From a virus (Duplodnaviria > Heunggongvirae > Uroviricota > Caudoviricetes): a stretch of DNA of 64,000 nt. Every line of letters starts with the position of its first letter. Within the stretch, counting starts at the first letter, position 1. Where the stretch lies: the IMG/VR virus record IMGVR_UViG_3300025121_000033, one strand, 5' to 3'. The translations under genes were made by a program, and so were the position numbers. The notes under the pieces were generated by a model, which saw nothing but the letters and a program-made list of their open reading frames with translations, was not told the origin of the DNA and made no database searches. Positions 1 through 64,000 of this stretch are shown piece by piece.

Positions 1-65
1 ACAACCAACTGTGATTCCTCCAAAGAGGAACATTCGAAAGTAACTCCGTCTTTTGTAATCTTCAT
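1..65 (-). CDS. Partial CDS running off the left edge. Visible N-terminus is MKITKDGVTFECSSLEESQLV...
   Basis: ATG at 65..63 on the - strand lies about 60 nt downstream of the leftward consensus promoter. The reading frame stays open to the window edge. Confidence 0.3.
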   Translation of the reverse strand, partial: MKITKDGVTFECSSLEESQLV

Positions 66-131
66 ATATGGATATAATTTTAAAATTTATTTTGAGATCG
101 ACCTTTAAATAAATGATTTTCTAACACATAT

Positions 132-178
132 ATTATATCATATTTTTCTTTACTTGTCAAGTGGTGAGCTGTGGATAA
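132..178 (-). promoter_or_regulatory. Leftward sigma70-type promoter with an upstream DnaA-box-like 9-mer. Extended -10 TGaTATAAT (rc of 132-140), -35 TTGACA (rc of 155-160), box TTATCCACA (rc of 170-178).
   Basis: Read directly on the reverse strand: TTATCCACA, 9 nt, TTGACA, 17 nt, TATAAT. The layout matches the four + strand copies. Confidence 0.6.
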
Positions 179-179
179 G

Positions 180-209
180 TTGCCAAGCGCCACGTACTTA
201 TGATATAGT
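180..209 (+). promoter_or_regulatory. Rightward promoter: TTGCCA (180-185), 18-nt spacer, TGaTATAGT (201-209). It sits directly against the DnaA-box-like 9-mer at 170-178.
   Basis: A -35/-10 pair with extended TG lies upstream of ORF 238..543. It is arranged divergently to the leftward promoter. Confidence 0.4.
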
Positions 210-237
210 AGGTAAAACTTAAATTTAAATTATCAAT

Positions 238-543
238 ATGAACATCAATACACCAATGTCAAGCGAAGCCAATTTTTCGACCAAAGACATCACGCTCGCA
301 GCGACACTTAACACTTTGCTTTTTAAAATCTCCGGGATTAAATATCAGTATGAGGGCACGCGCCCTAAACCAGTCGGTTATTTTGAATTCCCGAACAGCG
401 AGAATCTTCAGAAAGCGATCACCGGATTTCTACGCGGAGAATTAGCGGTTGAACCAAGAAGTTTTATGATGCATTTACGCGCGCTAAAAGCTGAAGTTTC
501 AAACATCTATAAGAACCCAGACAGCCCCCTGCAACCGAAATAA
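238..543 (+). CDS. Hypothetical protein (101 aa).
   Basis: ORF followed by an intrinsic terminator. Confidence 0.5.
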   Translation: MNINTPMSSEANFSTKDITLAATLNTLLFKISGIKYQYEGTRPKPVGYFEFPNSENLQKAITGFLRGELAVEPRSFMMHLRALKAEVSNIYKNPDSPLQPK

Positions 544-555
544 AACCATTAAAAA

Positions 556-580
556 AGCGCCTTAAACGGCGTTTTTTTGT
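556..580 (+). terminator. Rho-independent terminator: stem agcgcc / ggcgtt, loop ttaaac, then T7.
   Basis: GC hairpin followed by a T-run immediately after the stop codon at 543. Confidence 0.6.
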
Positions 581-676
581 TGTTTTTTTAGGGGGTAAAA
601 AGTCGTTTTCTTGGCTAAGATAAGCAATAAAACAAAGGCGTTTTTGTCGTTACAAAATGTAAGCGTAGCTTACCAC

Positions 677-724
677 TTATCCACAGGGGGCATGCTTGAC
701 AAGTGAACGAAACTGTGTTATAAT
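677..724 (+). promoter_or_regulatory. Consensus promoter copy 1: DnaA-box TTATCCACA 677-685, -35 TTGACA 696-701, 17-nt spacer, extended -10 TGtTATAAT 716-724.
   Basis: Exact consensus hexamers with 17-bp spacing. Confidence 0.7.
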
Positions 725-917
725 AGATGCATCATATGAAATAAAAAGTACAATTTATGCCCAAAAATCCTCATCAAAACATTGAACAAAGAACCACACG
801 CGTAAAGCGTCTCTCATCCGTGAAATCGGGTGGTAGTGTTTTGTCCCTTTATGGGGTGAGGAGCTACTGGGCGAGATAATTTACGCGTGTTTTTTTTGTT
901 TAATTAATATATACATT

Positions 918-1322
918 ATGGATAAGACACATATTTTACTCGGAGTAAACTCTCTTATAGACTGGAAAATAAAGCATTTAATATACGAATTCGGGTTAAC
1001 AGGATATGGCGCTTTTAGAATGATAATTGAAATAATGGCCGTCCAGAAAAACCATAAAATCAATCTAAAAGGACTGTCGGAAATTCTTTTACCTTTTTTC
1101 CAAGGGCAAGAAATCACTTATTCAGCAGAAGATGGGATAGGTGGATATAAAAACGAAAGTGGACAATTTATCAGCATAGAAGATGTTGGCTGCTATGAAG
1201 TAAGTAAATTTAAAATAGAAGAAATGATCGATTTTATGATAGAAATTGGCTTATTTAACAGTAAAAACGGACGAATCTGGATCGACTCTTTAAGCGAGCA
1301 ACTTAACAAAAAAACAAATTAA
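918..1322 (+). CDS. Hypothetical protein (134 aa).
   Basis: First ORF downstream of promoter copy 1, after a structured leader of about 190 nt. Confidence 0.5.
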   Translation: MDKTHILLGVNSLIDWKIKHLIYEFGLTGYGAFRMIIEIMAVQKNHKINLKGLSEILLPFFQGQEITYSAEDGIGGYKNESGQFISIEDVGCYEVSKFKIEEMIDFMIEIGLFNSKNGRIWIDSLSEQLNKKTN

Positions 1323-1332
1323 CCACAAATAT

Positions 1333-2532
1333 ATGGCGCAAAAACGCATGATAGATAAACGGATATCCACGTCTGACACAGTGTCAGGATTAGATATAAA
1401 AGCACAGTTAATTTTCACGTGGTCTATACCGCACGCTGACGACTTTGGACTACTACCTTTCAACCAAAAAAGACTCAAAGCGGAGATAGTTCCACTGCTA
1501 GATTTAAGTCTGGAAGACTTTGGAATCCAAGTGGAATCCATCTTGGAGGCGAAATTGTGGGAGGTCTTCGAATGGCAAAATGAGAAGTTTTTTCGCATCC
1601 CAAATTTTACAAAATATCAAACACTAAAAAACGACAGAAAACCTGTTACGTTAGCCAAAAATATCACTAGCTGGAAAGATTGGAATCCAACTGGATTCCA
1701 ATCGGAATCCCAAGAGAAGCTAAGAGAAGCTAAGACAAGTAAAGCTAAAACTACCTTCTCTACATCGTCTGCAACCGCTAACGCGGTTGCATCCAATTCC
1801 GAGAAGGGTGAAATTCCGCCCCTTCGGGTCGGAACCTCACCCGTCCCTACCCCTCCGGGGGGGTTTTCTAAAACTTTAACCATCCAGGACGTGAAGACAG
1901 AAACTGATAGCGATGGGCCTTACGCGTCAGCGCCCAAAGCAAAGTCAAACAAAAATCCTGACGGCAGTTATGGCGACCCCGAAGTCAGCGCCATGATAAA
2001 CGCTATTCGCGCCAAGACCGGCGCCGACCGTCTTAACGACTCGGTTAAGTTCACGCGCAACATCGGGCAAAATCTAGTAAGCCTAAAAAACAAACTCGGC
2101 GCCGGGCAGTTCTGGTTTAGGTTCGATAAGCTTTACGCTGATGAGTTCCATCGCAAAAATTTTACAAAGCCGGAATATATCTACCGCGAGATCGGAGCGT
2201 ACGCCCCAAGCGACCCCCTCGAAGAAATCTGCCTTCGCCTAAAACGCATCATCTCTGGCTTCTGCTCTAACACCCCTGACGATGGCTTAAGTAAAATCAT
2301 CTCAGACAATGTGGGGGAAGCCAGAATAAAAAAACACAATTTGGAGAGCGTGATTAACTGCTACCGGTCGGCCAGCAATGGCATCGAATTCGAAGTGGAA
2401 AAATTACGCACACTCGCCACGCCTGAGTTCATAAAAAAACTAGACGACATTCTGGCAGAAGACGGCATCACAATTTACAACACAGATGTCGCTCCGCTTG
2501 GGAGAGGGTGCCTTATCAAAAAAAACACCTAA
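1333..2532 (+). CDS. Hypothetical protein (399 aa). It contains short internal nucleotide repeats (tggaatccaa and gagaagctaa, each twice).
   Basis: Long ORF followed by an A7-cggc-T9 / ttggctaa hairpin terminator region. Confidence 0.55.
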   Translation: MAQKRMIDKRISTSDTVSGLDIKAQLIFTWSIPHADDFGLLPFNQKRLKAEIVPLLDLSLEDFGIQVESILEAKLWEVFEWQNEKFFRIPNFTKYQTLKNDRKPVTLAKNITSWKDWNPTGFQSESQEKLREAKTSKAKTTFSTSSATANAVASNSEKGEIPPLRVGTSPVPTPPGGFSKTLTIQDVKTETDSDGPYASAPKAKSNKNPDGSYGDPEVSAMINAIRAKTGADRLNDSVKFTRNIGQNLVSLKNKLGAGQFWFRFDKLYADEFHRKNFTKPEYIYREIGAYAPSDPLEEICLRLKRIISGFCSNTPDDGLSKIISDNVGEARIKKHNLESVINCYRSASNGIEFEVEKLRTLATPEFIKKLDDILAEDGITIYNTDVAPLGRGCLIKKNT

Positions 2533-2728
2533 AAAAACGGCTTTTTTTTTCTTGGCTAATCTTAGCCAAATAAAAAATGGGTGGCTATGGTATGACCTGC
2601 CGAGGCCTAAACCCCTCTTAAAAAGTATACCGCAAGGCAAAAAATGACGTCCTGGAGGTGTTTTGAGACGCCCCAAGACCTTTCTGCCAAAAAAGGCAAA
2701 AAAAGCGAAATTTTAAGAATTCATTTTT

Positions 2729-2983
2729 ATGACACAAAAAGTTGTAAAAAAAATGTCCGAAGAGGCAAAAAAAAGATTGGCAAAAATCCCCAAACCAAGG
2801 TGCTCATTTTGCCGTGCTCCAAAGTCGTATGGAAACCCCATCGAAGCGTGCCAAAATTGTCACCAAAATTTTTGTTACGATCACATCTTCGGCGGACAAA
2901 TTTCTCAGAACAAATTTGATAACAAAATTTACAACGTTTGCGCTTCTTGTAAAAAGAAATTTGGGTATATTAGTTTGGATTAA
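2729..2983 (+). CDS. Cys-rich zinc-binding protein (84 aa; CxxC...CxxC...CxxC).
   Basis: ORF with four paired Cys/His motifs. Confidence 0.45.
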   Translation: MTQKVVKKMSEEAKKRLAKIPKPRCSFCRAPKSYGNPIEACQNCHQNFCYDHIFGGQISQNKFDNKIYNVCASCKKKFGYISLD

Positions 2984-2987
2984 AAAC

Positions 2988-3034
2988 TTATCCACAGCTT
3001 GACACTTGACAAGTGAACGAAAGTGTGATATAAT
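2988..3034 (+). promoter_or_regulatory. Consensus promoter copy 2: box 2988-2996, tandem TTGACA at 2999-3004 and 3006-3011, 17-nt spacer, TGaTATAAT 3026-3034.
   Basis: Exact consensus. The predicted transcription start falls about 3041, essentially on the ATG at 3037/3043, so the mRNA is leaderless. Confidence 0.7.
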
Positions 3035-3036
3035 AT

Positions 3037-3576
3037 ATGCGTATGAAAAAAGGAATGCGCTTCAAAATCCAAATCCGCTCCAACTGCCTTATATGTAATG
3101 GCGTTATTACGGTAAATCGCTTTCGCACGTTCTGTAGTAAGAAGTGCCGCGATCGCGCCAGCAACATCAAATACGCTGATATGCATGCCGAGTGGCAGCG
3201 CAAAAGAAATGACGCTGTTAATTCTAAGCCATCCAAGAACAAAGTGAAGTGCCTTGATTGTGGAAGATATTATGTACAAGTCGGATCGCACGTGATCGCT
3301 CGCCACGGCTATGAAACAGCGCGTGAGTATCGCGAACAGAATGGTTTAGATGTAAAGAAGGGCACAGTGCCGACTTGGTATCGCAAGATGAAGGGTGAAC
3401 AAGCCATTGAGAACGAGACATATAAGAATATCATTTTCTCCGGCGCTCCGTTCCGATTTAAAAAAGGGCAGTTTGGCCCTGGTCAGTACAATCGCAGTGA
3501 AGAGACAATCGCGCGGTTAAAAAACTTAAGCCGTGTCCACAAAAAGAATATCTGCTATCGCGGTGATAAAAAATAA
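3037..3576 (+). CDS. Ros/MucR-family zinc-finger DNA-binding protein (179 aa; likely start at 3043).
   Basis: KCLDCGRYYVQVGSHVIARHGYETAREYREQNGL matches the Ros/MucR C-x2-C-x9-H-x4-H finger and the following (T)PEEYRE(K)WxL helix motif. Confidence 0.65.
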   Translation: MRMKKGMRFKIQIRSNCLICNGVITVNRFRTFCSKKCRDRASNIKYADMHAEWQRKRNDAVNSKPSKNKVKCLDCGRYYVQVGSHVIARHGYETAREYREQNGLDVKKGTVPTWYRKMKGEQAIENETYKNIIFSGAPFRFKKGQFGPGQYNRSEETIARLKNLSRVHKKNICYRGDKK

Positions 3577-3578
3577 TT

Positions 3579-3788
3579 ATGCGTTTCAACGGTAAAGAGA
3601 CAAATTCAAACGGCGTGGAAATATTTTCTTTCTCACTCGGCATAGAAGAATTGAAACTATTGCGCGGAATATTGCGTGATAGCCACGAGCGCATGCCGAA
3701 GATAACCGAAACCATGCAGGTGCGCAGTCGTTTAAGCAACATGCGCTCTAATGTAGAAAAAACATTATCATCTTATGAAAAAATTTGA
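3579..3788 (+). CDS. Hypothetical small protein (69 aa).
   Basis: ORF in tight gene packing. It overlaps the next start by 14 nt. Confidence 0.35.
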   Translation: MRFNGKETNSNGVEIFSFSLGIEELKLLRGILRDSHERMPKITETMQVRSRLSNMRSNVEKTLSSYEKI

Positions 3789-4293
3789 AAAGTATACTAC
3801 CACACTGGGGATGAACTGTGTCGTAAACGTGCTGGTCGACGATGAGGACGCTTGGATACTAGAACAAAAACCATGGCATTTTGCTTACGGTCAGAAGAAG
3901 CTACCTTTCATAACCGTGATGGTTGATCCTGTAAAACAGCATAGGAGAATGCTCCATCATATAGTTCTTTGCGGTGAGAACAAGTGCTCTACCGCATGTG
4001 GTATAATCCACATTAATGGCGACACCACCGACAATCGTAAATCAAATTTAAAAAAAATTAGTTTCGCGTTTAGCCAAACGATGCGCGCTAATAGAACTGA
4101 CACAAAGAGTGGATACCGCGGGGTATATTATAGAGCTGACAACAAAAATCTTCCTTGGATTGCGGTTGTGAAATGTGAAGGAAAGAGGCAGCACCTTGGC
4201 GCTTATGCTACAAAAGAGGAAGCGGCGCAGATAGTGGATGATTTCAGGCGCGAAATATACGGTGATAAAATCCCTTTAAATTTAAAAAAATAA
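3775..4293 (+). CDS. HNH endonuclease with a C-terminal AP2 DNA-binding domain (homing-endonuclease type).
   Basis: HINGDTTDNRKSNL is an HNH motif. SGYRGVYY...WIAVVKCEGKRQHLGAYATKEEAAQIVD is an AP2 domain. Confidence 0.7.
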   Translation: MKKFEKYTTTLGMNCVVNVLVDDEDAWILEQKPWHFAYGQKKLPFITVMVDPVKQHRRMLHHIVLCGENKCSTACGIIHINGDTTDNRKSNLKKISFAFSQTMRANRTDTKSGYRGVYYRADNKNLPWIAVVKCEGKRQHLGAYATKEEAAQIVDDFRREIYGDKIPLNLKK

Positions 4294-4296
4294 TAT

Positions 4297-4461
4297 ATGA
4301 ACGAAAAAGAATACAAATTGGCGTTAGAGTTAATCGAAGTTCTGATGCTACGTGACCCGGAGCCAGGTGAGTATGACGGTCAAGTCCTTGGCCTCTTGGC
4401 TGACTTGGCAACGCGCTATGAAAACAAACACCCGAAAGTTTTAAAGCGTAATAAAAAATAA
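4297..4461 (+). CDS. Small hypothetical protein (54 aa) that fills a gap and was not in the >=60-aa ORF track.
   Basis: Own translation: MNEKEYKLALELIEVLMLRDPEPGEYDGQVLGLLADLATRYENKHPKVLKRNKK. It starts and ends at typical TAATATATG / TAATTTTATG junctions. Confidence 0.35.
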   Translation: MNEKEYKLALELIEVLMLRDPEPGEYDGQVLGLLADLATRYENKHPKVLKRNKK

Positions 4462-4465
4462 TTTT

Positions 4466-4855
4466 ATGCCGAAGAAAACTAAACTACGTGATGAGCGGTT
4501 GGGCAAGCAGCAGAGCGACAAGACCATTATTGTAAAACCAAAATTTGCCTATGATGATAAGCCGTGGTTTGTTAACAATGATGACAAAAAGATAGAGCGA
4601 TTGGATATATATCAATATGATATAGGATACGGCGCGGGGTGCGGAGAAAATTGTTGTGAAGAGTGTGAGAGAAAAAATGGATGTTGGATAATAATTCGCT
4701 ACCATGGTGTGAATAAGCGGGGAGACGAACAAGATCTAGATGAATGCGAACTGTTCTCTACTAAAGAAGAGGCGATTGAGTCAATAAGAAAATCATTCAC
4801 GAGAGACGCTGAGTATAAAATCGCGGAATACCTAAGTTCTAAAAAGGAAAAATAA
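4466..4855 (+). CDS. Hypothetical Cys-rich protein (129 aa).
   Basis: ORF containing GCGENCCEECERKNGC. Confidence 0.5.
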   Translation: MPKKTKLRDERLGKQQSDKTIIVKPKFAYDDKPWFVNNDDKKIERLDIYQYDIGYGAGCGENCCEECERKNGCWIIIRYHGVNKRGDEQDLDECELFSTKEEAIESIRKSFTRDAEYKIAEYLSSKKEK

Positions 4856-4859
4856 TTTT

Positions 4860-5009
4860 ATGCCAAAACTCACATGGGCTGATCTCGCTAAAGGCGGAAA
4901 AGCGTTGACGCTAAAACAAATTAACGAATTGATAAAATTGTGTGACGCTGAGTCGGAAGAATGGTCTCACTTTAAAAAAGTTTTACTGAAATTAAAAAAG
5001 AAAAAATAA
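4860..5009 (+). CDS. Small hypothetical protein (49 aa).
   Basis: Own translation MPKLTWADLAKGGKALTLKQINELIKLCDAESEEWSHFKKVLLKLKKKK. It abuts the flanking genes exactly. Confidence 0.3.
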   Translation: MPKLTWADLAKGGKALTLKQINELIKLCDAESEEWSHFKKVLLKLKKKK

Positions 5010-5011
5010 TT

Positions 5012-5524
5012 ATGCGTGCTGATCTCGAAAAGAAATTAATTTTTATTGACTGTGAGGCTAACGGCAGATGTCCGGGGCGTGGGCTCATGACTGAGTTCGG
5101 CGCAGTGGCATACTCCACGCGCGAAACTTTCCATGGGAGTTTGGTAGAATGCGACAACACGTCCGCTCAAGTAGAATTCCCTTACGATAAATTGTTCGAT
5201 CTGGTTAAAACAAAAAAGGTAATGGAAGATTTCGCGGCGTGGCTCATTACAATTGTTGGGACTGAAAAGCCGGTTTTCGTTTCTGACAATCCGGCATTCG
5301 ATTGGCAGTGGATAAATTATTATTTTTGGAACTACACTGAAATCGGAAATCCATTCGGACATTCGGCGCGAAGAATTTCAGACTTCTACGCTGGGCTTAA
5401 AAATGATTTCGCTGATAGCCAGCGCTGGAAGAAATTAAGAAAAACAAATCACGACCATAATCCAGTACATGACGCTCTTGGCAATGTCGAAGCCTTTGAG
5501 CGCATGCTAAATGGGGAAAGATAA
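5012..5524 (+). CDS. DEDDh-type 3'-5' exonuclease (DnaQ / RNase T-like).
   Basis: Exo I motif LIFIDCEANG, Exo II motif FVSDNPAFDWQWI, Exo III motif HNPVHDALGNVEAF. Confidence 0.6.
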   Translation: MRADLEKKLIFIDCEANGRCPGRGLMTEFGAVAYSTRETFHGSLVECDNTSAQVEFPYDKLFDLVKTKKVMEDFAAWLITIVGTEKPVFVSDNPAFDWQWINYYFWNYTEIGNPFGHSARRISDFYAGLKNDFADSQRWKKLRKTNHDHNPVHDALGNVEAFERMLNGER

Positions 5525-5536
5525 TTAAATAAAAAT

Positions 5537-5812
5537 ATGATGCCAAAATATACCGCAGTAGTTTTAAGAGCCATGTGTAGGGCTGTTAAAGCCAGTTACA
5601 AAAAAATTGATTTCAAAAAACCGGATTGGTTTCACGAATTCAGTTGGACTGTTGAGAAAGAAAATAATTTTATCAAATGGTTGACAAACTATCTGATGGG
5701 CACAAAAGAAGCGCGCAAAGAAATGATGCGCTTTCCGTCTAAAGACCCGAAGAACGTGAAGAGAACGGCGGAAGAGTTTGTCTTCAACTACGGTTGGAAA
5801 CTTAAAGATTAA
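5537..5812 (+). CDS. Hypothetical protein (91 aa).
   Basis: ORF. Confidence 0.45.
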   Translation: MMPKYTAVVLRAMCRAVKASYKKIDFKKPDWFHEFSWTVEKENNFIKWLTNYLMGTKEARKEMMRFPSKDPKNVKRTAEEFVFNYGWKLKD

Positions 5813-5815
5813 ATT

Positions 5816-5911
5816 ATGAGAGTATTATTTGAACTTACGCTTGTCGCATTGGTCGTAGCGACGGGTTGGAAAATTTTAACTTACTTATTTAGATCTAAAT
5901 CTAAAAAATAA
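5816..5911 (+). CDS. Possible 31-aa single-pass membrane peptide (MRVLFELTLVALVVATGWKILTYLFRSKSKK).
   Basis: Fills the gap exactly and has a hydrophobic core. Confidence 0.25.
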   Translation: MRVLFELTLVALVVATGWKILTYLFRSKSKK

Positions 5912-5915
5912 ATCT

Positions 5916-6755
5916 ATGGACGAATCAAACAAAACAAAATTAGTAATTTCCGGAATCGTATTAGTTGTCGCGTTAGTCGTTCTCGCGATTGTGAATCCAT
6001 TTGTAGTCATCGCTGCCGGTTATAAAGGCGTGGTGCTCCACTGGGGTGCAGCGCAAGATAAGTCCCTTGACGCTGGCATTCATTGGGTGACCCCAATTTC
6101 GGAGAGTGTGGTTAAAATGGATATTCGTATCCAAAAAGAAGAAGTGGAAGCGTCAGCCGCATCAAAAGATTTACAAGTCGTAACATCAAAGGTGGCGATG
6201 AATTTCCATCTCGATAGTGATAAAGTTAACCAACTCTATAAGAACATCGGTAAGGACTATAAGGAGCGCGTGATTGATCCTTCAATCCAAGAAGCGGTGA
6301 AATCAGCGACAGCAAAGTACACTGCCGAAGAGCTTGTCACTAAACGAGAGTTGGTTAAAGAAGACATCAAAACGTCTCTTAAAAGCCGATTGGCCACTGA
6401 CTACATTATAGTGGACGAGCTAAACATAATTAACTTTGACTTCTCGCCATCGTTTAACGCGGCGATTGAAGCGAAAGTGACGGCTGAGCAGAATGCCCTT
6501 GCTTCTAAAAATAAATTGGAGCAAGTGAAGTATGAAGCGGAACAGCGAATCGCGACTGCTGAAGCGGAAGCTAAATCAATTCGTCTTCAGTCAGATGCCG
6601 CGAACAATGAAAAATTTATTTCATTAAAAGCGCTTGAAGTGCAGTTGGAATTTGCCAAGCACTACAAGGGTGATATGCCTCAGACGTTATATATCGTGGC
6701 AGGAGCGAATGGGACTTTGCCTGGGCCGTTAGGGATATTGAACCTTAATAAATAA
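5916..6755 (+). CDS. Prohibitin / SPFH (band-7) family membrane protein.
   Basis: N-terminal transmembrane segment. SKDLQ, IGKDYKERVIDPSI, AEELVTKRE and IVDELNIINFDFSPSFNAAIEAKVTAEQNA align with the prohibitin core (SKDLQ, [50 protein letters not shown]). Confidence 0.75.
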   Translation: MDESNKTKLVISGIVLVVALVVLAIVNPFVVIAAGYKGVVLHWGAAQDKSLDAGIHWVTPISESVVKMDIRIQKEEVEASAASKDLQVVTSKVAMNFHLDSDKVNQLYKNIGKDYKERVIDPSIQEAVKSATAKYTAEELVTKRELVKEDIKTSLKSRLATDYIIVDELNIINFDFSPSFNAAIEAKVTAEQNALASKNKLEQVKYEAEQRIATAEAEAKSIRLQSDAANNEKFISLKALEVQLEFAKHYKGDMPQTLYIVAGANGTLPGPLGILNLNK

Positions 6756-6758
6756 AAT

Positions 6759-7256
6759 ATGACACAAGCAGAATTTGATAATTTAAAAATCGGAGACATT
6801 ATTAATGTGCTTCAGCATCTAGAGAATTGCTGTGCGTCTAGAGAGGCTCATAATTTTAATGGCTGTGATACTGTGACGGAGCAGGCTGTGGTGAATAAAA
6901 TCGAAAATAAGGTGGTATATTTTACTTGTTTTGATACGCTTGGTAACGGTAAAGGCGCTTACGGGTGTAGCCATCCTTATGATGGTGTACGCGAACAAGT
7001 AAATACGCAAATTTTATCAATTAATAAAACTAATTCTAAAAAATCTATGAGCTCAAATGTATTAGACTTTTTCCGCAACATGGCCGCCAGCGCGGAAGAA
7101 AAATTGTTAAAAGAATTTGGCGTTGAAGATCCTATCGGCACACCAACCGAAGCCGGATTAAAATTAGCGCAGGAGATTCAGTACAAAACTGTGCGCCCAC
7201 AAATCGTCGAAGTGGTTAAAAAGATGAAAGAAGAGCAAGAAAAAAATAAAGAATAA
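6759..7256 (+). CDS. Hypothetical protein (165 aa).
   Basis: ORF. Confidence 0.5.
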   Translation: MTQAEFDNLKIGDIINVLQHLENCCASREAHNFNGCDTVTEQAVVNKIENKVVYFTCFDTLGNGKGAYGCSHPYDGVREQVNTQILSINKTNSKKSMSSNVLDFFRNMAASAEEKLLKEFGVEDPIGTPTEAGLKLAQEIQYKTVRPQIVEVVKKMKEEQEKNKE

Positions 7257-7259
7257 ATT

Positions 7260-7649
7260 ATGTTTAAAAAAATCTTTAGCGTAGTCTGCGCTTGGATAGC
7301 GGCGATAGTCGGAACGCCGATTGTGCTGATAGCGCTTGGCTATTTGTATAAGTTAGATCAGTTTATCTTTGGGCGGGTATTCCCCACTATGAGAGACGAT
7401 GATAAGGGGATAGCGGCTGTGATGACCGTAGTGATTACTTTGGGTGTCGGCTTGTTCTTTACTGCCATCGTGATTGATAACGATTCTAACGCTGTGTACA
7501 CGACTCATAAATGTAATATTTGTAAAGAAAGATTAAAGATCGGTGAGGGGGCTCATCGGAGTTTAGAGGATGGAAGTTGCTTCTGTGTCTGTGATAAATG
7601 TAAGCCGACTGTCGTTTTTTACGATGGAGACGTAAAACCAAAAAGTTAA
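7260..7649 (+). CDS. Membrane protein with a C-terminal Cys cluster (129 aa).
   Basis: Two hydrophobic segments plus CNICK...CFCVCDKCK. Confidence 0.5.
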   Translation: MFKKIFSVVCAWIAAIVGTPIVLIALGYLYKLDQFIFGRVFPTMRDDDKGIAAVMTVVITLGVGLFFTAIVIDNDSNAVYTTHKCNICKERLKIGEGAHRSLEDGSCFCVCDKCKPTVVFYDGDVKPKS

Positions 7650-7667
7650 TTAATTAATTTAAAAAAT

Positions 7668-8138
7668 ATGTTCGGACTATCAAAAAATAATGAATTATCT
7701 GAGAGGGTAAATTTCTTAGAGGAAGAACTCAAGCGTGTACGCGAAGAGCGTAACACAGCGCTTGATCATCTTCAAAGTATAAAATCTTTTACACTTAACG
7801 GCTGCACGCTAGACGAATGGTTGAAACAAAGGACGGATAATTTAAATCTGTTTCTTGATGAAGAATATAAAGCTAAAATGGCTGCGCAAGCGAACGAATT
7901 ACAAGAGGGATTTTTAAGACAAACTGAAGCGATACGGCTTGCGCGAGAAAATGATAAAATCCAAATCGCGCAACTGACTACCAAAGTCGAAATGCTCGAA
8001 AAAGTAATCGATGTTGGCGGTGAAGTGGTGGACATCAAAGATTTGGTTAACAAACTAATCGCGAAGATGCCGGAGATCAAACTGGATAACATCTCAGTGA
8101 ACGTTAACGCTAAGCCAGAGGCGAATATTAATAACTAA
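7668..8138 (+). CDS. Hypothetical coiled-coil protein (156 aa).
   Basis: ORF. Confidence 0.5.
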   Translation: MFGLSKNNELSERVNFLEEELKRVREERNTALDHLQSIKSFTLNGCTLDEWLKQRTDNLNLFLDEEYKAKMAAQANELQEGFLRQTEAIRLARENDKIQIAQLTTKVEMLEKVIDVGGEVVDIKDLVNKLIAKMPEIKLDNISVNVNAKPEANINN

Positions 8139-8143
8139 ATCGT

Positions 8144-8701
8144 ATGGCTCTTGCCGGACTTACCCCTTTCTGGGGTTCATGGGGCGACAAGTACGGACAA
8201 TCTACTTATACTACCGCTGGGTCAGTAACAGCCAGCGGTAGTGGCGGTGGTATGAGCGCGGGAAGCGTCTACGCGCTTCAGCAGCAACTTGAAAAAGAGA
8301 TGCGTGAAGCTATTTCGTCTCGAAAGATGATGCCGCCAATGTTATCGCAAAAAATGATGGTATCACCCAAAATGTTTGAAAATTTGGATTTTAAAATTGG
8401 TGTTGATGTGGCGCGTGATACTAGGACTTGTCCGAACTGCTCTTATGTAGAGACCATGACCTGCGTGTATAGCAGACGTAATCCTGATATCTGCCCTAAA
8501 TGTGGTTGGGACCATCGGAGAAGTTATCAAGAAGACATGGAGCAACGCCATCGCCAACAGACTGAGGAGATGTTGTATATAACTCGTGACGGTGAGCTGA
8601 CTGTCAGATCCGCGAAAGTCAGAGGCGAAATAAAATTACCGCCAAGTAAAAATGCTTCTTACAAGAAATTGTATTTGCGAGCGTTAAAATTAAGAAAATA
8701 A
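8144..8701 (+). CDS. Hypothetical protein with a zinc ribbon (CPNCSY...CPKCGW).
   Basis: ORF. Confidence 0.5.
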   Translation: MALAGLTPFWGSWGDKYGQSTYTTAGSVTASGSGGGMSAGSVYALQQQLEKEMREAISSRKMMPPMLSQKMMVSPKMFENLDFKIGVDVARDTRTCPNCSYVETMTCVYSRRNPDICPKCGWDHRRSYQEDMEQRHRQQTEEMLYITRDGELTVRSAKVRGEIKLPPSKNASYKKLYLRALKLRK

Positions 8702-8705
8702 TTTT

Positions 8706-8840
8706 ATGTCAGGAAAAAAAAGTAAAAATAGGAAATCAAAATATGAGCGTCAGAAAAAGCGCACGGATGTCAACCGCGCCAATCGGCGCGCTCGGCATGA
8801 GAAGCGACTGGCAAAAAAGGTCGAAGAAAAATCTGTGTAA
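8706..8840 (+). CDS. Possible highly basic 44-aa peptide (MSGKKSKNRKSKYERQKKR...).
   Basis: Fills an intergenic gap in an otherwise gap-free arm. Confidence 0.25.
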   Translation: MSGKKSKNRKSKYERQKKRTDVNRANRRARHEKRLAKKVEEKSV

Positions 8841-8854
8841 TATAATTACTCATT

Positions 8855-9319
8855 ATGAAAATTAGTGAATCAAAGGGTAAGTTACGTGTCGGCGACTGGG
8901 TCAGGACAAATGGTAGCGACTGCGCTAGCAGCACTAGCTGTTTTGAAGGGGAGGTCGGTGAAATAATAGGTGACGGATTCTATGTTTTTCAAAACGAAAA
9001 ACAAGGCGATAAAGGAACTATCCAGCCGTCTTCTCTTGGATATAAATACAGCTGGGCAATTAAGTTTGAAAATCCAAATGAAATTGAAATTATTAAATCT
9101 AAAAATAATAATATGAGTTTAACAGAAAAATTAGCGTTAACATTAACTCCGGAGCCGTTTAAGACTTTCCGGAAACTTGGTATCACGAATGGTGATAACA
9201 TTTTGACTGATGATGGCGTAAAAGTGTATCTCTCTTGGCGCTTGGGTAAGGATGCGGGTGAATTTAAAAAAGACGTTTGCGATGAGATGTTGGCTGAGCA
9301 GGAGAAAGAAAAGAAATAA
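8855..9319 (+). CDS. Hypothetical protein (154 aa).
   Basis: ORF. Confidence 0.5.
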   Translation: MKISESKGKLRVGDWVRTNGSDCASSTSCFEGEVGEIIGDGFYVFQNEKQGDKGTIQPSSLGYKYSWAIKFENPNEIEIIKSKNNNMSLTEKLALTLTPEPFKTFRKLGITNGDNILTDDGVKVYLSWRLGKDAGEFKKDVCDEMLAEQEKEKK

Positions 9320-9377
9320 TTACATTCTCCGCTTAAACGCGGAGACACGTGAGGATAGTGTAACGATTAGCACGATA

Positions 9378-9406
9378 TTTACAAAATTACACATCTGTGT
9401 TATAAT
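9378..9406 (+). promoter_or_regulatory. Sigma70-type promoter: TTTACA (9378-9383), 17-nt spacer, TGTGtTATAAT (9396-9406). No DnaA box.
   Basis: Preceded by hairpin 9328-9346 (ctccgc-ttaaac-gcggag) and followed by gene 9438. Confidence 0.5.
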
Positions 9407-9437
9407 AACAATATAAAATAAATAATTTTTATATTGT

Positions 9438-9860
9438 ATGAAAGATAGAAGTAAATATTTCGCTAATTATTATAAAAAAGTCAGAGTACCAAAATTTGGT
9501 TTTAAGCCAAGAGTATGTGTTATACGGACTGGCTTAAAAGCGACTGACCCACTGTATAATACAACGCGGCATCGTTTGATGCGTTTAAAGGCGTTACAAA
9601 TGGTTAGTGGCGAAGAGACGCCGCGTTGTATAAATTGTGGTTGTAGCGAGTTTGGTTTATTACAAATAAACCATAAGAACGGTGGCGGGAGAAAAGAGTC
9701 CATGAATTTAAAAGGAGAAAACATGTATGCAGTAATCATGAGGGGAAAAAGAAAAGTTGATGATTTAGATATAAGATGTTCGGTTTGTAATATCCTGCAC
9801 TACGTTGGTTTAAAATTTGGGTTAGAAATGGAAAGAAGATTTACTATTAAATGGGAGTAG
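9438..9860 (+). CDS. HNH-family endonuclease-like protein (140 aa).
   Basis: CINCGCSEFGLLQINHKNGGG ... CSVCN. Confidence 0.45.
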   Translation: MKDRSKYFANYYKKVRVPKFGFKPRVCVIRTGLKATDPLYNTTRHRLMRLKALQMVSGEETPRCINCGCSEFGLLQINHKNGGGRKESMNLKGENMYAVIMRGKRKVDDLDIRCSVCNILHYVGLKFGLEMERRFTIKWE

Positions 9861-10070
9861 AGAGCCGTGAAATAATCAGACACAGTTTGATTCTGTGACC
9901 TCACTCAAGATTGAATATTTACTAAGCGGATGGCAGAAAATAATTGCGGGATAACGCGAGTGGTGCTCGCGGACACCTTACCCAAACTGCAAGGTGAGTG
10001 TAAAATGGGTCTGAAGGGCCCGATGGATCTGACACAATTCCTTGCTCCGCTTACTAAGTATTTAATTATT

Positions 10071-10412
10071 ATGAAAATTTTAAAAGTAGCATTCGACGTG
10101 GACGATTGCATTTTGATACCAAGCGTCGCAGCCCGTGGCTTAGACGTCCCAAACTATGAAACGATCGCAATGTTCAGTTGGTTTAAAAAACAGGGCTGTG
10201 ATATGATTATTTGGTCAGGCAGTGGCATTGACTGGGCGACGCGATGGGCCGAAAAACTGGGCTTAGAAGCACGGATAATCGCCAAAGGTAGCGAAGAGGT
10301 GGATTTAGCCTTCGACGATTGCGATGTGGATTTAGGCAAAGTAAATGTAAAAGTAAAGCGCGTTAATAACCAAATTTCGCGCGCGGAGTGGAATAAAAAA
10401 GATAAAAATTAA
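10071..10412 (+). CDS. HAD-like hydrolase fragment (DxDxC motif FDVDDCIL). The track ORF begins at 9930, but ATG 10071 is the preferred start.
   Basis: MKILKVAFDVDDCILIPS...WSGSG...FDDCDVD. The TAATTATTATG start context matches the other genes. Confidence 0.35.
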   Translation: MKILKVAFDVDDCILIPSVAARGLDVPNYETIAMFSWFKKQGCDMIIWSGSGIDWATRWAEKLGLEARIIAKGSEEVDLAFDDCDVDLGKVNVKVKRVNNQISRAEWNKKDKN

Positions 10413-10416
10413 TTAT

Positions 10417-10644
10417 ATGTTCCCAGAACAAAAAATAAAAAAGAGTTGGTTCGGTAAGAAAACGGAAAATTTTGGTTGGGAGGACCTTGGTGAAGTCGGC
10501 ATTGAGCTTAGTGTAGAAGGTGGCAAGACTATTAGATCGCAAGACAGTCATACTTACTGTAGCTTACCGCTGCATATCGGTAAAGAAAATGGCGAGCTGT
10601 TTAAATTCTGTCCACGGTGTATGATAAAAACGAAAAGTAAGTAG
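10417..10644 (+). CDS. Hypothetical protein (75 aa) with a C-terminal CPRC motif.
   Basis: ORF. Confidence 0.4.
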   Translation: MFPEQKIKKSWFGKKTENFGWEDLGEVGIELSVEGGKTIRSQDSHTYCSLPLHIGKENGELFKFCPRCMIKTKSK

Positions 10645-10683
10645 TTGTTCCATCTCGTCATTAGGCGGGGGAAATAAAAGTAT

Positions 10684-11235
10684 ATGAAGAAACCAATTTT
10701 AGTGGCAGTATTATTCACAATATCCTTACTACTTGTCTCGGTACTGGTGGCATTTTTACTAGTAGATAATGTTAACGCTGCACTACCATTCCGCCCGACC
10801 GGCGCAATCACCGCGCCAAGAACAACCGCGACTTACGACAGTTATTTCGGAGAATTAAAAACCGACAATCAGTATATTACGCTCGCCGGACTGGAAACTT
10901 ACGCCAAATTGCCGGCCGTTTTGGGCCAAGCCGTTAATTTTTCTTACGGCGACAACGAATTGGTGGCCAATTTAGGCGCGAATGGCAAATATCACGCTTT
11001 GGTGGCCGGTTCAATTTCTGCCTATTCTTCGGCAACATACCAAGTGGCCGTTATGAAAAATGGTACGGTGGCTTGCGAAACTGCGGTAAAATTATCAGCC
11101 AATGAAATTAAACCTTTTCCAGTGTCTTGCGTGCTGACGATCACAGCCGGCGATTTGATTTCTGTTTCGGTGAAAAGCAGTACTGGTATTGTTAACCCAA
11201 CTGTGAGCAGTAATTTAGTTTTAAAGAGAATTTAA
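10684..11235 (+). CDS. Secreted or membrane-anchored hypothetical protein (183 aa). Its GC content is locally elevated.
   Basis: N-terminal signal or transmembrane segment. Confidence 0.5.
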   Translation: MKKPILVAVLFTISLLLVSVLVAFLLVDNVNAALPFRPTGAITAPRTTATYDSYFGELKTDNQYITLAGLETYAKLPAVLGQAVNFSYGDNELVANLGANGKYHALVAGSISAYSSATYQVAVMKNGTVACETAVKLSANEIKPFPVSCVLTITAGDLISVSVKSSTGIVNPTVSSNLVLKRI

Positions 11236-11236
11236 T

Positions 11237-11635
11237 ATGCGTGAAATTAAATTTAGAGTTTGGTGCCATATTGCGAAGAAAATGGGTTATTCCTTAAATA
11301 TAAGGACTAAGGCGAAAAGTTTTTGGCATTGGATAGAACGTGATGTGATGGGGAGTTCTGCTTATGAGATAATGCAATTCACCGGTTTATTTGATAAAAA
11401 CGGCAAGGAAATTTTTGAAGGTGATATTATAGAATGTTGGCACGAGGGCGATTTTAATGCCACAAGACAGACTTGTCATGTTAGTTATGGTGATGGATTT
11501 TGGCAATTAGATTTTGGCTCGCAAACATTTCCATTCGGCGATGAAAAATTTAGTGAGTTCGAAGTCATCGGCAACATCTACGAAAACCCAGAACTTCTTA
11601 ATTCTGCATATGAAAATGACAAAACGGGAGCGTAG
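11237..11635 (+). CDS. YopX-family phage protein.
   Basis: KFRVW...QFTGLFDKNGKEIFEGDII...EVIGNIYENPELL is the YopX signature. Confidence 0.6.
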   Translation: MREIKFRVWCHIAKKMGYSLNIRTKAKSFWHWIERDVMGSSAYEIMQFTGLFDKNGKEIFEGDIIECWHEGDFNATRQTCHVSYGDGFWQLDFGSQTFPFGDEKFSEFEVIGNIYENPELLNSAYENDKTGA

Positions 11636-11737
11636 AGGCCAAAAAGAATACGGCAAAATTTTTGAAAAGCGAAAAAGATGTGGCCACAAATTTGCCTTTC
11701 AAAGTTGTGTGCGGTGTGATAAAAAATTAAATAAACT

Positions 11738-11995
11738 ATGAAACCTTCTCTCCAAAAACAAATAGACAATCTTAAAAAAGATATCAAAGCGATGAAAATT
11801 GAAATCGCTGTTCTACAAGCATTGGCCACTGGCGGTGCGAAGAGTAATGTTATTTATGCTTTACCAACTCCTTTTCATCCGACGGTAACCGGAAACCAAG
11901 GCGGTCAAGTAGCAGTTATAAGCACTCGCCCTCGTCGCCTTGACACGAGTATCTACGGCTCCGCAGGTGGAAACGGGGTAAACACTAAAGTATGA
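11738..11995 (+). CDS. Hypothetical protein (85 aa).
   Basis: ORF. Confidence 0.4.
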   Translation: MKPSLQKQIDNLKKDIKAMKIEIAVLQALATGGAKSNVIYALPTPFHPTVTGNQGGQVAVISTRPRRLDTSIYGSAGGNGVNTKV

Positions 11996-12201
11996 TATAC
12001 AAAATCATCTACAAATTATTAAAATTCTTTAAGATAATTTATGTCCCAGCGAGAACGATTCTCGAATTGGAACAGGATTTGAATTGTAATTGGCTTTTTA
12101 ATGACGGGGTGATAGACGCCAATGGCCACAGGATAACGGTTAAATTTACGCTGTTAAACAGTGGCACAATTTACCAAGACCAATATGGCTCTAAAGTATA
12201 A
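11992..12201 (+). CDS. Hypothetical protein (69 aa).
   Basis: ORF. Confidence 0.35.
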   Translation: MIYKIIYKLLKFFKIIYVPARTILELEQDLNCNWLFNDGVIDANGHRITVKFTLLNSGTIYQDQYGSKV

Positions 12202-12508
12202 AAAATTAAAATGTAAATGTGGTAAGCTGATGCCAAAATTACCGGAGAACTGCGCGAAATGCGGTCAGTCTAATATCGGCAACAGAAAGGTTGAGGTTGT
12301 GTGGTTGAATACAATGGTCTGCCACGGCGATACTACACATCCGCTTGGCGCGAAATGCTCATTCTGCGACCGCGTTAAGAAGGAATTTGATGACTCTGTA
12401 TCCGTTCACGGCACAATCGCTCACGGCACAATCGGTGGCTGGAAAATTTGTAAATGTAAAAAAGGTAAATGCCCATATGACTCCAATGCTACAAAAATTC
12501 GTGAATGA
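12185..12508 (+). CDS. Cys-rich zinc-binding protein (start trimmed to ATG 12185).
   Basis: Multiple CxxC pairs. Confidence 0.4.
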   Translation: MALKYKKLKCKCGKLMPKLPENCAKCGQSNIGNRKVEVVWLNTMVCHGDTTHPLGAKCSFCDRVKKEFDDSVSVHGTIAHGTIGGWKICKCKKGKCPYDSNATKIRE

Positions 12509-12686
12509 ACTTTATCAACACTCACGCTTGCTGCGCTTTTACGCGCGCTTAAAAAACCAATTCCGAATCCACGGCAGTTGGGCCCCAGCGCATTTTATAA
12601 TCAAGATGGCTTGGCAACAGTCGAAGTGGAAGTACGGCGAAAAAGTGTTTAAAGATATCGAAGTAGTTAATATAAAAGATTTATAA
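12477..12686 (+). CDS. Hypothetical protein (internal start of track ORF 12345).
   Basis: An in-frame ATG gives a compact, non-overlapping arrangement. Confidence 0.3.
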   Translation: MTPMLQKFVNELYQHSRLLRFYARLKNQFRIHGSWAPAHFIIKMAWQQSKWKYGEKVFKDIEVVNIKDL

Positions 12687-12690
12687 ACAT

Positions 12691-12873
12691 ATGCAAATTA
12701 CACAAAAAATGAAGACGGTTTACGAGTTTGAAGAACACGAATACAGAGCGCTTAAAAAATGCGTTGAGTACGCGTACCACAGGATGACCACTGAGCCGGA
12801 AAGCGGAATAAATTACGCGTTTAAAGACAAGAGAGATTTAGAGAGGCTTAACAAGGAGTTTAAAAAAAGCTAG
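12691..12873 (+). CDS. Hypothetical protein (60 aa).
   Basis: ORF. Confidence 0.35.
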   Translation: MQITQKMKTVYEFEEHEYRALKKCVEYAYHRMTTEPESGINYAFKDKRDLERLNKEFKKS

Positions 12874-12880
12874 TTAATTT

Positions 12881-13315
12881 ATGCCATTAATTGCTCCACA
12901 CCAAATAAAAAGCCGAAAATGCACTGAAGCTGATATAGACCGTATTAAAAAAGATGCGCGCGAAATGATTTCGCTTTGCCATCAAAAACACGGAATGTAT
13001 CCTGGAGGCGAGGCGGTAGCCCACTCTCAGATCACGAACGAAGACCCTCTGCGTTTCTTCGTGACAAAAGCCGGGGATATAATTATTAATCCACGGATTA
13101 TAAATCACGGTGAAGCCGTTGCTAATAGTCCGGAAGGATGTTTATCTATGACACACATGCCGCCGCGGTTAATGAAGAGGTGGAAGAAGTGTACAGTGCG
13201 TTTCCAAGTGATTGACGGCAGTAAGTTTAAAGATGTGGAAGAAGAAGTGTCGGGGCATCTCGCTAACATTTTTCAGCACGAAATCCAACACTTTTTCGGA
13301 AAGTACGTCTACTAA
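12881..13315 (+). CDS. def: Peptide deformylase.
   Basis: The three peptide-deformylase motifs are present: GGEAVAHSQI (motif 1, G-x-G-x-A-A-x-Q-like), EGCLS (motif 2), QHEIQHFFG (motif 3, HExxH). Confidence 0.75.
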   Translation: MPLIAPHQIKSRKCTEADIDRIKKDAREMISLCHQKHGMYPGGEAVAHSQITNEDPLRFFVTKAGDIIINPRIINHGEAVANSPEGCLSMTHMPPRLMKRWKKCTVRFQVIDGSKFKDVEEEVSGHLANIFQHEIQHFFGKYVY

Positions 13316-13319
13316 TTTT

Positions 13320-13550
13320 ATGCCAAGTGTAAAAAATAAAGCATTAAAAATAAATTGCGACTGCGCGGGTGGCCCAAAGTTTTGCGGCTATATTAGAATT
13401 TACAATTTCGGCGACAATGATTTAGACATCGCAGTCTTTGATAAGCAGGATAAGAAATGGCATGGCGTTTATTTAGAAGAAAAATCCGTTAAGAAACTAA
13501 AAACATGGCTCAAAACAAATCCGTCTAATTATAGAAATTTTAAAAAATAA
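13320..13550 (+). CDS. Hypothetical protein (internal start of track ORF 13212).
   Basis: ATG placed in a TAATTTTATG junction. Confidence 0.35.
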   Translation: MPSVKNKALKINCDCAGGPKFCGYIRIYNFGDNDLDIAVFDKQDKKWHGVYLEEKSVKKLKTWLKTNPSNYRNFKK

Positions 13551-13554
13551 TTAT

Positions 13555-13902
13555 ATGATTCATTTTGAACGCATAATGGTTAAAGAAATAGTGGTAGATG
13601 TAACGCCGGAAGACATGGACGGCCAATTGTTATATAAAATGGTTTTTAAACATAAATTTCGCCCAGGGATAGGCGTATCTCCAGAAACAACAGAATTATA
13701 CGTATCTAAAACGTCAAGGGATACGCCAATAAAATGGTTTTTAGCCGATGATAAAGATGTGTTTAAAATAAAATCAGCATTTAGCGCACGCGACACAGAC
13801 AAAAATATACAGAGGGAGCTCCCTATATTTGATGTATGGCAGGGAACACTGAAAGTCGCGCTTAAAAATAATGGGATATTCGAAAGTATAAAATTAATTT
13901 AA
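13555..13902 (+). CDS. Hypothetical protein (115 aa).
   Basis: ORF. Confidence 0.45.
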   Translation: MIHFERIMVKEIVVDVTPEDMDGQLLYKMVFKHKFRPGIGVSPETTELYVSKTSRDTPIKWFLADDKDVFKIKSAFSARDTDKNIQRELPIFDVWQGTLKVALKNNGIFESIKLI

Positions 13903-13904
13903 TT

Positions 13905-15890
13905 ATGTTCGGCACCGCAGACTTCCTCAAACAATTTAAAGATTTCTGCATTCAGACTTTTGATGACCGTGAATTCAATGAGAAGAAAGACCCTTCTCTT
14001 ATTACGGTTGGGCCACCGCGCAATTATGATTTGAATAAATTACAGAAACTGAATAGCGCTGGCGCCGGGATATTCTTCACGGTGAACCAATTCCCCGGTG
14101 GCAAGCGTTCTAAGGAACTATGCGCCGGTGTGAACGCCTGGTTTAGCGAATGCGACACGCTCTCAATCGAACAGCAAATGGATATGCTTCTAAAGTGCCC
14201 ACTGATACCGTCCATGATCGTGCGTAGTAAGAAAAGCTTACACGCCTATTGGATGGCCAAAGACGGTACTGAGAAAAACTTTGTGCGCATCCAACAGGGA
14301 TTAATCAAATACTTCCAAGGCGATCCAGCGATGAAAGACATTTCGCGTGTTCTTAGAATCCCCGGATACTACCACAACAAAACAGCCGAGCCATTCATGG
14401 TTGAAATAATCCATGTTGCTGAAGGATTGGCGTATACTGAAAAAGAAATGATGGAAGCGTTTCCTTGGGAAGCGCCGGTTGACAGTGTACAGTCAACTGT
14501 CAACTCTAAACCATTCTCTAATGCCGGAGCGGATATTACTTTCTGGGACGCGATTAGTCGTGTCAGTAATAAAGAAGCGCTGACGCGTATGTCTGGTAGC
14601 GCGATTGTTAATAGCGACATCTTATCTTTCCGAAAACGCGCGACAGGCGGAGAGTATATTGATGTAAACGGTAAGCCGGCTGATGCTTGGCTTGACGGTA
14701 ACGGTGCTATTGGTAGCGGTAAAGGCGGAGGCCCAACGTGGATACAGTGGCTGGGCTTTTACGGCTGGAATAAATCTGACATCGCAAAGTGGGCGAAAGA
14801 CAATTTGGCTGACTTAATACCAACGCATTTAGTTGAAGATAGGCGCGCAGTGACATTCTCACGCTACCAGCCGCCACTAAAAAAAACTGAAAATGCGGTT
14901 GGGAACTTTAAGATTGATGTCACTACCGCCAAAGACCATGTTAAGAGTGTCACTGACTCCTTCTTAACTCCGCCTTCGCCATTTACTTGGGGCACAACTG
15001 AGTTGGATAAGATTATGCCAGCGGTTGAAGAGGGGCATTATGCGATCATATTTGGTCAACAGGGAAGTGGCAAGACTACATTCGCTTTTAACATGGCGAT
15101 GGAGAATGCAAAAAAGGTTCCGAATGTTTTTTTCTTAACGCTTGAAATGAGTAAAGATCAGTTGTTGCGCCGTTACGCGCGTGATCGCGCTGGTGTCACA
15201 AAAGAGCAATATCGTAATAGAAATTTTGATACCACCATTGCTGAACAGTTCTTAAAAGATTTAGGAGATTTAAAACTGGTCGGCATCGACAAAGGCGAAC
15301 TTTACGACGTAAAGAAGTTGGAAGAAATGATTACTACGTTCGGCGTTAAGATGTTGTATATAGACAACTTAAATAAAGTCAAAGGAGCTGGCAAAAACGA
15401 ATTAGAACAGACCCAAGGTGTTTCTGAAGGGATCTTAAATCTTACGAGACAATACAAGATACCGATTGTGCTAATCCATCACGCTAACAAACCGTTAAAC
15501 GAACGAGCGAGTAAGGAAACAACCGAAGTGCCTAAACACGCGAAATTCCGTGGCATGTCTGGGATGCGCGGGACTAATAAAACTGCTGATGATGCTGATA
15601 TAATCGTTGAGTGCGCGCGTAACATAGTAGAAAAATCACAAGCGCCGATTCTGATGGCGGATGACATGCGGCAATCAGCGATGACTTCATTGTCAGTTTA
15701 TAAAGACCGTGAATTTGACTCGCGCTTTACTACTAATGTATTCTACTACCGTGGGAATTTCTACGATAATTGGGAGGTGCCGAAGATGATCGCGCATAAA
15801 GATATGATTAATAAATCAAACCAAATCAACCAAGCGAACATCGACGCGCAGAAAATCGCGGATGAGTTTGGTGGGGAAGTTGTAAATTAA
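13905..15890 (+). CDS. Primase (AEP / prim-pol-like N-terminus) fused to a DnaB-family replicative helicase.
   Basis: N-terminus has KSLHAYW and RVLRIPGYYHNK. C-terminus has Walker A GQQGSGKTTFAFNMA, then LEMS, LYIDNLNK and IVLIHHANK. Confidence 0.7.
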   Translation: MFGTADFLKQFKDFCIQTFDDREFNEKKDPSLITVGPPRNYDLNKLQKLNSAGAGIFFTVNQFPGGKRSKELCAGVNAWFSECDTLSIEQQMDMLLKCPLIPSMIVRSKKSLHAYWMAKDGTEKNFVRIQQGLIKYFQGDPAMKDISRVLRIPGYYHNKTAEPFMVEIIHVAEGLAYTEKEMMEAFPWEAPVDSVQSTVNSKPFSNAGADITFWDAISRVSNKEALTRMSGSAIVNSDILSFRKRATGGEYIDVNGKPADAWLDGNGAIGSGKGGGPTWIQWLGFYGWNKSDIAKWAKDNLADLIPTHLVEDRRAVTFSRYQPPLKKTENAVGNFKIDVTTAKDHVKSVTDSFLTPPSPFTWGTTELDKIMPAVEEGHYAIIFGQQGSGKTTFAFNMAMENAKKVPNVFFLTLEMSKDQLLRRYARDRAGVTKEQYRNRNFDTTIAEQFLKDLGDLKLVGIDKGELYDVKKLEEMITTFGVKMLYIDNLNKVKGAGKNELEQTQGVSEGILNLTRQYKIPIVLIHHANKPLNERASKETTEVPKHAKFRGMSGMRGTNKTADDADIIVECARNIVEKSQAPILMADDMRQSAMTSLSVYKDREFDSRFTTNVFYYRGNFYDNWEVPKMIAHKDMINKSNQINQANIDAQKIADEFGGEVVN

Positions 15891-15896
15891 AATTAT

Positions 15897-16031
15897 ATGC
15901 CACTTGACTATTCGTATTGCGAAATTTGTTTTGCTAAAATCCAGATGAATCAGGGCCACGCTTCGTGGTGCAAATACTACACCCCGCCGGTGAGCTTCGA
16001 AGATTTATTCCCCGGCATAAACAAAAAATAA
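15897..16031 (+). CDS. Possible 44-aa zinc-ribbon peptide (CEICF...WCKYY).
   Basis: Fills the gap exactly. Confidence 0.25.
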   Translation: MPLDYSYCEICFAKIQMNQGHASWCKYYTPPVSFEDLFPGINKK

Positions 16032-16032
16032 T

Positions 16033-16398
16033 ATGTTAGAAACCATTTGCGTCTGGCTTTGCGCTACTACCTCTAGTATTCGGCTAGAGGCGGTGGCCGC
16101 GCCAGCACCGGTAGTGTTAGAAGAGCGCGTCATGCGTATCACTTACTACACTTGGACCGGTAACAAAACCGCCAGCGGCAAATGGCCGAAGTTAGGGATG
16201 GTGGCGTCAAGCGACAGAAAGATAAAATTCGGCACAAAGATTTTGGTTGATGGGCTGGGTGAATTCACGGTTGAAGATAGAACAGCTAAGTGGGTGCACC
16301 GCGACCGAGGCGACACTGTTGATATTTATGTCGACAACAGTGATAAGATTATGCCAGTGCTCGGTATGGTTTATAGAAATGTTAAAATATTAAAGTAG
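16033..16398 (+). CDS. 3D-domain (MltA/YuiC-like, cell-wall-associated) protein with an N-terminal signal sequence.
   Basis: GMVASSDRKIKFGTKILVDGLGEFTVEDRTAKWVHRDRGDTVDIYVD shows the three conserved Asp residues of the 3D domain. Confidence 0.55.
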   Translation: MLETICVWLCATTSSIRLEAVAAPAPVVLEERVMRITYYTWTGNKTASGKWPKLGMVASSDRKIKFGTKILVDGLGEFTVEDRTAKWVHRDRGDTVDIYVDNSDKIMPVLGMVYRNVKILK

Positions 16399-16399
16399 T

Positions 16400-16696
16400 A
16401 TGTTTGATAGACACTTCGACAAACACGCAGGGTGGCTAAGCTTTATTTCTGGTGCCGGGTTTGAAAGAGCTGTTGAAGTCATCGAGACGCTGAAAAGAGA
16501 GATGAGCCGTTCTTTAAGAAAGAGTGGTAAAGATAAAGCGTGGTTGATTAGAGCTATAAGATTGGAGCATCTGCAAATCAGAAAGCACCAAAAGATAGCG
16601 ATGAAATACCTCCAACAGTTGGAAGATAAATTACTTGACGATGAAGTAAAAGAAGAGTTGCGGAGAAACTTTAAAGACACTTATAAAGTAAAATGA
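16400..16696 (+). CDS. Hypothetical protein (98 aa).
   Basis: ORF. Confidence 0.45.
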   Translation: MFDRHFDKHAGWLSFISGAGFERAVEVIETLKREMSRSLRKSGKDKAWLIRAIRLEHLQIRKHQKIAMKYLQQLEDKLLDDEVKEELRRNFKDTYKVK

Positions 16697-16697
16697 T

Positions 16698-16934
16698 ATG
16701 GCTAATCAAGATAACTTAAGAGCCGCAATGGAAGAAATGGGAATTGAACCTGCGAAAATTGATGAGATTCTGGCTTCTGTTTCTGACGAAGAAGCGGCCG
16801 CGAAAGCCAATCTTAATCCGGATGATTATAAGGCGATGATAGAGACTTTACGCTTAGCTTCTTATAGAGAGACGGATTGGCGTAAAAAAGCCGCGATTGC
16901 CGCTCGAATTATTAGCCTTGGTTTGGACGAATAG
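16698..16934 (+). CDS. Hypothetical protein (78 aa).
   Basis: ORF. Confidence 0.45.
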   Translation: MANQDNLRAAMEEMGIEPAKIDEILASVSDEEAAAKANLNPDDYKAMIETLRLASYRETDWRKKAAIAARIISLGLDE

Positions 16935-16981
16935 TTATCCACAGCTTGACACTTGACAAGTGAGCAAAAGTATGGTATAAT
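16935..16981 (+). promoter_or_regulatory. Consensus promoter copy 3: box 16935-16943, TTGACA 16953-16958, 17-nt spacer, TGgTATAAT 16973-16981.
   Basis: Exact match to the promoter family. Confidence 0.7.
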
Positions 16982-17114
16982 ATATGTACGCTAAAATAAG
17001 AAATTGAGAGAGGATTTTTGGATAAATCCTTGAATAAATTAGTGGTGGGTTATTTTTGGGAGGATATCTGAGGAGATACGCCCTCGGACTCCTCTCTCAG
17101 TTTCTAATAAAATT

Positions 17115-18149
17115 ATGGTTGATACTAAAAAAGACAAGATTGAAGAGGCGGTTAAGCTCCTTAATAAAAAATACGGCGCTAAAACGATTATCAAGATGGC
17201 GAGTATTGATAAGATTAAAGTTGAAGCGATTCCGACTGGTAGTTACTCTTTAGACAGAGTATTCGGCTGCGGGGGTATACCGCGAGGGCGGATAGTGGAA
17301 ATGCACGGGAATGAGGGATCTGGCAAGAGCACGTTAGCGCTTTTCATCGCGAGTCAAGTCCAGAAGAAAGGCGGTAATGTTTGTTGGATTGACGCTGAAC
17401 ATGCCTTTGATGCTGATTACGCTAAAAAGATTGGCGTAAATTCTAAACAGCTTTTCTTGTCTCAACCAGTCTATGGGGAAGAAGCGCTCGATATTGTGGA
17501 TAAGATGGCTCTTTCGTCTGATATTGATTTAATTGTACTCGATTCGGTGGCGGCTTTAGTGCCAAAACGCGAGTTTGAGGGTAATCTGACTGACAATGAG
17601 ATGGCGCAAGGCGCCAGGATGATGTCTAAAGCCATGAGGATGCTCTCTGGTAACATTTCGCGCACTAAAACGGCAGTTCTGTTTATCAACCAATTACGAG
17701 AGAAAATAGGGGTATATTGGGGCAATAAGAACACTACGCCGGGTGGAAAGGCTCTTAAATTCTTCGCTTCAGTGCGAATAGAGGTTAAGAAAGGCCGTTC
17801 GATCAAAGAGGGCGAAGAAGTAGTGGGTAATAAGATTATCTTTTGCGCTGTGAAGAACAAGGTAGGCATGCCGTTCCGGATGGGTCAATTAGACTTAATT
17901 TACGGAGTAGGTGTGGATATCTTTGGGGATATCTTGGACTCAGCTGTGGATATCGGTATTATTTCTTTGGAAAAGACCAATTATCTTTATGGAGTAGAGC
18001 CACTGGGGGCAAGCAGGCTAAAAGCAATTGAGCGCCTGCGCTCTGACTCAAAGATAATGTTAAAAATAATTGAAGAATTAAAGAACGCGCCATATGCCAA
18101 AAGTATTGAAACCGAAACCCAAGGAGAAGGTGAAAGCCCAGAAATTTAA
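17115..18149 (+). CDS. recA: RecA recombinase.
   Basis: GIPRGRIVEMHGNEGSGKSTLAL...WIDAEHAFD...LIVLDSVAAL are canonical RecA motifs. Confidence 0.9.
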   Translation: MVDTKKDKIEEAVKLLNKKYGAKTIIKMASIDKIKVEAIPTGSYSLDRVFGCGGIPRGRIVEMHGNEGSGKSTLALFIASQVQKKGGNVCWIDAEHAFDADYAKKIGVNSKQLFLSQPVYGEEALDIVDKMALSSDIDLIVLDSVAALVPKREFEGNLTDNEMAQGARMMSKAMRMLSGNISRTKTAVLFINQLREKIGVYWGNKNTTPGGKALKFFASVRIEVKKGRSIKEGEEVVGNKIIFCAVKNKVGMPFRMGQLDLIYGVGVDIFGDILDSAVDIGIISLEKTNYLYGVEPLGASRLKAIERLRSDSKIMLKIIEELKNAPYAKSIETETQGEGESPEI

Positions 18150-18158
18150 GTGTAGAGT

Positions 18159-18344
18159 ATGCGGGAAAAATGGCAAGTAAAAAATATTCATAAGAAATGT
18201 AAATTGTGCGGATTTAATATCTACGCAAAGTCTGGGAATAGAATATATTGCGATGACTGTCAGGCGGTGGCTTATAAAATAATACAACATTTCGCCGATC
18301 GAAGATATAAAACATTACAAAAAGAAAAGAGGAAAAAGCATTAG
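18159..18344 (+). CDS. Zinc-ribbon protein (CKLCG...CDDC).
   Basis: ORF. Confidence 0.4.
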   Translation: MREKWQVKNIHKKCKLCGFNIYAKSGNRIYCDDCQAVAYKIIQHFADRRYKTLQKEKRKKH

Positions 18345-18351
18345 CGCAATT

Positions 18352-18840
18352 ATGATTTTCTGCGGAATAGATCCTGGTTTGTCCGGGGCCATCGCGATGA
18401 TTACTGAGAGTAACGAAATTGTTGGCAAATTTAAGATGCCTACTATTAAGAACGTCAAAGGCAAGAACGAAATTGATTTAACTGAGGTTGTAAAGATTTT
18501 TCAAAATTACGAAATAATGTTCGCCATATTGGAAAGAGTCCACGCCATGCCGAAAAACGGCGCTGTCTCCATGTTCACGTTCGGGCGTAGTTTCGGGATG
18601 ATAGAAGGTGTTATCGCAGCGCTTAAGATCCCTTACGCGCTTGTGAGCCCACAGACTTGGCAGAAAGAGATTTTAAAAGACTTTAACAGAGACGACGATA
18701 GTAAACAAAGCAGTATCCTCCATGCAAAAAGGATGTTCCCTAAGGATGATTTTAGACCAACAGAGAGAGCGAAGGTGGACGACAGTAATATCACTGACGC
18801 TGTGAACATTGCTTTATACGCTAAACTAAAATTTAATTAA
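18352..18840 (+). CDS. RuvC-family Holliday-junction resolvase.
   Basis: N-terminal CGIDPGLSGAIAM and the general RuvC fold signature. Confidence 0.6.
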   Translation: MIFCGIDPGLSGAIAMITESNEIVGKFKMPTIKNVKGKNEIDLTEVVKIFQNYEIMFAILERVHAMPKNGAVSMFTFGRSFGMIEGVIAALKIPYALVSPQTWQKEILKDFNRDDDSKQSSILHAKRMFPKDDFRPTERAKVDDSNITDAVNIALYAKLKFN

Positions 18841-18921
18841 TATTTAAGGGAAGTTATAAGCAAGTTACTTCTTGGATGAAAAACACTTACTTAATTTTTC
18901 TCCCTTTTTAAAATAAAACAT

Positions 18922-20385
18922 ATGAAATTTCGATCGGGGAAATCAGTCGGTCAAAAAACTGTCAACTTAGCAGGCGGAGAAGCATTCAAGCAATCTCCTG
19001 AACTTGAATTGGTGTCTCTGCTTTTGACTTCGTTTGTAAAAGATAAATTTTACGAATCAGGCAATGACCAATTAGACAGATTGGCGTTGATCGTTAATAA
19101 ATTAGCTGATAAGAAATTCGCCGGTCAAGCCGCGATTTATGCGCGTAACGAATTTGGCATGCGCAGTATCACCCACGCTTTGATTGGCGAGATTGTCCAT
19201 ATTGTTAAAGGCCAAGAGTGGGTGAAGAACGCGGTAACGCGCACTGTGAAGCGCCCCGATGATATGCTTGAGATGTTGGGCTACTTTGGCTCAAAACATT
19301 CTGATAGTGCCATTCCGAATTCTTTAAAGAAAGGGCTGCGTTTGGCGGTAGGCAAATTCGATGCTTACCAGCTGACTAAATACAAAAGCTCCAGATCGGA
19401 TGTAAAAATGGTAGACTTGTTTAACCTCGTCCACCCTAAACCGGTGGATAGTAGGGCTGCTGATGTTTATTCCAAATTAATTAATGGCGAATTAAAAAAC
19501 ACTGAGACTTGGGAAGCTAAACTTTCCAGTGCCGGCCAAGAAGTAAAAGAAATGGCCGATGGTGCTGATAAGGAAGAGAAGCTGTCTGAGTTAAAAGAGA
19601 GTGCATGGCAAGAATTGTTAGAGAGTAAAAAGTTGGGCTACTTCGCTTTATTGCGCAACTTGCGCAATATCAGTCAGCAAGCGCCTAAACTTATTCCGCT
19701 TGCGATTGAGCAACTCCTTAACAAAGAAGCCATTCAGAAATCCCTGGTAATGCCTTTCCGCTTCCAAACGGCTTACAAAGAACTGGATGAGGCCGGTGTA
19801 AGTCGAAAGTTATTGGATGCGCTAAACGATGCGACCGAACTGTCACTCTCTAATGTGCCGAAATTCGCTGGTAAGACTTTGATAGTCCTCGACACCAGCG
19901 GTTCGATGCAGGGCGATCCGTTAGACATTGGTTCATTATTTGGCGCGGTGTTGTTTAAAGCAAACGCTGACGCAGATTTAATGACGTTTGATGACGACGC
20001 TCGGTATGAGAAAGGCATCAGCGGTAAAGATTCGCTCTTGACGATCGCTGAGAAGTTGCGCAAACACGACGGTGGCTCAACCAACTTCCACGATATATTC
20101 ATTAAGGCTAAAGAGAAGTATGATCGGATCGTGATTCTGTCTGATATGCAAGGGTGGAGCGGTGGCTACGACAACCCTACTGGAGATTTGCAAACTTATA
20201 ATAAAAAGTTTGGTGCCGATCCGTTCATTTATTCGTTTGATTTAGAAGGACACGGTACGCTCCAATTCCCTGAGAATAAGATTTTCTGTATTGCTGGTTG
20301 GTCTGATAAAATCTTAGGGGTAATGGCGCTTCTGGAAGAAGACAAAAACGCGTTAGTCAATAAAATAAAAGCAATAGTACTTTAA
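18922..20385 (+). CDS. rsr: Ro60 orthologue (Rsr): TROVE domain plus C-terminal vWA domain.
   Basis: ALLRNL, PFRFQTAYKEL, MIDAS motif LIVLDTSGSMQG, GGSTNF and IVILSDMQGWSGG align with human Ro60 ALLRNLGKM, HPFHILIALETY, LLAVDVSASMNQ, GGTDCS and IVFTDNETFAGG. Confidence 0.8.
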   Translation: MKFRSGKSVGQKTVNLAGGEAFKQSPELELVSLLLTSFVKDKFYESGNDQLDRLALIVNKLADKKFAGQAAIYARNEFGMRSITHALIGEIVHIVKGQEWVKNAVTRTVKRPDDMLEMLGYFGSKHSDSAIPNSLKKGLRLAVGKFDAYQLTKYKSSRSDVKMVDLFNLVHPKPVDSRAADVYSKLINGELKNTETWEAKLSSAGQEVKEMADGADKEEKLSELKESAWQELLESKKLGYFALLRNLRNISQQAPKLIPLAIEQLLNKEAIQKSLVMPFRFQTAYKELDEAGVSRKLLDALNDATELSLSNVPKFAGKTLIVLDTSGSMQGDPLDIGSLFGAVLFKANADADLMTFDDDARYEKGISGKDSLLTIAEKLRKHDGGSTNFHDIFIKAKEKYDRIVILSDMQGWSGGYDNPTGDLQTYNKKFGADPFIYSFDLEGHGTLQFPENKIFCIAGWSDKILGVMALLEEDKNALVNKIKAIVL

Positions 20386-20388
20386 AAT

Positions 20389-20630
20389 TTACGGAGGCAG
20401 CTAAGCCAGGATTTCCTCGAATTACTTTCATAAAGTTATTCTAACGCTTCGGCGTAAGAACTCTTATTGTTCTATGGTAGGTATCAAAAGACCCCGATCG
20501 ATTGATATCTCCTTACCGGAAAGTCGCCCGAAAGGGTGACCGACCAAAGTGAAGCGTGCAGAGCAATCTGTATCGCTTCGAGCACAGGTAGCGCGATAGC
20601 TCCAGTCCTGACTGCCTTTCTCCTCCGTAA
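20389..20630 (+). ncRNA. Structured non-coding RNA domain closed by a 9-bp terminal helix (20389-20397 / 20622-30). It contains C(UUCG)G and GNRA hairpins and is a candidate Y-RNA-like module.
   Basis: No ORF. ttacggagg pairs with cctccgtaa. Hairpins at 20444-20455 (acgc-UUCG-gcgt) and 20523-20540 (gtcgccc-GAAA-gggtgac). Confidence 0.3.
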
Positions 20631-20641
20631 AAATCGATTTT

Positions 20642-20767
20642 CTGGGTAGCGATAGAAAAGTTACTTCGACTTATAATCGAGTGGTCGCTTGTTCGAGTCA
20701 AGCCGGCGCCTTCGGGAGCCGTAGCTCAGTTGGTAGAGCACTTTTACTTTTCTAGATTTTCTCCCAG
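20642..20767 (+). ncRNA. YrlA-like candidate Y RNA. A permuted tRNA-like module (T-arm 20687-20703; acceptor-like stem closed by a UUCG loop 20704-20721; D-arm 20722-20739) sits on a long stem (20642-61 / 20746-67).
   Basis: GGAGCCG-UA-GCUC-AGUUGGUA-GAGC is a canonical tRNA 5' half. GCTTG-TTCGAGT-CAAGC is a canonical T-arm and lies immediately upstream. There is no anticodon arm. The position is right next to rsr. Confidence 0.45.
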
Positions 20768-20781
20768 TTTAAAAATAAATT

Positions 20782-21168
20782 ATGTTTAGACGAATTAAAT
20801 ATTTTATCCAGAGAGGGCGGCGCGGATATAGCGACGAAGATCTTTGGGATTTCGACAGTTATTTATCTAGTATGATTGCTCCGGCGCTTAGGCATCTCGC
20901 GAAGAAGTCATTCGGGTGCCCAAGCGACTTATATGATAAAGATAAGAAAAATGATGAGTGCCATCGGTGGAAGGAGATATTAGAAGAAATGGCACAAGGA
21001 TTTGACGCCGTGCGTTCGTTAAAAGGGACAGGTATATTACATTATGAGAAGCAGGATAATGGCGCTTTAAAGATTACGGTAGATGAGAATCGCCAAAAAA
21101 ACTTGTCTGATAAATTTAATAAAGGGATGCAGTTATTTAGCCAATATTTTTTAGGACTTTGGGACTAA
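20782..21168 (+). CDS. Hypothetical protein (128 aa).
   Basis: ORF. Confidence 0.5.
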   Translation: MFRRIKYFIQRGRRGYSDEDLWDFDSYLSSMIAPALRHLAKKSFGCPSDLYDKDKKNDECHRWKEILEEMAQGFDAVRSLKGTGILHYEKQDNGALKITVDENRQKNLSDKFNKGMQLFSQYFLGLWD

Positions 21169-21169
21169 T

Positions 21170-21436
21170 ATGGTAGTTGTTAACACAAAACAAGATCTAA
21201 AGGAAATTGATAGCGCCTACGCACAAGCAGTGGCGCATTTTAAACCCGTGTTTGGCAACACGCGGCACATCCAAATTGTCGAGTCGCTCAACGAACTGGG
21301 TAAATTAGAAAGAGAGCATGCTAATAAGAAAAAACAAGCTGAGGGTATCACGGCCTTAGAAAAGAAGATCGCCTTTCTCAAAAGCCAAATCACTTGGCTG
21401 AAGCAGGAAGACGATAAAAACTTATCCACAGCTTAG
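21170..21436 (+). CDS. Hypothetical coiled-coil protein (88 aa).
   Basis: ORF. Confidence 0.45.
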   Translation: MVVVNTKQDLKEIDSAYAQAVAHFKPVFGNTRHIQIVESLNELGKLEREHANKKKQAEGITALEKKIAFLKSQITWLKQEDDKNLSTA

Positions 21437-21468
21437 CACTTGACAAGTAAAGAAAAATGTGATATAAT
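21422..21468 (+). promoter_or_regulatory. Consensus promoter copy 4: box 21422-21430, TTGACA 21440-21445, 17-nt spacer, TGTGaTATAAT 21458-21468.
   Basis: Exact match to the promoter family. It overlaps the 3' end of the preceding ORF. Confidence 0.7.
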
Positions 21469-21498
21469 ATACGTGTTAGAAATTAACTTATATAGCGT

Positions 21499-21873
21499 AT
21501 GTTTATAAAAAAAGGAACAGGCGAGGATCTAGTTGACCAAGTAAAAAGGTTAGCCGAAAATGCGACTCCAGAAGACATGAAGAAAATGGAGAAGGAGCTT
21601 GATAGTGAGTTCAGCGGAATGGGCTCTGTGGACAGGGTTAAAACATTAATGAGGATACTTAGGAGGATGGGCGTACCACCGCATGAATTATTGATTGTTG
21701 CTTACGGGATGGTATTAGAATTATCATTATTAGACGATGTGGTAACGCCAAAAATAAAATTGTATCACTCTAAATTTATAGAGGGTAACAAATGTGTCAT
21801 AGAGAACTTTAAAGAAAGTATAGAAAAAATTTATAAAAAATCTGCCGCCACCGGCAGGGAAAAGAAAAAATAA
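21499..21873 (+). CDS. Hypothetical protein (124 aa).
   Basis: ORF. Confidence 0.5.
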   Translation: MFIKKGTGEDLVDQVKRLAENATPEDMKKMEKELDSEFSGMGSVDRVKTLMRILRRMGVPPHELLIVAYGMVLELSLLDDVVTPKIKLYHSKFIEGNKCVIENFKESIEKIYKKSAATGREKKK

Positions 21874-21876
21874 TGT

Positions 21877-22596
21877 ATGTCATTACCAAATTTGTTCGAT
21901 GACAAGTATAAGGTGAAGATGGGTATCTGGGACTATCGCAAACTCCCGGTCGGCTCACGGTTCACCGGTACGCTCGTTTGTAAGCGTACTGTGCCAGATA
22001 ATTATCACCCTGGCCAAGACCAGATGGTCTACGACTTCAAAAGCGAAACAGGAGACGTTGTGTCAGTGTTCGGCAAACCTTTGATTGACATGCGCATGAA
22101 AACTGTCCGGTTGGGCCAAATAGTGGCTATGGAATATAAAGGAGAATCAACCAAGAAAAAGCCAGGCATGCAGCCGGCCAAGATCGTCGAGATTTATTCT
22201 GACCCAAAACTTGTCGATGAGGAGTGGTTAAAAGAACAAGAAGAAATCAACGGCGCTGAAGAAATCGCTGCTGAATTCGGCGGAGAAGTGGTACAGCCAC
22301 AGACCCAATCCTTTAATCCGCCAGGTCCTGAACCAGACTTTATGGCAGGGGTCGGGGCTAATAACCCGATGGCAGGTGTTAAAGTTACAGCCGGCGCTGG
22401 AACATTGTCGGGCCCAAGCGTAACCGCTTCTACAGCAACTGCCGCTGACCCTAAACTGGCTACAATCATAAAATTGGCAAAAGAGAAAATCCCCGGTACG
22501 ACTGACGCAAATTACAAAAAGCAAGTCATGGACGCTACTGGGATTGCTTTCTTAACTCAAAACCTGGACAAGATAATTGAAGTATTATCAGCCTAA
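21877..22596 (+). CDS. Hypothetical protein (239 aa). It carries the acidic motif AEFGGEVVQ also seen at the C-terminus of the primase-helicase, and could be an SSB-like accessory factor.
   Basis: ORF. The shared EFGGEVV motif is the only evidence for a functional link. Confidence 0.5.
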   Translation: MSLPNLFDDKYKVKMGIWDYRKLPVGSRFTGTLVCKRTVPDNYHPGQDQMVYDFKSETGDVVSVFGKPLIDMRMKTVRLGQIVAMEYKGESTKKKPGMQPAKIVEIYSDPKLVDEEWLKEQEEINGAEEIAAEFGGEVVQPQTQSFNPPGPEPDFMAGVGANNPMAGVKVTAGAGTLSGPSVTASTATAADPKLATIIKLAKEKIPGTTDANYKKQVMDATGIAFLTQNLDKIIEVLSA

Positions 22597-22623
22597 AAAC
22601 ACTACGGGCTCCGGGTCCACAAG

Positions 22624-22660
22624 ATATGGGGCGCGAGTAATTTCCGCCCCATATTTTAAA
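22624..22660 (+). terminator. Rho-independent terminator: 10-bp stem atatggggcg / cgccccatat, then a T-run.
   Basis: Perfect inverted repeat followed by ttttaaaaaa. Confidence 0.7.
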
Positions 22661-22668
22661 AAATAGAT

Positions 22669-23712
22669 ATGTCAAATAAGGTATTAATTGTCGGAGATTT
22701 ACATTTTAAGGACAGGCGCGGTTACGCCGATTACATAGAAGATGGCCGTGAATCAGAGCAAGCTCAGGTGCTGAGCGCGATTGTCGAAGCCGCTAATGAT
22801 TGCGATAGAGTCGTATTTCTTGGCGATCAATTAAATAGTTTGAATAACAGCTCATCCGTAATTAATAAATTCGTTAACTTCATAGAACGCTTCGGCAATA
22901 AAAGACTATTCATCCTACTCGGTAATCACGACAGAAAACCGGGTAAAGTATCTGCGTTGAATTTCCTTAGCGAAATAACCGGTAAGAATTGGAAATTGGT
23001 TATTGACGATGTCTACTCAGAAGACGGATTAACGTTCTGCCCACATCTCTACCGCTCAGAACTCGGCACAAACGACAACGCGGAAGCAGCAAAGGCAATA
23101 CTGGATAAATTACCAGACGGCGATGTCTTATTCGCCCACCATGCCATCTCTGATATTAATATGGCGTCAGGCGTATCGACGAGTCTCTTCGACGAACCTG
23201 TGCTGAATAAACAAGCCCTCAGTAAGAAATTCAAAGTCACCTTCGCCGGCCATATCCACTCTTCGCACTTTAAATATCCGCAAGATAATGTGATAATGAC
23301 AGGCAGTATCTTTAATGATGAATGTGGCGAACACGGGAAATTCGTTTATAAATTAGATACAAGCGACTTCTCCGTGGAACAAATCCTCTTGCCTGGGCGC
23401 GGCATCTACAAACTGGAAAACCCAATAGAAAAAGATTTTGTCGATTTGCCTCAGAAGTCTATTCTGAAAGTCGTGTTAACCCAACGCTTATCAGCGGAAG
23501 AAATGGAGGCGCTAAAGAAAAGATTACGCTCATTCGAGACGTTTATCCTGTTGGAACAGTACCCGACTGAACGCCGTAAAATTGAATTAAAAGAGGGGCA
23601 GAACATCTTAACGATGGAGACGGAGGAATTATTAAATATTTATGCCAAGCAGAATAAGCTCGATCCGAGTTTACTGTTATCTGGCTGGAAATTAATTAAC
23701 ACATATGAATAA
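22669..23712 (+). CDS. sbcD: SbcD/Mre11-like calcineurin-type phosphoesterase nuclease.
   Basis: VGDLHF, FLGDQLN, LLGNHD and GHIHSS are metallophosphatase motifs. An SbcC-like ATPase is encoded 0.5 kb downstream. Confidence 0.65.
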   Translation: MSNKVLIVGDLHFKDRRGYADYIEDGRESEQAQVLSAIVEAANDCDRVVFLGDQLNSLNNSSSVINKFVNFIERFGNKRLFILLGNHDRKPGKVSALNFLSEITGKNWKLVIDDVYSEDGLTFCPHLYRSELGTNDNAEAAKAILDKLPDGDVLFAHHAISDINMASGVSTSLFDEPVLNKQALSKKFKVTFAGHIHSSHFKYPQDNVIMTGSIFNDECGEHGKFVYKLDTSDFSVEQILLPGRGIYKLENPIEKDFVDLPQKSILKVVLTQRLSAEEMEALKKRLRSFETFILLEQYPTERRKIELKEGQNILTMETEELLNIYAKQNKLDPSLLLSGWKLINTYE

Positions 23713-23935
23713 AGCTAAAAAAACCACCGGCATGTCCAAATTTGATAAGGAAGTTGTCGCTTCAGTAATCCATAACGAATTGGTTGAATTAACCAGTCGT
23801 GTATTTGGTAAGGACTCGGCTAAAGGCACGCTTAGTTCCACAATGTTCACCTTCGCGGAAGGGCTGGCGGAACGTATCGACAAGACGCTCATTATGAATC
23901 ATAATGTCAGCAAAGTTAGATCTAAAACTAAATAG
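23705..23935 (+). CDS. Hypothetical protein (76 aa).
   Basis: ORF. Confidence 0.35.
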   Translation: MNKAKKTTGMSKFDKEVVASVIHNELVELTSRVFGKDSAKGTLSSTMFTFAEGLAERIDKTLIMNHNVSKVRSKTK

Positions 23936-24218
23936 TATGGCCGATAACGTAATTAAAACAGTCCAGATGGTTAAATGCCCAAGTTGTGACGCTGAGTTCT
24001 TTGCTCAGAGTAAATTCGGTATCTTCGGTATCGCAAGCGTGAAGACGAGAGAAGAGGTGGATAAATGTAAAATTGAACTACTTGAAAAAGTAAAGGGTGG
24101 CGAGATTTCCGGGAAAGTGTTGACACCCCAACAAAAAATTGATTTGGAGATGTGGCTGATTAACCCAGACAACATCTTACTACCGGAAGACGTAGATGAT
24201 TTCATTGCTAATATATGA
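23904..24218 (+). CDS. Hypothetical protein (104 aa).
   Basis: ORF. Confidence 0.4.
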   Translation: MSAKLDLKLNSMADNVIKTVQMVKCPSCDAEFFAQSKFGIFGIASVKTREEVDKCKIELLEKVKGGEISGKVLTPQQKIDLEMWLINPDNILLPEDVDDFIANI

Positions 24219-26329
24219 TGATTATAGAGGAGGTAAAATTAAAGAACTTTTTGTCCCACGGTGATACTACCGTGTCTCTTCAGGATGGGCAAAAAGTGCT
24301 TATTGATGGCGCGTCAGGCGCAGGGAAATCGTCTATTGTAGACGCGCTCGTCTGGGGTCTTTACGGCGAAGGCCGCTCAGACAATCGCTCGCTGGTTAAA
24401 AAAGGTAAAAAGTCTTGTGAGGTACAAATCAACTTAAAGAACGGCGAAAGCCGCTTTCAGGTTAACCGCACAGCGTCCGCGGCTGGTAAGCATACTTTAG
24501 AAGTATACGAACATGACGGCGCAGATTTTAAACCGGTGAAGGTGAGCGGTGTGCGCTATACTCAAGAGTATATTGAGAAGCATGTGACGAAGGCATCACA
24601 CCTCCTTTTTATTAATTCGGTCATCTGCCCACAAGAAAATACCCAGAGCTTCATCAAACAAACTGCGCAGAACCGTAAAGACATCATCTTGGAAATAATC
24701 CGCGCGTCTGATTATGACGAATACCACGAGAAAGCCAAGAAGTTTTTGAAAGATAAAACTCAGGAAACTGAATTGCTTCGCGCTGAGTTGGTTGAAAAAG
24801 AATCATTTAAAAAAGATAATGAGCAGTTGCTTAGTAGAAAAAGTAAACTGAGGGAAGATTTACCTGCTGCGACTGAAGCGTTGGAGTGTCTTTATAAAGA
24901 AAAACAGGCCATGCAAGAGGTACAAAAACAAGATAATGATAACCGTGTAGAGATTGCAAAGCTTGAAAGCTCAGTTAAAGTATATGAGTCGTCTATCAAT
25001 AATACAAATACGCAGATAAAAGGGTTAGAAGAGTATATTCTTGCGTCAGATTACTTCTTCCACCCGGCCAAAGTAGATCAATTGAAAGCTGACATCAAAC
25101 TTCTAAGTGAAAAAGATGCTATTTTAAAAGAGTTGGCCGACCAGAGAAACGCACTGGCAGAATGGTCAGCAGAAGAGGCGAAAATTAATTCCTTAAAACC
25201 ATCTGAATGGCAAACCTCGTCACTAGACAAAGAGATTTCTGAACTTAATACTACGATCATATCACTGATGAACGAAGCGGAAAAAATTTGCCCTCTTAAT
25301 CATACCCATTGCCCATCAGCTGTCGAACAGTCTCAAAAAAACATTGATTTTTGTGCAAAATCACTGGCTGGAAAAGAGGCACAGAAAAAGGAGTATGAAG
25401 CAGCTGCTATTAATTGGCAAAATAGAATGGTTGAGCTTGGGCACAAACCGGAATACGACAAAGAAAAATTCAAAGAAATTTCAGCTGATATTAGAAAATT
25501 ATCTTTGGCCAGAGAAGAATTCGACGCTTTCGAGGCAAAACGATCTGAATACGATATAAAAAAATCTGAACTAGGATGTGCGAAAAGATTACTTGAGGAT
25601 GCAAAATCCAAAATGGAAACAGACACAAAGAAGATGTCTGAATTGCGCAAATTATTACGTAAAGGAATTGATAATGAAATCGCGGCGATAGAAAATAGAA
25701 TCTATCATTTTAATTCTCAATTATCTGCTGTCAAAAAAGAACTTGAAATCATCGCGCAAATTGAACCGGCTTACGACAAGGCAGTGGCGCGTATTGACGA
25801 GATAGGCAAACTTGTATACACTATTAATGAAGACATCTCCGCAGTCGCAGCGGTGAAAGAGGCGTTCGGAAACAGCGGCATCAAATCTATCATGGTAGAT
25901 TACGTGCTGCCTGAATTGGAAGGCAGAATCAACGATGTGCTGGAGAAGATGTCTGATTTCAGAATTACAATAGAGACGCAGAAAGATAGCGCTGATGGCG
26001 AATCGCTAATAGATGGGTTATTCTTAACCATCACGAATGGGCAGGGTGAGACGTTCGACTTGGCTAATTACAGCGGTGGCGAGAAGATGAAGATTAACAT
26101 GGCTATTTCTGAGGGCTTAGCGAGTTTGCAACAGGTGGGCTTCAGAGTGCTGGATGAAAGTATCACAGGGCTCGACAACTCTACTGTAGAGAGCTTTATG
26201 GAGATACTTGAGACCATCCAGAGCCGTTTTAGCCAGTTGGTGTGTATCAGCCATCTCCCAGCTGTGAAAGACATGTTCCACGACAAAATCCATGTGGTAA
26301 AATTAAACGGGGATTCAGTGATAAAATAA
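24215..26329 (+). CDS. sbcC: SbcC/Rad50-like SMC ATPase.
   Basis: Walker A LIDGASGAGKSSIVDAL, long coiled coils, a central CPLNHTHCP zinc hook, and C-terminal signature / Walker B YSGGEKMK...VLDESITGLD. Confidence 0.7.
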   Translation: MMIIEEVKLKNFLSHGDTTVSLQDGQKVLIDGASGAGKSSIVDALVWGLYGEGRSDNRSLVKKGKKSCEVQINLKNGESRFQVNRTASAAGKHTLEVYEHDGADFKPVKVSGVRYTQEYIEKHVTKASHLLFINSVICPQENTQSFIKQTAQNRKDIILEIIRASDYDEYHEKAKKFLKDKTQETELLRAELVEKESFKKDNEQLLSRKSKLREDLPAATEALECLYKEKQAMQEVQKQDNDNRVEIAKLESSVKVYESSINNTNTQIKGLEEYILASDYFFHPAKVDQLKADIKLLSEKDAILKELADQRNALAEWSAEEAKINSLKPSEWQTSSLDKEISELNTTIISLMNEAEKICPLNHTHCPSAVEQSQKNIDFCAKSLAGKEAQKKEYEAAAINWQNRMVELGHKPEYDKEKFKEISADIRKLSLAREEFDAFEAKRSEYDIKKSELGCAKRLLEDAKSKMETDTKKMSELRKLLRKGIDNEIAAIENRIYHFNSQLSAVKKELEIIAQIEPAYDKAVARIDEIGKLVYTINEDISAVAAVKEAFGNSGIKSIMVDYVLPELEGRINDVLEKMSDFRITIETQKDSADGESLIDGLFLTITNGQGETFDLANYSGGEKMKINMAISEGLASLQQVGFRVLDESITGLDNSTVESFMEILETIQSRFSQLVCISHLPAVKDMFHDKIHVVKLNGDSVIK

Positions 26330-26332
26330 TGT

Positions 26333-26752
26333 ATGCTTACCATTATCCAAAAAGTTATAAAAAAAGAAACTGAGCCGAAAGTTTACGCTATCGTTATTGA
26401 GAGCGAAATTGCTTCCGGCGTTTTGATGGTAGTAGACTATTGCTTAGAAGACGCAGCGAGACAGGCCAGAGAGATAGCCGGTGCCAAGTTCCAGCGCCAT
26501 CCTGAGTCATTCCGGATGGTCAATTACTCCTCCATGACTATCAGTGATTTAAAAAACAGCATTTTTAAAATGGAGATATCTGATTTAAAACCTGATACGG
26601 CTGAAAAAGGAAACAAGGTTGTCACTAACACGAATATGCTGATGCGCAAAATAATCGAAAATAAAGATGTTAAGCTCTTTGATAGAATCAAGGGTCGACT
26701 ATCAGAATCAGAGCGACTTTACATTCAAGAAAAATTATCATTATCTAAATAA
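26333..26752 (+). CDS. Hypothetical protein (139 aa).
   Basis: ORF. Confidence 0.45.
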   Translation: MLTIIQKVIKKETEPKVYAIVIESEIASGVLMVVDYCLEDAARQAREIAGAKFQRHPESFRMVNYSSMTISDLKNSIFKMEISDLKPDTAEKGNKVVTNTNMLMRKIIENKDVKLFDRIKGRLSESERLYIQEKLSLSK

Positions 26753-26760
26753 TAAATACT

Positions 26761-27258
26761 ATGGAAAAAATATCATTAAAAGTGGGCTTGGTCGCTGATC
26801 TAGCGGCACTCGTTGATGGCCTTACCCCTAAAGATTTGGTTAACATGAAGGGCATTAGACTTTGCTCTAAGCTTACTAAGAGCTTGCGCGAAGTGGCTAA
26901 AGATTTAATCTCTAAATCTGAAGCGATTAACGACGAACGCGATGAGATCATAGAATCTTACCGCAAAAGATTTGAAACTGAGAGCGCTGCTTTGAAAAAC
27001 GAAGACGGTGGTGAAGCCACTGAAGCGCAAAAGAAAACATTAAGCGACACTCTGGCTGAAGAAATGAACAAAGAAATTCAGGCCAAGTTAAATGACAAAG
27101 TTAAAGAATATAACGAACAGGGCAAAACAGTTACAGAATTTGAATTGAGCCTGGATGAATATAAAAAACTGAAAGAATGGTTCGCTAATTTCTTAGTTGT
27201 CAAATACACTAACAAAGAAACTTGCGTCGAAGTAGCTGACGCTTTAAAAGTTGAATAA
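26761..27258 (+). CDS. Hypothetical protein (165 aa).
   Basis: ORF. Confidence 0.45.
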   Translation: MEKISLKVGLVADLAALVDGLTPKDLVNMKGIRLCSKLTKSLREVAKDLISKSEAINDERDEIIESYRKRFETESAALKNEDGGEATEAQKKTLSDTLAEEMNKEIQAKLNDKVKEYNEQGKTVTEFELSLDEYKKLKEWFANFLVVKYTNKETCVEVADALKVE

Positions 27259-27619
27259 TATGGAAATGTACCAAGAAATTTACAAAGAGTTCCAGACAAA
27301 ATGCGAAAACAACTCCGCTTCTGCGGTAGACGCAGGACAAGCGTATGTTAAGCTGACCAGTCTTTACGCGAATTACAACTTAGATTTGGCTTACGCTAAA
27401 AAAGCATTAAGCCGTGTTATCGCCGATACCCAAAGTAAAATGGACGATGCGACTGGTAAACCAGTCACGTCAGCGAAGGCTGAGATACTGTCGCGCGCAA
27501 CACCTGAATCTGACTCGGTTGTCTTATCCGAGGCTCATGTAAATAACTTGAGTATGATGATCCAGACACTGAAAAAATATCAAGAGGGGTTAGCGCAAGA
27601 GTTCTCTCACAACAGCTAA
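27251..27619 (+). CDS. Hypothetical protein (122 aa).
   Basis: ORF. Confidence 0.45.
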   Translation: MNNMEMYQEIYKEFQTKCENNSASAVDAGQAYVKLTSLYANYNLDLAYAKKALSRVIADTQSKMDDATGKPVTSAKAEILSRATPESDSVVLSEAHVNNLSMMIQTLKKYQEGLAQEFSHNS

Positions 27620-27625
27620 ATTATA

Positions 27626-27655
27626 AACCCCGTCATTAAAGACGGGGTTTTTGTA
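27626..27655 (+). terminator. Rho-independent terminator: accccgtc-attaaa-gacggggt, then T5.
   Basis: GC stem followed by a T-run. Confidence 0.7.
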
Positions 27656-27663
27656 TACACGTT

Positions 27664-27912
27664 ATGGCGAATTGCCTTTCGTGCGGACAAGATTTTGAAC
27701 CAAAGACTAAGAGACACGCCTATTGCAGCCGTAAATGCTTCCGGAAGACGTTTGACGCCAATAGGAGGGCTACGGGAAAACCAGATTATATTTGCTGGTC
27801 TTGCCGCACAATAATTAAACTTACTTTCTCACCGAAACTTCAGTATAGCGCTTGGGTTGTATTTAAGTGCCCCCAGTGCGGGAAGGCGCACAATGAAGAT
27901 CCTGAAGTTTGA
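27664..27912 (+). CDS. Zinc-ribbon protein (CLSCG...CSRKC...CWSCR...CPQCG).
   Basis: ORF. It is the last gene of the + arm and is convergent with the - arm. Confidence 0.45.
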   Translation: MANCLSCGQDFEPKTKRHAYCSRKCFRKTFDANRRATGKPDYICWSCRTIIKLTFSPKLQYSAWVVFKCPQCGKAHNEDPEV

Positions 27913-27916
27913 AATC

Positions 27917-30900
27917 TTATATCGGATTCGCTTCGTAATAAGGCTTGGCAACTTCTGGAGTATCGTTAAAGATGAATGAAAGTCGGACCTGAAAGGAAGT
28001 ATGAGAGTCTTCGTATCCACCCCAATTAGAAAGATTACTCTTCTTGGCGGTTAGAAGCCAAACAGCTATCGTCCTTTTCTGCTCTTCTGTCATATTTGGC
28101 GCGACACTGTAGTAATAGTCAGTCACTTCGTCTTTTACTCCATCTTTAATCTTTTTTATGGCCGCTTTATTATCCTGCTTGACAGACATTATTTCTTTAG
28201 ATCCTTCATCTTTTTTCTTAGAGAAGAAAGACAAATAGTCTTTTACGACTGGATCGCTTATCGGCGCACGTTGAATATTATTATCAGCGAAATATTTTTT
28301 TACATTATTCACTCTCGCGTCGTGGGTAAACTGTTGTTCCTTAGCTGATAAGCGCTCTGGAAATTCTGGTAAATTAGATACAAGTTTTGCAATAACATCA
28401 ACAGGGCCCGGTTTCTGTCGTTTTGAACCGATATTCTTCCAATACACGGCGAACGCGTTCTTCATTTCATTGTACCTGTCTTGGCTGAATCCTTTACTAC
28501 TATCAGCGTAGTCATAAATAGCCTGCCGTTCAGAAAGGCTATCAAAGAAGTTTTTAGCTGCTATATTATGCGGCACTCCTTTAGGTGCATCAAAAAATTT
28601 ATTTCTCAATAAATCAGACAACTTACTGACACCACCATTGGATAGTTCCTTATCAAGATTGGATTTCTTTACAGCGTCAGTGGAAGCATTGCTCATGTAT
28701 TCGGTAAAGGCGTATAGTTTTTGGTTACGCTGCTCCAGCGTTTCTCCCTGCGCTGGCTTTTTCAATTTCCATCCGCCGATGCTTTCGTCGTTGTCCATAA
28801 TGCCTTGTATCACGCGCCTGAAAGTAGAATTCTCTCCGACAGATTGGCCGCCTTTTACTGCTTTCTCTGCTAAATCCATACTATTTTCGAACGTAATTGG
28901 GCCTTTCTCATAGTTAGTAAGAGTGGGTGCTTCTTTTCCTCCTTCTCTTTCGAATATGCCTTTCAACTTATTGGCGTATTCTTCTGGGATTTTGAAGTTG
29001 CCCCCTTCGGATTTACCAACAGCGAAAAGCGGACCAGCGTCTCCATCAGTATCAAAATAAAATTCTCGGTACCCAACTTTATTGTTGACGATCATGCTCT
29101 CTCCCAGATCGGTGATGCCACGCTCTTCAGCTGATATTACTTTAAAAGGCAGTAGGCCTGTCCTTTTTGTGTTAGGATGTCGCGTCGCCAACACAACTTC
29201 CGGGTTACCAAGCTTTTCAATTGTTTTGTTGGAAAGCATAATAGAATCCTCTGGCACTTCCGCCCATTTACCGTTAGGAGATTTGATAACACCAAAGTCT
29301 GGGTAGAATTTACCGTAGTGCGCCTTTAAGAATTGCCCGTTTAGCACATAATCACGCAGCGAATTATGAAGTGCTAATTCTAATTCGTAGCGGATATCAC
29401 TTCCGTTCTTTCCCCAACCACCATTCTCTAAGATTTTTTTAGTTTTGCCATACATGTTCTCCCCTAACGCAGTCTTAAAGATATCCTGATATTCGCTCAG
29501 AACCGCGCGCGCTTCTTTAGCAGTTTTAGAACCATACACAAGTTCGGTAAACGCCTTTTTAAATCGTTCGACTGGTTGAGAGTACATCTCCTCTACAACT
29601 TTATTTAGTCCGTCGGCGTAACCAAACTTACTATTAAGATATGGGGAGAATTTATAATCTTGATCCGGCATCTTTGGGAGTTCATATTTAGCGCGAAAAG
29701 CAGACATCGGGAATTCCCCGACGTAGTAGTTTGGTTTGCCTTCGCCAAAGTTCTCTAGTATCTTTGTGCTGATTTTTACGTTGTTATGTGACGTAATATA
29801 GTCGCCTGGTTGAAATTTATAATTTGGGATATACTGTCTTACGTATTCTTCTATCCGCTCTGCGGTCGCGCTGTCTGGCTTGACGCCGAATAATTCATTT
29901 TTTATAATGTTTGGTTTGCCGTCTTCGCCTTTAAACGTTATTACATTTTTATTAGTCAAGTACTCCTCTGGTTTATGGAGGTACCCGCCTTCTTTGTTAA
30001 TTCGGATCATGTCATCGGTGTGCACAAAGGAAGCGCCATCAACTATCTCATGTTTGTTGGCGTCTTTGCCAAAGTTAATGACGATTAATCTTTTTTTAAC
30101 GTTACTATCGTTGATCGGTTTAAATTCTGCGAAGTTGAACTCCTTCCAGCGCTTGTTCAACACTGCTTTGTCGTCAGTTTTGCTTAAATTAAGTACATTA
30201 CTGATAATAAAATCAAAGAATTTATCTGTTCCTTCTTTAATATTCTTGCTACCGCCGATAATAGGGTCGTACTTAATTCCGAATAAAGTATCAGCAGAAT
30301 TGCCGGTAGCCCCAAATGGGACATATCCAGCTTCATATAATTTATTTTTTAAATCCGATATGCTCATTTTTTTACGCATCTTACTATCAACTTGAACCTT
30401 CATCACATCTAAATCAGTCCCGCGCTCTTTGTTGAATTGTGCTAACGATTCGTCTATAAAACTAGCCGGTTGAGGAGTGCGCTCGATCACGGAAGTTTTT
30501 GTAGGTGTGACCAGTATCGCTTTATCCGGAACGCTTTGAGCGGTTCTCTTAAATAGCGATTTCAGAGCAGCTTTAGACTTTCGCCCAGTGATTGGCGTGT
30601 CTATGCCTAATTTTTGGTAGTTTGACTCTACGCTATTAATAAATTCATTAAACGCGTGGTCTTCGTTGCCATTGTATTTGTTAACCAGTTCTTTTGATTT
30701 AACATACATCTCTTCTGCCGACAGAGATTTTTTAATACCTTCCGCTACCTTTATTTGTTCTGGGGTGGCCTTAACTTCTGACAGTTTTTTATCGATATCG
30801 TCGCTTAAACCCTTAATTACTCCTTTCTCGTCAAAGCGTCTGAAATCTCGGATGTTAACTTTTTCTGTTGCCGGAGCTGGCTGCGGATTTTTCATTGCCA

Positions 30901-33900
30901 GTTCTACTTTCGGTTCAGCGGTAGAGAACAGATCAAGTTGTTTTGTGTCGTAGAATTTGTTTTCTGTTGCTGGCGCGGTAACCTTAGGAGCGGTTTGAGG
31001 AGTAGTCTGCGTAGGGCGTGAGGCCAATAGCGTCTTCATTTCTTCAACAACAGCTTCTTTCGGTTTGGCTTGTGGCGCAATTTGAGGTGATTGCTGCACG
31101 GTCTCTTGCTTAGGTGCTATGGTCACGCTCGGTTTAACAGCCGACTTAGTCGGAGTAGTAAATGTCTTAACAGCGTTATTCGCTGCGTCAGACACACGTT
31201 GAGTTTTTTCTTCGGCGCTTACATTAATTATTTTGTCGCGCACCGGCTTACCTGGGTTAATAGTGTTTTCAGTTTTATTATAAATTGAAGAAAGCATGTC
31301 CATTTGGCCAGCAGCTTTTTTCTCTTTCATCATCTGCCTTACTTCCCTGGTCAAATCTTTCTCCGTCACCGGTTTATAAGATAGCACTCTTGATTCAGGT
31401 TTTTTTATTTCTGGCAAAGAAAGTTCTAACTGTTTGGCTTGCCGTATCGCTTTCATCGTATCTAAAATACGGTCTACCGTGATCGCTTCTTTGCTCGAAA
31501 TTCCAATATTGCGCAACACAGATTGAGCGTCCATGTTATTGCCGAGCGTGTCTGTGCCCATCTTAATAACTATAGCTGGTAGACCCGACTCCACGTTCTT
31601 GGCTTCAGCGAATGAAATCTGCACTATTCTAGCGCTGATCCCATTCTGTTTCATACTATCGTAAATAGTGTCTTTATTAACATCCGAATCGTACAATTCA
31701 GCTGGTAAATTTCTTTTCGCAGCTACACTAAGTTGTTTTTGGTTCATCTGCTCAGCGATATTCGTTTTACTCGGAGCATACCCAAGATTTAAAAATTCTC
31801 CATTTTTATACGCGACAAGAGCAAGATGCTTTTCAGCACTTTCTCCTGCCAGTTTCCCGGCCTGTTTTACGGCATATGTAATTTCTGGGTTATCAACCAA
31901 AAATCCGTACTGAGGGTTGTTAGGATCATAAACAAAGTCAGAAGCAAATTTGATCTGGTTGTCTTTAATGATTCCGTCTTTACCCTGTGATGTAATTTGC
32001 AAATAAGACGGGCGCACTGTGTTGCCCTCAGCATTAATATAATTATCTTTTGCGCCAACAAATTTCTTTTCAGAAGCATTTTTAAACGCGACTGGATCTG
32101 ACTCAGCTGTTATTAAAGGCATTTTTCTTTCTCCAATATCAAATAAATCCTTGTTGCCTTCGATAAATCTAACGCCAGCGTCAGGTACAAGTTTAATGCG
32201 GTGCGTCGGTAAATCAATGCCATTGTCTTTATTAAGTTGCTCCCAGTTAACTTTTGATTCAGCATCTAAAGCAATTACCCTGTCAATTTTAGGGGATGTA
32301 TTCGCAACGGCAATATTTTCCAACCACCGAGAACCGGCAATTAGCTTGCCAATTTCTTGGTTCATTTTTACCTCATCAATTTCGCCATTGTGGTATGCTT
32401 TAATTATTTCTGATTGCGCACGTACATTATCGTTCATTAAATCGCTGCCGTATTTCATTCTTTGCTCTAAGGCAGACCCAATCGGAGGGGGCTCAGTAGC
32501 TCTTATTTTAGCTCTGCCTAACCACAAATTGCGCTGCCCAAGAACAGAATCGGTCGCTATCTTTTCTGCGTCTGTGGCGATACTTCCCTTAGCTTGAGTA
32601 GCGACACCGACTCCATGAAGGCCGCCCATAATAGCACCGGATAAAAGAGCATTATCAACATCTCCTGAATTGATATACTCTATCATCATACCGGCGAACG
32701 CGGCACCGAATGCGCCTTTTACGCTCATAGGAAGGCCAGAGAGAGACAAGGCCATGGAAGTGTCAGTAAATACACGTCTTGCGCGGGACCCCTCTTCGTC
32801 TTGTTTACTTAACTGCCCGACAGTATTAAAAATTAAAGCATTTTTCGCTGCAGTCTTGCCATATCCCTTTAGCCCTGGCGCAAGCATTTTTGCTATTATC
32901 GGAACAGCTGTAGAAGTTCCTTTCGGCTGAACGTATTTAGCAGCGAGCGCCGGCTTAGATTCATACTCCATGATCTTGGCTAATTTTGTAGCGCCGGAAG
33001 TAACAAGCGGAATTTTCCTTGCTGAGGCGACATACTTAAAGCCATTCAGTAGTAATCCTTCTACGGCTTTAAATGACGCAATTGCGCCTGCGACATGGCC
33101 AGTGACATTCGCGACGCTATTGGCTGTTTTTTCCCATTGTGCCTCCACTGTCCCTGGTTTAGGAGCGGCAGCCGGTAAATCAAAATAGCCGAATGTCATT
33201 CCGCTTAACACACCTTTTGTAAACGCCGAAGTCATCGGAGGCATTATGATATCCAAACTCTTAGCGGCATCGGCTTTAAACGATGTCCACGTCTTTTTAA
33301 AGGCTTCAGGGATACCGGTTATGGCGTCTTTTATGCCGGTTGGTGTTACTGTTTCCCACTTCTTTTTATACTCTTCAGCAATCTTAGTTGGCAAAATAAT
33401 TTGTTCATTACCAAATTTGTCTTTTATGGTTTCTTTTTGGTCTAAGTTTACACCGGCGACGTCTTTGTCTTGCCAGTTAAGCGAGAGAGCCGTGGCTTCA
33501 TTTTTACTGATTTTACCGGCGGTATATAACGCGCGCGCGACTTCGCCTACTTTAGTTTTTTTATCGTGGTCAAAAATATTTAGGACTTGTTTATTTTCCA
33601 ACGTATCTGATCCTTCTAACCAGATTGGGTAAATATGGTCTACTTGATATAGGGATGATGATCTACCGCCCAAGAGAATATTTTTTTCGATCTGCTGCTC
33701 TGGAGTTTCAAAGCGCCTTTCTGATTTTAAATACGCGCTTGGATTTGTTGGGTCATAAGCATACTGGCCCCCGCCGACAAACTTGCTTAAAGTGGCAAAT
33801 TTAGCAGATACTGGCTGCTGCTTAACATAATTTGGATCAAAAGTATACCCAGGATAGTTTTCTTGGATATTTAAACTCGGAACAGATTTTTCAAATTGCA

Positions 33901-34069
33901 CGCCAGCTACAGTTTTTTCCGGTAGAGCCGCGGGAATATTCTTGAATTTGCTAACATCTATCGGCTTAGCGCTTTTTAAATATGTGCCTGGGGCTTTTAG
34001 CACTTGCGCTGCTCTCTGCCCAACCGTTGCTTGATTGTAACTTGTGTTAAGCGGCAGTTGATTGGCCAT
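27917..34069 (-). CDS. Giant (2050 aa) putative virion-associated single-chain RNA-polymerase-like protein. It has a beta-prime-type DPBB catalytic loop (DxDGD) and an N-terminal HNH-like motif.
   Basis: TRHPNTKRTGLLPFKV...(24 aa)...FYFDTDGDAGPLFAV aligns with E. coli beta-prime NRQPTLHRLGIQAFEPV...NADFDGDQMAVH. A possible beta-like K...NK segment (INFGKDANKHEIV...TDDM) lies about 350 aa upstream. An HNH-like DHIYP...ENKQ motif sits near residue 150. It is the last gene of the structural operon. Confidence 0.45.
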   Translation of the reverse strand: MANQLPLNTSYNQATVGQRAAQVLKAPGTYLKSAKPIDVSKFKNIPAALPEKTVAGVQFEKSVPSLNIQENYPGYTFDPNYVKQQPVSAKFATLSKFVGGGQYAYDPTNPSAYLKSERRFETPEQQIEKNILLGGRSSSLYQVDHIYPIWLEGSDTLENKQVLNIFDHDKKTKVGEVARALYTAGKISKNEATALSLNWQDKDVAGVNLDQKETIKDKFGNEQIILPTKIAEEYKKKWETVTPTGIKDAITGIPEAFKKTWTSFKADAAKSLDIIMPPMTSAFTKGVLSGMTFGYFDLPAAAPKPGTVEAQWEKTANSVANVTGHVAGAIASFKAVEGLLLNGFKYVASARKIPLVTSGATKLAKIMEYESKPALAAKYVQPKGTSTAVPIIAKMLAPGLKGYGKTAAKNALIFNTVGQLSKQDEEGSRARRVFTDTSMALSLSGLPMSVKGAFGAAFAGMMIEYINSGDVDNALLSGAIMGGLHGVGVATQAKGSIATDAEKIATDSVLGQRNLWLGRAKIRATEPPPIGSALEQRMKYGSDLMNDNVRAQSEIIKAYHNGEIDEVKMNQEIGKLIAGSRWLENIAVANTSPKIDRVIALDAESKVNWEQLNKDNGIDLPTHRIKLVPDAGVRFIEGNKDLFDIGERKMPLITAESDPVAFKNASEKKFVGAKDNYINAEGNTVRPSYLQITSQGKDGIIKDNQIKFASDFVYDPNNPQYGFLVDNPEITYAVKQAGKLAGESAEKHLALVAYKNGEFLNLGYAPSKTNIAEQMNQKQLSVAAKRNLPAELYDSDVNKDTIYDSMKQNGISARIVQISFAEAKNVESGLPAIVIKMGTDTLGNNMDAQSVLRNIGISSKEAITVDRILDTMKAIRQAKQLELSLPEIKKPESRVLSYKPVTEKDLTREVRQMMKEKKAAGQMDMLSSIYNKTENTINPGKPVRDKIINVSAEEKTQRVSDAANNAVKTFTTPTKSAVKPSVTIAPKQETVQQSPQIAPQAKPKEAVVEEMKTLLASRPTQTTPQTAPKVTAPATENKFYDTKQLDLFSTAEPKVELAMKNPQPAPATEKVNIRDFRRFDEKGVIKGLSDDIDKKLSEVKATPEQIKVAEGIKKSLSAEEMYVKSKELVNKYNGNEDHAFNEFINSVESNYQKLGIDTPITGRKSKAALKSLFKRTAQSVPDKAILVTPTKTSVIERTPQPASFIDESLAQFNKERGTDLDVMKVQVDSKMRKKMSISDLKNKLYEAGYVPFGATGNSADTLFGIKYDPIIGGSKNIKEGTDKFFDFIISNVLNLSKTDDKAVLNKRWKEFNFAEFKPINDSNVKKRLIVINFGKDANKHEIVDGASFVHTDDMIRINKEGGYLHKPEEYLTNKNVITFKGEDGKPNIIKNELFGVKPDSATAERIEEYVRQYIPNYKFQPGDYITSHNNVKISTKILENFGEGKPNYYVGEFPMSAFRAKYELPKMPDQDYKFSPYLNSKFGYADGLNKVVEEMYSQPVERFKKAFTELVYGSKTAKEARAVLSEYQDIFKTALGENMYGKTKKILENGGWGKNGSDIRYELELALHNSLRDYVLNGQFLKAHYGKFYPDFGVIKSPNGKWAEVPEDSIMLSNKTIEKLGNPEVVLATRHPNTKRTGLLPFKVISAEERGITDLGESMIVNNKVGYREFYFDTDGDAGPLFAVGKSEGGNFKIPEEYANKLKGIFEREGGKEAPTLTNYEKGPITFENSMDLAEKAVKGGQSVGENSTFRRVIQGIMDNDESIGGWKLKKPAQGETLEQRNQKLYAFTEYMSNASTDAVKKSNLDKELSNGGVSKLSDLLRNKFFDAPKGVPHNIAAKNFFDSLSERQAIYDYADSSKGFSQDRYNEMKNAFAVYWKNIGSKRQKPGPVDVIAKLVSNLPEFPERLSAKEQQFTHDARVNNVKKYFADNNIQRAPISDPVVKDYLSFFSKKKDEGSKEIMSVKQDNKAAIKKIKDGVKDEVTDYYYSVAPNMTEEQKRTIAVWLLTAKKSNLSNWGGYEDSHTSFQVRLSFIFNDTPEVAKPYYEANPI

Positions 34070-34070
34070 A

Positions 34071-36587
34071 TTAGATTAGAATTTTATTAGGTTGGAATTG
34101 GTCCATGATGATAAAGAGCATATCGTCTGGGCTAAAGTCGGCCACTTTATTTTTCTTCCATTCGGGATTATTCACGTATTGTGAATTTGCAGCGCCGGAT
34201 AATACACTATCAACAGTTATTTTGTCTTGGCCCGCCAGAGGGTTACTCTTAACGAAGCTCACAACAGAGTCTAAAACCCCCTCGTTAACTGATCCAGAAA
34301 AACGATTCTTCCAGTCTGAAAGAAATTTGTCATCGCTGACTTCGCCCCAAGTCCGCGGCTTATTTAGACCGGATGTTTTTAATGATAGATCCTTTAACGC
34401 GGATAAAACATTATTAGAAGCGTTCTGGTCGCTCCACAATTGGCTTTTCAGTTTATTGTATATACCGGATTGTAAGGAGCTCAGAAGCTGTTGCGTATTC
34501 GCTTTAACAATTTCATTAATACTACCCCGCTCATCGCGTCCAGCTTCATTCCAAAATTCTTTAATACGGTTAAGGTAAACATCAACCATCTGTTTAAATG
34601 TGGTAGAGCCGGCTGATGCGGTCGCTAGTTGTTGCGCGTTATTTCTTATCTCGGTACCGTAGGCCTCAAGAACCCCGTTTGGATCGAGTGACCTTGCGCT
34701 ATCGCCTTCGGTTACTTTAGATTGGGCGGCAAAATCAACTAACGCGGCAAGATTGCTGTCGCTAATCGCTATCTTTTTTTGATAGTCCGCCGGATCAGGT
34801 ACTTGGACTTGGTTGCTGACAGGGCTATTGCTTAATATTTGTTCGTATTTGTCCCAGTCTTTTTGGATGTAATTACCAGTGTAAGTTCCAAGCGTAGTTT
34901 GACCAAGCTCGGCTGATTTTTTCATTACATCAAGATAGAGGGACTGCTTCTCAAGTTCGATCGAATCTCGGTTCGCCATGTTAGTATAAAGGTCTTGGAG
35001 CATCGCGTCTAAGCGGCTGTAAACTGCCTGCGCTTGCGTCTGGTCATTCTTAAATCTGTCTAATTCATCTTGGAATTTAGTCCAGTTGGTGTCGTATAAG
35101 CTTTTTAGTTGCTCGGTCTGTGTATTATAAAGATTAATAGATTGGTTCGCGAAATCAATATAACGCTTCTGTTGGCGCCCCTTTAGAATGGTCAAATAAT
35201 TCATGTAATTTGACACGTCTTTTTGTCTTGAAGGATCAGCCATGTCCATGCCTTTCATCTGCTCTTTGGCTTTATCCATCATGCCGTTGATACCATTAAC
35301 CACTTCGTCACGCGTAGCAATATAAGTTTTCAGGTCTTCCCCAAGGGTGTTCCCAGCGGTAATACGCGCCAAAAGTTGGTTCTGAATTTCGTTGATTTTG
35401 TATTCTTTTTTGTATTTATCGATTACGTCGTTCGCGTTACCGAACAATAAATTGCTATCCGGTAGAGAGTTTTCTGGGATACCAAGATACTTCGCTAATT
35501 CACTTTTACGCGCTGGCGAAAGCATACCCTGAGAGAATGTAACAGGGCCAACGCCTGCTTCAAGCGACTGGTCTAAGAAGCTAAGACCGGTATCATAAGA
35601 CGCTGGCGCGGCAGGCGTAGCGCCACTGAAATCCATTTTTGTACCAGCAGAGAACGACTGAGAACCTGTAGGGGCTCCGGTTTGTCCTCCCGATAATCCC
35701 GGTACAAAATAATCTCCGGTTTCGCCAGATGGGAGAGGTTGGTATTGAGACGGTTGTGCTCCAGTTGCTCCCGGCGCCACGGTTGATGTAGCCGCGGCCG
35801 GTTGCGCAGTCGTTTGTTTTGATTTTTTTAGAGTATTAATAGCGCTAAGTAATTGCTGATTGACCGTAGCCTCAGACGCGCCGGGAAATTTACTGCGGAG
35901 TTGTTGGGCGGCATCGCTTGCTTTAAATCCATCTTCGACAATCGCTTTAGCCGCTATTTGAATACCGCTATTAAATTGCTGCGGCACAAGATTCGGAAGA
36001 ATTGGGCCGCTGAAAAATTTCTTTAATGCTTCAGTCGCCAAAGTTGTTTTTGGCATAGTGACGAATTGGCTACCTAATCCTGGTTGCGTACGCGCGATAT
36101 CAACAAGTTTTTTTGCGCCAGTGTCCAAAGCACCGGCAGTCGCAACCGCCAAATTCCCAGCTGTCTGCGTTATCGGTTTATAAATATTTTCAGGAATCCA
36201 TTGGAAACCTTTGCCGATGGCTTTGCCGATAGATGTGATACCACTTTTTACTGCGCTTCCGACTGTTGGAGACATTACAGGATTGGGAATTAATAAAGTA
36301 TTTCTGGACAGTTGAGCAGGCGCTGGTTGCGGCGCTATCGGCGCTGTTGTCGTAGGATATTCAATCGCTGCACCTTGTCCGTCATCAATATCATGGCCAA
36401 ATTTATTACTGGCGGATGTATTCATAGATTTCAAAATCAACGCAGCTTTTTTACGCTTTGTGCTTCCTGCCGGAGCGTCAAAAGCGTCTCTCAATTCTTT
36501 TAGTAGCTGAGGATTCTTCATTACCGCTTCCATTGTAATAGATTTAGCTTGAGCCATATAATTATGAAACTTTCTTATAGAAATCAA
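34071..36587 (-). CDS. Large structural / ejection protein (838 aa; the start may be the ATG at 36557).
   Basis: Long ORF in the tail-gene block with coiled-coil-rich, low-complexity Gln/Ala/Thr regions. Confidence 0.5.
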   Translation of the reverse strand: MISIRKFHNYMAQAKSITMEAVMKNPQLLKELRDAFDAPAGSTKRKKAALILKSMNTSASNKFGHDIDDGQGAAIEYPTTTAPIAPQPAPAQLSRNTLLIPNPVMSPTVGSAVKSGITSIGKAIGKGFQWIPENIYKPITQTAGNLAVATAGALDTGAKKLVDIARTQPGLGSQFVTMPKTTLATEALKKFFSGPILPNLVPQQFNSGIQIAAKAIVEDGFKASDAAQQLRSKFPGASEATVNQQLLSAINTLKKSKQTTAQPAAATSTVAPGATGAQPSQYQPLPSGETGDYFVPGLSGGQTGAPTGSQSFSAGTKMDFSGATPAAPASYDTGLSFLDQSLEAGVGPVTFSQGMLSPARKSELAKYLGIPENSLPDSNLLFGNANDVIDKYKKEYKINEIQNQLLARITAGNTLGEDLKTYIATRDEVVNGINGMMDKAKEQMKGMDMADPSRQKDVSNYMNYLTILKGRQQKRYIDFANQSINLYNTQTEQLKSLYDTNWTKFQDELDRFKNDQTQAQAVYSRLDAMLQDLYTNMANRDSIELEKQSLYLDVMKKSAELGQTTLGTYTGNYIQKDWDKYEQILSNSPVSNQVQVPDPADYQKKIAISDSNLAALVDFAAQSKVTEGDSARSLDPNGVLEAYGTEIRNNAQQLATASAGSTTFKQMVDVYLNRIKEFWNEAGRDERGSINEIVKANTQQLLSSLQSGIYNKLKSQLWSDQNASNNVLSALKDLSLKTSGLNKPRTWGEVSDDKFLSDWKNRFSGSVNEGVLDSVVSFVKSNPLAGQDKITVDSVLSGAANSQYVNNPEWKKNKVADFSPDDMLFIIMDQFQPNKILI

Positions 36588-37143
36588 ATGGGTTAATATA
36601 TTTGTTGTAAGCGTTTGTGATTCTGTAATCCAAGTGTGAGCCGGTTCCTCCGTGGAGGCTGTAAGTATTTCCTGTATTGCCCATTCCTCCGATCAAAGTT
36701 CCGGGATTAACCGTTTGCCCAACTTTAACCCAGACATTATTTAAATGGCTATAGCGATGTTTATTGCCTTGCGCGTCTTCGACCAAAACGTAATTACCAG
36801 CATTTTTTTCCCCTTGCGCTCTGCCGGTTTTTAAGTCGATCACTTTACCACCGACAAATGATGGAATGGGTGTACCAATTTTATTGGCGATATCAAGTCC
36901 CGGATGAAATTTTTCTATTCTAGTGCCTTCTCCATAATCAGTCGTTAACGTTCCAAGATTAGAAAATTTACCGCCATATTGCGGAGTAGATGATTTCTGT
37001 TGTGCAGGAGCATTTTGTGTAGGCTGCTGGCCCAAATTAACAAAACGGTTAGTATTAATAGATTTTAATTTAGGCATTCTGCTGCTCGCACTAAATGCCA
37101 TGCTTGTTGCTCCTTGAAATATTTTATTTGGGTCAAGTGCCAT
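36562..37143 (-). CDS. M23-family (LytM-like) peptidoglycan endopeptidase, likely virion-associated.
   Basis: FHPGLDIA matches HxxxD and GSHLDYRI matches HxH, with a Gly-rich beta-sheet core. Confidence 0.6.
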   Translation of the reverse strand: MALDPNKIFQGATSMAFSASSRMPKLKSINTNRFVNLGQQPTQNAPAQQKSSTPQYGGKFSNLGTLTTDYGEGTRIEKFHPGLDIANKIGTPIPSFVGGKVIDLKTGRAQGEKNAGNYVLVEDAQGNKHRYSHLNNVWVKVGQTVNPGTLIGGMGNTGNTYSLHGGTGSHLDYRITNAYNKYINPFDFYKKVS

Positions 37144-37151
37144 ATAATTAA

Positions 37152-40100
37152 TTAGAATCCGCGCATCGCTTTTAAGAGCGCCGTGTTGCCAGTTCCTGAA
37201 ACATAATCATAATTTTTTATTCCGTAATTTGATGCTAGTTTTTGTCTGTTAGTAAGCGAAGAGTCATATCCGATACCTTTCAAATAATCTACAACAGACG
37301 GGCCGGAATAATTTTTAGGATTATAATTTTTAACTAAATCTGCTGCCGCCTGCGCAGTCTGAGCAGCCGGGGCAGTATAGTCCTGCGTGTTTGGGATAAA
37401 GGGATCAATATTTGTAGTTGTGACTGTTGGCGCAGTAGTCCTCGCAGCGGTCTGAGCTGCTGTTTGCTGTGCAGTCAATTGCTGTTGTAATGTGCTTGCT
37501 ACGCTTTGCGCGGGGTTAGTGCCAGCGACCGGTTGCGCCGGTTGTGCGGCCGGTGCGGTATACCCGCTGCTGGCTGGTAAAATTTCGCTTAGAGAAGTCG
37601 CTCTTTCACCAATTTGGCCTTCTGTAAATGGCCGTGCGGCGGCTTCTTCGGCGTCTAAAGAGTTTTGCAAAGCGGTTGCTGTTTGATAAGATGTCTTATC
37701 TTTAAGTGTCGTAAGCCTATTATTCATTAGTGTAGCATTAGTTTCGCTTCTATACAACGGCGTTCCACTACTGGTATCGATATTGGCATCAATTATCGCT
37801 TGCAGATAAGCGTCTGACTCGTTTGGGGCTAGTGATCTGAGGTTTTCCAAAGTAAAAAAATTTAAATCTTCTTGAGAAGGCACAAGAGCCCAAGACTGTA
37901 ATTCGCTTTGGCTAGGCGCTGAATAAATTAATTGTCCGTTTTGGTCATAAACGCCATTTTTCATTTCAGTCGCAGTAGCATATTTAAGGAAGTACTCCCT
38001 GCGCTTAGCAGTTTCGTCATCAGTCCTTGTTTGTCTCAGAAGGTCGTCTTGTTTTCTTACGCGCTGGAGCATTTTATCTCTGGCTTCTTGGTGGATGCCG
38101 CTCTCATAAATATTAGCTCCAGACATTGTAGTGCCAAGCGTATTAATTTGATCCCAAGCGTTAAGAGCATTGTCTGCCAGTTTAATTTTGTATTTACTTT
38201 CTATCTGCTGCTTCAACATGCGCCACTGTTCTTGCGCCAGAGCATGAGTTCTCTCATTATTAGATTCAAGATTTTGCAAAATAACATCATGGTATAATGA
38301 TTTTATCTTGTCGACTTCAGCTTTAAATTCAGGAGAAGTAACATCTAAAAGCGGCGTTAAGAAATTGAACGCTTCTTTTGGTAATTGGAATATTGGTAAA
38401 TTAAAAACAGAAGAATCTTGTTCCGCGTATTGCGCTGGGACAGTAAGAGACGGTATTGAATTTGCAGCTTGACCACCAACAGTATTAGCGTATTCAGTCT
38501 TAGATAAGTTAGGATTTATGATCATTACGTTAGATACGGAAGGATCGCCGCTCGCTGATAATTCTCGGCGTTTTAAATCTTTAAATACATCATTAAAAGA
38601 GTACCCACCATAAGCCACAGCGTTTAAGTAGAATGCGTAAAGATTAGGATTATTTCTGATGTTGCTAATTGTAGAAGGAGTAACCCCGGCTTGCTGCGCA
38701 ACAGTTAAGAATCCGTCTAACATCAGATGCGCATCAGAATTTTTTTGCACAGTTGGCGTCTGATTATAATAATGCGCAAAAGTAATTGAAGCGTCCTGCT
38801 TAGCTTGAAACATCGGGTCTGTACCATCGCTTTGGATTGTGCCACTGGCGTCAGGCGGCTGAGTGAACCCCTTATTCAATAATAGACTAATAGAGATTGT
38901 CGGAATTCTACCGGCAGCGTCTAACTGCTCAACCGTTGCGCCATTAAGAGGTTGGTAATTAGCCACCGCTTCTGGAGAAGCAAATTTCTGAATAGTCTTT
39001 GTAGCCGCGTCGATTAAATATAGATCATTGGGTCGAGTTGGATCTAAGCGCACTACGCCCATTGCCCCACCGTCAAATGTAAAATCATCCCAGTTACCAA
39101 TATCGGTATAAGAAGGCGTTTGTGCCGCGGGTGTAGTTGGCTCTTCTACTGGTTCAGGTTCTACATACATTTCTGGGGTTGTACCAGACACGTCTTGTTT
39201 GTAGCGTTTTCCATTAAGATAAACAGCGGCTCCATCAAGATATTTTTCTATCGTCCACTTGCGCCGCGCTTCGTCTGTAATAGTAGAAAAATCAGGTGGC
39301 ACTAAAGACCAGCCGTTTGTATCGGTTGTGTTATCTACTGGCGCTGGTGGAATTGTCAATTCTTTTTCAGCTTCCGGGATAGTATTAACACGATCGCCCA
39401 GAAGTTCGTTGACTGCATTCACGGCTTGAGAAGGAGTGTAATTAGCCGCAATGTATTTATCAAGATACTGCTGATATTCACCTGGCTTTAAAGCATTATT
39501 TTCTGGCGTCGTCGCCGGTACAGTGCCATCTGGTGAACCCATTGTCTGCCATTGCTCCCACATTAATGCTTTGTTGGCTTCTGACTTTTCAAATGTCGGT
39601 TGTACGTTGCCCCAGTAAGTTTCAAAGGCGGTGGAGTAGTTTGTGTTAGTTGGAATATTAGTTGTTTGTGGCGCTGCTGGTTGCGTTGAAGTTGATGGAG
39701 TCGTAGTCGCGGGCGCTGGAGTTAAAGAAACACCAGGTACATACACACCGGGCTGGACATACACTACCGCGTAATTATTAGTAGTGTCATAAGCTTTTAA
39801 AGTGTTCGTAGCGGTTGGAGCGGATGTCTTAGCTTGGTTGTTAGTTGTTGTTGTTGGTTGTGTCGCCGAAGACGACTGAGTAGCGGCGGCGATAGATCTT
39901 GGGCCCCAATACCCTGGGCCAGTAGAATTATCTACGCCATTTGCTTCTTGCCATGCTTTTACAGCGGCAGTTGTTTGTGGCCCATAAGTTCCGTAGCCGG
40001 TGTTAACTTGCGCCTGAGTCATGTGGCCTTGGGCGACAAGAAAATCTTGCAATTGTTTTACAGCTGCGCCAGTACTGCCGGGTTGCAGATTAGTTGTTGG

Positions 40101-40805
40101 GAAATTTACCGTATTAACTGTTGATTGCGATTGCGCTGGCGCGTTTCCAAATGAAGCGAGTTGTAAGTCGCTTTCGTGTTTTGCGTCCGACGCAAGTTTA
40201 TCAAATGGATCTTGATAAGTATTCTCCAGATTTGAGATTTGCTTAAAAACTTCAGGCGCGCCTTGAGAAAGAGGTTTTGTAAATTCATCAGTTATTCTCG
40301 TGTAAGCTTCTTGCATCTGGGTGATATCACCGGCAAGATTGGAGAGGTCTTTACCAGTCGCCAAACGCTCCTCTGCGTTCTTCTGAGCTTGCTGTAAGTC
40401 AATCAAATACTGATTAAAATCACGAGTTCCATCTGGTGTAAAATACTCACTTAATCTCTTTTGCCATTTACCACCAGCGCTCGAACTGCCGCGTGGTTGC
40501 CCGTTGCCCAACATAAAAGTTGATCCGTCAACATTTAAGCCCATATTCAAAGCAGCGTCTGAAGCAAAATTAGGATTAACACGGTTAACAATAGCCAGCT
40601 GCTCTGGTATAGAAAGTGATTTGAACTTACTCATAAAACCAGCGACATCAGGTGGTTTGTACGCTATTAGTTTTTGGGCAAGAGCGATTTGTTCAGGCGT
40701 AGCGCCAGCAGCTGCTTGTGCATCGATTAGAGCTTGAATAGCCGCTCTTTGTTCAGGTGTTAATTGGCTTGATGGCGTATAAGTTCCGAGTGCTTCGTTG
40801 GGCAT
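37152..40805 (-). CDS. 1217-aa structural protein containing a peptidoglycan-binding (PG_binding_1-like) domain.
   Basis: GSTGAAVKQLQDFLVAQGHM...GYGTYGPQTTAAVKAWQEANGV. Confidence 0.5.
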   Translation of the reverse strand: MPNEALGTYTPSSQLTPEQRAAIQALIDAQAAAGATPEQIALAQKLIAYKPPDVAGFMSKFKSLSIPEQLAIVNRVNPNFASDAALNMGLNVDGSTFMLGNGQPRGSSSAGGKWQKRLSEYFTPDGTRDFNQYLIDLQQAQKNAEERLATGKDLSNLAGDITQMQEAYTRITDEFTKPLSQGAPEVFKQISNLENTYQDPFDKLASDAKHESDLQLASFGNAPAQSQSTVNTVNFPTTNLQPGSTGAAVKQLQDFLVAQGHMTQAQVNTGYGTYGPQTTAAVKAWQEANGVDNSTGPGYWGPRSIAAATQSSSATQPTTTTNNQAKTSAPTATNTLKAYDTTNNYAVVYVQPGVYVPGVSLTPAPATTTPSTSTQPAAPQTTNIPTNTNYSTAFETYWGNVQPTFEKSEANKALMWEQWQTMGSPDGTVPATTPENNALKPGEYQQYLDKYIAANYTPSQAVNAVNELLGDRVNTIPEAEKELTIPPAPVDNTTDTNGWSLVPPDFSTITDEARRKWTIEKYLDGAAVYLNGKRYKQDVSGTTPEMYVEPEPVEEPTTPAAQTPSYTDIGNWDDFTFDGGAMGVVRLDPTRPNDLYLIDAATKTIQKFASPEAVANYQPLNGATVEQLDAAGRIPTISISLLLNKGFTQPPDASGTIQSDGTDPMFQAKQDASITFAHYYNQTPTVQKNSDAHLMLDGFLTVAQQAGVTPSTISNIRNNPNLYAFYLNAVAYGGYSFNDVFKDLKRRELSASGDPSVSNVMIINPNLSKTEYANTVGGQAANSIPSLTVPAQYAEQDSSVFNLPIFQLPKEAFNFLTPLLDVTSPEFKAEVDKIKSLYHDVILQNLESNNERTHALAQEQWRMLKQQIESKYKIKLADNALNAWDQINTLGTTMSGANIYESGIHQEARDKMLQRVRKQDDLLRQTRTDDETAKRREYFLKYATATEMKNGVYDQNGQLIYSAPSQSELQSWALVPSQEDLNFFTLENLRSLAPNESDAYLQAIIDANIDTSSGTPLYRSETNATLMNNRLTTLKDKTSYQTATALQNSLDAEEAAARPFTEGQIGERATSLSEILPASSGYTAPAAQPAQPVAGTNPAQSVASTLQQQLTAQQTAAQTAARTTAPTVTTTNIDPFIPNTQDYTAPAAQTAQAAADLVKNYNPKNYSGPSVVDYLKGIGYDSSLTNRQKLASNYGIKNYDYVSGTGNTALLKAMRGF

Positions 40806-40806
40806 A

Positions 40807-41022
40807 TTATTGTATTATATTTGTAAGTTCAAGTGTGATGTTTGGGCCAAATTTAGTTTTAAGTTTTTGTTCGCATTTAGTTTTAATCGTTTCAATTTTT
40901 TCATCCGTCAATTTTTCTTTTGTCTCAACATAAAGATTATTTAGCATCATCGTAATCTCAAAATCACCGACTTCGTCCGTTTCTTTCTTAAAGTTAATCT
41001 TGGGTTGGAAAATATAATACAT
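40807..41022 (-). CDS. Hypothetical small protein (71 aa).
   Basis: ORF abutting both neighbours. Confidence 0.4.
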   Translation of the reverse strand: MYYIFQPKINFKKETDEVGDFEITMMLNNLYVETKEKLTDEKIETIKTKCEQKLKTKFGPNITLELTNIIQ

Positions 41023-41023
41023 A

Positions 41024-44000
41024 TTATACGACTAATTCGATTGCTTTGCCAGCGTTGCCAGCATTAGCAGCGCTACCGTTATTACCTGGTGAACCATTTG
41101 CAGATATTAAACCGATGCCCCCCGCACCACCAGTCCCAGTTGTGCCAGCGGCACCGCCTGAAGCGGTAATTGTGCCAGAGCCACTCTTTGTAGAATAAAC
41201 AACTATGGTAACACCGCCAGCGCCTCCGCCTCCAGCGCCCCCTCCGCCGCCACCACCGCCTCCATAACCTGAAGCGTGGCTGGGGTGCCCATCACCTCCA
41301 TCGCCGCCATCGCCGCCATTACCACCTGCGCCACCGTCTGCAGAAATAGCTCCGTTATTGACAATTGTTTTAGCGAATACTATGACAATACCACCTGTTG
41401 AGCCAGAACCACCACCACCGCCACCGCCACCGCCAAAACCTTCAACAGAAGACAATCTCCCAACACCTCCACCCGCACCGCCCCCACTTCCTGAACCAGC
41501 TGATGAACGAATAGAATCAGCAGATGGTAAATCATCCGCCATTCTCATCGCATGTTGCGAATTGCGCGGTGTGTTATAAACAGTGCCTGATTTAGCCCCT
41601 CCACCGCCGCCGCTTCCGCCAGATTGTGTCCCCGAACCTGGGTTACCTGATGCTCCACCTGTTCCGCCATTTGAACCATCAGCCCCGTTCGCAGCGAATC
41701 CTTTAACGCTGCCATCGCCTGCGGTCCCTGGGTCGCCTGGGTCACTACCTGTCCCTCTACCGTTTTTACCAGCTCCGCCGGTCTTACCATCTTCTCCGCC
41801 TGAAATTGATCCGCTTGTTTTTGCTGCCCCGCCTGAACCACCAGCGCCACCAGCGCCGTGGCTCGATCCTGTGTAATCATCACCATCGCCCCCGGCAGTG
41901 CCGGCAGTGCCCGCAAGCCCATCTCTGTGCACTTTATAAGTGCTATTAATTGTTAAAATACCCTTAACGAATAATCTGTATCCGCCACAATCTAAGCTAC
42001 CGCCTGATAAAGTTAAATCATCAAAGTAAGCATCTCGTGTTAAAATATTTGAAGTGATTGGGCCAGAAGAAAATGAACCTGAATTTATATCAACATCACC
42101 GTCTGAGCCATCACCGAATTGGTTTTGGTTGCTTAACGCAGATCCATTAATCGTCGCAGACTGAGCGACTAAATCGCCAGCGGCAGTCACATAAAACAAA
42201 GCTCCTGTTCCGGCATTATCGGTAGCACCCGCGAAGAACGATTTTGTTGTCCCAGTCCCTTGGATTGAGCCAGAAAAAGCAGAACCTGAACCACCGTACC
42301 ATTTACCAGAAGCAATCGTCCAGCCAGAACCAGCGCCGCCGATATAACCTGTGTCAGCTGTTACTGTGCCGGTGATGGTTGCGCTTGACGCAGTTAAAGC
42401 GCCAGCTTCAGTAACTCTAAATTCTGCACTGCCCGGCGTTGCATCTCCTGCCCAAAAACGAATATCGTCTCCGCCTGTGACTGCAGAAGAGAGGCCGACT
42501 ACTCCTGCCGCGTCCTTAATGGCATCCGAAGTGACCACCCAACCGCCGATTGCGCCAGAAGTAGCAGTTATCGCCCCTGTTATTGTAGCAGAAGTTGCTG
42601 TAAGTGCGCCAGACTCCGTGACTCTAAACTCAGCGCTTCCTGGCGTAGCGTCTCCTGCCCAGAAGCGAATATCATCGCCTCCGGTTACAGCTGAAGATAA
42701 TCCGACTACCCCGGCAGCGTCCTTAATTGCGTCTGAAGTAACAACCCATCCGCCGATTGCGCCAGATGTAGCAGTTATTGCTCCGGTGATGGTTGCGCTT
42801 GTAGCAGTCAATGCACCAGCTTCAGTGACTCTAAATTCAGCGCTTCCTGGCGTAGCATCTCCCGCCCAGAAGCGAATGTCATCGCCTCCAGTTACAGCGG
42901 ATGATAAACCGACTACTCCGGCAGCGTCAGTAATTGAAGTAGAATTTATTGTCCACCCTCCGATTGTCCCAGAGGTCGCTGTTATTGACCCTGTGATAGT
43001 CGCGCTTGTAGCGGTAAGGGCCCCCGCGTGAGATACTCTAAATTCGGCAGAACCTGGGGTATCGTTGCCTGCCCAAAAAGCGTAAGTAGCATCTCCGGTA
43101 GTAGTTGCTAACCCAATTCCAGTAGAAGTAATCTTGCCAGCTGCGATAACCCAGCCACTTGTGCCACCGATATAGCCAGTATTAGCAACAATTACGCCTT
43201 TTAAGTAGGCATTATCAGTATATAAACCCCAAACATCTGTCGAACTTAAACCAACGTCAGCGTCAACGATACCTTGTAGCCATCCGAATCTGCCGTGGAT
43301 TGTGTAATCACTATAAGTATTTGAGTTACGACCGTAAATATCAATATAAGGGCTGCTGGCAGAAGAGCTGTCAAGTAAGACAAAGCCTGTCTTCGTCCCA
43401 GTGCCCACGCCCATTGATACTACAGCAGTGCCTGTCGTCCAGACAGGGTTATTATCAGCAGTATACGAACCAGCCAAGTCGCGAGTTACGACATAAGTCG
43501 GAGCACCTGATGCGTCAGTTACTAGCATCCATTCGTCGTCTGTGCCGTCTTTTATTCTAATAACTTCATTGTTTACAAATGTTGTTTCGCCTGTTATGAC
43601 GACATTTGACGCGTCTAAAGCAGTCATATCAGAATCAAGCACATCAGCTTTTGAAACTAACACAATACCATTGACAGCAGAAATTGTGTCTTTTTCGAAA
43701 ACAGATGTTCTAATAGTGCCGCGCACAGTAACGTTTTGAAATTCGGCCTCGCCAGTACTCATTATGCGCCAGCCAGAACCCAATGGGCCAGAAACAAATG
43801 AACTAGAGCTAATAAAGTTAGACCCCAAAGTGTTTCCTCCGATTGTACCTGAAGTCGCCGAGATGACTCCAGCTTCTGTGACACGGAATGGAGCAGATCC
43901 TGGCGTTACGTGCCCAGCCCAGAATCTGATATCATCTCCACCAGTCACAGCCGAAGATAAACCAAAAGTAGCGGCAGTATCTGTTATGGTTGTCGCGTTA

Positions 44001-47000
44001 ATTGTAAATCCACCGATAGCGCCAGAAGTAGCAGTGATCGCGCCAGAGATAGAAACTCCTGTAGCGGATAAAGCCCCAGCATGGGTTACGCTAAATTCAG
44101 CAGATGCGGGTGTGTCATTGCCTGCCCAGAAAGCATAAGTGGCGTCTCCAGCGGAGGTCGCTACTCCGATCCCAGTGGAAGTAATTTTACCTGTAGCGAT
44201 TACCCAGCCAGTTACTCCACCAATATACCCTGTATTCGCTGTTATAACACCAGTGATTGTCGCTGACGAAGCAGTCAATGCACCAGCTTCAGTGACTCTA
44301 AATTCCGCGCTTCCTGGTGTAGCGTCTCCAGCCCAAAATCTAATATCATCGCCTCCAGTTACAGCTGAAGATAATCCGACTACTCCGGCAGCGTCTTGAA
44401 TATAATCAGCTCCAATTACCCACCCACCAATAGTACCGGTCGTGGCTGTGATACTGCCTGTGATTGTGGCTGAAGTCGCGACTAATGCGCCTGCTTCGGT
44501 AACACGGAAAGGCGCTGATGCTGGTGTAGCATTACCAGCAAAAAAGCGGATATCATCGCCTCCGGTTACAGTCGATAACATGCCGACTACCCCAGCCGCG
44601 TCTTTAATTGAATCAGCGCCGATAGCCCAGCCGCCAATAGTCGCAGTCCCAGCGCCGATACTGCCAGCTGTGATCGTGCCTAAATCAGCGGTGATGGCTG
44701 ATAGTTGAGAAACACTAAGTAACCCAGCTGTGATGGAATTTGCGACGATAGAATCAGTGCCAAGCAAAAATGTTCCTCCGATACCTCCGAATACTTGGAA
44801 AGTGGCAGCCGCTGCGCCATTAATTGCTGTCGCAACGATTATCTTACCAGTACCAACAGCGGTAGTCGCGGTCGTTGTTACTTGAAAAGCTATAGTAGAT
44901 ACTGCGATATCTAAGTAAATGTAAGTGCGTGCGACCATGTTGCCCGTGTTACCGGCTCCAATACTATAAGATGTGCCGCCAGTTACAGTCAAAGTACCTG
45001 CTCCCCAAGAAACAGTATCAGCATCAGTAGAAGAAAATGCGCAAGTTAAATTCCATCCTTGGTTGGCAATATTTAAGTTTGTTTGTGCGACAGTGCCGCT
45101 TAAGTAGTCTGTCGCTATAACTGAGCCGACTGCCGCAGTTAAAGCGCCGGTTATAGTTGCGGTTGAGGCGGTCAATGCGCCAGCTTCTGTTACTCTAAAT
45201 GGTGCTGACGCCGGTGTCGCGTTCCCCGCGAAAAAGCGTATGTCATCACCGCCAGTAACAGTCGAGAGCATGCCCACAACCCCGGCTGCGTCCTTAATAG
45301 CGTCTGATGTCACCACCCAACCTCCGATCGCTCCTGTGGTAGCCGTTATAGCGCCTGTGATAGTCGCGCTTGTGGCGACTAAAGCACCAGCTTCAGTAAC
45401 GCGGAAGGGGGCACTCCCAGGTGTAGCATTTCCAGCAAAAAATCTAATATCGTCACCGCCTGTTACTGTTGAGAGCATCCCTACTACGCCCGCCGCGTCT
45501 TTGATAGCGTCAGACGTCACGACCCAGCCACCAATAGCGCCAGAAGTAGCAGTGATAGCACCTGTAATAGTTGCTGAAGTCGCGACAATCGCGCCTGATT
45601 CATATACTCTGAACTCAGCGCTCGCAGGTGTTGCGTCACCCGCCCAAAAGCGAATATCGTCTCCACCTGTTACAACAGCTGAAAGTCCGACTGTTCCGGC
45701 TGCGTCTTTTAAATACCCGGCAGATATTACCCAACCTGAAGTACCGCCGATGTAACCAGTATTAGCGACGATTACACCCTTGATGTAAGCGTTATCAGTG
45801 TATAAGCCCCAGACATCAGTAGATGATAATCCAACGTCGCTATCAACAATACCTTGAAGCCAGCCAAAGCGTCCATGAATAGTATAATCAGAATAAGTAT
45901 TGGAATTTCTGCCATAGATATCGATATATGGCGAAGAAGCGCTTGAACTGTCAAGAAGGACAAACCCAGTTTTAGTCCCTGTGCCTACGCCCATAGATAC
46001 TACAGCCGTCCCTATCTTCCACACCGGGTTATTATTTGCTGTGTAAGTCGCTGCTAAATCGCGAGTCACGACATAAGTAGGCGCGCCAGAAGCATCAGTG
46101 ACCAACATCCATTCGTCATCAGTCCCGTCTTTAATGCGGATTACTTCATTATTAACAAAAGTAGTCTCACCTGTAATAGTAACTGTCGAAGCGTCAAGCG
46201 CCGTCATGTCAGCGTCAAGCACATCAGCTTTTGAAACCAAAACTATACCATTCACCGCTGAGATAGTATCTTTTTCAAAAACAGATGTTCTGATTACGCC
46301 GCGCACCGTTACATTCTGAAATTCAGCTTCACCCGTGCTCATTAATCTCCACCCCGTACCAAGTGGCCCGGACACGAACGAACTTGAACTGATAAAGTTA
46401 GTGCCAAGAGTGTTTCCACCAATTGTACCGCTTGTTGCTTTGATAACACCAGCTTCAGTGACATAGAACGGCGCAGAAGCAGGTGTCGCGTTGCCAGCCC
46501 AAAAGCGAATATCATCGCCCCCTGTTACAGCTGAAGATAATCCGACTACAGCAGCAGTGTCAGTAATACTAGTCGCGTTTATCGTCCAACCTCCGATTGT
46601 ACCGGACGTGGATGTGATAGACCCTGTAATTGTAGCTGAGCTGGCGACAAGAGCGCCTGATTCAGTAACATAGAACGGCGCTGATGCTGGTGTTGCGTGG
46701 CCGGCCCAGAAGCGAATGTCATCGCCTCCAGTTACAGCAGCGGATAAGCCAACCACACCTGCAGCGTCTTTAATATAATTCGTAGAAACTACCCATCCTG
46801 TTGCCCCTCCAAGGTATCCGGAATTCGCCGTAATCACACCAGTCACTGTCGCAGAAGTAAATGAAGCTGCGCCGGTGTTAAGAACATAAGCAGGAGCAGT
46901 CGCATATCCGGTTGCTTCATTTGTCCCCCACCACGTATTACCGGTAGTATCAACGTGCATTGAATTAGCGGTGGTTGTATCAGGTATGTCTAATTTACCG

Positions 47001-47809
47001 ACGGAGATAGCCGTTGCTGTAACACTGCCGTCTTCGTATACACGATAAGGAGCAGTGGCTCTATTAGCGAAGGTGGAACCAGCCCAAATTCTTACGTCAT
47101 TTCCACCTGTGACAGTAGAAGCAAAACCAAAACTATCAGCCGCGTCCCTGATATAATCTGAACCGATACTAAAGCCGCCGATAGCGCCAGTTGTAGCAGT
47201 GATCGAACCGGTGATATTTAATGCCGCGCCAGTCCAGTGGATAAAATCGCCAGCAGGGTCTCCGGCCCTAAATTCATAATCAGATCCGTCTTTGCCGATA
47301 AATATACCAACTCCAGTTAGAGGTGCAGTCGCCAAACCGAATAATATTTGCTCATTAGTAGAGTTGATGTGAACACTCCCACTGGATAATTCATTGGCAG
47401 ATATTGTCCATCCGCCGATAGCGCCAGCTGTGGCAGTAATAGTGCCTTCGATAGTAGCATTTTTAGCAAAGAAGTTTAAGCATTCAATATATCCACTTGG
47501 CCCGTCAATCCAAAAACCGCGCTCTTTAGGGGCGTAGTTAGTTGATTTAATCCACGTGTCTATCCAGACATCGGCCATTTGTGACCCTTCTACTGTGCCA
47601 GGTCTAACTTGAGCCGGTGAGGATACTTGTGTGCCGCCTGATGTCGCCGCCAAATCATCTGACTGCGCGACGTTTCCCATGTTGTAATTAGCTCCACTTA
47701 GTAAATTCTCACCGCTTTCAACCTTCACCATGTCTCCATCCGCTCTCCGCATCAAGTTATCGTATGGCAAGTCGATTGTCTGATAATCCATTTTATCGCC
47801 TTGCGCCAT
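41024..47809 (-). CDS. Giant (2261 aa) repetitive tail-fibre-like protein with many TGGDDIRFWAG...ATITG...IGGW repeats and a Gly-rich collagen-like C-terminus.
   Basis: Massive internal repeats at both protein and DNA level. The Gly-X-Y-like tail has the form GGAGGSGGAAKTSG.... Confidence 0.6.
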   Translation of the reverse strand: MAQGDKMDYQTIDLPYDNLMRRADGDMVKVESGENLLSGANYNMGNVAQSDDLAATSGGTQVSSPAQVRPGTVEGSQMADVWIDTWIKSTNYAPKERGFWIDGPSGYIECLNFFAKNATIEGTITATAGAIGGWTISANELSSGSVHINSTNEQILFGLATAPLTGVGIFIGKDGSDYEFRAGDPAGDFIHWTGAALNITGSITATTGAIGGFSIGSDYIRDAADSFGFASTVTGGNDVRIWAGSTFANRATAPYRVYEDGSVTATAISVGKLDIPDTTTANSMHVDTTGNTWWGTNEATGYATAPAYVLNTGAASFTSATVTGVITANSGYLGGATGWVVSTNYIKDAAGVVGLSAAVTGGDDIRFWAGHATPASAPFYVTESGALVASSATITGSITSTSGTIGGWTINATSITDTAAVVGLSSAVTGGDDIRFWAGNATPASAPFYVTEAGVIKATSGTIGGNTLGTNFISSSSFVSGPLGTGWRLMSTGEAEFQNVTVRGVIRTSVFEKDTISAVNGIVLVSKADVLDADMTALDASTVTITGETTFVNNEVIRIKDGTDDEWMLVTDASGAPTYVVTRDLAATYTANNNPVWKIGTAVVSMGVGTGTKTGFVLLDSSSASSPYIDIYGRNSNTYSDYTIHGRFGWLQGIVDSDVGLSSTDVWGLYTDNAYIKGVIVANTGYIGGTSGWVISAGYLKDAAGTVGLSAVVTGGDDIRFWAGDATPASAEFRVYESGAIVATSATITGAITATSGAIGGWVVTSDAIKDAAGVVGMLSTVTGGDDIRFFAGNATPGSAPFRVTEAGALVATSATITGAITATTGAIGGWVVTSDAIKDAAGVVGMLSTVTGGDDIRFFAGNATPASAPFRVTEAGALTASTATITGALTAAVGSVIATDYLSGTVAQTNLNIANQGWNLTCAFSSTDADTVSWGAGTLTVTGGTSYSIGAGNTGNMVARTYIYLDIAVSTIAFQVTTTATTAVGTGKIIVATAINGAAAATFQVFGGIGGTFLLGTDSIVANSITAGLLSVSQLSAITADLGTITAGSIGAGTATIGGWAIGADSIKDAAGVVGMLSTVTGGDDIRFFAGNATPASAPFRVTEAGALVATSATITGSITATTGTIGGWVIGADYIQDAAGVVGLSSAVTGGDDIRFWAGDATPGSAEFRVTEAGALTASSATITGVITANTGYIGGVTGWVIATGKITSTGIGVATSAGDATYAFWAGNDTPASAEFSVTHAGALSATGVSISGAITATSGAIGGFTINATTITDTAATFGLSSAVTGGDDIRFWAGHVTPGSAPFRVTEAGVISATSGTIGGNTLGSNFISSSSFVSGPLGSGWRIMSTGEAEFQNVTVRGTIRTSVFEKDTISAVNGIVLVSKADVLDSDMTALDASNVVITGETTFVNNEVIRIKDGTDDEWMLVTDASGAPTYVVTRDLAGSYTADNNPVWTTGTAVVSMGVGTGTKTGFVLLDSSSASSPYIDIYGRNSNTYSDYTIHGRFGWLQGIVDADVGLSSTDVWGLYTDNAYLKGVIVANTGYIGGTSGWVIAAGKITSTGIGLATTTGDATYAFWAGNDTPGSAEFRVSHAGALTATSATITGSITATSGTIGGWTINSTSITDAAGVVGLSSAVTGGDDIRFWAGDATPGSAEFRVTEAGALTATSATITGAITATSGAIGGWVVTSDAIKDAAGVVGLSSAVTGGDDIRFWAGDATPGSAEFRVTESGALTATSATITGAITATSGAIGGWVVTSDAIKDAAGVVGLSSAVTGGDDIRFWAGDATPGSAEFRVTEAGALTASSATITGTVTADTGYIGGAGSGWTIASGKWYGGSGSAFSGSIQGTGTTKSFFAGATDNAGTGALFYVTAAGDLVAQSATINGSALSNQNQFGDGSDGDVDINSGSFSSGPITSNILTRDAYFDDLTLSGGSLDCGGYRLFVKGILTINSTYKVHRDGLAGTAGTAGGDGDDYTGSSHGAGGAGGSGGAAKTSGSISGGEDGKTGGAGKNGRGTGSDPGDPGTAGDGSVKGFAANGADGSNGGTGGASGNPGSGTQSGGSGGGGGAKSGTVYNTPRNSQHAMRMADDLPSADSIRSSAGSGSGGGAGGGVGRLSSVEGFGGGGGGGGGSGSTGGIVIVFAKTIVNNGAISADGGAGGNGGDGGDGGDGHPSHASGYGGGGGGGGGAGGGGAGGVTIVVYSTKSGSGTITASGGAAGTTGTGGAGGIGLISANGSPGNNGSAANAGNAGKAIELVV
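42350..46800. repeat. Coding tandem/dispersed repeats of about 195 nt, plus a duplicated block of about 0.6 kb (43200-43800 vs 45780-46380), inside the giant fibre gene.
   Basis: Near-identical nucleotide stretches are visible by eye. The antisense ORFs in the track are artefacts of these repeats. Confidence 0.7.
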
Positions 47810-47815
47810 ATATTT

Positions 47816-49567
47816 TTAACTTTTTTGTACTTCTTGTTCTGCCGTGTCTGAGTATTCAAGCGCTACACGGCTAATTTTTACATATCCTTTTGAACTTTCT
47901 TTAAGACACAGCCTTATCTTTCGGCAGCGAGCGTATTTATCATTGGCTTCTTGCGGAACAACCGGGATAACAGCGCACCCTTTATTAGCAGTTAAATTCA
48001 AACCGTACAGTTGACCGCGATCAAGCGATACGAATGGTAAAATAGTATTTCCGCTTTCAGTTTCTACAATAAATCGCTTGGGGTAACTAATCAACTCAAA
48101 ATCTTTATTCAACGTGATATCAGACGACATGATCATAAACGGGATTTCAGCGTTATTATCAGATGTGCCAGTGAGAAAGTCATAAACCGCGTAGTCCACA
48201 CTGCTAGTGAAGACAATTTTATCAGGGTCAGTGCTCGTGATATAATTTTCAAATCTTGAAGCTGGGACATTGATATGGACGAACCAGTTTTCTTGTCTGA
48301 TATTATATTCCAAAACGACATTGCTTAAAGTTTTATAAGTTGAGCCATCAGTGTTATAAAGCGTTACAGTCCCGATTGAGAAGAATAAGTACAGACCTTT
48401 CTTGCCAACGGCGCACGCTTCCAAACCGGCTTGAGTAGCGCCATCAAAATAATCTTGGACTTTAGAAGAAATAAGTTTTGGTTCTCCGCCGGTTGTAGCA
48501 TAAACCCCTGTATAGTGAGTAAAGAACAAAATATTATTTACCTTTATAAATCCATCAGGAGAAACGCAACCAATCTTGGAATCAAAACCAGTAAGGTTGC
48601 TCCCATTCCAGACCATGAAAGAATCTTTATGTGAAACCGCCATCACATCGCCGATGTTAGTAAGAAGATTAATCTGGTTGTTGCTGCCGCCGGTCATCTT
48701 AAAGGAGTCATAGCGCTTGACACTCGTGCCATTAGCAACATCAGCCCATCTAAATACCATGCCGTTTGTGCCATCGTAGGTATTTGCAACCCAAAGTTCG
48801 TCTGAGCTTAGGATATTCGCGCTTAAAGAACTGGCTGTAATAGTAGTTTCAGTCTTAGCGGTGATAGCGATTGTAGCAATTTTAGTCCCACCGCGCACGA
48901 CGTCAAGCGAATCAGTCGCATAAATATATTTTGTATCGGTGACGTCAATCGTGACAGGCGACCCACTCAAAGTAACATCAGCACTCGTGAGGGCCACTAT
49001 CCCAACCGGTTTCGAAGAAAACATAACGCCATTCTTTATACGGCTAGAGCCCAAATAATAATCTGCCACGTAGAGCCTGTCTTTATAATAATTTATCTTA
49101 AAAGCCTTCGGCGATCTGAAAACATGATTAGTGGTAGCGAAAGATGCTGAAGTTGTTACAGTAGTGCCATCAGCGGCGATAAAGCGGTTCACGTCCGTAC
49201 CGTTAACGAGGAAGCAACAGTTCTCGGCGACAGTAGCACTTACTCGCGCTGCTGAAAGTCCTGTGCCAGCACCCGTTAATGCTGTCCAGACACTAGAGTT
49301 ATTTAAATAGTAAACAGTTATGGATGCTCCGACTGTTGTAATCCGATACAAAAATTTGTTAGAAGTAGTGCTCTCAAAATAAAACAAGCCGTAGTTTGCC
49401 AACGGCGTAATGCCAGTACCGAGAGAAGAATAGCCTCGGCGTTTTTCAATACTCCCAATTTTTAATGACCGGACATTTTCAGCATATTCCAACTCAACCT
49501 TCTTTGAAAGGTTATGTTCAACGATGGTGTTAACACCCTCAAAGTATGGAATATTTATCCGAGCCAT
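47816..49567 (-). CDS. Structural (tail/baseplate) protein (583 aa).
   Basis: ORF in the structural operon. Confidence 0.5.
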   Translation of the reverse strand: MARINIPYFEGVNTIVEHNLSKKVELEYAENVRSLKIGSIEKRRGYSSLGTGITPLANYGLFYFESTTSNKFLYRITTVGASITVYYLNNSSVWTALTGAGTGLSAARVSATVAENCCFLVNGTDVNRFIAADGTTVTTSASFATTNHVFRSPKAFKINYYKDRLYVADYYLGSSRIKNGVMFSSKPVGIVALTSADVTLSGSPVTIDVTDTKYIYATDSLDVVRGGTKIATIAITAKTETTITASSLSANILSSDELWVANTYDGTNGMVFRWADVANGTSVKRYDSFKMTGGSNNQINLLTNIGDVMAVSHKDSFMVWNGSNLTGFDSKIGCVSPDGFIKVNNILFFTHYTGVYATTGGEPKLISSKVQDYFDGATQAGLEACAVGKKGLYLFFSIGTVTLYNTDGSTYKTLSNVVLEYNIRQENWFVHINVPASRFENYITSTDPDKIVFTSSVDYAVYDFLTGTSDNNAEIPFMIMSSDITLNKDFELISYPKRFIVETESGNTILPFVSLDRGQLYGLNLTANKGCAVIPVVPQEANDKYARCRKIRLCLKESSKGYVKISRVALEYSDTAEQEVQKS

Positions 49568-49572
49568 AAATT

Positions 49573-50958
49573 TTAAACATTAGTTTCCGCGGCCGGTTCC
49601 CACGAATCTAAATGGTCGCTCTGCTTCACGGACGTAACTTTCATAAGCGATACTCCGGCAGTATAAGCAGTAATATAAACTTGCGTTTCATTTTGGCTCC
49701 GCCCTAATTTAGGACAAGCGCGGTACATCATATAATCCAGTAAGAAATAGAAGTTATTATCAGGGAAATCCACTGTCGAATACATACTGCTAAGCACTGA
49801 CGACTTAGATTTATAATACATGTAATAAACATCAGCCGCTGTTGGGGTTGGGACAAAGCCGATTTTTGTTCCGCGTAAATAGTACTTTGTTAAGCTTATC
49901 GCGTAAGTGTCGTACCGGTAGCCGAGCACTTCTGAAATTGGAATATTATCTATCTTTACACCTTGAGTATCAGTGATTGATACCACATCACCGAAATCAG
50001 TGATAGACAAATCTGTTTCAAGATCATACTCCGTAGTCCCAGACACCGTAGTGATTGTCGCCTGCGACGCGACGCTATATTCATTGTTAACCAAATTTAA
50101 TTCGTTCTTAGCTCTGGCGTACCCTTCGTTTAACCAACGCAGAGCATCAGTGTCCGAAATCAGAGAGCGCTCTTTGTTATTTAGCATGCTGTAGAATGAG
50201 TCCAATATTTTCTTAACTGAATTTTCGGCGAAATCAGCATATGGGATTGCATTAGAGTTGCTGGAAGTAATATTTACCGTTAGTGTACCAGTGCCAAGGG
50301 TGACATTGTTCTCCGCCACACCAGAAGCGTTAGTGACTTCAAAATAATTAGTGCCTACCGCAGTGACAGTAAACGTTCCGTTGTTAGCGACATTAAAATT
50401 TTGGCCGTTTGTCACCACTGAAGACCCAACGTAAACTCTATTGATAATATTAGGGTCTGTCCCAGTCGTGTCATAAGTATACCGATAAGTCGTACCACTT
50501 GTGTTAGTAATGTCGAATTGAGTGGTGGAACCGCCGAGAGAAAGAGACTTATAATAAACAAACCAGCCGAACCCTGTGCTATTGCTGCCATCATTATAGA
50601 CAGTATAAAGCGCATCGGCTTGGATATTAGAAGTCGCGAGAAGTGTAGTCGTAGCGTAAGTAGCGGTTGAAGTCCAGTAAAATTTAACTTGGTTATAAGG
50701 TAAAATGTATACTTTCGTGCTCTCCGGATGAGCGAATAACGTTGTCGCGACAGTGAGAGTATTAGTCGATACCGCGCTGACTTGCACAATTTCACTTGTT
50801 TCTGAACCAAACTCACCGAGCAATAAAGAGTCGCCAATTTGAAAACCGCTGCCGTTAGTTACAACCAAAGATGTGACGCCTGAAGCGTAGTTCGCCGTTA
50901 GATAAGATGATTTAACGCCGTTTAACAGCGCGCTATTATTTGCTTTTAAGATAACCAT
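49573..50958 (-). CDS. Structural protein (461 aa).
   Basis: ORF in the structural operon. Confidence 0.5.
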   Translation of the reverse strand: MVILKANNSALLNGVKSSYLTANYASGVTSLVVTNGSGFQIGDSLLLGEFGSETSEIVQVSAVSTNTLTVATTLFAHPESTKVYILPYNQVKFYWTSTATYATTTLLATSNIQADALYTVYNDGSNSTGFGWFVYYKSLSLGGSTTQFDITNTSGTTYRYTYDTTGTDPNIINRVYVGSSVVTNGQNFNVANNGTFTVTAVGTNYFEVTNASGVAENNVTLGTGTLTVNITSSNSNAIPYADFAENSVKKILDSFYSMLNNKERSLISDTDALRWLNEGYARAKNELNLVNNEYSVASQATITTVSGTTEYDLETDLSITDFGDVVSITDTQGVKIDNIPISEVLGYRYDTYAISLTKYYLRGTKIGFVPTPTAADVYYMYYKSKSSVLSSMYSTVDFPDNNFYFLLDYMMYRACPKLGRSQNETQVYITAYTAGVSLMKVTSVKQSDHLDSWEPAAETNV

Positions 50959-50959
50959 A

Positions 50960-51130
50960 TTAATTGAATTCTATTACACCAACTAACGACGTTTTTTCTA
51001 TAACCCCATCCATATCCGGCAAATCTGCGTCAGCGTATATTGGGGCTCTTTCGCTTCTGCCCTCAAACGAAACAATGGCGCAACCGGCGCTAACAAATAT
51101 CGAATCAATTGTACCGGGAGCGTTTATCAT
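50960..51130 (-). CDS. Small hypothetical protein (56 aa; MINAPGTIDSIFVSAGCAIVSFEGRSERAPIYADADLPDMDGVIEKTSLVGVIEFN).
   Basis: Own translation. Its stop lies 1 nt before the next ATG. It was not in the >=60-aa track. Confidence 0.3.
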   Translation of the reverse strand: MINAPGTIDSIFVSAGCAIVSFEGRSERAPIYADADLPDMDGVIEKTSLVGVIEFN

Positions 51131-51131
51131 T

Positions 51132-51428
51132 TTATTTTTTTGATATTTTTACATTCTTAGCAGCGTTAGCCACTTTGCGCGTTATGACCGCTAATTTTTC
51201 AGTGATAATTGGCAATAAATACTGGGCACCTTCGAATGCCGCTTTGAGCACTAACCTGCCGACTAAAACAACCGCACCTATCCATCCTGACGCTTCAAGA
51301 TTTTCATAAGTAAAAGTCTGAACAGCCATGGTAAATGATACCATGAACCCAGTTAAAAATGTTAAGAAAGAGCTCCACGCATAACGTTTCCAATTCTTTT
51401 TTAATACTGAGAGTGTGAAATTTGCCAT
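51132..51428 (-). CDS. Holin-like two-transmembrane protein (98 aa).
   Basis: Two hydrophobic helices and a charged C-terminus. It lies immediately downstream of the endolysin. Confidence 0.45.
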   Translation of the reverse strand: MANFTLSVLKKNWKRYAWSSFLTFLTGFMVSFTMAVQTFTYENLEASGWIGAVVLVGRLVLKAAFEGAQYLLPIITEKLAVITRKVANAAKNVKISKK

Positions 51429-51434
51429 ATTTTT

Positions 51435-52532
51435 TTATTTAGAAAATAAAGAATTTAACTTAAACCGAGTCGCGGGACCAACTTTTTTACCGTTAACAAT
51501 GTTTAGCTCCCACCAAGACGCAACTTTATACTTGACTTGGAATGCCTTAACCGCCTTTTGCGTAATCACACCATAGTAACCGGTCTCTTTCTGGCGCACT
51601 GGGAACACTCCGTCAATTTTAAGAGCAGTTTGTAATTTCTTTACGTCATCATTATTTTGGCCGAACTTCAAATCGTAATAAAAGTGATGTTTAAATTCCT
51701 GCTCGCTCGGCAAATTATGAACTTCATCCAACAGCTCGTTTGGCAAGTCAATCGCAGTAATCGCTTCGTCGATGAATGGTTTGTATTGTTCATAAAAGAA
51801 AAACCCAGTTCCATTATCAGCCCAATCTTTAGACCACGAATTTAAGAAATAAAATTTTGTAAAACCGCCTTCTTCGCTTGTACGATATCCGTAAAGCCAA
51901 ATCTCATGACCGCTCACAATTTGCGCCGGTGGTCTAATTGGTAAAATATCAGATGCTTTCCATGAATTTTTACCGTTCTTATCAGTCCACCACTCTCTAC
52001 CTACGCGTACAAGAAGCATACAACCCTGTCCGGCGATAATAGCCTGTTTGAGTTCATCACAGCTTAATCCAGCAGTAGCGTAACTCTTAATTTTGTACTT
52101 CGCCGCTTCTTTTATCGCAGCGCTTGGTATGTTTTCAAGTTTACGATTAAAAACGTATTCTTCGTGGGAAAGATCGCAATTATTTGGCACAGTCTTTTCT
52201 GTCGCACAGCCATAATCTTTCGCCGCCTTCATTAAAATCCGCGGATATGTGCCTTCGCCCGGATAATTATCAAAGCATTTTGCTAACGCGTAAAGAAAGC
52301 GCGGGCTTAAATTTAAAATACTTTTTGTTTCAGTCTCTTCCTGTTTTTGGCGATATTTTGCACCCGCGTGACCGACACAAGAGCCAATCGATTTTTGATT
52401 CCAGATCGGTAAATTTTTTATATCGACAAAATATTCCTTCGGTAAATTCTGCGGCGCGCCTAAAACAGCCGTTAATTTGATATCGCGGTAATCTTTAGGA
52501 CTAGGGATACCACCAAAAGAAATTGGTTGCAT
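51435..52532 (-). CDS. Endolysin: papain-like (C1-type) cysteine peptidase domain plus a C-terminal peptidoglycan-binding domain.
   Basis: NQKSIGSCVGHA carries the catalytic Cys (QxxxGSCW-like). SGHEIWLYGY carries the His. NSWSKDWADNG carries the Asn. The C-terminus KKLQTALKIDGVF...GYYGVITQKAVKAFQ is PG_binding_1-like. Confidence 0.55.
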   Translation of the reverse strand: MQPISFGGIPSPKDYRDIKLTAVLGAPQNLPKEYFVDIKNLPIWNQKSIGSCVGHAGAKYRQKQEETETKSILNLSPRFLYALAKCFDNYPGEGTYPRILMKAAKDYGCATEKTVPNNCDLSHEEYVFNRKLENIPSAAIKEAAKYKIKSYATAGLSCDELKQAIIAGQGCMLLVRVGREWWTDKNGKNSWKASDILPIRPPAQIVSGHEIWLYGYRTSEEGGFTKFYFLNSWSKDWADNGTGFFFYEQYKPFIDEAITAIDLPNELLDEVHNLPSEQEFKHHFYYDLKFGQNNDDVKKLQTALKIDGVFPVRQKETGYYGVITQKAVKAFQVKYKVASWWELNIVNGKKVGPATRFKLNSLFSK

Positions 52533-52539
52533 ATAAAAT

Positions 52540-52584
52540 TATTAAAATTGGGTTGGGGTCTTTTGTTATTCCGGTAGACCCCAA
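52540..52584 (-). terminator. Intrinsic terminator of the moron on the - strand: stem ttggggtc / gaccccaa, then a U-rich tail.
   Basis: Perfect 8-bp inverted repeat followed on the - strand by CCCAAUUUUAAUAAUUUU. Confidence 0.5.
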
Positions 52585-52601
52585 ACCGGAAATCGGAGGG
52601 G

Positions 52602-52772
52602 CTACTGAACGGTGGGGTGGGGTTCGTGCGTGGGGTGGGGCGGGTAGGGCGCGCGGTAGTCCTCGGCTTCCATTCCGCAGTTGTCGCAGATGTAGAAGTG
52701 GCGGGCATAGTGTTTCCACTTTCCCCGCGAGCCGAGGTAGCGCATTTTCGCGTCGCATTTCACGCAATTCAT
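52602..52772 (-). CDS. 56-aa zinc-ribbon protein (MNCVKCDAKMRYLGSRGKWKHYARHFYICDNCGMEAEDYRAPYPPHPTHEPHPTVQ) in the GC-rich moron.
   Basis: Own translation in a different frame from track ORF 52501..52872. It is preceded by AAAGGGTGAAAG and has two CxxC pairs. Confidence 0.4.
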   Translation of the reverse strand: MNCVKCDAKMRYLGSRGKWKHYARHFYICDNCGMEAEDYRAPYPPHPTHEPHPTVQ

Positions 52773-52973
52773 CTTTCACCCTTTCTGTTCGTGGGCGTAG
52801 TTGTCGCGGTTCAAGTATTCCCACTCCTTGATACCGAGAGAAACGACGCGCTGTTGTCCACACTTCAAGCACTCAATGGTCGCCTGCGCCTTGTAATCGC
52901 CCAAGAGGGCTTTCACGAAGCGATGTTCGCGCCAGTTGAGGCACTTGGAGCAAACGAACTTCCTGCCTTTCAT
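52773..52973 (-). CDS. 66-aa zinc-ribbon protein (MKGRKFVCSKC...CLKCGQQ) in the GC-rich moron, carrying a strong Shine-Dalgarno sequence.
   Basis: AAGGAGG lies 6 nt upstream of the ATG. The stop overlaps the next start (TGAaagATG). GC content is far above that of the flanking sequence. Confidence 0.45.
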
Positions 52974-53162
52974 GCTCTGCCTCCTTATGCTAATCAGCAC
53001 ACCGCCAATCCCGTTGAGCCACACTCCTGATGTAGCCCAACAGCTTAGCGGAAACTGTTCATATCAATCTTACGATTGACGATGTGCCGATTAGTAATTT
53101 TAAAGAACTGTTGACAACTTTTTTAGAAATATCGTTTTTAGAAGTTGTCTACCGGTTGTAAA

Positions 53163-53531
53163 CTATTTATTTTTCACAGTATCATAAACTATTTTTAAAG
53201 TGGTATCCAATGCGGTTATTCGGTTACTCATCTCGCCCATCATCGCAGACAGATTGTCAATTTTAGTATCCAGTGTATGTATGTGATTCTGTGCCAAAGC
53301 GGTGGCTTCGGATTGTGATTTGCTTAATTCAAGGAACCGTCTTTCGTTTGACTCTTTTTCCCATTGAACTTGTCTGGCTAAAACATCAGCAGTATTCTGA
53401 GCCTCCTTTTCTGCCAAAGCTTGCCGCTTGTCAATTTCTTCTTGTGGCTTGTGGAAGTAAAAAAATATCGAAAATATTACACCGAGCAATCCGATTACGA
53501 ACATTATATTTGATGGCGTTAGCAAGTCCAT
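53163..53531 (-). CDS. Membrane-anchored coiled-coil protein (122 aa; N-terminal transmembrane segment). Could be spanin- or holin-like.
   Basis: Hydrophobic N-terminus followed by a long charged helix. Confidence 0.4.
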   Translation of the reverse strand: MDLLTPSNIMFVIGLLGVIFSIFFYFHKPQEEIDKRQALAEKEAQNTADVLARQVQWEKESNERRFLELSKSQSEATALAQNHIHTLDTKIDNLSAMMGEMSNRITALDTTLKIVYDTVKNK

Positions 53532-53536
53532 ACTAA

Positions 53537-53953
53537 TTAAGCATCTAATAAGTAACCAAACAATTCAAAGGCGCCAGTCTCAGAATCAGCCGTAGCACCA
53601 ACCTGCACCTTTATACCAAGCACGTCAGCAGCCGCAAAGTATTGAGTGTTGGCGTTTGTAGATGTTAATATCATCATTTCTGGTGATGTGTCTACAGTCG
53701 TTAGGGCCGTTGTCCCTTTCCATTCTGTGTACCCAGCTGATTTGCCAACTGAAACCTGGGCTACAACCGTCGGGTTGGTCGATGCTGTTATGCGGACTAT
53801 GGCGTGGGTGATAATAGCAATCTTACCTGTTGGTACGGTGAATAAATTGGTTCCGGCGATTGTTTTCATATCCACACCTGTCGCCGATCCTAATAGATTT
53901 ATAACTGAGGGGACGGTGCTGTTATCGGTGTATGTTACATTTCCTTTGGACAT
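53537..53953 (-). CDS. Hypothetical structural protein (138 aa).
   Basis: ORF. Confidence 0.45.
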   Translation of the reverse strand: MSKGNVTYTDNSTVPSVINLLGSATGVDMKTIAGTNLFTVPTGKIAIITHAIVRITASTNPTVVAQVSVGKSAGYTEWKGTTALTTVDTSPEMMILTSTNANTQYFAAADVLGIKVQVGATADSETGAFELFGYLLDA

Positions 53954-53975
53954 ATAATAATTTTAAAATTTATTG

Positions 53976-56318
53976 CTATATAGCGGTTCTTGCTAATTCT
54001 CTCCAAGCCTGCCCACCAGCAGTAGTAGTAGTAAGAGCCAGTGTCAGGGTATCGTTAGCTGTCATTGAAAAATTAGACGCTCCCGCTAAAAGCACCGTGA
54101 TATCACTACCACTCGTGGCAGTACCGTGATTTATGGTTACACTTTCATTAGCAATCAAAGTAATCTCATGCCCATCTTGATAACCAGTTTTAGTAATCAG
54201 GTTGACCGCAGTTGTACCGGTTAACTCAAACTTATTTCCATCAGTTGGGATAACAATCGTACTTGCCGAAGCAATATCAGTCCCTTGGTTGCCGATAATA
54301 GCTCCATCAAAACGTGAGGCGCCAGCATCTACAAAGATTGAGTATGGACCATTAGCAGGAGTGGTTCCTGCGACCGGTGCAGCCTCGATGTAAAGCGCGG
54401 CAAGGTTCGTTACCACTTCTGAACCTGCTCCATCAGTGATGGTTAATGTATCAATCGAAAGTCCCGCAATTGTGCTATGGGTCCCACTCGATGCTTCTGT
54501 GATTCCACCACCGAGATTCAAATGAGCGATCGCGTTTCCTGCTGCCCCTGTGAACGCGCGGTTAATCTGCAGTGTAAAGTCTGTATCCGGTGTAGTCACC
54601 CCACCACCGATAACCCCGACACCTCTTAAGACATAATTTCCAGCTAAATCAAGAACGCCTGCAGGAGTTAGCGTCATCTTTGTAGTGAGCGACGCTCCGC
54701 CGCCCGCCATGGTCTGCCATACAAATTCTGTACCAACATCCCCAGTTGTCGGGGTAGGATCGTCCACTTGCGCATAAAAACGTGCCGAAAGTGTCGCAAG
54801 GTTCGTGCCGTCAGCGGCATAAAATCCAAGAACACCAAGCTTGTCATTATCTTGCACGACAGTGCTACTGCCTATAGTCGCATTGCGTGATTTTATAAAT
54901 TGAAGTTCAGACGCAAAAGCATCAGCACTAAAGCGACCAAACAAACCAGATGAATCAGGCCCAGCAGTACCAAGCACCTGAAATTCAGGAGCCATGTCTG
55001 TTGTAATTTGTGCCGTATGCCCAATCACTACACCTGTCCCATTCGCGAACAGGGTGTCAGTGTTTGGGGTAAGAGTAATCGAACCTGCGGGAGCAGATAT
55101 ATTTTGCGTGATGACAGTGCCATCAAAACGAGAATCGCCAGAGCCGACCCAAAGAGCGTAATTATTTGTAAGCGTCACCGAGGCCCCTGCTGTCATCGCG
55201 CCTTCAATAAATACAGTAGCGGCATCCGTAACAACCACAGCACCACCCGATTGATTGATTGTTTTACCCATCAAAACCGCCGTTCCGATAAGGCCTGTGG
55301 TGATATTGGTGGTCTTTCCGAGCGTTACGACATTCCCACCTGCCAATAAATCACCGATAGTAGCATCAGCCGAAGACTGATAAATAGTATTATCTTCTGT
55401 TCCCAAAGTGAGTGAAACCAAAGTACCAAACTCAACCAAATTGCTTGCGGCGGTCGGTGCATTTATGCTTGCACCCGAAGCATTGGTAATCGTGCGGACA
55501 AGGGTTGTGGAGGTAAGTGAATGGTTGTCGATAACCAAGGAAACAAAATTATCAAGCGTAGCCGTCTGATTGCCAAGATTCAAATTTCCATTTGTCCCAT
55601 CACCACTGATAAGCAAACCAAATCTGTATGTAGCCGCACCGATTCCGTTCGCAATGCCGGGCATAAAAATCTGTTGCTGTTGTGCGGTGAGGTGGCTGGA
55701 CTCATTGGAATCCTGTGTACTGCCGAGTGTTAAAGCAGCGTGACCCGTACCGTTTGCGCTACGCACCGCAATAAATTGCCCTGCAGATGTCTGTAAAGTC
55801 CCAACTCCGTTGGTAATCGAAACATCACTTAAATTGACATAAGCTCCAAAAAATCCAGAGGCTCCTGAGGAAGGTCCAGTAAGAGTAAAGGTTCCGTCAA
55901 GAGACAAAAATGCCGATTGGGAATTGCCTGTCGCCGTATAGTCGTTAGAATGGTCAACCATCAATATAGCCTCATTAGGTTGTATCGTGGAGATAGACGT
56001 AAGAAACAAATTTCCCTGAGTCGTAACCCTGAAAACCTCCGTCGTTCCAAGCGTTCCACCATACGCACTAATAAAATCTGTATTATTCCATCCTGTAACA
56101 TTGGTTTCCGTAACAACCATCTTAATACCACGGAAATAATCTGAACCACCTGCAGCACCTGCGTCATTGAGAGTTGCGGCAAGGCTAAGAATTTTATCAT
56201 TTGTACCGCCAGAGGTAAATGTTGACGATAAAACAAGAGTATCATTCGCGATTCTCTGAGTAATGTTTGTCCCAGACCTCTTAAAAGGAGGCCACATTGT
56301 TACGACAGGAAGTCCCAT
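53976..56318 (-). CDS. 780-aa beta-helix/fibre-like structural protein.
   Basis: Gly/Thr/Ala/Ser-rich repetitive sequence. Confidence 0.5.
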   Translation of the reverse strand: MGLPVVTMWPPFKRSGTNITQRIANDTLVLSSTFTSGGTNDKILSLAATLNDAGAAGGSDYFRGIKMVVTETNVTGWNNTDFISAYGGTLGTTEVFRVTTQGNLFLTSISTIQPNEAILMVDHSNDYTATGNSQSAFLSLDGTFTLTGPSSGASGFFGAYVNLSDVSITNGVGTLQTSAGQFIAVRSANGTGHAALTLGSTQDSNESSHLTAQQQQIFMPGIANGIGAATYRFGLLISGDGTNGNLNLGNQTATLDNFVSLVIDNHSLTSTTLVRTITNASGASINAPTAASNLVEFGTLVSLTLGTEDNTIYQSSADATIGDLLAGGNVVTLGKTTNITTGLIGTAVLMGKTINQSGGAVVVTDAATVFIEGAMTAGASVTLTNNYALWVGSGDSRFDGTVITQNISAPAGSITLTPNTDTLFANGTGVVIGHTAQITTDMAPEFQVLGTAGPDSSGLFGRFSADAFASELQFIKSRNATIGSSTVVQDNDKLGVLGFYAADGTNLATLSARFYAQVDDPTPTTGDVGTEFVWQTMAGGGASLTTKMTLTPAGVLDLAGNYVLRGVGVIGGGVTTPDTDFTLQINRAFTGAAGNAIAHLNLGGGITEASSGTHSTIAGLSIDTLTITDGAGSEVVTNLAALYIEAAPVAGTTPANGPYSIFVDAGASRFDGAIIGNQGTDIASASTIVIPTDGNKFELTGTTAVNLITKTGYQDGHEITLIANESVTINHGTATSGSDITVLLAGASNFSMTANDTLTLALTTTTAGGQAWRELARTAI

Positions 56319-56381
56319 ATAATTTTTAGTATTACCGGAATGGTTACCGTATAACCGGGATGGATACCGTATTAATTAAAA

Positions 56382-59300
56382 TTATGAGCCACAGAGAAAA
56401 TCTGCGCCTTCGCCGTTAGTATCTACGTCTAAGTAGACAGTCGCGCGGTTAGTTACAGATAATATCACAGCGTCACCAGCTGCTAATATCAGTTGTTTAT
56501 TAGTGGCAGCGTCTACAGAGCTATCGCCAACATATAAATTATTTGTGTTAGTAGATTTAGCACGAACATATACCCACTTAGTAACCAAGCTAGCGCCTAA
56601 TGCTTCACCAGTGCCTGAAGTCGCGACAGTTTTACTACCACCAGTCAAGGTGGCTGCGCTATCGTTGACATTAAGCTCGCCGGCTGTCGTCACAAGCGCA
56701 GTATCAGTGCCGTCAGTTAATTTAGTAAACGGAGCATTGCCAACAGCTTCACCGGCCGGAGCAACTTTACCAGAAGCGTCAACATTTTGGGTGGCGACAA
56801 CTATAGTCGCAGTCGTACGCGCAGTGTTGGCGGCTAAGATATTGGCGCGAGTGTCAGTCCCAGCGTCTTTTAATTCAACAGCGCCAATTTCTATGTCGCC
56901 AGTGCTTAAAGTTACTGACGAAGTTTGAAAAGTGGTGTCTTCCTTTTCTACTGATTTAAAAGCGATAAAAGAGAGATCAAGATTGTCAGCGTCTCCGTTG
57001 CTAATATATACTGATAAAGCCGCAGTTTCAGGAAAAGAAGTATTCAACTCCGCAACCTGAATATCGCTCACAAAGAATTTTACACGATCTTTATACCAGC
57101 TGATGCGATATTTTGTGGCGGTAGCTGTCCAAGCGGCCAACCACGTAACAGTATCATATTCAGTATTACCATCCTTATCGTAACCACGACAAATTAATTT
57201 GTCACCAGTGACTTGAAACAAAATGGCGTTTTGGTTTCCGTACGAAGCTGATTTTAAACCAAACTGTTTATTGGAAGCGGTCGTAACCGTCCCAGTGCCA
57301 GTTAAGCCGTTCATATAACCAGCGCCTGAAATATCAGTGCCAGCACCACCAGACACAGCAGACAGTACAGTTATAGAACTAACACCGCTAATTGTGTCAG
57401 AAGTTAACACGAAATGGTCTGTGCTCCAGACAACAGTATCGGCGTCTCCTGTTAACGCTACCACGGCGTCTTCGATCACTTGCGCTACGAAATCCATCTG
57501 ATCTGCCATCGCTCGGTTAGTTACTGTGCCACGCCCTGTTTCCGCGTCCATAAACGCTGTTCCTCCAGCGCCAGAGATATCAGTGCCGGCACCCGGTGCG
57601 GAGGTAACAGTCATTGCGCTGATTGAAGTTGTGTTAACAGACGAGACGATAAACTTATTTGTAGACCAGACAACAGTTTCGGTAGAAGAAGTCAATGCGC
57701 GGATAGCAGTCTGGATTTCTGAAGCAACATCAGTCATCGTCTTAGCTGTCGTGTGATTAGTCACAGTACCGTTGCCCGTGTCTGAATCCATAAACGCTGT
57801 GCCACCTGCACCAGAGATATCAGTACCAGCGCCTGTCGCAGAAGCAACAGTTATTGCGCTATCTACAGTCGTATTAACAGACGAAACTACAAAGTGGTTA
57901 GTTGACCAAACTACAGTTTCAGTAGAAGAGGTAGCAGCGCGGACCGCAGTTTGTATGGAAGACGCGACATCGGTCATCGTCTTAGTCGTAGTATGATTTG
58001 TGACAGTGCCATTACCAGTGTCTGAATCCATAAACGCTGTACCGCCTGCGCCAGAGATATCTGTGCCACCGCCAGTGGCGGAAGCAACAGTGATTGCGCT
58101 GTCTACAGTCGTGTTCACAGAAGAAACTATGAAATGGTCGGTAGACCAAGTTACAGTCTCTAATGCACTAGTAGCAGCTCTCAATGCTGTTTGTATAGTA
58201 GTTGCGACTTGAGACATCGTCATTAAAGACGCTTTATTAGTCACAGTTCCTCTACCGGTTTCAGAATCCAAGAACGCAGTCACACCAGCACCTGAGATAT
58301 CAGTACCAGCGGGAGCCGCGACAGCAGCTGTAACAGTAATCGCACTCGATGACGTAGTAAGAACAGACGAAATAACAAAGTGGTTAGTAGACCACACCAC
58401 AGTTTCTGTGGATGAAGTTACTGTACGTAATGCAGTCTGGATCTTCGTAGCGACATCAGACATTGTTAAGTTAGAAACTTTATTTGTTACCGTACCATGG
58501 CCAGTATCACAATCCATAAAATCAGTACCACCAGCGCCAGAAATATCAGTACCAGCGGGGGCCGCTACAGTCTCAGCTACCGTGATAGCGCTGGAAGATG
58601 TAGTGACCGAAGAAGTGATTACAAAATGATCAGTATCCCAAACAACCGTCTCAGTCAAGCTTGTGACAGCGCGCAAAGCAGCCTGGATAGTGGCGGCGAC
58701 GTCTGCCATTGTAGTATCACCAGTAAAGTCAATCGCAGTTACGGTTCTCGCGACACCGTTAATAGTAATTTTAAATTCTCCATCAGTAATCGCTGACCAA
58801 ATAGCAGGATTGCTAGTGGCCGCTCCGCCACCAGTCAAAAAGGCTGGTGTATAAGCTACCACATTAGAAAAGTCAATGCCAGTTACGTCGCGAGACACAC
58901 CATTAACAACTATATTAAATTCACCATCGGTAACGGCTTCCCAAGTCAATGGGTTACTTGTCGCTAAAGCGCCACCAGTCAAAAAGGCTGGTGTATAAGC
59001 CGCGACAGCAGAAAAATCTATACCAGACACAGTTCTGAGAGTCCCGTCCACTGTCATAGCGAAGCTGCCGTCAGTTACAGCCGCCCAAGTGTCAACGTTC
59101 GTAGTCGCACCAGCGCCACCAGTCAAATAAGCCGATGTGTATGGGAAAGCAGTTTTAAAGTTAATACCCGAAATTGTTCTGGCTGATCCGTCTATCGTCA
59201 TTGCGAAACTGCCATCAGTCACAGCGGCCCAAGTGTCGATAGCGGAAGTCGCAGAATTACCACCCGTTAAATACGCTGAGGTGTAAGGGAAAGCAGTTTT

Positions 59301-59774
59301 AAAGTTAATACCAGTAACAGCGCGGACCGTGCCATTAATTGTGATGCTAAAACCTCCACTTGTTACAGCAGCCCAAGTGTCAATTGCAGAAGTAGCGGAT
59401 GTGCCGCCAGTTAAATACGCAGGAGTATAAGTGCCACCAGAAAAATCCAAGCCTGTTACATCATAATCTGTACCGTCAATAGTAATAGCAAATTCACCAT
59501 CTGTAATTACATCCCAATCTGTAATCGTGGTAGTCCCAGCCGCGCCACAAGTTAGAACTGCGCCAGAGAGCGCCGGTACGTTTAGTTTAAATTCATATTC
59601 GCCATGTAAAAATTGCGGAACAGAATATGCCGTCGCAGAAGTAAAACGCAATACACTACCACTAATTGCGGGAGTACCAGTAGTCGCTTTTAAAAAGAAG
59701 CCATCTGTATAACCATGCAATGCTGGGTCATACATCAAATGATCAAAATTATTCGAAGTTCTAACGTCAGACAT
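56382..59774 (-). CDS. 1130-aa fibre/decoration protein built from two tandem repeat families (about 48-aa TAFPYTSAYLTGG... units and about 80-aa ...TVVWSTNHFV... units).
   Basis: Protein-level repeats seven and about six times. Matching DNA repeats with periods of about 144 nt and about 240 nt. Confidence 0.55.
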   Translation of the reverse strand: MSDVRTSNNFDHLMYDPALHGYTDGFFLKATTGTPAISGSVLRFTSATAYSVPQFLHGEYEFKLNVPALSGAVLTCGAAGTTTITDWDVITDGEFAITIDGTDYDVTGLDFSGGTYTPAYLTGGTSATSAIDTWAAVTSGGFSITINGTVRAVTGINFKTAFPYTSAYLTGGNSATSAIDTWAAVTDGSFAMTIDGSARTISGINFKTAFPYTSAYLTGGAGATTNVDTWAAVTDGSFAMTVDGTLRTVSGIDFSAVAAYTPAFLTGGALATSNPLTWEAVTDGEFNIVVNGVSRDVTGIDFSNVVAYTPAFLTGGGAATSNPAIWSAITDGEFKITINGVARTVTAIDFTGDTTMADVAATIQAALRAVTSLTETVVWDTDHFVITSSVTTSSSAITVAETVAAPAGTDISGAGGTDFMDCDTGHGTVTNKVSNLTMSDVATKIQTALRTVTSSTETVVWSTNHFVISSVLTTSSSAITVTAAVAAPAGTDISGAGVTAFLDSETGRGTVTNKASLMTMSQVATTIQTALRAATSALETVTWSTDHFIVSSVNTTVDSAITVASATGGGTDISGAGGTAFMDSDTGNGTVTNHTTTKTMTDVASSIQTAVRAATSSTETVVWSTNHFVVSSVNTTVDSAITVASATGAGTDISGAGGTAFMDSDTGNGTVTNHTTAKTMTDVASEIQTAIRALTSSTETVVWSTNKFIVSSVNTTSISAMTVTSAPGAGTDISGAGGTAFMDAETGRGTVTNRAMADQMDFVAQVIEDAVVALTGDADTVVWSTDHFVLTSDTISGVSSITVLSAVSGGAGTDISGAGYMNGLTGTGTVTTASNKQFGLKSASYGNQNAILFQVTGDKLICRGYDKDGNTEYDTVTWLAAWTATATKYRISWYKDRVKFFVSDIQVAELNTSFPETAALSVYISNGDADNLDLSFIAFKSVEKEDTTFQTSSVTLSTGDIEIGAVELKDAGTDTRANILAANTARTTATIVVATQNVDASGKVAPAGEAVGNAPFTKLTDGTDTALVTTAGELNVNDSAATLTGGSKTVATSGTGEALGASLVTKWVYVRAKSTNTNNLYVGDSSVDAATNKQLILAAGDAVILSVTNRATVYLDVDTNGEGADFLCGS
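57500..59700. repeat. Coding tandem repeats: about 240-nt period (57500-58700) and about 144-nt period (58700-59700).
   Basis: Recurring strings such as gtctgaatccataaacgctgt and gtcaaaaaggctggtgtataagc. Confidence 0.65.
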
Positions 59775-59844
59775 ATATTTTATAAATTAAATTAATTTTG
59801 TAATTCCGCTTCGCCTTAAAAATGAAGCGGAACAGAAAATCAAC

Positions 59845-60474
59845 TTATTCAGCTTCTTCCGATTTGGCGCCCTTTTTTCCTTTTACTTTAGTGCCTGTTT
59901 TTGTCATGTTACCCGAAGTGATAGTGAAACTGTCAGGTGGACTATTTGTAGTCGTACCAGTCATAGTCACAGGCGCATTAGAAATATTCACTTCATGCTC
60001 GGCTACTTCAGCAGATTTATTAGATTCAGCAGCCGCGTTCTTTAAACCGAGAATAATATCCGCGGTTAATTTTGGCACTAAATCTTTTAAAGCCGCTTCC
60101 GTCATTGACTTCGCCATTCCAGAAGCTAAATCGGTGATCGCTTTTTTCATTTCCGGGGTCATTGAGCTTACAGCAGTGGCGGGATTAACATTTTTACCAA
60201 CGTGGCCGTACTCAATGTTAACTACGTTATGCTCTGGCTCGATAGACCGGCGAACAAAAGGATCTTTGTTTCCCTCTTCCGCTGAAATATAATCGCGATT
60301 AAACCCAGGATGTGCCAGCATCAAATCGATTATCTTCTCGTCCACCACGCTGGCTACACCGTCTTCAAATTTGACGTACAATCCGTGTATCGCAGCTCTG
60401 CCGGAAAGTGGCTCAGCTTGAATACCTGGGGATAATACGACACGCAAATTAGAATTTTTTGATATAAACTTCAT
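59845..60474 (-). CDS. Hypothetical structural protein (209 aa).
   Basis: ORF flanked by hairpins. Confidence 0.45.
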   Translation of the reverse strand: MKFISKNSNLRVVLSPGIQAEPLSGRAAIHGLYVKFEDGVASVVDEKIIDLMLAHPGFNRDYISAEEGNKDPFVRRSIEPEHNVVNIEYGHVGKNVNPATAVSSMTPEMKKAITDLASGMAKSMTEAALKDLVPKLTADIILGLKNAAAESNKSAEVAEHEVNISNAPVTMTGTTTNSPPDSFTITSGNMTKTGTKVKGKKGAKSEEAE

Positions 60475-60494
60475 ATATAATAATTAATTTCCAA

Positions 60495-60516
60495 AGGGGG
60501 ATGGTCGCCCATCCCC
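60495..60516 (-). terminator. Hairpin gggggatgg-tcgc-ccatccccc between structural genes. A weak terminator or RNA-processing site.
   Basis: Perfect 9-bp GC stem. Only a short U-tract follows on the - strand. Confidence 0.35.
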
Positions 60517-60524
60517 CAGAAGAA

Positions 60525-61244
60525 TTACTCAATAAAACCAGCTAAACGTAAGTAGAAAGTGGTAGACGTTAAATCGTCATTATCAGGGATAAGAACGACT
60601 AAGTCATGGCCTTCTTTTGCGGTTAACATGTCTTTACCAGAGCGCCAGTTGATTGTGGTGGCAGAATTATCAACAGCAGCGATGCTAAAGACGGAAATTT
60701 CCTCTTTAGGGTAGCCGTTGTAATAAGACGTGTCATACACAGTGACAGTGGACGCGGTAGCGCCAGACAAGTTAAGCAAATACTTGATTTCACTCAAGTG
60801 TACGCGATGGTTGTCGCGATTTGGTCTTGTGAAACCGCGATCGTAAGTTATCCGATAAGCAGTATAATCAGCGGCAGAAGAATCTACCAACACATCCCAA
60901 ACGGTTTCGCCGTAGAATGTGCTAGAAGTAATCGCGCCATCGATAAACTGCGAAGCAGTATCTTTAGATCGAAGCGTATCAAGAACTTTCGCTTCAAAAA
61001 TACCATCGAGATTGATTTGGTCGACTAAAGCACCAACCGTGGTGTAAGTAGCGAAATCATACGCGTCAGTACCACCGTCTGATGTCACCATAGTGATATC
61101 ATTAGCTGTGGTGGTAGTTACCGAAGTAACTGAACCAGTACCGACATAGCGTAATCTGATAGCTACACTTTGGTCAGCGCCAACAATCGCCGCAACGCCT
61201 CTCTTTCTAAGTTCACGTTCCTGTAAGAAATCTAATGAACCCAT
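60525..61244 (-). CDS. Structural protein, paralogue B (239 aa), duplicated in tandem with 61360..62067.
   Basis: About 55% identical to the neighbour (MGSL...VAIRL.YVG.G.VTSVTTTTA...DGIFEAK.LDTL...TASQF..GAITSST). Confidence 0.55.
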   Translation of the reverse strand: MGSLDFLQERELRKRGVAAIVGADQSVAIRLRYVGTGSVTSVTTTTANDITMVTSDGGTDAYDFATYTTVGALVDQINLDGIFEAKVLDTLRSKDTASQFIDGAITSSTFYGETVWDVLVDSSAADYTAYRITYDRGFTRPNRDNHRVHLSEIKYLLNLSGATASTVTVYDTSYYNGYPKEEISVFSIAAVDNSATTINWRSGKDMLTAKEGHDLVVLIPDNDDLTSTTFYLRLAGFIE

Positions 61245-61359
61245 AATATTGTAGTTAATTTGTAACAGCCGTTCACCCGCGGCCTTGTCGGGATGGATAC
61301 ATGCTATCCACTAGAACATCTATTTTTTAAATCGGATGTCCCAACAGCGATTTTACGAA

Positions 61360-62067
61360 CTACTCTACTAAACCAGAGACGTATAGGTAGTTGGCAGCTG
61401 CGTCAGAGATAGAAGTGCCGTCAGATAAGTAGACGAGCAAATCATGCCCTTCGTCAGCAGTCAAATAACCGTTGCCACTAGCCCAGTTTTCGGTAGTCTT
61501 GGTAGCGCTGACAGAAGCCTGTTGGTAAACAAGCGTTTCAGTGCTGCCTTTCACGTCGTAGACTTTAACCAAGTTCGCACCAGCACCACCTAAGGTGATG
61601 TAGTAAACGAATTCTTTCAAATGCACTCTGCGGTTGCCCGAAGGAGTGTTGTTGAAACCACGATCAGAAGTCAAACGATAAGCAAAATATTTCGCAGCGC
61701 TGGTGTCTACCAACACGTCCCAGATGGTAACACCATCCAAAGTGCTGGAAGTAATCGCGCCGGTAACAAATTGCGAAGCGGTTGTTTCGGAAGGCAGGGT
61801 GTCCAAGATCTTCGCTTCAAAGATACCATCAGCGTTAATGGCCGCAGCCAAAGTCGCGACAGTAGTATAAGTAGCGAATGCGTAAGTATCAGTACCGCCG
61901 TCCGAAGTAATCATCACGATGTTAGTCGCGGTCGTAGTGGTCACGGAAGTGACTGTACCAGAACCGACATACTTCAATCTGATGGCTACCGGCAAATCGG
62001 TACCAACTTGGCCGACTGCGCCTTTGGCAGCAACCTGACGCATCTGCATTGATTCTAATGAACCCAT
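61360..62067 (-). CDS. Structural protein, paralogue A (235 aa). Head-decoration or tail-tube-like.
   Basis: Paralogous to 60525..61244 and sits next to the capsid gene. Confidence 0.55.
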   Translation of the reverse strand: MGSLESMQMRQVAAKGAVGQVGTDLPVAIRLKYVGSGTVTSVTTTTATNIVMITSDGGTDTYAFATYTTVATLAAAINADGIFEAKILDTLPSETTASQFVTGAITSSTLDGVTIWDVLVDTSAAKYFAYRLTSDRGFNNTPSGNRRVHLKEFVYYITLGGAGANLVKVYDVKGSTETLVYQQASVSATKTTENWASGNGYLTADEGHDLLVYLSDGTSISDAAANYLYVSGLVE

Positions 62068-62188
62068 AAAATTATAATTAATTTGTAACAGCCAATCACC
62101 CGTGGCTTTGTCGGAGCGGAACTGCTTCCGCGGAGGGGGCTTTATTTAGGCTCTCGCCCCCTCTTGTGAAGAGTTTAATTACTATTTA

Positions 62189-63457
62189 CTAGGCGGTTAC
62201 ACCTTTCAATAAAGCGTGTTTCGGCGCTTGCATTCTTTGCAAACCAACCTCAGACACGTATTGATCGATCTGACCGTCAACATCCGGGGCTTGTACGTTA
62301 GTCAACAGTCTGGTGTCGCGATTGTTCATGTAGCGATACTTGAGACAATCCATATCCAGCAAGAAAGCTGAACCAGCGTAATCTTGTACAAACAACGGGT
62401 TGTGAACCAAGTTCACAGTGCCGAAAGCAGTGACATATTCACCGATTTGCATGCCGTAGCTCTTTTCGAGCGGGCGCATGCGGATTTGACCGCGCGCGAA
62501 CTCGTTAATCGCTTGAAGCACTAAACCGCCGCAGAACAAAGTCTTGGTGCTGTTACCATAGGTAAAGCCTTCACGCAAGAAAGTGTTGAAATCAGGAGCG
62601 GTCAAAACACCGCCTTGATTCTGCACGTATGAATTACCACCTTCAATGAACTCTAAGACACCGCCGGTAGCACGACGAGGATGACCCATAGTGCCAGAAG
62701 TGTCAGATTTCTTTTCACCAAACCAAAATGCTCTTTCGATATCCAAGCCGTGTTGAGTACCCATCTTAGCGCGGAGATAAGGGAGATCCTTAGCACCGTA
62801 CAAGTTGGCCTCTTTTTCAGTGTTAGACACGGAAATCGTGGTCTTGAAAATCTGGCAATAGTTGGTTTCTTTCGCTGAGCGAGTAGTGTTTACATTACGA
62901 GCACCAGCGTTTTCTTCGTTCACATTGCCGACGATGAATAAGCCATCGCCATCAGCACCAGCGGCAGCGGCAGTCGTACCAAAGGCACGTCCACCAGAAG
63001 CAACGGTGATGGTAGTAGCAGAGGCAATAGTCGCTACTAACATGTTTTCACCGGTGCGCGCATTTTTAATTACGTCGCCGACAGTGAAAATGTAAGCTGA
63101 ACTTGAGCCAGCTCCAGTCACGGTGATCGTCACAGCGCCAGTTGAGTAAGTACCACTTACTTTGGCGTAACGACCGCCCATGTAATCTTCGAGCCATCCG
63201 AACTCAGGATTGCCCGCCGCGGCTTTCATGATACCAGACCCAGTCCAAGCTTTACCATCGTAGACTTTGCCGACATTTGTCAACAAAGCAACTAAGGGAT
63301 GCTTGTTAGGCTCCAACAACATGATTTTATCAGCCACGTCGAGAACTAGCCGTCCTTCAGCGCTAGATACCGCGGTAGTACGTGCGGCGTTGCCAGACGC
63401 TTGGGTGACTACGCCCTGATCGTGCGTAGGCTCTGTATAATACGGAAAGGTTGCCAT
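62189..63457 (-). CDS. Major capsid protein candidate (422 aa).
   Basis: Size, composition, the DIERAFWFGEK-type motif and its position after a scaffold-like gene. Confidence 0.5.
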   Translation of the reverse strand: MATFPYYTEPTHDQGVVTQASGNAARTTAVSSAEGRLVLDVADKIMLLEPNKHPLVALLTNVGKVYDGKAWTGSGIMKAAAGNPEFGWLEDYMGGRYAKVSGTYSTGAVTITVTGAGSSSAYIFTVGDVIKNARTGENMLVATIASATTITVASGGRAFGTTAAAAGADGDGLFIVGNVNEENAGARNVNTTRSAKETNYCQIFKTTISVSNTEKEANLYGAKDLPYLRAKMGTQHGLDIERAFWFGEKKSDTSGTMGHPRRATGGVLEFIEGGNSYVQNQGGVLTAPDFNTFLREGFTYGNSTKTLFCGGLVLQAINEFARGQIRMRPLEKSYGMQIGEYVTAFGTVNLVHNPLFVQDYAGSAFLLDMDCLKYRYMNNRDTRLLTNVQAPDVDGQIDQYVSEVGLQRMQAPKHALLKGVTA

Positions 63458-63522
63458 AGAATTATTATTAATTAATTTCTACAGCTCACTAATTTGTTTT
63501 CAGTTAAATTGCAAAGAACGGA

Positions 63523-63948
63523 TTATAACATGTTCGGATTGCTTCGAGGCGCAATCAGCTCGTCCACCGCATTTTGGCCGACTTGCATCGAACCACCCTG
63601 TGAAGAACCACCGCCTGCGTTCAAAGCCATCTCTTTTCGCAATTCCGCGACCGCCGCTGCATCGCCTTCAGTTAAAGCTTTTTCCAAAGCCTTGCCCTTC
63701 ACGGCGTAATAAGCGACTTCGATGTTAACTTGGTCCGGATTATCCGAAAGCCATTTGTTAACATCGTCAGCGTACTTCTCGAAATCTTTTGTATTCGCGA
63801 TAAAATGCGCTGTTTTATCTTCGAAATTGCGCAATTCTTCACGTTCATCGAACGTACGAGTCATTTCTTCTTTCATAGCAGCAGCCTTCTCTTCAACGAG
63901 TTTCGTGATGCTATCGATAGAAGTTGCGTCGTATTTTTTATCTCCCAT
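63523..63948 (-). CDS. Scaffolding-like coiled-coil protein (141 aa).
   Basis: Highly charged helical sequence immediately upstream of the capsid gene. Confidence 0.4.
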   Translation of the reverse strand: MGDKKYDATSIDSITKLVEEKAAAMKEEMTRTFDEREELRNFEDKTAHFIANTKDFEKYADDVNKWLSDNPDQVNIEVAYYAVKGKALEKALTEGDAAAVAELRKEMALNAGGGSSQGGSMQVGQNAVDELIAPRSNPNML

Positions 63949-64000
63949 ATCTTTTTTAACCTGATCGTGAGCTGCACTTACAATTGCCGCATCTTCGATT

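What the first reader, a model, noticed from the sequence alone, without database searches (positions are those of the whole stretch)
132..21468. Five copies of a composite module: a perfect DnaA-box 9-mer fused at fixed distance to a textbook sigma70 promoter
Copies are at 170-137 (- strand), 677-724, 2988-3034, 16935-16981 and 21422-21468. Each has TTATCCACA(G), then 9-10 nt, TTGACA, a 17-nt spacer, and TGnTATAAT. TTATCCACA is the highest-affinity E. coli DnaA-box consensus. Its invariant phasing one helical turn upstream of the -35 implies a transcription factor. That factor is either host DnaA or a phage mimic, and it would couple early transcription to DnaA status. Another possibility is that the promoters double as DnaA-loading or replication-origin elements. 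A sixth promoter (9378-9406) lacks the box.
Basis: seen in the sequence. Interest (0 to 1): 0.6.

Follow-up and report, generated by a model that had tools for sequence, protein, structure and literature searches.

The report
Phage early promoters carrying DnaA boxes
All five perfect host-type promoters of an uncultivated ~89 kb groundwater phage carry a perfect binding site for the host replication initiator DnaA about one DNA turn upstream, a layout like the E. coli nrdAB promoter that also recurs in many unrelated uncultivated phages and in Patescibacteria genomes, which suggests that these phages tie early transcription to host DnaA.

Summary
Five exact modules, TTATCCACA(G)-N9/10-TTGACA-N17(TGn)-TATAAT, lie at 178-132(-), 677-724, 2988-3034, 16935-16981 and 21422-21468. 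None of 100 shuffles gave any. Every perfect-consensus promoter in the ~83 kb of this ~89.3 kb circular phage genome that I could read carries the box.

The module is not private to this phage. The same composite occurs in unrelated viral contigs, in metagenome contigs and in bacterial MAGs, 18 of 32 of them labelled Patescibacteria. The box-to-(-35) distance peaks sharply at 9-10 nt. It peaks in one orientation only, and a second peak has the box abutting the -35. The bases I left unspecified recover AGTTATCCACAG, the 12-mer of E. coli oriC box R4. A composition-matched shuffled 9-mer gives 4 viral hits against 105.

The E. coli nrdAB promoter has the same layout: AGTTATCCACA-aag-TTATGCAC|TTGCAA-17-TATCTT.

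I found no DnaA homologue in the phage, no box cluster, and a separate candidate origin made of iterons.

Best reading: these are nrdAB-type promoters that respond to host DnaA. The direction of the effect is unresolved. The origin and phage-mimic readings are not supported. The element is a new variant of a known kind, in a context I could not find described in the open-access papers I searched.

The parts
132..178 (-). Module P1: DnaA box 178-170, 9-nt gap, -35 TTGACA 160-155, 17-nt spacer with TGa, -10 TATAAT 137-132. It points leftward, out of the window, into an operon that encodes a MerR-like protein, an SNF2 helicase and an HD protein.
   Evidence: The leftward operon is seen in the near-identical contig L206.
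180..209 (+). Weaker divergent promoter (TTGCCA-18-TATAGT, with TG) for the DUF5659 gene 238-543. The P1 box lies 1 nt upstream of its -35, in the reverse orientation, so one box serves two promoters.
677..724 (+). Module P2: box 677-685, 10-nt gap, -35 696-701, -10 719-724. It precedes a structured ~175-nt leader and the replication-initiation genes 918-2532.
2988..3034 (+). Module P3: box 2988-2996, 9-nt gap holding a second TTGACA (2999-3004), -35 3006-3011, -10 3029-3034. It heads the gene string 3043 to about 9319.
9378..9406 (+). Near-consensus promoter without a box (TTTACA-17-TATAAT, with TG).
16935..16981 (+). Module P4: box 16935-16943, starting right after the stop codon of ORF 16698-16934. 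The 9-nt gap holds a second TTGACA. -35 16953-16958, -10 16976-16981. It lies upstream of the recA-like gene.
17495..17503 (-). Solitary exact TTATCCACA inside the recA-like ORF, with no promoter next to it. It is probably a chance or coding-driven occurrence.
   Evidence: One extra box is within the chance expectation of 0.49.
21422..21468 (+). Module P5: box 21422-21430, overlapping the 3' end of ORF 21170-21436. 9-nt gap, -35 21440-21445, -10 21463-21468. It heads the genes 21499-27912, which include sbcCD.

Best explanation
The five modules are strong sigma70-type promoters (extended -10). They drive the early and replication/recombination genes of an uncultivated ~89.3 kb circular phage.

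Each carries one consensus high-affinity DnaA box at about -53 to -45, oriented 5'-TTATCCACA-3' toward the promoter. This assumes a start site 7 nt after the -10.

Host DnaA, not a phage protein, most likely docks there, on the same face of the helix as RNA polymerase, and modulates initiation. This is the arrangement of the E. coli nrdAB promoter.

By analogy with nrdAB:
- DnaA on the high-affinity box would stabilise RNA polymerase and so stimulate or gate early transcription.
- At high DnaA-ATP, filling of the weak box-like sequence next to the -35 (nnnnnCAC|TTGACA) could repress.

The phage appears to copy a promoter class that is common in its likely host group, Patescibacteria (CPR bacteria).

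Shown: the anatomy, the phasing, the orientation, the specificity of the motif, and its wide occurrence.
Inferred: DnaA binding, contact with RNA polymerase, the sign of the effect, and the host.
For: 1. Five of five perfect-consensus promoters carry the box, against a chance expectation of 0. No further boxes or consensus promoters occur in the 20 kb flanking the window.

2. Within the module the box is invariant, while the 9-10 nt between box and -35 diverge (GCTCACCAC, GGGGGCATGC, GCTTGACAC, GCTTAGCAC). Conservation stops 2 nt upstream of the box.

3. The exact composite is found in 15 viral contigs that share almost no proteins with this phage. It is also found in 32 genome contigs, some of them clearly chromosomal: next to tmRNA and tRNA-Asp, upstream of a 23S rRNA gene, and on contigs of 156-231 kb.

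4. Spacing histograms:
- Viral contigs, forward box: gaps of 8, 9 and 10 nt give 5, 8 and 5 unique promoters. The reverse box at the same gaps gives 1, 0 and 2.
- Metagenome contigs (8-mer TTATCCAC): 18 and 15 promoters at 10-11 nt, which equals a 9-mer gap of 9-10. A second peak of 7 is at 0, and a small rise appears at 19-20. Chi-square against a uniform distribution gives p=2e-15.
- Non-seed boxes in the fetched loci show the same offsets.

5. Bases I did not specify recover the DnaA box and its context:
- Position 9 is A in 36 of 42 cases.
- The flanks are A(-2) in 34 of 42, G(-1) in 28 of 42 and G(+10) in 20 of 42. Together this gives AGTTATCCACAG, identical to oriC box R4.
- With positions 3 and 5 left free, TTATCCACA makes up 13 of 25 unique hits.

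6. A shuffled 9-mer control gives 4 viral stretches, against 105 for the forward box and 71 for the reverse box.

7. The E. coli nrdAB promoter, read from NC_000913.3, is AGTTATCCACA-aag-TTATGCAC|TTGCAA-17-TATCTT. The review PMC8203912 states that DnaA at its high-affinity boxes activates by stabilising RNA polymerase, and that high DnaA-ATP represses.

8. Relatives of the phage (RecA 55-69% identical, primase-helicase 37%) keep a box or a near-box at their TTGACAAGT promoters. In L212, whose leftward SNF2/MerR operon matches that of P1, three promoters read TTATCCAC|TTGACAAGT. That is 10 bp, one helical turn, closer than in the window.

9. No DnaA homologue is found in ~83 kb of the phage.
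Against: - No binding or expression data exist. Everything rests on sequence and comparison.
- The core promoters are perfect consensus and should need no activator. The precedent with a box close to the -35 in the same orientation (E. coli mioC) is repression. The sign of the effect is therefore open.
- In relatives the distance is not fixed (2 and 23 nt in L211). More distant relatives (L344, L345, L210) have similar promoters with no box. The box is therefore dispensable for promoter function as such.
- A single R1/R4-type box binds DnaA-ATP and DnaA-ADP alike (established knowledge). On its own it would not sense the nucleotide state of DnaA.
- The host is unknown. RecA and peptide deformylase searches gave no taxonomic pointer.
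- The collection scans required a perfect promoter, so they say nothing about weaker promoters.
- About 6 kb of the genome was never seen.
Confidence: 0.6

Rival explanations
1. The element is bound by a protein other than DnaA, either a phage-encoded early regulator or another host factor. Alternatively, it is an upstream promoter element read directly by RNA polymerase (alpha-CTD or sigma), and only happens to look like a DnaA box.
For: Binding is untested. The first gene after P3 (3043-3576) has a weak Ros/MucR zinc-finger match (E=1.4e-4, below Pfam's cut-off). A MerR-like gene sits in the P1 operon. So the phage does carry candidate DNA-binding proteins. The box occupies the position of an UP element (-40 to -60).
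Against: The composite occurs in phages that share almost no proteins with this one, and in bacterial chromosomes. A lineage-specific phage protein cannot explain that.

The recovered 12-mer AGTTATCCACAG equals oriC box R4, and the preferences at positions 3, 5 and 9 follow the DnaA-box consensus.

UP elements are A/T-rich (established knowledge). This segment is not (for example TTATCCACAGGGGGCATGC).
Confidence: 0.15
2. The boxes act mainly as a DnaA sponge. They multiply with phage DNA replication, soak up host DnaA and shut off host chromosome initiation. Their position next to promoters is secondary.
For: There are six consensus boxes per genome against 0.5 expected. Titration of DnaA by consensus boxes on multicopy DNA is established for E. 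coli (PMC5835720). This effect would occur anyway if DnaA binds, so it can coexist with the best explanation.
Against: Titration needs neither a fixed orientation nor a fixed 9-10 nt distance to a -35, yet both are sharply selected in hundreds of kilobases of independent sequence. The same composite sits at chromosomal host promoters. There is no datA-like cluster.
Confidence: 0.1
3. The modules are DnaA-loading sites or replication origins activated by transcription.
For: Three of the five modules lie within 3 kb of the replication-initiation genes 918-2532. DnaA-stimulated transcriptional activation of ori-lambda is a precedent (PMC8203912).
Against: Each site has only one box. There is no box cluster and no adjacent AT-rich unwinding element. 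Two modules are 14-19 kb away from the initiator genes.

The phage has its own initiator-like proteins, a primase-helicase, and candidate iterons (TGGAATCCA, five copies, at 1520-1540 and 1680-1711) inside ORF 1333-2532.

In chromosomes and other phages the composite sits at ordinary promoters.
Confidence: 0.05
4. The box has no function of its own. One promoter cassette that happened to contain it was copied five times within the genome.
For: The copies share spacer and initial transcribed sequence (68-93% identity from -35 to +15). This points to common descent or gene conversion.
Against: The segment between box and -35 has diverged while the box has not. Relatives with different spacers keep a box. 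Unrelated sequences show the same composite, with unrelated gaps and spacers.
Confidence: 0.05

Closest known systems
E. coli nrdAB promoter (DnaA-regulated ribonucleotide reductase operon)
   Same: A forward-oriented consensus box with the same flank (AGTTATCCACA) lies about one helical turn upstream of the -35. A second box abuts the -35 (TTATGCAC|TTGCAA), as in relative L212 (TTATCCAC|TTGACAAGT). DnaA at the high-affinity boxes is reported to stabilise RNA polymerase, and high DnaA-ATP to repress (PMC8203912).
   Different: In nrdAB the distal gap is 11 nt, against 9-10 here. The proximal box is a real box there, whereas here only a CAC remnant remains. The nrdAB core promoter is weak (TTGCAA/TATCTT), whereas here it is perfect consensus with an extended -10. 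nrdAB is a single chromosomal locus, whereas here there are five copies heading the early operons of a phage.
E. coli mioC promoter
   Same: A forward-oriented DnaA box (TTTTCCACAG) lies immediately upstream of the probable -35 (the promoter assignment is mine). DnaA represses in proportion to box affinity (PMC5835720). It resembles the 'abutting' class seen in L212, L211 and the metagenome peak at 0.
   Different: The box is 2 nt from the -35 rather than 9-10. It is not a perfect consensus box, and the core promoter is weak.
E. coli dnaA P1/P2 autoregulation
   Same: A consensus DnaA box in a promoter region is used for transcriptional control by DnaA (PMC5835720).
   Different: The box is in the opposite orientation relative to transcription (TGTGGATAA). 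It lies between two promoters, with extra DnaA-ATP sites, and the effect is purely repressive.
Phage lambda pR / ori-lambda stimulation by DnaA
   Same: It is the known case in which host DnaA acts as a transcription factor on a phage promoter, with a proposed contact to RNA polymerase (PMC8203912).
   Different: In lambda the DnaA sites lie downstream of pR (my own knowledge, not checked here). The effect concerns one promoter tied to origin activation, not a set of early promoters with an upstream phased box.
Monomeric or upstream-bound regulators that depend on helical phase (MarA/SoxS class I and II promoters; phi29 p4)
   Same: These involve an asymmetric site, a fixed orientation, and positions either abutting the -35 or one turn upstream. 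For p4, the same contact activates weak promoters and represses strong ones. This comes from my own knowledge and was not checked here.
   Different: The proteins are unrelated. This is only an analogy for how a phased upstream site could act at a consensus promoter.

Membership tests
High-affinity (R1/R4-type) DnaA box | 9-mer TTATCCACA (relaxed consensus TTWTNCACA) | tested here: met
   There are six exact matches, five of them in modules.
High-affinity (R1/R4-type) DnaA box | Flanking context as in oriC R1 and R4 (G-TTATCCACA-G) | tested here: met
   All five modules have G at +10, and the base at -1 is C (four copies) or G (one copy). R1 is ttGTTATCCACAGgg and R4 is gaGTTATCCACAGta in NC_000913.3. 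The consensus of independent composites is AGTTATCCACAG.
High-affinity (R1/R4-type) DnaA box | Bound by DnaA domain IV | not testable with these tools
   This needs EMSA or footprinting.
Sigma70-type promoter with extended -10 | TTGACA, 17-bp spacer, TGn, TATAAT | tested here: met
   All five modules match 12 of 12 positions and have TG.
Sigma70-type promoter with extended -10 | Mapped transcription start site | not testable with these tools
   No RNA data are available. The gene orientation downstream is consistent.
nrdAB-type DnaA-regulated promoter | Forward-oriented high-affinity box about one helical turn upstream of the -35 | tested here: met
   The gap is 9-10 nt here and 11 nt in nrdAB. 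The same offset is the population-wide peak.
nrdAB-type DnaA-regulated promoter | Second, weaker box abutting the -35 | tested here: inconclusive
   The window has CTCACCAC|T, CTTGACAC|T and CTTAGCAC|T, each matching 5 of 8 box positions, and none in the copy at 677. Relative L212 has a full TTATCCAC|TTGACA.
nrdAB-type DnaA-regulated promoter | Transcription changes with DnaA level or nucleotide state | not testable with these tools
   This needs reporter assays or in vitro transcription.
DnaA-dependent replication origin | Cluster of several DnaA boxes within a few hundred bp, next to an AT-rich unwinding element | tested here: not met
   Each site has one box, and the nearest neighbours are 500 bp to 14 kb apart. 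Candidate iterons lie elsewhere.
UP element | A/T-rich sequence between -40 and -60 | tested here: not met
   The segment is TTATCCACAG followed by a G/C-containing gap, for example GGGGGCATGC.
datA-like DnaA titration locus | Tight cluster of boxes acting independently of promoters | tested here: not met
   The boxes are dispersed and each is phased to a promoter.
Phage-encoded DnaA homologue ('mimic') | A phage ORF with similarity to DnaA, in particular to its DNA-binding domain IV | tested here: not met
   tblastn and phmmer with E. coli DnaA against the window plus L206 and L215 give nothing better than E=1. 40 of the ~68 window ORFs were scanned with Pfam and none matched Bac_DnaA_C. A non-homologous mimic cannot be excluded.

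The most novel reading that the evidence does not exclude
In Patescibacteria (CPR bacteria), which have few regulators, DnaA may be a common promoter-proximal transcription factor with a fixed docking geometry: AGTTATCCACAG placed 9-10 nt, or 0 nt, upstream of the -35.

Their phages would copy this promoter class so that the whole early programme is gated by host DnaA. As phage genomes multiply, the added boxes would titrate DnaA. That would both switch early transcription off, acting as a copy-number timer, and block host chromosome initiation.

The motif would then also be a sequence signature for linking uncultivated phages to CPR hosts.
Probability: 0.2. Interest if true: 0.8.

Novelty: new variant of a known kind. 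Interest (0 to 1): 0.55.

Why it matters
DnaA-controlled promoters are known from a handful of chromosomal genes and from lambda pR. Here one phage puts the same phased DnaA box on every consensus early promoter. The same geometry turns up repeatedly in uncultivated phages and in Patescibacteria genomes.

If DnaA really binds, several things follow:
- It would show a general way for phages to read, or to drain, the host's replication-initiation state.
- It would point to DnaA as a widely used transcription factor in a huge uncultivated bacterial group.
- It would give a simple motif for linking phages to hosts.
- It would provide a compact, portable DnaA-responsive promoter.

All of this can be tested with standard assays, because the DnaA box is nearly universal.

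Tried and rejected
- **Chance.** Rejected by shuffles and by a shuffled-9-mer control scan.
- **Mobile promoter cassette shared between phages.** Rejected, because gaps and spacers differ completely between contigs.
- **Origin of replication.** Rejected for lack of a box cluster and because a separate initiator-plus-iteron region exists.
- **Phage DnaA homologue.** None found.
- **UP element.** Rejected on composition.
- **Close relatives in INPHARED.** None at the DNA level. There are only remote protein matches to phages of many different hosts.
- **Host assignment through RecA and peptide deformylase homologues, cluster names and contig records.** This led nowhere. The best hits are unnamed metagenome sequences.
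- **Regulon logic in the genes downstream of the 32 genome hits.** The genes are heterogeneous and were not pursued.
- **Fetching the last ~6 kb of the genome from IMG/VR.** The attempt failed, and one end protein is not on record.
- **Literature.** Searches for a DnaA box in phage early promoters or in CPR promoters found nothing relevant.
- **Rfam.** No known RNA family matches the P2 leader.

Full report
**1. The observation**

TTATCCACA occurs six times in the 64 kb window, against 0.49 expected; no shuffle out of 100 reaches six. The full composite TTATCCACA-N8-12-TTGACA-N16-18-TATAAT occurs five times against an expectation of zero. The copies are at 178-132 on the minus strand and at 677-724, 2988-3034, 16935-16981 and 21422-21468 on the plus strand.

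All five copies have G after the 9-mer, a 17-nt spacer and TGn before TATAAT. The distance from the box to the -35 is 9 nt in four copies and 10 nt in the copy at 677. If transcription starts 7 nt after the -10, the box spans about -53 to -45.

This includes the box-less promoter at 9378-9406 (TTTACA-17-TATAAT).

In an alignment of the copies, conservation begins 2 nt before the box. The box is invariant, the 9-10 nt between box and -35 differ (GCTCACCAC, GGGGGCATGC, GCTTGACAC twice, GCTTAGCAC), and the core from -35 to +15 is 68-93% identical.

A sixth exact box, at 17495-17503(-), lies inside the recA-like ORF with no promoter nearby. It is within chance expectation.

**2. What the window is**

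It is a phage. Plus-strand genes from 1 to 27.9 kb encode:
- a Lin1244_N protein and an initiator-like protein (918-2532);
- a primase-helicase (13905-15890);
- RecA (17115-18149);
- a Ro60/TROVE protein (18922-20385);
- SbcCD (22669-26329).

Minus-strand genes from 27.9 to 64 kb encode an SU10-type capsid protein, an adaptor and very large virion proteins.

Identical proteins lie on metagenome contigs of up to 89,431 bp. Among the sources is the sample ANAN16-1_SAMN03842448, which I take to be the Rifle aquifer (my own reading of the sample name, not checked). The coordinates of that k141 contig imply a circular genome of about 89,290 bp.

The 20 kb flanking the window hold no further box and no further consensus promoter. 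About 6 kb was never seen. So all five perfect-consensus promoters in the ~83 kb surveyed carry the box.

They head the leftward MerR/SNF2/HD operon (P1), the replication-initiation genes (P2), a long string of small genes (P3), recA (P4) and the sbcCD block (P5).

INPHARED holds no DNA-level relative and only remote protein relatives.

**3. The module is not private to this phage**

The exact composite with a gap of 9-11 nt occurs in 15 IMG/VR contigs that share almost no proteins with the window. It also occurs in 32 contigs of the one-genome-per-species collection.

Eighteen of those 32 are labelled Patescibacteria (Magasanik-, Moran-, Kuenen- and Saccharibacteria and others). At least three contigs labelled 'Gammaproteobacteria' carry the same tmRNA / tRNA-Asp locus as the Magasanikbacteria hits, so they are probably mislabelled. 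Five hits are Clostridia or Bacillota.

Some hits are clearly chromosomal: contigs of 156-231 kb, the tmRNA locus, and a site about 700 nt upstream of a 23S rRNA gene.

From general knowledge, Patescibacteria make up a small share of the bases in such a collection. This looks like a strong enrichment, but I could not compute the baseline. Eight hits are also one orthologous locus.

**4. Phasing and orientation**

I scanned viral contigs with the gap left open from 0 to 30 nt.

- The forward box gave 5, 8 and 5 unique promoters at gaps of 8, 9 and 10.
- It also gave a separate cluster at 15-18. That cluster is dominated by one family of ~14 kb contigs, which also have a reverse box inside the promoter spacer.
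- The reverse box gave 1, 0 and 2 at gaps of 8-10.

An independent scan of metagenome contigs used the 8-mer TTATCCAC. It was truncated at 120 stretches, which reduced to 111 clustered promoters. It gave 9, 18 and 15 promoters at 9, 10 and 11 nt, which equals 9-mer gaps of 8-10. It gave 7 at 0 (box abutting the -35), a small rise at 19-20, and 0-4 in most other bins. Chi-square against a uniform distribution gives p=2e-15. The peaks are about one helical turn apart.

Among 207 perfect boxes in the fetched loci that were not search seeds, 11 have a promoter at a gap of 8-11. Almost none have one at other gaps, apart from the gap-16 family.

**5. Identity of the motif**

Bases that the searches left free recover the DnaA box and its context.

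- Position 9 is A in 36 of 42 peak promoters. The flanks give A-G before the box and G after it, so the consensus is AGTTATCCACAG.
- In E. coli oriC, read from NC_000913.3, R1 is ttGTTATCCACAGgg and R4 is gAGTTATCCACAGt.
- With positions 3 and 5 free, TTATCCACA makes up 13 of 25 unique hits. 20 of 25 fit TTWTNCACA.
- A composition-matched shuffled 9-mer gives 4 viral stretches. The forward box gives 105 and the reverse box 71.

The phage encodes no detectable DnaA homologue.

The simplest reading is that host DnaA is the ligand.

**6. Relatives of the phage**

I found relatives through the primase-helicase (37% identity) and RecA (55-69% identity).

- L209 has TTATCCACA-9-TTGACA-17-TAATAT.
- L213 has TTATCAACA-8-TTGACAAGT just upstream of recA.
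- L211 has ATATCCACA-2-, TCATCCACA-23- and CTGTCCACA-9-TTGACAAGT.
- L212 has three promoters reading TTATCCAC|TTGACAAGT. One of them heads the leftward SNF2/MerR operon that corresponds to P1.

So the box is retained in this lineage. Its distance is constant within a genome but not between genomes. The window and L212 differ by 10 bp, which is one helical turn.

More distant relatives (L344, L345, L210) have TTGACA-17-TGnTATACT promoters without a box.

P3 and P4 contain TTGACAC-TTGACAAGT. This suggests that the 9-nt gap arose from a 7-bp duplication of an L211-like arrangement with a 2-nt gap. That is an inference.

**7. Comparison with known systems**

The E. coli nrdAB promoter reads AGTTATCCACA-aag-TTATGCAC|TTGCAA-17-TATCTT. 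That is a forward consensus box 11 nt from the -35 plus a second box abutting it. This is the same architecture as the window module plus the L212 form.

According to the review PMC8203912, DnaA at the high-affinity nrdAB boxes activates by stabilising RNA polymerase, while high DnaA-ATP represses. The same review notes DnaA-stimulated transcription at ori-lambda through a proposed contact with the beta subunit.

The mioC promoter has TTTTCCACAgg directly before its probable -35 (the promoter assignment is mine). It is repressed in proportion to box affinity (PMC5835720).

The dnaA promoter box is in the opposite orientation.

**8. How it most likely works**

Shown: the composite is specific, oriented and phased, and it matches the best DnaA box.

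Inferred: host DnaA docks at -53 to -45 on the polymerase face of the helix and modulates initiation, as at nrdAB.

Arguments for stimulation or gating:
- The site lies outside the core promoter.
- It shows strict orientation and helical periodicity, which is typical of contact with polymerase rather than occlusion.

Arguments for repression:
- The cores are perfect consensus.
- The mioC and dnaA precedents are repressive.

I lean slightly towards an nrdAB-like dual response but regard the sign as open.

Titration of DnaA by replicating phage DNA would follow automatically if DnaA binds, and it may be part of the function.

The origin reading is not supported. Each site has a single box, the sites are dispersed, and a separate candidate origin exists: five TGGAATCCA repeats at 1520-1540 and 1680-1711, inside the initiator-like ORF.

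**9. Novelty**

DnaA-regulated promoters are a known kind, and the geometry matches nrdAB.

What I could not find described is twofold: a phage whose consensus early promoters all carry a phased DnaA box, and the wide recurrence of this geometry in uncultivated phages and in Patescibacteria.

I rate it a new variant of a known kind. I put confidence at about 0.6 that DnaA is the ligand and that the element regulates transcription.

Noticed in passing
window 20641-20771 (+), next to 18922-20385: The 'tRNA-Ile(TAT)' called by ARAGORN is the tRNA-like part of a YrlA-like Y RNA. The Rfam RF02553 match is full length, scores 43 bits (below the gathering score of 69) and has E=1.8e-8 in a local search. 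It lies 256 nt downstream of the phage Ro60/TROVE gene. This is a phage-borne Ro60 plus Y RNA pair.
   Followed up: partly
window 731-905 (+): The transcript from P2 starts with an untranslated stretch of ~175 nt. Its last ~125 nt fold into a long closed multi-branch hairpin that ends in a T-run (-53 kcal/mol, z=-5.1, 0 of 200 shuffles). No Rfam family matches it. It could be an sRNA, an attenuator upstream of the replication genes, or a second Y-like RNA.
   Followed up: partly
window 1520-1540 and 1680-1711, inside ORF 1333-2532: Five copies of TGGAATCCA/TGGATTCCA, in two groups 160 bp apart, lie inside the initiator-like gene (weak PHROG 'replication initiation protein' matches). The gene before it has a Lin1244_N domain. 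This is a candidate iteron-type origin.
   Followed up: partly
window 170-209: The P1 box is shared with a divergent weaker promoter (TTGCCA-18-TATAGT) for the DUF5659 gene 238-543. For that promoter the box is reverse-oriented and 1 nt from the -35. A DUF5659 gene sits at the same divergent junction in relative L212 and also occurs in L210.
   Followed up: no
window 2999-3011 and 16946-16958: P3 and P4 carry a tandem TTGACAC-TTGACAAGT. The upstream copy has no matching -10. This may be the trace of a 7-bp duplication that moved the box from 2 nt to 9 nt from the -35.
   Followed up: no
window 3037-3045: The ATG at 3043 is only 2 nt downstream of the predicted P3 start site (about 3041), so this mRNA may be leaderless. 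The encoded protein (3043-3576) has a weak Ros/MucR zinc-finger match (E=1.4e-4, below the cut-off). It is a candidate early regulator.
   Followed up: no
L049, L050, L086-L090, L113 and about 30 similar ~14 kb IMG/VR contigs of sample 3300045988: This is a large family with TTATCCACA-aattatcaaca-...-TTGACAaatTGTGGATAAtttgATATAAT. Boxes lie upstream of a consensus promoter, and a reverse box lies inside its spacer. That is a repressor-type DnaA arrangement, distinct from the window's.
   Followed up: no
L017, L026, L027, L028, L038, L039, L044, L046 (Magasanikbacteria and MAGs labelled 'Gammaproteobacteria'): These share an orthologous chromosomal locus between tmRNA and tRNA-Asp that contains the module. 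In most of them the box is half of a palindrome, TTGGATAAtTTATCCAca. It is followed by a ~180-nt leader and a small Cys-rich membrane-like ORF. The taxon labels of the 'Gammaproteobacteria' bins are probably wrong.
   Followed up: partly
L047 1572-1619 and 2324-5966: In a Magasanikiibacteriota MAG the module lies about 700 nt upstream of the 23S rRNA gene.
   Followed up: no
L036 and L010: A contig binned as 'Candidatus Fermentibacteria' is the same 35,898-bp sequence as an IMG/VR viral contig, with an identical module and flanks. It is probably a phage contig inside a MAG.
   Followed up: no

What the first reader, a model, noticed from the sequence alone, without database searches (positions are those of the whole stretch)
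18922..20781. Phage-encoded Ro60/Rsr next to a 396-nt non-coding region containing a permuted tRNA-like, YrlA-like candidate Y RNA
The 487-aa ORF is a clear Ro60 orthologue, with a TROVE domain (ALLRNL, PFRFQTAYKEL) and a vWA domain with MIDAS motif DTSGSM. Directly after it there is no ORF for 396 nt. Within 20687-20741 lies GCTTG-TTCGAGT-CAAGC (a T-arm), then a 7-bp acceptor-like helix CGGCGCC / GGAGCCG whose ends are joined by a UUCG tetraloop, then UA-GCUC-AGUUGGUA-GAGC (a perfect D-arm). This is a tRNA without an anticodon arm, circularly closed. The module sits on a long stem (20642-61 / 20746-67), and a second, larger domain (20389-20630) is closed by a 9-bp terminal helix. A tRNA-mimicking Y RNA adjacent to rsr is the hallmark of bacterial YrlA. 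tRNA-scan tools would report only a truncated tRNA here.
Basis: partly seen in the sequence, partly recalled or inferred. Interest (0 to 1): 0.75.

Follow-up and report, generated by a model that had tools for sequence, protein, structure and literature searches.

The report
Phage Ro60 with three Y RNAs
A phage gene for the ring-shaped RNA-binding protein Ro60 is flanked by three structured non-coding RNAs of the Y-RNA type (a 63-nt hairpin, a 236-nt multi-hairpin RNA and a 128-nt tRNA mimic); the Ro60/Y-RNA pairing is already known in phages, and only the long RNA lies outside what has been described.

Summary
Window 18922-20385 encodes a Ro60/Rsr orthologue. The 396-nt gap after it has no credible ORF and folds far better than shuffles.

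- **20641-20768: a YrlA-type Y RNA.** It matches Rfam YrlA (43.2 bits, E 2.4e-8, below the gathering score of 69). Over 100 relatives lie beside Ro60 genes, all on the Ro60 strand. In a 30-sequence alignment, 29 of 35 pairs show compensatory changes, and tRNA tertiary covariation is kept (15:48, U8:A14).
- **20389-20630: a separate RNA, not a second domain.** It is a 236-244-nt unit (z = -6.5) whose closing bulged stem resembles the core shared by the neighbouring Y RNAs. Its roughly 190-nt module has no homologue in about 330 Ro60 loci, so calling it a long Y-like RNA rests on architecture and position only.
This 63-nt mini-Y lies just upstream of rsr. A covariance model built without the window scores it 68.3 bits (E 1e-15).

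Phage Ro60 with adjacent Y RNAs is established (Chen 2014; Thermus phage phiLo 2025). This is therefore a new, divergent member of a known kind. The novel part is a possible class of long Y-like RNAs.

The parts
18845..18907 (+). Mini-Y RNA, a 63-nt hairpin just upstream of the rsr start codon. Basal helix 18846-18850/18902-18906, bulged A18851, AG 18852-53 paired with CU 18900-01. Upper helix 18857-18865/18885-18893. Loop begins with GUUACUUC and ends with GAAAAACAC.
   Evidence: Covariance model R1 was built from 16 homologues without the window. It hits 18841-18915 at 68.3 bits, E 1.1e-15; the next best hit in the 64 kb scores 11.7 bits. In a 17-sequence alignment, 16 of 18 pairs show compensatory changes. 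The homologues lie directly upstream of Ro60 on the same strand.
18922..20385 (+). rsr, the Ro60 orthologue (487 aa). It has a TROVE/HEAT-repeat ring and a vWA domain with the MIDAS motif DTSGS.
   Evidence: Pfam TROVE E 1.6e-17. phiLo phage Ro60 (PDB 9L5Y/9KOP) E 2.2e-29 over residues 10-478; D. radiodurans Rsr E 6e-6. 4377 homologues at E<=1e-30, the nearest different sequence being 60-64% identical.
20389..20630 (+). Long Y-like RNA (descriptor core 20392-20627, 236 nt). Closing helix 20389-20400/20620-20630, with bulged C20398 and AG/CU. Second helix 20403-20413/20604-20617. 5' junction motif AUUUCCUC. 3' motif CUUUCUCC. The enclosed module spans roughly 20414-20603.
   Evidence: z = -6.48 on the + strand against -3.48 on the - strand, and MFE and centroid nearly coincide. 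It is one of only three + strand matches in the window to a Y-core descriptor. That descriptor gives 264 hits on the Ro60 strand against 17 on the opposite strand in 890 kb of Ro60 loci. It holds the same position (Ro60, long unit, YrlA) as long units in L006, L084 and L154. There is no sequence or CM homologue of the module.
20419..20603 (+). Module of the long unit, predicted as seven hairpins: 20419-20441; 20444-20455 (UUCG loop); 20457-20473; 20476-20512; 20523-20540 (GAAA loop); 20550-20580 (GCAA loop); 20587-20603.
   Evidence: Thermodynamic prediction only. It has no Rfam match at E<=10. No homologues exist, so no covariation test was possible.
20641..20768 (+). YrlA-type Y RNA (128 nt): a Ro60-binding-type stem carrying a circularly closed tRNA-like module.
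   Evidence: Rfam RF02553 YrlA, 43.2 bits (gathering 69), E 2.4e-8, full model 1-114. nhmmer finds relatives in Ro60 loci, all on the Ro60 strand. On alignment A2, 93.7% of cells are paired, 29 of 35 pairs are compensatory, and 0 of 500 shuffles reach that.
20642..20664 (+). 5' strand of the Y stem of the YrlA-type RNA. CUGGG (20642-46), bulged U20647, AGCGA (20648-52), upper helix about 20653-20660, then UUAC (20661-64), which is the conserved YUAY of YrlA. Its partner is 20747-20767 (upper helix strand, AUUUUCU, CCCAG).
   Evidence: Helices 1-3 of A2 all show compensatory changes. YUAY and the 5' motif are described for YrlA in PMC4201824.
20667..20679 (+). V hairpin: 3 bp (C20667-G20679, G20668-C20678, A20669-U20677) with the 7-nt loop CUUAUAA. 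ARAGORN reads this as the anticodon arm of a tRNA-Ile(UAU).
   Evidence: Two of the three pairs covary, with 100% paired. The loop is 7 nt with the pattern N-U-NNN-A-A in most of 30 homologues. ARAGORN result.
20680..20686 (+). A20680-G20681 pair with C20741-U20742, forming a 2-bp anticodon-stem-like helix. UGGUC (20682-86) is the variable-loop equivalent.
   Evidence: Columns 46-47/117-118 of A2 are 100% paired, with compensatory changes in 7 and 3 sequences. This beats the alternative of extending the V hairpin. The 15:48-like pair reads G:C in 20 and A:U in 6 sequences; the 26:44-like pair reads G.A in 13 and A.U in 8.
20687..20703 (+). T arm: GCUUG-UUCGAGU-CAAGC.
   Evidence: Helix 7 of A2 is 100% paired and 4 of 5 pairs are compensatory. 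The T loop is UUCGANU in most homologues.
20704..20721 (+). Acceptor-like stem closed by a UUCG loop: CGGCGCC-UUCG-GGAGCCG, with one G.A mismatch.
   Evidence: Helix 8 of A2 has 6 of 6 pairs compensatory and 97.7% paired. Loop length varies among homologues.
20722..20740 (+). U8-A9 equivalents (20722-23), D arm GCUC-AGUUGGUA-GAGC (20724-39), and the position-26 equivalent A20740.
   Evidence: The D stem is invariant in 30 of 30 sequences. U8:A14 equivalents are present in 30 of 30, and GG is in the D loop in 20 of 30.

Best explanation
This is a phage rsr (Ro60) module with three Y-type non-coding RNAs on the same strand:
- a 63-nt mini-Y just upstream of rsr;
- a 236-nt long Y-like RNA directly after rsr;
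- a 128-nt YrlA-type tRNA mimic.

**What the computations show**
- All three begin and end in the same kind of closing stem. A 5-7-bp helix is interrupted by one bulged base, followed by an AG/CU step, an AGYNA / U-rich internal loop and a second helix. A YUAY-CUUC-type junction follows.
- They differ in what the stem carries: nothing, a roughly 190-nt multi-hairpin module, or a closed tRNA-like module.
- The mini-Y and the YrlA-type RNA belong to conserved, covarying RNA families tied to Ro60 genes.

**What is inferred**
- The closing bulged stem is the Ro60-binding site. This is by analogy with the Xenopus Ro60-Y RNA structure and the EMSA results for phage phiLo Yrl1/Yrl2.
- The RNAs are made from the rsr transcript or from their own promoters and accumulate as Ro60 RNPs.
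- Each module tethers the Ro60 ring to a different partner. The tRNA-like module would address tRNA-binding enzymes. As in Deinococcus, Salmonella and phiLo, the host exoribonuclease PNPase is a likely partner. The phage would thereby redirect degradation or quality control of structured RNA during infection.
For: - **Ro60 identity:**
- **YrlA-type RNA:** Rfam YrlA at E 2.4e-8. nhmmer relatives all lie on the Ro60 strand in viral/metagenomic loci, and 44 of 44 do so in bacterial MAG loci. 27 of 32 pairs and 29 of 35 pairs are compensatory, with 0 of 500 shuffles reaching that. tRNA tertiary covariation 15:48 and invariant U8:A14 are kept.
- **Mini-Y:** 68.3 bits, E 1.1e-15, from a model that excluded the window. 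16 of 18 pairs are compensatory.
- **Long unit:** z = -6.48 with strand asymmetry. It matches the Y-core descriptor, which gives 264 hits against 17 on the control strand. That descriptor gives exactly three + strand hits in the 64-kb window, all flanking rsr. Its CM's best hit elsewhere is a Y-core next to Ro60 in L117 (E 0.039). Long units hold the same position in L006, L084 and L154.
- **Link to Ro60 rather than neighbours:** 249 of 263 units lie within 700 nt of Ro60. The window's flanking genes have no homologue in those loci.
- **Precedent:** YrlA in 22 phages, and two or more Y RNAs per species (PMC4201824). Phage phiLo Ro60 binds two adjacent Yrl RNAs and forms ternary complexes with host PNPase (PMC12135203).
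Against: - There is no expression, end-mapping or binding data for this phage.
- The YrlA-type RNA scores below Rfam's gathering score (43.2 against 69).
- It lacks an exact GNCGAAN0-1G motif. It has AGCGAUAG; the clade consensus is UAGYGA.
- The long unit has no homologue apart from an identical 1.9-kb contig, so there is no covariation for it.
- The long unit's core motifs are divergent (AGCUA, AUUUCCUC). Sequence-only half-core HMMs that find the other two units do not find it.
- Promoter-like sites are not above shuffle expectation and no intrinsic terminator is predicted.
- The partner of any module is unknown.
Confidence: 0.75

Rival explanations
1. Only the mini-Y and the YrlA-type RNA are Y RNAs. 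The 20389-20630 element is an unrelated structured RNA that merely sits between rsr and YrlA. It could be a processing or stability element of the rsr transcript, or a distinct ncRNA with its own function.
For: It has no homologue and no covariation. The half-core HMMs do not detect it. Its core motifs deviate from the clade consensus (output).
Against: Its closing stem has the same layout as the two validated neighbours: bulge, AG/CU, U-rich 3' strand ending UUUCUCC, then a second helix. The chance rate of the descriptor is about 2e-5 per nt (17 hits in 890 kb), so about 0.005 hits are expected in this 250-nt slot. The variant AUUUCAUC junction occurs in bona fide YrlA homologues L065 and L082. 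The AGYUA variant is shared with the window's own mini-Y. Long units with canonical cores hold the same slot in L006, L084 and L154.
Confidence: 0.2
2. The 396-nt region is just the structured 5' UTR, acting as a cis-regulatory leader, of the downstream gene 20782-21168.
For: No terminator is predicted between the RNAs and gene 20782. The gene starts 14 nt after the last stem.
Against: Gene 20782 (phrog_11543, unknown function) has no homologue in any of 168 Ro60 loci, whereas the RNA families recur there. They lie mostly upstream of Ro60 and next to unrelated genes. The Rfam match is to a trans-acting sRNA family.
Confidence: 0.03
3. 20644-20713 is a real, or decaying, tRNA-Ile(UAU) gene, as ARAGORN calls it.
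For: ARAGORN call. Rfam tRNA model 19.3 bits, E 0.25. A homologous element is deposited as tRNA-Thr in Xanthomonas phage 10KY502B.
Against: The tRNA score is below threshold (19.3 against 29). It needs mismatched acceptor pairs and has no proper D arm in that register (alignment). The real D arm lies 3' of the T arm. Covariation supports the permuted, closed architecture across 30 homologues. The 'anticodon' triplet is not conserved. The 10KY502B 'tRNA-Thr' overlaps a YrlA match of 46.7 bits.
Confidence: 0.02

Closest known systems
YrlA (Rfam RF02553; Chen et al. 2014, PMC4201824; structure in Wang et al. 2018, bioRxiv 10.1101/312249)
   Same: It is encoded beside Ro60 on the same strand. The 5' and 3' ends form a long stem with a purine-rich 5' motif. 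YUAY is present, followed by a V hairpin, T arm, closed acceptor-like stem-loop, UA, D arm and a short anticodon-stem-like helix. tRNA tertiary pairs are conserved (15:48 covaries). The family is already reported in 22 phages.
   Different: It scores 43.2 bits against the gathering score of 69. The exact GNCGAAN0-1G motif is replaced by UAGYGA. The V hairpin is constant in this clade, with a 7-nt loop of pattern N-U-NNN-A-A. Stacked on the 2-bp helix, it looks like a complete anticodon arm, whereas Salmonella YrlA is described as lacking an anticodon loop.
Second Y RNAs of bacteria (S. Typhimurium and M. smegmatis YrlB, D. radiodurans Yrn2)
   Same: They are additional Ro60-bound RNAs encoded next to YrlA/Yrn1. 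They are simple long hairpins with a small loop and share the 5' Ro60-binding-type motif. The window's mini-Y has this form.
   Different: No sequence homology was tested or expected. In the literature YrlB was found only in Salmonella serovars. The mini-Y here belongs to its own conserved family with a GUUACUUC...GAAAAACAC loop.
Thermus phage phiLo Ro60 with Yrl1/Yrl2 (PMC12135203; PDB 9KOP, 9L5Y)
   Same: A phage-encoded Ro60 is the best PDB match to the window protein (E 2.2e-29). Two Y-like RNAs lie in the adjacent non-coding region. Binding and ternary complexes with host PNPase were shown experimentally.
   Different: The phiLo RNAs lie upstream only. They were picked by a CGAA motif and are simple stem-bulge-stem RNAs. 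No tRNA-like or long multi-hairpin module was reported. Protein identity to the window Ro60 is low (about 25%).
D. radiodurans Rsr-Yrn1-PNPase (RYPER) machine
   Same: This is the model for how such an RNP works. The Y RNA stem binds the Ro60 ring and the module tethers an exoribonuclease.
   Different: No PNPase-binding element can be recognised in the window RNAs. No PNPase gene was identified among the ORFs examined in the window, so any partner would most likely be host-encoded.
Canonical and circularly permuted tRNA genes
   Same: T arm, D arm, acceptor-like helix, variable-loop-like linker and elbow-forming nucleotides are all present.
   Different: The acceptor end is closed by a loop, so there is no free CCA end. 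The 5' and 3' ends exit through the anticodon-stem side into a Ro60-type stem. The 'anticodon' is not conserved.

Membership tests
Ro60/Rsr (TROVE + vWA ring protein) | TROVE (HEAT-repeat ring) domain | tested here: met
   Pfam PF05731 E 1.6e-17, 64.2 bits against a cut-off of 23. Full-length alignment to the solved phage Ro60 9L5Y/9KOP, E 2.2e-29.
Ro60/Rsr (TROVE + vWA ring protein) | C-terminal vWA domain with MIDAS DxSxS | tested here: met
   DTSGS at residues 324-328. D324, S326 and S328 are invariant in 50 homologues. Pfam vWA_Ro60 is below cut-off (21 against 27.7 bits), but the region aligns with the phiLo and D. radiodurans Rsr vWA domains.
YrlA (RF02553) | Score at or above Rfam's curated gathering threshold (69 bits) | tested here: not met
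   43.2 bits, E 2.4e-8 for the 551-nt search; nothing at gathering threshold. Relatives also score below it: 36.9-55.9 bits.
YrlA (RF02553) | Encoded within 4 kb of a Ro60 orthologue on the same strand (criterion of Chen et al. 2014) | tested here: met
   It starts 256 nt after the rsr stop codon, on the + strand.
YrlA (RF02553) | Conserved T and D stem-loops separated by a closed acceptor-like stem-loop, in the order T-AS-D | tested here: met
   20687-20703, 20704-20721 and 20724-20739. The T and AS helices covary, and the D stem is invariant.
YrlA (RF02553) | 5' and 3' ends pair into a long stem | tested here: met
   Helices 1-3 of A2 have 15 of 15 pairs with compensatory changes.
YrlA (RF02553) | GNCGAAN0-1G motif near the 5' end (putative Rsr contact) | tested here: not met
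   There is no exact match. The window has GUAGCGAUAG and the clade consensus is UAGYGA. A related purine-rich motif sits at the same place next to the bulged helix. I therefore call the RNA YrlA-like (a divergent subfamily), not a strict member.
YrlA (RF02553) | tRNA-type tertiary pairs (Levitt 15:48 covariation, U8:A14, elbow G18G19/T loop) | tested here: met
   15:48 reads G:C in 20 and A:U in 6 of 30. U8:A14 is present in 30 of 30. GG is in the D loop in 20 of 30. The T loop is UUCGANU.
YrlA (RF02553) | Bound by Ro60/Rsr in vivo; carries tRNA modifications | not testable with these tools
   Needs immunoprecipitation and modification mapping.
Y RNA in the broad sense (applied to the long unit 20389-20630) | Closing stem with a bulged helix and conserved 5'-strand motif, next to Ro60 | tested here: inconclusive
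   It matches the structural descriptor, and its CM finds a Y-core in L117 at E 0.039. However, the sequence-only core HMMs miss it and there are no homologues for covariation.
Y RNA in the broad sense (applied to the long unit 20389-20630) | Size 80-130 nt ('all characterized Y RNAs', PMC4201824) | tested here: not met
   236-244 nt.
tRNA (RF00005) | Cloverleaf in the canonical order with free acceptor ends, scoring above threshold | tested here: not met
   19.3 bits against a gathering score of 29, with mismatched acceptor pairs. The ARAGORN call is explained by the V hairpin and T arm of the YrlA-like RNA.

The most novel reading that the evidence does not exclude
Phage and bacterial Ro60 genes of this clade carry cassettes of up to five or more Y-like RNAs. 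These share one Ro60-binding core but have interchangeable modules: none, tRNA-like, T-arm only, or large multi-hairpin domains. The window's 236-nt unit would belong to an undescribed class of long Y RNAs (170-300 nt). At least 37 distinct examples lack T and D arms, several sub-families are unrelated to one another, and one sub-family is conserved in huge phages. Each would address the Ro60 ring to a different, still unknown partner or substrate.
Probability: 0.5. Interest if true: 0.6.

Novelty: new member of a known kind. Interest (0 to 1): 0.4.

Why it matters
- **Annotation.** Standard annotation misses this clade of YrlA-like RNAs. They score below the Rfam threshold or get called tRNAs: ARAGORN calls tRNA-Ile here, and a homologous element is deposited as tRNA-Thr in Xanthomonas phage 10KY502B.
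- **An experimental entry point.** The locus offers three RNAs with the same putative Ro60-binding core but three different modules, next to one Ro60 gene. That is a compact system for asking what Y RNA modules do and why phages carry Ro60.
- **A possible size extension.** If the long units bind Ro60, they would extend Y RNAs well beyond the 80-130 nt described so far and point to new effectors.
- **Origin of YrlA.** The anticodon-arm-like V hairpin followed by a 5-nt variable-loop-like linker fits the proposal that YrlA arose from a dimeric tRNA precursor.

Tried and rejected
- **Rfam at gathering threshold on the whole window:** nothing found.
- **Rfam at E<=10 for the long unit, and E<=1 for long units in relatives:** no family matched.
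- **nhmmer with the long unit against 163 Ro60 loci, then 5 more, then 80 genome loci:** the only hit was the identical contig L168, which has one SNP.
- **Single-sequence covariance model R2 of the long unit over 860 kb of Ro60 loci:** no module homologue. The best hit matches only the core.
- **blastn of the gap against 50,697 phage genomes:** only the tRNA-like part matched, in Xanthomonas and Xylella phages.
- **MAFFT alignment of the long unit with the L164 and L167 long units:** no convincing homology.
- **Exact-pattern scan GGATTTCMTCGAATT in viral contigs:** the pattern was too short. It gave 120 or more random matches, none with a Y-like context. That scan was wasted.
- **Sequence-only HMMs of the 5' and 3' halves of the Y core:** they rank the YrlA-type unit and the mini-Y first and second but miss the long unit.
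- **Extending the V hairpin to 5-6 bp in cis:** rejected in favour of a 2-bp helix with the segment after the D arm, which covaries.
- **Descriptor hit on the - strand at about 11758-11816:** treated as a false positive because model R1 does not find it at E<=10.
- **Promoter and terminator scan:** uninformative.
Full report
**1. The observation**

Window 18922-20385 (+) is a 487-aa ORF.
- It hits Pfam TROVE (E 1.6e-17) and, weakly, vWA_Ro60.
- It aligns over residues 10-478 with the solved Ro60 of Thermus phage phiLo (9L5Y/9KOP, E 2.2e-29). It aligns partly with D. radiodurans Rsr (2NVO, E 6e-6).
- It has 4377 homologues at E<=1e-30. The nearest different sequence is 60-64% identical.
- The MIDAS residues D324, S326 and S328 are invariant in the 50-sequence alignment.

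The following 396 nt (20386-20781) hold only ORFs of 37 aa or fewer on the + strand.

The acceptor-like stem has one G.A mismatch.

The whole gap folds with z = -5.2.

The window looks like a phage. It encodes a UvsX-like recombinase, a RuvC-like resolvase, SbcCD, a primase-helicase and an endolysin-like protein. The best match in the phage collection is an uncultured 635-kb phage.

**2. The tRNA-like RNA (20641-20768)**

Rfam at gathering threshold finds nothing in the window. A sensitive search of 20300-20850 gives YrlA (RF02553) over its full length at 43.2 bits, E 2.4e-8. The 15-nt V hairpin appears as an insertion.

ARAGORN instead calls a tRNA-Ile(tat) at 20644-20713. The Rfam tRNA model gives only 19.3 bits.

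I collected Ro60 loci from viral contigs, metagenomes and genomes.
- nhmmer with this RNA finds dozens of relatives. Every one is on the Ro60 strand, most lie just upstream of Ro60, and many are in two tandem copies.
- In 80 bacterial MAG loci there are 44 hits, and all 44 are on the Ro60 strand.

A 30-sequence alignment gives a consensus fold in which 27 of 32 pairs have compensatory changes. For a completed structure, 93.7% of cells pair, 29 of 35 pairs are compensatory, and 0 of 500 shuffles or any slid register come near.

A 2-bp helix joins the bases just before the variable-loop-like UGGUC to the bases just after the D arm. It is 100% paired with compensatory changes. It beats the alternative of extending the V hairpin.

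tRNA tertiary signatures are kept:
- 15:48 reads G:C in 20 sequences and A:U in 6.
- U8:A14 equivalents are present in 30 of 30.
- GG is in the D loop in 20 of 30.
- The T loop is UUCGANU.

All of this is the architecture that Chen et al. 2014 described for YrlA. That includes the YUAY motif (here UUAC) and the optional 'V' stem-loop upstream of the T arm. They reported it in 254 bacteria and 22 phages.

Two defining features are not met. The Rfam gathering score is not reached. The exact GNCGAAN0-1G motif is absent; the window has AGCGAUAG and the clade has UAGYGA. I therefore call it YrlA-like, a divergent subfamily.

One detail is worth noting. The V hairpin here has 3 bp and a 7-nt loop of pattern N-U-NNN-A-A. 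It is stacked on the 2-bp helix and followed by a 5-nt linker. It reads as a complete 5-bp anticodon arm plus variable loop, which explains the ARAGORN call. Salmonella YrlA is described as lacking an anticodon loop.

**3.

A descriptor of the shared closing stem hit a site between the upstream resolvase gene and the rsr start codon.

nhmmer with this 75-nt stretch finds weak matches, all on the + strand and directly upstream of Ro60 in other loci. Aligned, 16 of 18 pairs are compensatory.

A covariance model built from 16 homologues without the window sequence scores the window site at 68.3 bits, E 1.1e-15. The next best hit in the 64 kb is 11.7 bits.

It is a simple hairpin. It has the same basal helix, bulge, AG/CU step, internal loop and upper helix as the YrlA-like RNA, capped by a loop GUUACUUC...GAAAAACAC. 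In form it corresponds to the 'second' bacterial Y RNAs YrlB and Yrn2.

**4. The larger region (20389-20630)**

On its own it folds with z = -6.48 on the + strand and -3.48 on the - strand. MFE and centroid nearly coincide.

The predicted structure is a closing stem enclosing seven hairpins, three of them capped by UUCG, GAAA and GCAA loops.

The closing stem has the same layout as the two validated neighbours:
- CGGAGG, then bulged C, then AG.
- CUAA opposite CUUU.
- A second helix.
- AUUUCCUC at the 5' junction.
- The 3' strand ends CUUUCU-CCUCCG.

The descriptor gives 264 hits on the Ro60 strand and 17 on the opposite strand in 890 kb of loci. In the window it gives exactly three + strand hits: the three units around rsr. 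About 0.005 chance hits are expected in this 250-nt slot.

The variant junction AUUUCAUC occurs in bona fide YrlA homologues (L065, L082). The AGYUA variant is shared with the window's own mini-Y.

Long units of 176-304 nt with canonical cores hold the same slot (Ro60, long unit, YrlA) in L006, L084 and L154. They also occur in L001, L164 and L167.

Across the loci I count, as distinct sequences:
- 81 units under 100 nt;
- 85 units of 100-169 nt, of which 45 have both T and D arms;
- 44 units of 170 nt or more, of which 37 have neither arm.

One long sub-family of 212-283 nt is conserved upstream of Ro60 in about 30 viral contigs, including huge phages.

The weaknesses are these:
- The window's module has no homologue anywhere I could search. 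That covers nhmmer, a single-sequence CM, blastn against phages, and Rfam. The only match is an identical 1.9-kb contig with one SNP.
- So there is no covariation.
- Sequence-only HMMs of the half-cores miss it.
- The CM's best hit elsewhere (L117 2381-2471, E 0.039) aligns only the core.

I put the chance that this is a Ro60-binding Y-like RNA at about 0.65-0.7.

**5. Association and rivals**

Of 263 descriptor units, 229 lie upstream and 34 downstream of Ro60, and 249 lie within 700 nt of it. The window's flanking genes (the resolvase, and the 128-aa gene at 20782) have no homologue in any of the 168 loci. The RNAs therefore travel with Ro60, not with gene 20782. This removes the 5'-UTR reading.

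A genuine tRNA is excluded by the permuted, closed and covarying architecture, and by the sub-threshold tRNA score.

No terminator is predicted, and promoter-like sites are not above expectation. The RNAs may be processed from a longer transcript, as reported for M. smegmatis. This is inference.

**6. Mechanism**

Shown here by computation: one Ro60 gene and three neighbouring RNAs with a common closing stem and different modules. Two of them belong to conserved, covarying, Ro60-linked families.

Inferred from established systems:
- The bulged stem binds the Ro60 ring. The basis is the Xenopus Ro60-Y RNA structure and the phiLo Ro60-Yrl1/Yrl2 EMSA and cryo-EM work.
- The modules tether Ro60 to partners. 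PNPase is the documented partner in Deinococcus, Salmonella and phiLo. tRNA-binding enzymes are the expected readers of the tRNA-like elbow.
- A role in reshaping host structured-RNA decay or RNA quality control during infection is plausible but untested.

**7. Novelty and score**

Phage Ro60 with adjacent Y RNAs, tRNA-mimicking YrlA and several Y RNAs per locus are all published.
- The YrlA-like RNA and the mini-Y are new, divergent members of a known kind.
- The possible novelty is the long class, which is larger than the 80-130 nt given for all characterised Y RNAs. The cassette-like diversity of modules is also new. I found neither in Rfam 15 nor in the papers I could search.
- For the window's own long unit this rests on architecture and position only.

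Interest: 0.4.

Noticed in passing
L369 (Xanthomonas phage 10KY502B, OQ622092.1) 1040-1600: Three sub-threshold Rfam YrlA matches (55.9, 46.7 and 25 bits) lie upstream of a Ro60-like gene annotated 'hypothetical protein'. One overlaps the deposited 'tRNA-Thr' feature. YrlA-like RNAs are therefore being annotated as tRNAs in phage genomes.
   Followed up: partly
L165 2658-3433 (also L166): The 776-nt gap after a Ro60 gene (64% identical to the window's) holds one YrlA-like RNA followed by at least four more tandem units. They share the same closing-stem motifs but have different inserts.
   Followed up: partly
L003 2587-2869 (LR745206.1, 635-kb uncultured phage) and about 30 other viral loci: A conserved 212-283-nt long Y-like family starts CAAACAUAGCGAUAGUUUGAGAUACUUCG and ends CGCUUAGGCUAAAUUUACUUGUUUG. 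It lies upstream of Ro60, has no Rfam match, and shows some compensatory pairs (8 of 36).
   Followed up: partly
L164 1636-1939 and L167 3111-3359: Two clearly homologous long units (304 and 249 nt) lie next to Ro60 genes 63-64% identical to the window's. Visible compensatory changes occur in several small hairpins. They are not alignable with the window's long unit.
   Followed up: partly
L289-L368 (genome contigs): The same Ro60 clade (46-53% identity) occurs in MAGs of Bacteroidota (many Saprospiraceae), Verrucomicrobiota and others, some on contigs over 1 Mb. There are 44 YrlA-like hits, all on the Ro60 strand. The clade is therefore not phage-only.
   Followed up: partly
window 22624-22658 (+): A GC-rich hairpin (GGGGCG...CGCCCC) followed by AUAUUUUA lies just upstream of the SbcD-like gene at 22669. 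It looks like a terminator. It appeared only as a weak chance hit of the mini-Y model.
   Followed up: no
window 11758-11816 (-): This is the single descriptor hit on the opposite strand. The mini-Y covariance model does not support it, so it is probably a chance match.
   Followed up: partly
window 27917-34069 (-) and 41024-47809 (-): Two very large ORFs (2050 and 2261 aa) sit in a block of minus-strand genes. They are presumably structural or tail proteins and were not examined.
   Followed up: no
window 18803-18832 and 20339-20366 (+): Two weak sigma-70-like sites (9 of 12 matches) end about 10-20 nt before the mini-Y and before the long unit. The number of such sites in the region is not above shuffle expectation.
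   Followed up: no

Follow-up and report, generated by a model that had tools for sequence, protein, structure and literature searches.

A mobile cassette of Shine-Dalgarno-led zinc-ribbon genes immediately upstream of the endolysin gene in phages otherwise lacking Shine-Dalgarno sites

Two small zinc-ribbon genes, ZnR1 and ZnR2, each led by a Shine-Dalgarno (SD) site, form a horizontally mobile accessory cassette that is exchanged among SD-less phages, and every cassette found adjoins a C1-peptidase endolysin gene, immediately upstream. The cassette was analysed in a 64,000-nt stretch of phage DNA, here called the window (Table 1), and at related loci. The best explanation of the evidence as a whole, though one advanced tentatively, is that of a mobile cassette that would bring endolysin synthesis under post-transcriptional control through an RNA pseudoknot predicted to lie ahead of the endolysin start codon.

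Table 1. Features of the cassette and its flanking genes, with positions in the window
Feature	Position	Strand	Description
Endolysin	51435..52532	-	365 aa; papain-like C1 peptidase (PF00112) and PG_binding_1 (PF01471); 180 homologues
Accessory cassette	52533-53162		630 nt; directly upstream of the endolysin gene
Predicted H-type pseudoknot	52554..52591	-	Begins 10 nt past the ZnR2 stop and ends 21 nt short of the endolysin ATG
ZnR2	52602..52772	-	56-aa Cys4 zinc ribbon with Pro/His-rich tail; C3, C6, C29, C32
G4 motif GGGGTGGGGCGGGTAGGG	52632..52649	+	Template strand of ZnR2
ZnR2 SD-like GGGUGA	52776..52781	-	3 nt, then AUG; -8.5 kcal/mol
ZnR1	52776..52973	-	65-aa Cys4 zinc ribbon, CxxC-x23-CxxC; C8, C11, C35, C38
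ZnR1 SD AAGGAGG	52980..52986	-	6 nt ahead of ATG; anti-SD duplex -12.2 kcal/mol, strongest in the window
Three-way-junction leader RNA (predicted)	52990..53094	-	105 nt; 21-bp outer stem around two hairpins
UUCUUU anti-SD-like motif	53102..53107	-	Predicted partner of the ZnR1 ribosome-binding region
Hairpin 1 (inverted repeat)	53110..53152	-	Arms 53110-53120 and 53142-53152: GACAACTT/AAGTTGTC
Upstream neighbour gene	53163..53531	-	122 aa; N-terminal transmembrane helix and coiled coil; from the ORF list

A jump in GC content at this site, remarked on in the preliminary description of this DNA, is borne out by computation: positions 52585-52990 contain 57.1% GC versus 43.3% for the whole window, with a z of 3.15 in 400-nt windows (the third-ranking block within the 64 kb). 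Both ZnR genes are foreign at synonymous sites, with GC3 values of 0.74 for ZnR1 and 0.81 for ZnR2 against 0.415±0.055 for resident genes (z 5.9 and 7.1). Relatives that lack the cassette confirm an insert, as the genes that flank it lie only 1-3 nt apart in them: the spacer is 3 nt in L079, the nearest relative by endolysin (69% identity), and 1 nt in L010-L013, versus 630 nt in the window, and at 52 loci besides L079 the cassette is absent and the upstream gene abuts the endolysin gene. Because the block is foreign by GC3 and missing from the closest relatives, it can be regarded as a moron-like accessory insert, and it is not an assembly artefact, as a pair of independent assemblies agree over the block at 100% identity and a further one at 99.2%.

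The insert is not confined to the window, since SD-led zinc-ribbon pairs occupy the equivalent site in three other SD-less phage lineages (L007, L009 and L083). Comparison of L083 with L007 and L009 gives ZnR2 identities of 57-62%, whereas identity falls to 26-27% in the endolysin next to it and none of the remaining neighbours shows similarity; this similarity of ZnR2 in an otherwise unrelated phage indicates that the cassette moves between phages. L084, L085, L087 and L088 were rejected as carriers, their match being a spurious QLECPDC inside a 340-aa structural protein. That the gene pair is instead an ancestral part of the lysis module, inherited vertically with many losses and never inserted, is quite improbable. 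Such a history is in keeping with the syntenic position in the window, L007, L009 and L083, with the weak relationship among ZnR1 families, and with the ZnR1-ZnR2 junction and UUCUUU motif common to the lineages, but not with a GC3 that exceeds that of the resident genome in every lineage (L007, L009 and L083 included), with the lack of the cassette in L079 and the 52 other loci, or with a ZnR2 whose conservation between L083 and L007/L009 exceeds that of the adjacent endolysin by more than a factor of two, a relation that is reversed between L007 and L009.

It is also unlikely that the cassette is selfish mobile DNA that targets the endolysin-upstream junction and spreads, by a homing-type or recombination-driven process, between co-infecting phages with little benefit to them. 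Several observations would suit such an element, including intergenic insertion at a single precise junction, a patchy spread over a star-like endolysin tree, transfer into the unrelated phage L083, the structured cassette ends, and HNH genes inserted nearby in L079. Both proteins, at 56-65 aa, nonetheless lack a nuclease, recombinase or HNH/GIY motif (no HNH, GIY-YIG or LAGLIDADG domain was found in either with Pfam, NCBIfam or PHROGs), neither a target-site duplication nor terminal repeats are evident, and ZnR2 is under purifying selection. T4-type phages are known to carry mobile regulatory cassettes with stem-loops at their flanks; these PeSL units combine an early promoter with a stem-loop, and they too consist of small novel ORFs with structured regulatory brackets that are shuffled between related phages at intergenic junctions (PMC2839356). 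The present cassette differs in being bracketed by a three-way junction on one side and a pseudoknot on the other, and in being tied to a single gene.

ZnR1 and ZnR2 are real, translationally coupled Cys4 zinc-ribbon genes. The preliminary description had correctly recognized two minus-strand Cys4 ORFs and the length of ZnR2, but ZnR1 is 65 rather than 66 aa long. Paired CxxC knuckles are present in seven intact ORFs from four lineages, with SD sites at the correct spacing, and the differences between the L007 and L009 ZnR2 genes (15, 11 and 30 at the three codon positions) are enriched at third positions, which implies coding status and purifying selection. Together with the identical sequence in independent assemblies, these features make it scarcely credible that the block is free of genes, its ORFs having arisen by chance in a structured, GC-rich element of RNA or DNA or in a chimeric assembly, even though GC-rich DNA yields long ORFs in several frames (a 137-aa antisense ORF is also present in the block), three short contigs break within ZnR2, and gene callers passed over the region in L001 and L003.

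Window ZnR1 aligns with L007/L009 ZnR1 with an hhalign probability of 58% (E 1e-4), and all four Cys of ZnR1 are invariant. ZnR1 evolves very fast: in L007 and L009 it is 37% identical where the endolysin is 81% identical, and in L083 it is degenerate or frameshifted, leaving a fragment without the first CxxC knuckle. The Cys4 pattern of ZnR2 recurs in every lineage, although the columns of a three-way alignment hold only three of the four window Cys, and homology between the window ZnR2 and those of L007, L009 and L083 is not detectable. Searches with the two peptides revealed no homologues outside related cassettes. Exact-protein look-ups had neither on record; word-index homology searches returned only ZnR1 itself from 5.8e9 proteins and no homologue of ZnR2; and an HMMER scan of 1.84e9 representatives with ZnR1 found itself and one multi-ribbon protein of 1127 aa (E 4e-5). 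There was no match to three ZnR proteins among cultured phages by tblastn or to a ZnR1 profile in IMG/VR, and Pfam, PHROGs, NCBIfam and PDB sequence searches gave only sub-threshold, generic zinc-knuckle matches. Even a conservative reading defines a new zinc-ribbon gene pair without detectable homologues that is not in Pfam, PHROGs or NCBIfam.

An AF2 model of ZnR1 (pLDDT 70) consists of a three-stranded ribbon and a C-terminal helix, for which the top Foldseek matches, albeit weak ones (E 0.12 in PDB and 0.015 in BFVD, TM-score ~0.5), are NrdR-type nucleic-acid-binding zinc ribbons; the ZnR2 model, with a pLDDT of 59, was too poor for structure search. Identification of ZnR2 as an Ogr/Delta late-gene activator was rejected, since its score against Ogr_Delta (PF04606; 18.4 bits, E 0.0021) falls below the Pfam gathering cut-off of 26.3 bits; the L007 and L009 ZnR proteins did not match this family.

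The contrast between the translation starts of the cassette and those of the resident genes, which had been noted at the outset, is fully upheld: of about 70 genes, a canonical SD leads ZnR1 and ZnR2 alone. The ZnR1 start consists of UAAGGAGG, 6 nt and the AUG, whereas the other 69 ORFs have a mean anti-SD energy of -1.5 kcal/mol, none of the 69 has a canonical AGGAGG at SD distance, and in 94% of the other genes the leader is A/U-rich and position -1 is a T. The SD-like GGGUGA of ZnR2 overlaps the TGA stop codon of ZnR1, with the AUG 3 nt further on, implying translational coupling, and the junction has the same layout in L009 (GGAGGTGAAAAATG). Across the four lineages, seven ZnR starts (six of intact ORFs, plus that of the L083 ZnR1 fragment) have anti-SD energies between -8.5 and -17.6 kcal/mol although their surroundings lack SD sites, with T at -1 in none of the seven and the SD correctly spaced ahead of every start, that of the L083 fragment included. 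Retention of the SD through deep divergence (ZnR1 is 24-37% identical) argues for selection, and not for a legacy of the donor alone. The proposal of a horizontally acquired block holds insofar as the cassette is accessory, moron-like, foreign in GC3 and missing from the closest relatives, but the SD sites are probably more than a leftover of an SD-using background.

Upstream of ZnR1, the preliminary description had pointed to an inverted repeat. Its arms exist and enclose a loop of ~21 nt that holds two direct repeats (TTCTAAAAA), but hairpin 1 is not conserved, the arms being weakened without compensation in a 99%-identical variant (L002) and the hairpin being absent from L007, L009 and L083. 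That earlier reading had overlooked a much larger element, a predicted three-way-junction leader that precedes ZnR1, ends 4 nt before the ZnR1 SD and has a minimum free energy of -54.7 kcal/mol (z -8.6; none of 200 shuffles was equally stable). The same three-way architecture is predicted at positions 858-948 of L007 (z -8.4), with a different outer-stem sequence, and the two leaders have the motif TCAATC-N-AAGATTGATA in common; the element is absent from L009 and L083. The UUCUUU motif is found in L007 and L009 directly after the stop codon of the upstream gene, in a context (TAGTTCTTT) conserved in both, with AGTTCTTT as its counterpart in the window, and the ZnR1 SD is predicted to be paired with a probability of 0.88 in L007, 0.70 in L009, 0.69 in L083 (where the motif reads CUCUUU) and 0.48 in the window. 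The three-way junction is an optional part of the cassette that, from its predicted fold, clamps the ZnR1 ribosome-binding site. Neither the leader nor the pseudoknot matched an Rfam family in a search of window positions 52400-53300 at E<=10, and the L007/L009 cassette gave no match at the same threshold; the former would be a new three-way-junction element, and the latter a new conserved motif, without an Rfam entry.

The hairpin at the opposite end of the cassette (52540-52584), previously taken for an intrinsic terminator, is not one. A terminator scan makes no call there, the loop is 16 nt long, the fold z-score is only -1.8, and a U-tract is missing from this element in L007 and L009. 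Moreover, since the endolysin ATG is just 9-34 nt away, efficient termination here would shut off a gene that the phage needs, with no room for a new promoter. The hairpin is better described as stem 2 of a predicted H-type pseudoknot, which in the window comprises stem 1 (UUCCGGU/ACCGGAA), loop 1 (U), stem 2 (UGGGGUCU/AGACCCCA) and loop 3 (UAACAAA), 15 bp in total. The same topology is predicted in L007 and L009 (CGGG-UUA-GCUCU-CCCG-ACAAA-AGAGC) and in L083 (CGGU-UUA-GGUGGUUU-C-ACCG-CUAA-AAACCACC), and between L007 and L009 all 29 nt of the pseudoknot block are identical, although ZnR2 directly upstream differs at ~30% of positions.

The RNA structures were assessed by per-sequence folds and, for pseudoknots, by a purpose-made finder with shuffles and controls. 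The pseudoknot is predicted in four of four cassettes, with differing, covarying stem sequences from three or four independent lineages, too few for a statistical test of covariation, and no pseudoknot of any kind was found in 300 shuffles of the window sequence or of any of the four spacers. Controls yielded one pseudoknot in 53 cassette-less endolysin upstream regions and four of at least 12 bp in 128 kb scanned; a search of IMG/VR with a 25-nt block of the L007/L009 pseudoknot found no match. The distance from the ZnR2 stop to the pseudoknot is 10, 0, 5 and 5 nt, and that from the pseudoknot to the endolysin ATG 21, 16, 34 and 9 nt. Several identities were rejected: a preQ1-I or other pseudoknot riboswitch, because Rfam gives no match and a loop 2 of 0-1 nt cannot form a preQ1-I-type ligand pocket; any known riboswitch or ribozyme, the hammerhead included, for which Rfam offers no support; and pseudoknot-driven readthrough or frameshifting, because the spacing varies from 0 to 10 nt and a ribosome reading through would meet a stop after 11 codons.

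How might such an element act on the endolysin gene? In relatives without the cassette, an endolysin start 1-3 nt from the upstream stop would couple the two genes directly, and the cassette would exchange this coupling for a pseudoknot within or beside the landing zone of the 30S subunit. The pseudoknot, which begins 0-10 nt beyond the ZnR2 stop, would be melted by ribosomes that terminate there, and the zinc-ribbon proteins might bind it as well; by either route SD-dependent translation of the cassette would come to govern the output of endolysin, and hence the timing of lysis. Lysis timing is normally credited to holins and antiholins, and not to RNA structure and small zinc proteins. If the link holds, the cassette would be a portable, self-contained module that rewires the translation start of a phage endolysin. 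Counting against such gating, relatives without the cassette evidently lyse, which makes the cassette dispensable; the window ZnR2 shows no detectable homology to the others; the L009 pseudoknot, separated from the ATG by 34 nt, would barely fall within a 30S footprint; and the endolysin start region, which is SD-less and A/U-rich with T at -1, is itself unpaired in the predicted fold.

A rival possibility, somewhat less likely, is that the cassette is a generic moron whose zinc-ribbon proteins act on the host or its defences, as takeover or anti-defence factors, that the endolysin site is a permissive hot spot at the end of a late operon, and that the pseudoknot is an RNA-stability or insulation element. 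The patchy distribution and foreign GC3, the lack of detectable homologues and a recombination breakpoint at population level that coincides exactly with the cassette's left border are consistent with this possibility, and the fast evolution of ZnR1 and its decay in L083 would be less expected of a core regulator than of a protein in an arms race or under low constraint. What a generic moron leaves unexplained is the position directly upstream of a C1-peptidase endolysin in four of four occurrences, one of them in an unrelated genome, as well as the strong constraint on a pseudoknot in the endolysin 5' UTR (29 of 29 nt), and Pfam, PHROG and NCBIfam give no match above threshold. The fixed site ahead of the endolysin points to a link with lysis at least as strongly as to an anti-defence role.

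Phage morons are accessory transcription units of the HK97/lambda type, as defined by Hendrix and Juhala. Like them, the cassette lies between genes that are adjacent in relatives, is atypical in composition, dispensable, without detectable homologues and patchily distributed; unlike them, it has no identifiable promoter, its 3' element is a pseudoknot in the 5' UTR of the next gene in place of a terminator, it recurs at one junction, upstream of the endolysin, in unrelated phages, and it is SD-led among SD-less resident genes. A scan of the minus strand of 52974-53162 for the sigma-70 consensus found no promoter, and the host may have a different promoter type; the Bacteroidota -7 motif TAnnTTTG, which may not be that of the host, is not enriched in the window (61 matches versus 62 expected).

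Two known systems resemble the proposed gating of endolysin synthesis. In com-mom of phage Mu, Com, a small zinc protein with a Cys4 motif, remodels an mRNA structure and so activates translation of the gene that follows. As there, the gene for a zinc protein of ~60 aa immediately precedes, and is co-transcribed with, a late gene that could be lethal, with a conserved RNA structure between the two; the differences are that two proteins are present here, not one, that the Com family is absent from the Pfam matches of any ZnR protein at E<=1, and that the endolysin start codon is not predicted to be sequestered. The leader of T4 gene 32 contains an autoregulatory pseudoknot followed by an unstructured A/U-rich stretch up to the AUG, and this pseudoknot nucleates binding of a zinc-containing nucleic-acid-binding protein. 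The H-type pseudoknot of the cassette is likewise followed by 9-34 nt of A/U-rich single-stranded leader, with a zinc protein encoded in cis, but the regulated gene is not the zinc-protein gene and the ZnR proteins are unrelated to gp32.

A precedent for the SD sites exists in Flavobacteriales, where rpsU, encoding bS21, is an SD-led exception among the SD-blind Bacteroidia, in which only bS21-deficient ribosomes read such an SD (PMC9976891, PMC13000453, PMC7797042). The cassette likewise has strong, conserved SDs on few genes in a genome that is otherwise SD-less; for this phage, SD-blind host ribosomes are a supposition. No bS21 gene was found among the 65 phage ORFs scanned against Pfam, which comprised all but the four largest. 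Taken further, the comparison suggests a lysis clock, a long shot, by which the phage would time lysis by the state of the host ribosome pool. If host ribosomes ignore SDs, the structure-clamped, SD-led ORFs would be read only by an SD-competent subpopulation, for example ribosomes without bS21, whose numbers could rise as infection proceeds to its late phase, and the ribosomes that complete ZnR2 would melt the pseudoknot and so license endolysin translation. The conserved SDs on seven starts in four lineages would then be the functional core of the cassette and not a donor leftover. If the link between cassette and lysis holds, these would be natural SD-dependent genes under selection inside SD-less genomes, and through them one could approach the specialised translation of SD-blind bacteria and of the phages that infect them.

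The source phage is uncultured, about 90 kb in size, with an SU10-like capsid and genes without SD sites; the cassette lies in its lysis region. Its capsid protein is only 21-31% identical to those of cultured relatives, whose hosts are many and varied, and scans of 185,579 genomes with the endolysin and RecA yielded nothing useful for host assignment. A DNA search with positions 51400-54000 against 50,697 phage records found no match, and single-protein searches of IMG/VR with the endolysin and a 138-aa neighbour as queries found no locus.

The G-quadruplex potential that had been ascribed to the reverse strand of ZnR2 reflects a real motif, GGGGTGGGGCGGGTAGGG, the sole G3+N1-7 x4 match on either strand of the 64 kb; it is lineage-specific, being absent from the L007, L009 and L083 cassettes, and is explained as the antisense of the CCC, CAC and ACC codons of the Pro/His-rich tail. 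Upstream of the cassette, the 122-aa neighbour appears holin- or spanin-like from its sequence features, with weak matches to holins only (PHROG 1350, E 0.0012; TIGR01673, E 0.027). In L002, L007, L009 and L079 its slot is taken by a different protein of 80-89 aa, with a coiled coil and a C-terminal transmembrane helix.

The GC-rich block on the minus strand between a transmembrane/coiled-coil gene and the C1-peptidase endolysin gene is a mobile accessory cassette, carrying real zinc-ribbon genes (ZnR1 and ZnR2) led by Shine-Dalgarno (SD) sites and a conserved predicted pseudoknot in the endolysin 5' UTR. The surrounding genome is that of a phage with SU10-type capsid and adaptor, DnaB-primase, RecA and SbcCD-like genes, in which early genes occupy the plus strand and large structural genes the minus strand. 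GC climbs from ~0.40 to 0.58 around the cassette, and the computed profile has a local peak there, as the preliminary description proposed, with 57.1% GC for 52585-52990 compared with 43.3% for the whole window (z=3.15, 400-nt blocks; third in rank, both higher blocks lying within a 2261-aa ORF). Synonymous-site composition of the ZnR genes is far beyond the phage's own range, with GC3 of 0.74 for ZnR1 and 0.81 for ZnR2 as against 0.415±0.055 (maximum 0.52) for the 69 resident genes. The block is no artefact, because the same sequence was recovered in independent assemblies (100% identical in two, 99.2% in a third). Three short, independently assembled contigs from this phage (L004, L005 and L006) break within ZnR2 (at 52738, 52705 and 52617), one of them at the G-run cluster, which suggests a coverage drop at this GC/G4-rich stretch or population heterogeneity there. 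The two top-GC blocks (41100-41930, minus strand, 59% GC, strong negative GC skew) sit in the C-terminal end of the giant structural protein encoded by the 2261-aa ORF (41024-47809), and may represent a second segment gained by horizontal transfer, or else a domain of low complexity.

Features of the cassette and the region before the endolysin gene
Feature	Coordinates	Strand	Description
Three-way junction leader	52990-53094	-	105 nt, upstream of ZnR1 SD
ZnR1	52776-52973	-	65 aa; two CxxC knuckles
ZnR2	52602-52772	-	56 aa; two CxxC knuckles
H-type pseudoknot (predicted)	52554-52591	-	UUCCGGU-U-UGGGGUCU-ACCGGAA-UAACAAA-AGACCCCA

Both tandem Cys4 ORFs described earlier are present, the second with the length first given and the first with 65 rather than 66 residues; the knuckles in each are 22-23 residues apart. 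Ahead of ZnR1 stands UAAGGAGG, 6 nt from the AUG, and its predicted pairing with the anti-SD (-12.2 kcal/mol) is the strongest among ~70 ORFs; ahead of ZnR2 stands GGGUGA, 3 nt from the AUG (-8.5 kcal/mol), the TGA of this motif being the ZnR1 stop codon. The remaining ORFs average ~ -1.5 kcal/mol and all lack a canonical AGGAGG at SD distance, bearing out the idea of an SD-led pair in an SD-less setting. Resident leaders are A/U-rich, with T at -1 in 94% and A at -5 in 74% of the 69 ORF starts and G and C almost absent from -16 to -2; the resident start signal is thus a very strict SD-less WWT-ATG. Every ZnR ORF, in all lineages, breaks this rule, none having T at -1.

Genomic contexts were recovered for homologues of the endolysin (180 found). 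In the closest relative, L079 (69% endolysin identity), only 3 nt separate the end of the upstream coiled-coil/TM gene from the endolysin ATG; the L010-L013 clade (61%) has a 1-nt spacer, and in ~50 further loci no Cys4 ORF lies upstream of the endolysin. This absence, together with the foreign GC3, agrees with the proposal of a moron-like, horizontally acquired block. The insert is not unique, however: loci L007 and L009, with endolysins 65-66% identical to the window's, have two tandem Cys4 ORFs in the identical slot, all with strong SDs (-9.5 to -17.6 kcal/mol) among neighbours without SD, and with raised GC3 (0.45-0.50 vs 0.25 in L007; 0.50-0.52 vs 0.39 in L009). A fourth cassette occurs in L083, an IMG/VR record of a phage that is otherwise unrelated. 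The ZnR2 encoded there shares 57-62% identity with those of L007 and L009, whereas the adjoining C1-peptidase endolysin is just 26-27% identical and no other neighbouring gene matches; on this sequence comparison, the cassette is horizontally exchanged, and is found repeatedly directly upstream of a C1-peptidase endolysin. The endolysin tree (window, L079, (L007, L009), L010) is star-like, at 61-69% identity, and patchy cassette presence therefore needs several gains or several losses. L079 also carries HNH endonuclease genes (1405-2082, 3819-4511). In L009 a glycosyltransferase/methyltransferase gene cluster (6516-12065) directly follows the endolysin, one gene of which (8563) has an SD-like AAAGGAG (-8.7 kcal/mol). 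The 99%-identical variant L002 matches the window at 99.2% over the stretch that runs from the cassette's left border through the endolysin; upstream (1-820) its tail-fibre tip (175 aa) and small TM protein (80 aa, C-terminal TM helix) are not those of the window, making the population a mosaic with a recombination breakpoint at the upstream gene's stop codon (window ~53172).

Judged from their divergence, the ZnR ORFs are real genes. ZnR2 of L007 and L009 differs by codon position 15/11/30 (19 codon changes synonymous, 20 non-synonymous); ZnR1 is 37% and the adjoining endolysin 81% identical between these loci. By hhalign, ZnR1 of the window has a weak relation to theirs (probability 58%, E 1e-4), and none was detected for its ZnR2. 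Neither protein could be placed in a known family: searches of Pfam, PHROGs, NCBIfam and PDB sequences gave only sub-threshold zinc-knuckle matches (best Ogr_Delta, 18.4 bits; cut-off 26.3), and ZnR1, scanned against 1.84 billion representative proteins, returned itself and, at E 4e-5, one multi-ribbon protein of 1127 aa. AF2 models ZnR1 (pLDDT 70) as a three-stranded ribbon with a helix, whose closest folds are NrdR-type N-terminal zinc ribbons (weak, E 0.015-0.12), a lead towards possible nucleic-acid binding. In L083, ZnR1 (3825-4003) has lost its first knuckle, and the ORF is split where the frame shifts at a run of GGAAAAAG; gene decay, an error in sequencing and programmed frameshifting are all candidate explanations. 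Both ZnR2 and the pseudoknot of L083 are intact. The main rival to a regulatory role is that the cassette is a plain moron for anti-defence or host takeover, sitting in a hot spot that tolerates insertions. It is favoured by how fast ZnR1 evolves and by the decay of this gene in L083, and is somewhat less likely than a regulatory role.

The hairpin at 52540-52584, once read as the pair's own intrinsic terminator, is stem 2 of a predicted H-type pseudoknot. A terminator is not supported: a terminator scan made no call, hairpin stability is not unusual, and a promoter would not fit in the short stretch before the endolysin, so an efficient terminator would silence that gene. Equal topology occurs 3' of ZnR2 in all four cassettes, with stems that differ in sequence and a loop 3 rich in A (CGGG-UUA-GCUCU-CCCG-ACAAA-AGAGC in L007 and L009; CGGU-UUA-GGUGGUUU-C-ACCG-CUAA-AAACCACC in L083), 0-10 nt from the ZnR2 stop and 9-34 nt from the endolysin ATG. 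In L007 and L009 it lies inside a 29-nt block identical between both, while ZnR2 just upstream differs at ~30% of positions. Under the same rules no pseudoknot arose in 300 shuffles of each of the four spacers, and one was found in 1 of 53 cassette-less upstream regions; the whole window, both strands included, holds four of at least 12 bp. Rfam had no matching family.

Tentatively, the cassette gates endolysin translation. In relatives without it the endolysin would be in tight coupling with the gene before it; insertion would sever this coupling and set a stable pseudoknot inside or next to the site where the 30S subunit lands at the SD-less, A/U-rich endolysin start region, to be unwound by ribosomes terminating at ZnR2. 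The zinc-ribbon proteins may also bind the pseudoknot, with Mu Com and the T4 gene 32 leader as models by analogy. Bacteroidia ribosomes are SD-blind unless they lack bS21 (PMC7797042, PMC9976891, PMC13000453); that the conserved SDs tie lysis to ribosome-pool state, should host ribosomes behave likewise, is a long shot. A Pfam search of the 65 window ORFs other than the four largest (780-2261 aa) turned up no bS21 gene. The cassette belongs to a known class, accessory cassettes; new in it are SD use in SD-less genomes, the pseudoknot that is conserved among cassettes and the strict tie to the endolysin.

The leader before ZnR1 is predicted to be very stable (MFE -54.7 kcal/mol, z-score -8.6). 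That of L007 has a like architecture (z -8.4) with a different outer stem, a TCAATC...AAGATTGATA hairpin being common to both; the three-way junction is absent from L009 and L083. A conserved UUCUUU (CUCUUU in L083), directly 3' of the upstream stop codon in L007 and L009, is predicted to base-pair with the SD of ZnR1 (pairing probability of the SD 0.48 to 0.88). The small inverted repeat reported upstream is present, but is weakened without compensation in L002 and absent elsewhere. Likewise the reported G4 motif exists (52632, plus strand) and is the sole one in 64 kb, but it is the antisense of CCC/CAC/ACC codons in the Pro/His-rich ZnR2 tail and is missing from other cassettes; this lends no support to a G4 reading.

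Three more structured intergenic elements of 110-130 nt lie on the plus strand at 780-917, 9350-9480 and 16985-17114 (z-scores -7.0, -4.5 and -4.1), each with a long outer stem around one or two hairpins, one ending in a U-run; their architecture resembles the ZnR1 leader, their sequences are unrelated, and they could serve to punctuate operons or as sites of processing. At 18922-20385 the phage has a gene for a Ro60/TROVE protein with a vWA domain (plus strand; TROVE match E 1.6e-17). Since bacterial Ro60 proteins act together with Y RNAs, its partner RNA could be one of these elements; Rfam found no Y RNA in the window. ARAGORN calls a tRNA-Ile (anticodon TAT) at 20644-20713 (plus strand), and the Rfam gathering scan of the window gave no tRNA. 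Small early plus-strand ORFs match peptide deformylase, M23 peptidase, YopX, AP2 and a ROS/MucR zinc-finger regulator, and a Band-7/SPFH protein is encoded in the same early region at 5916-6755.
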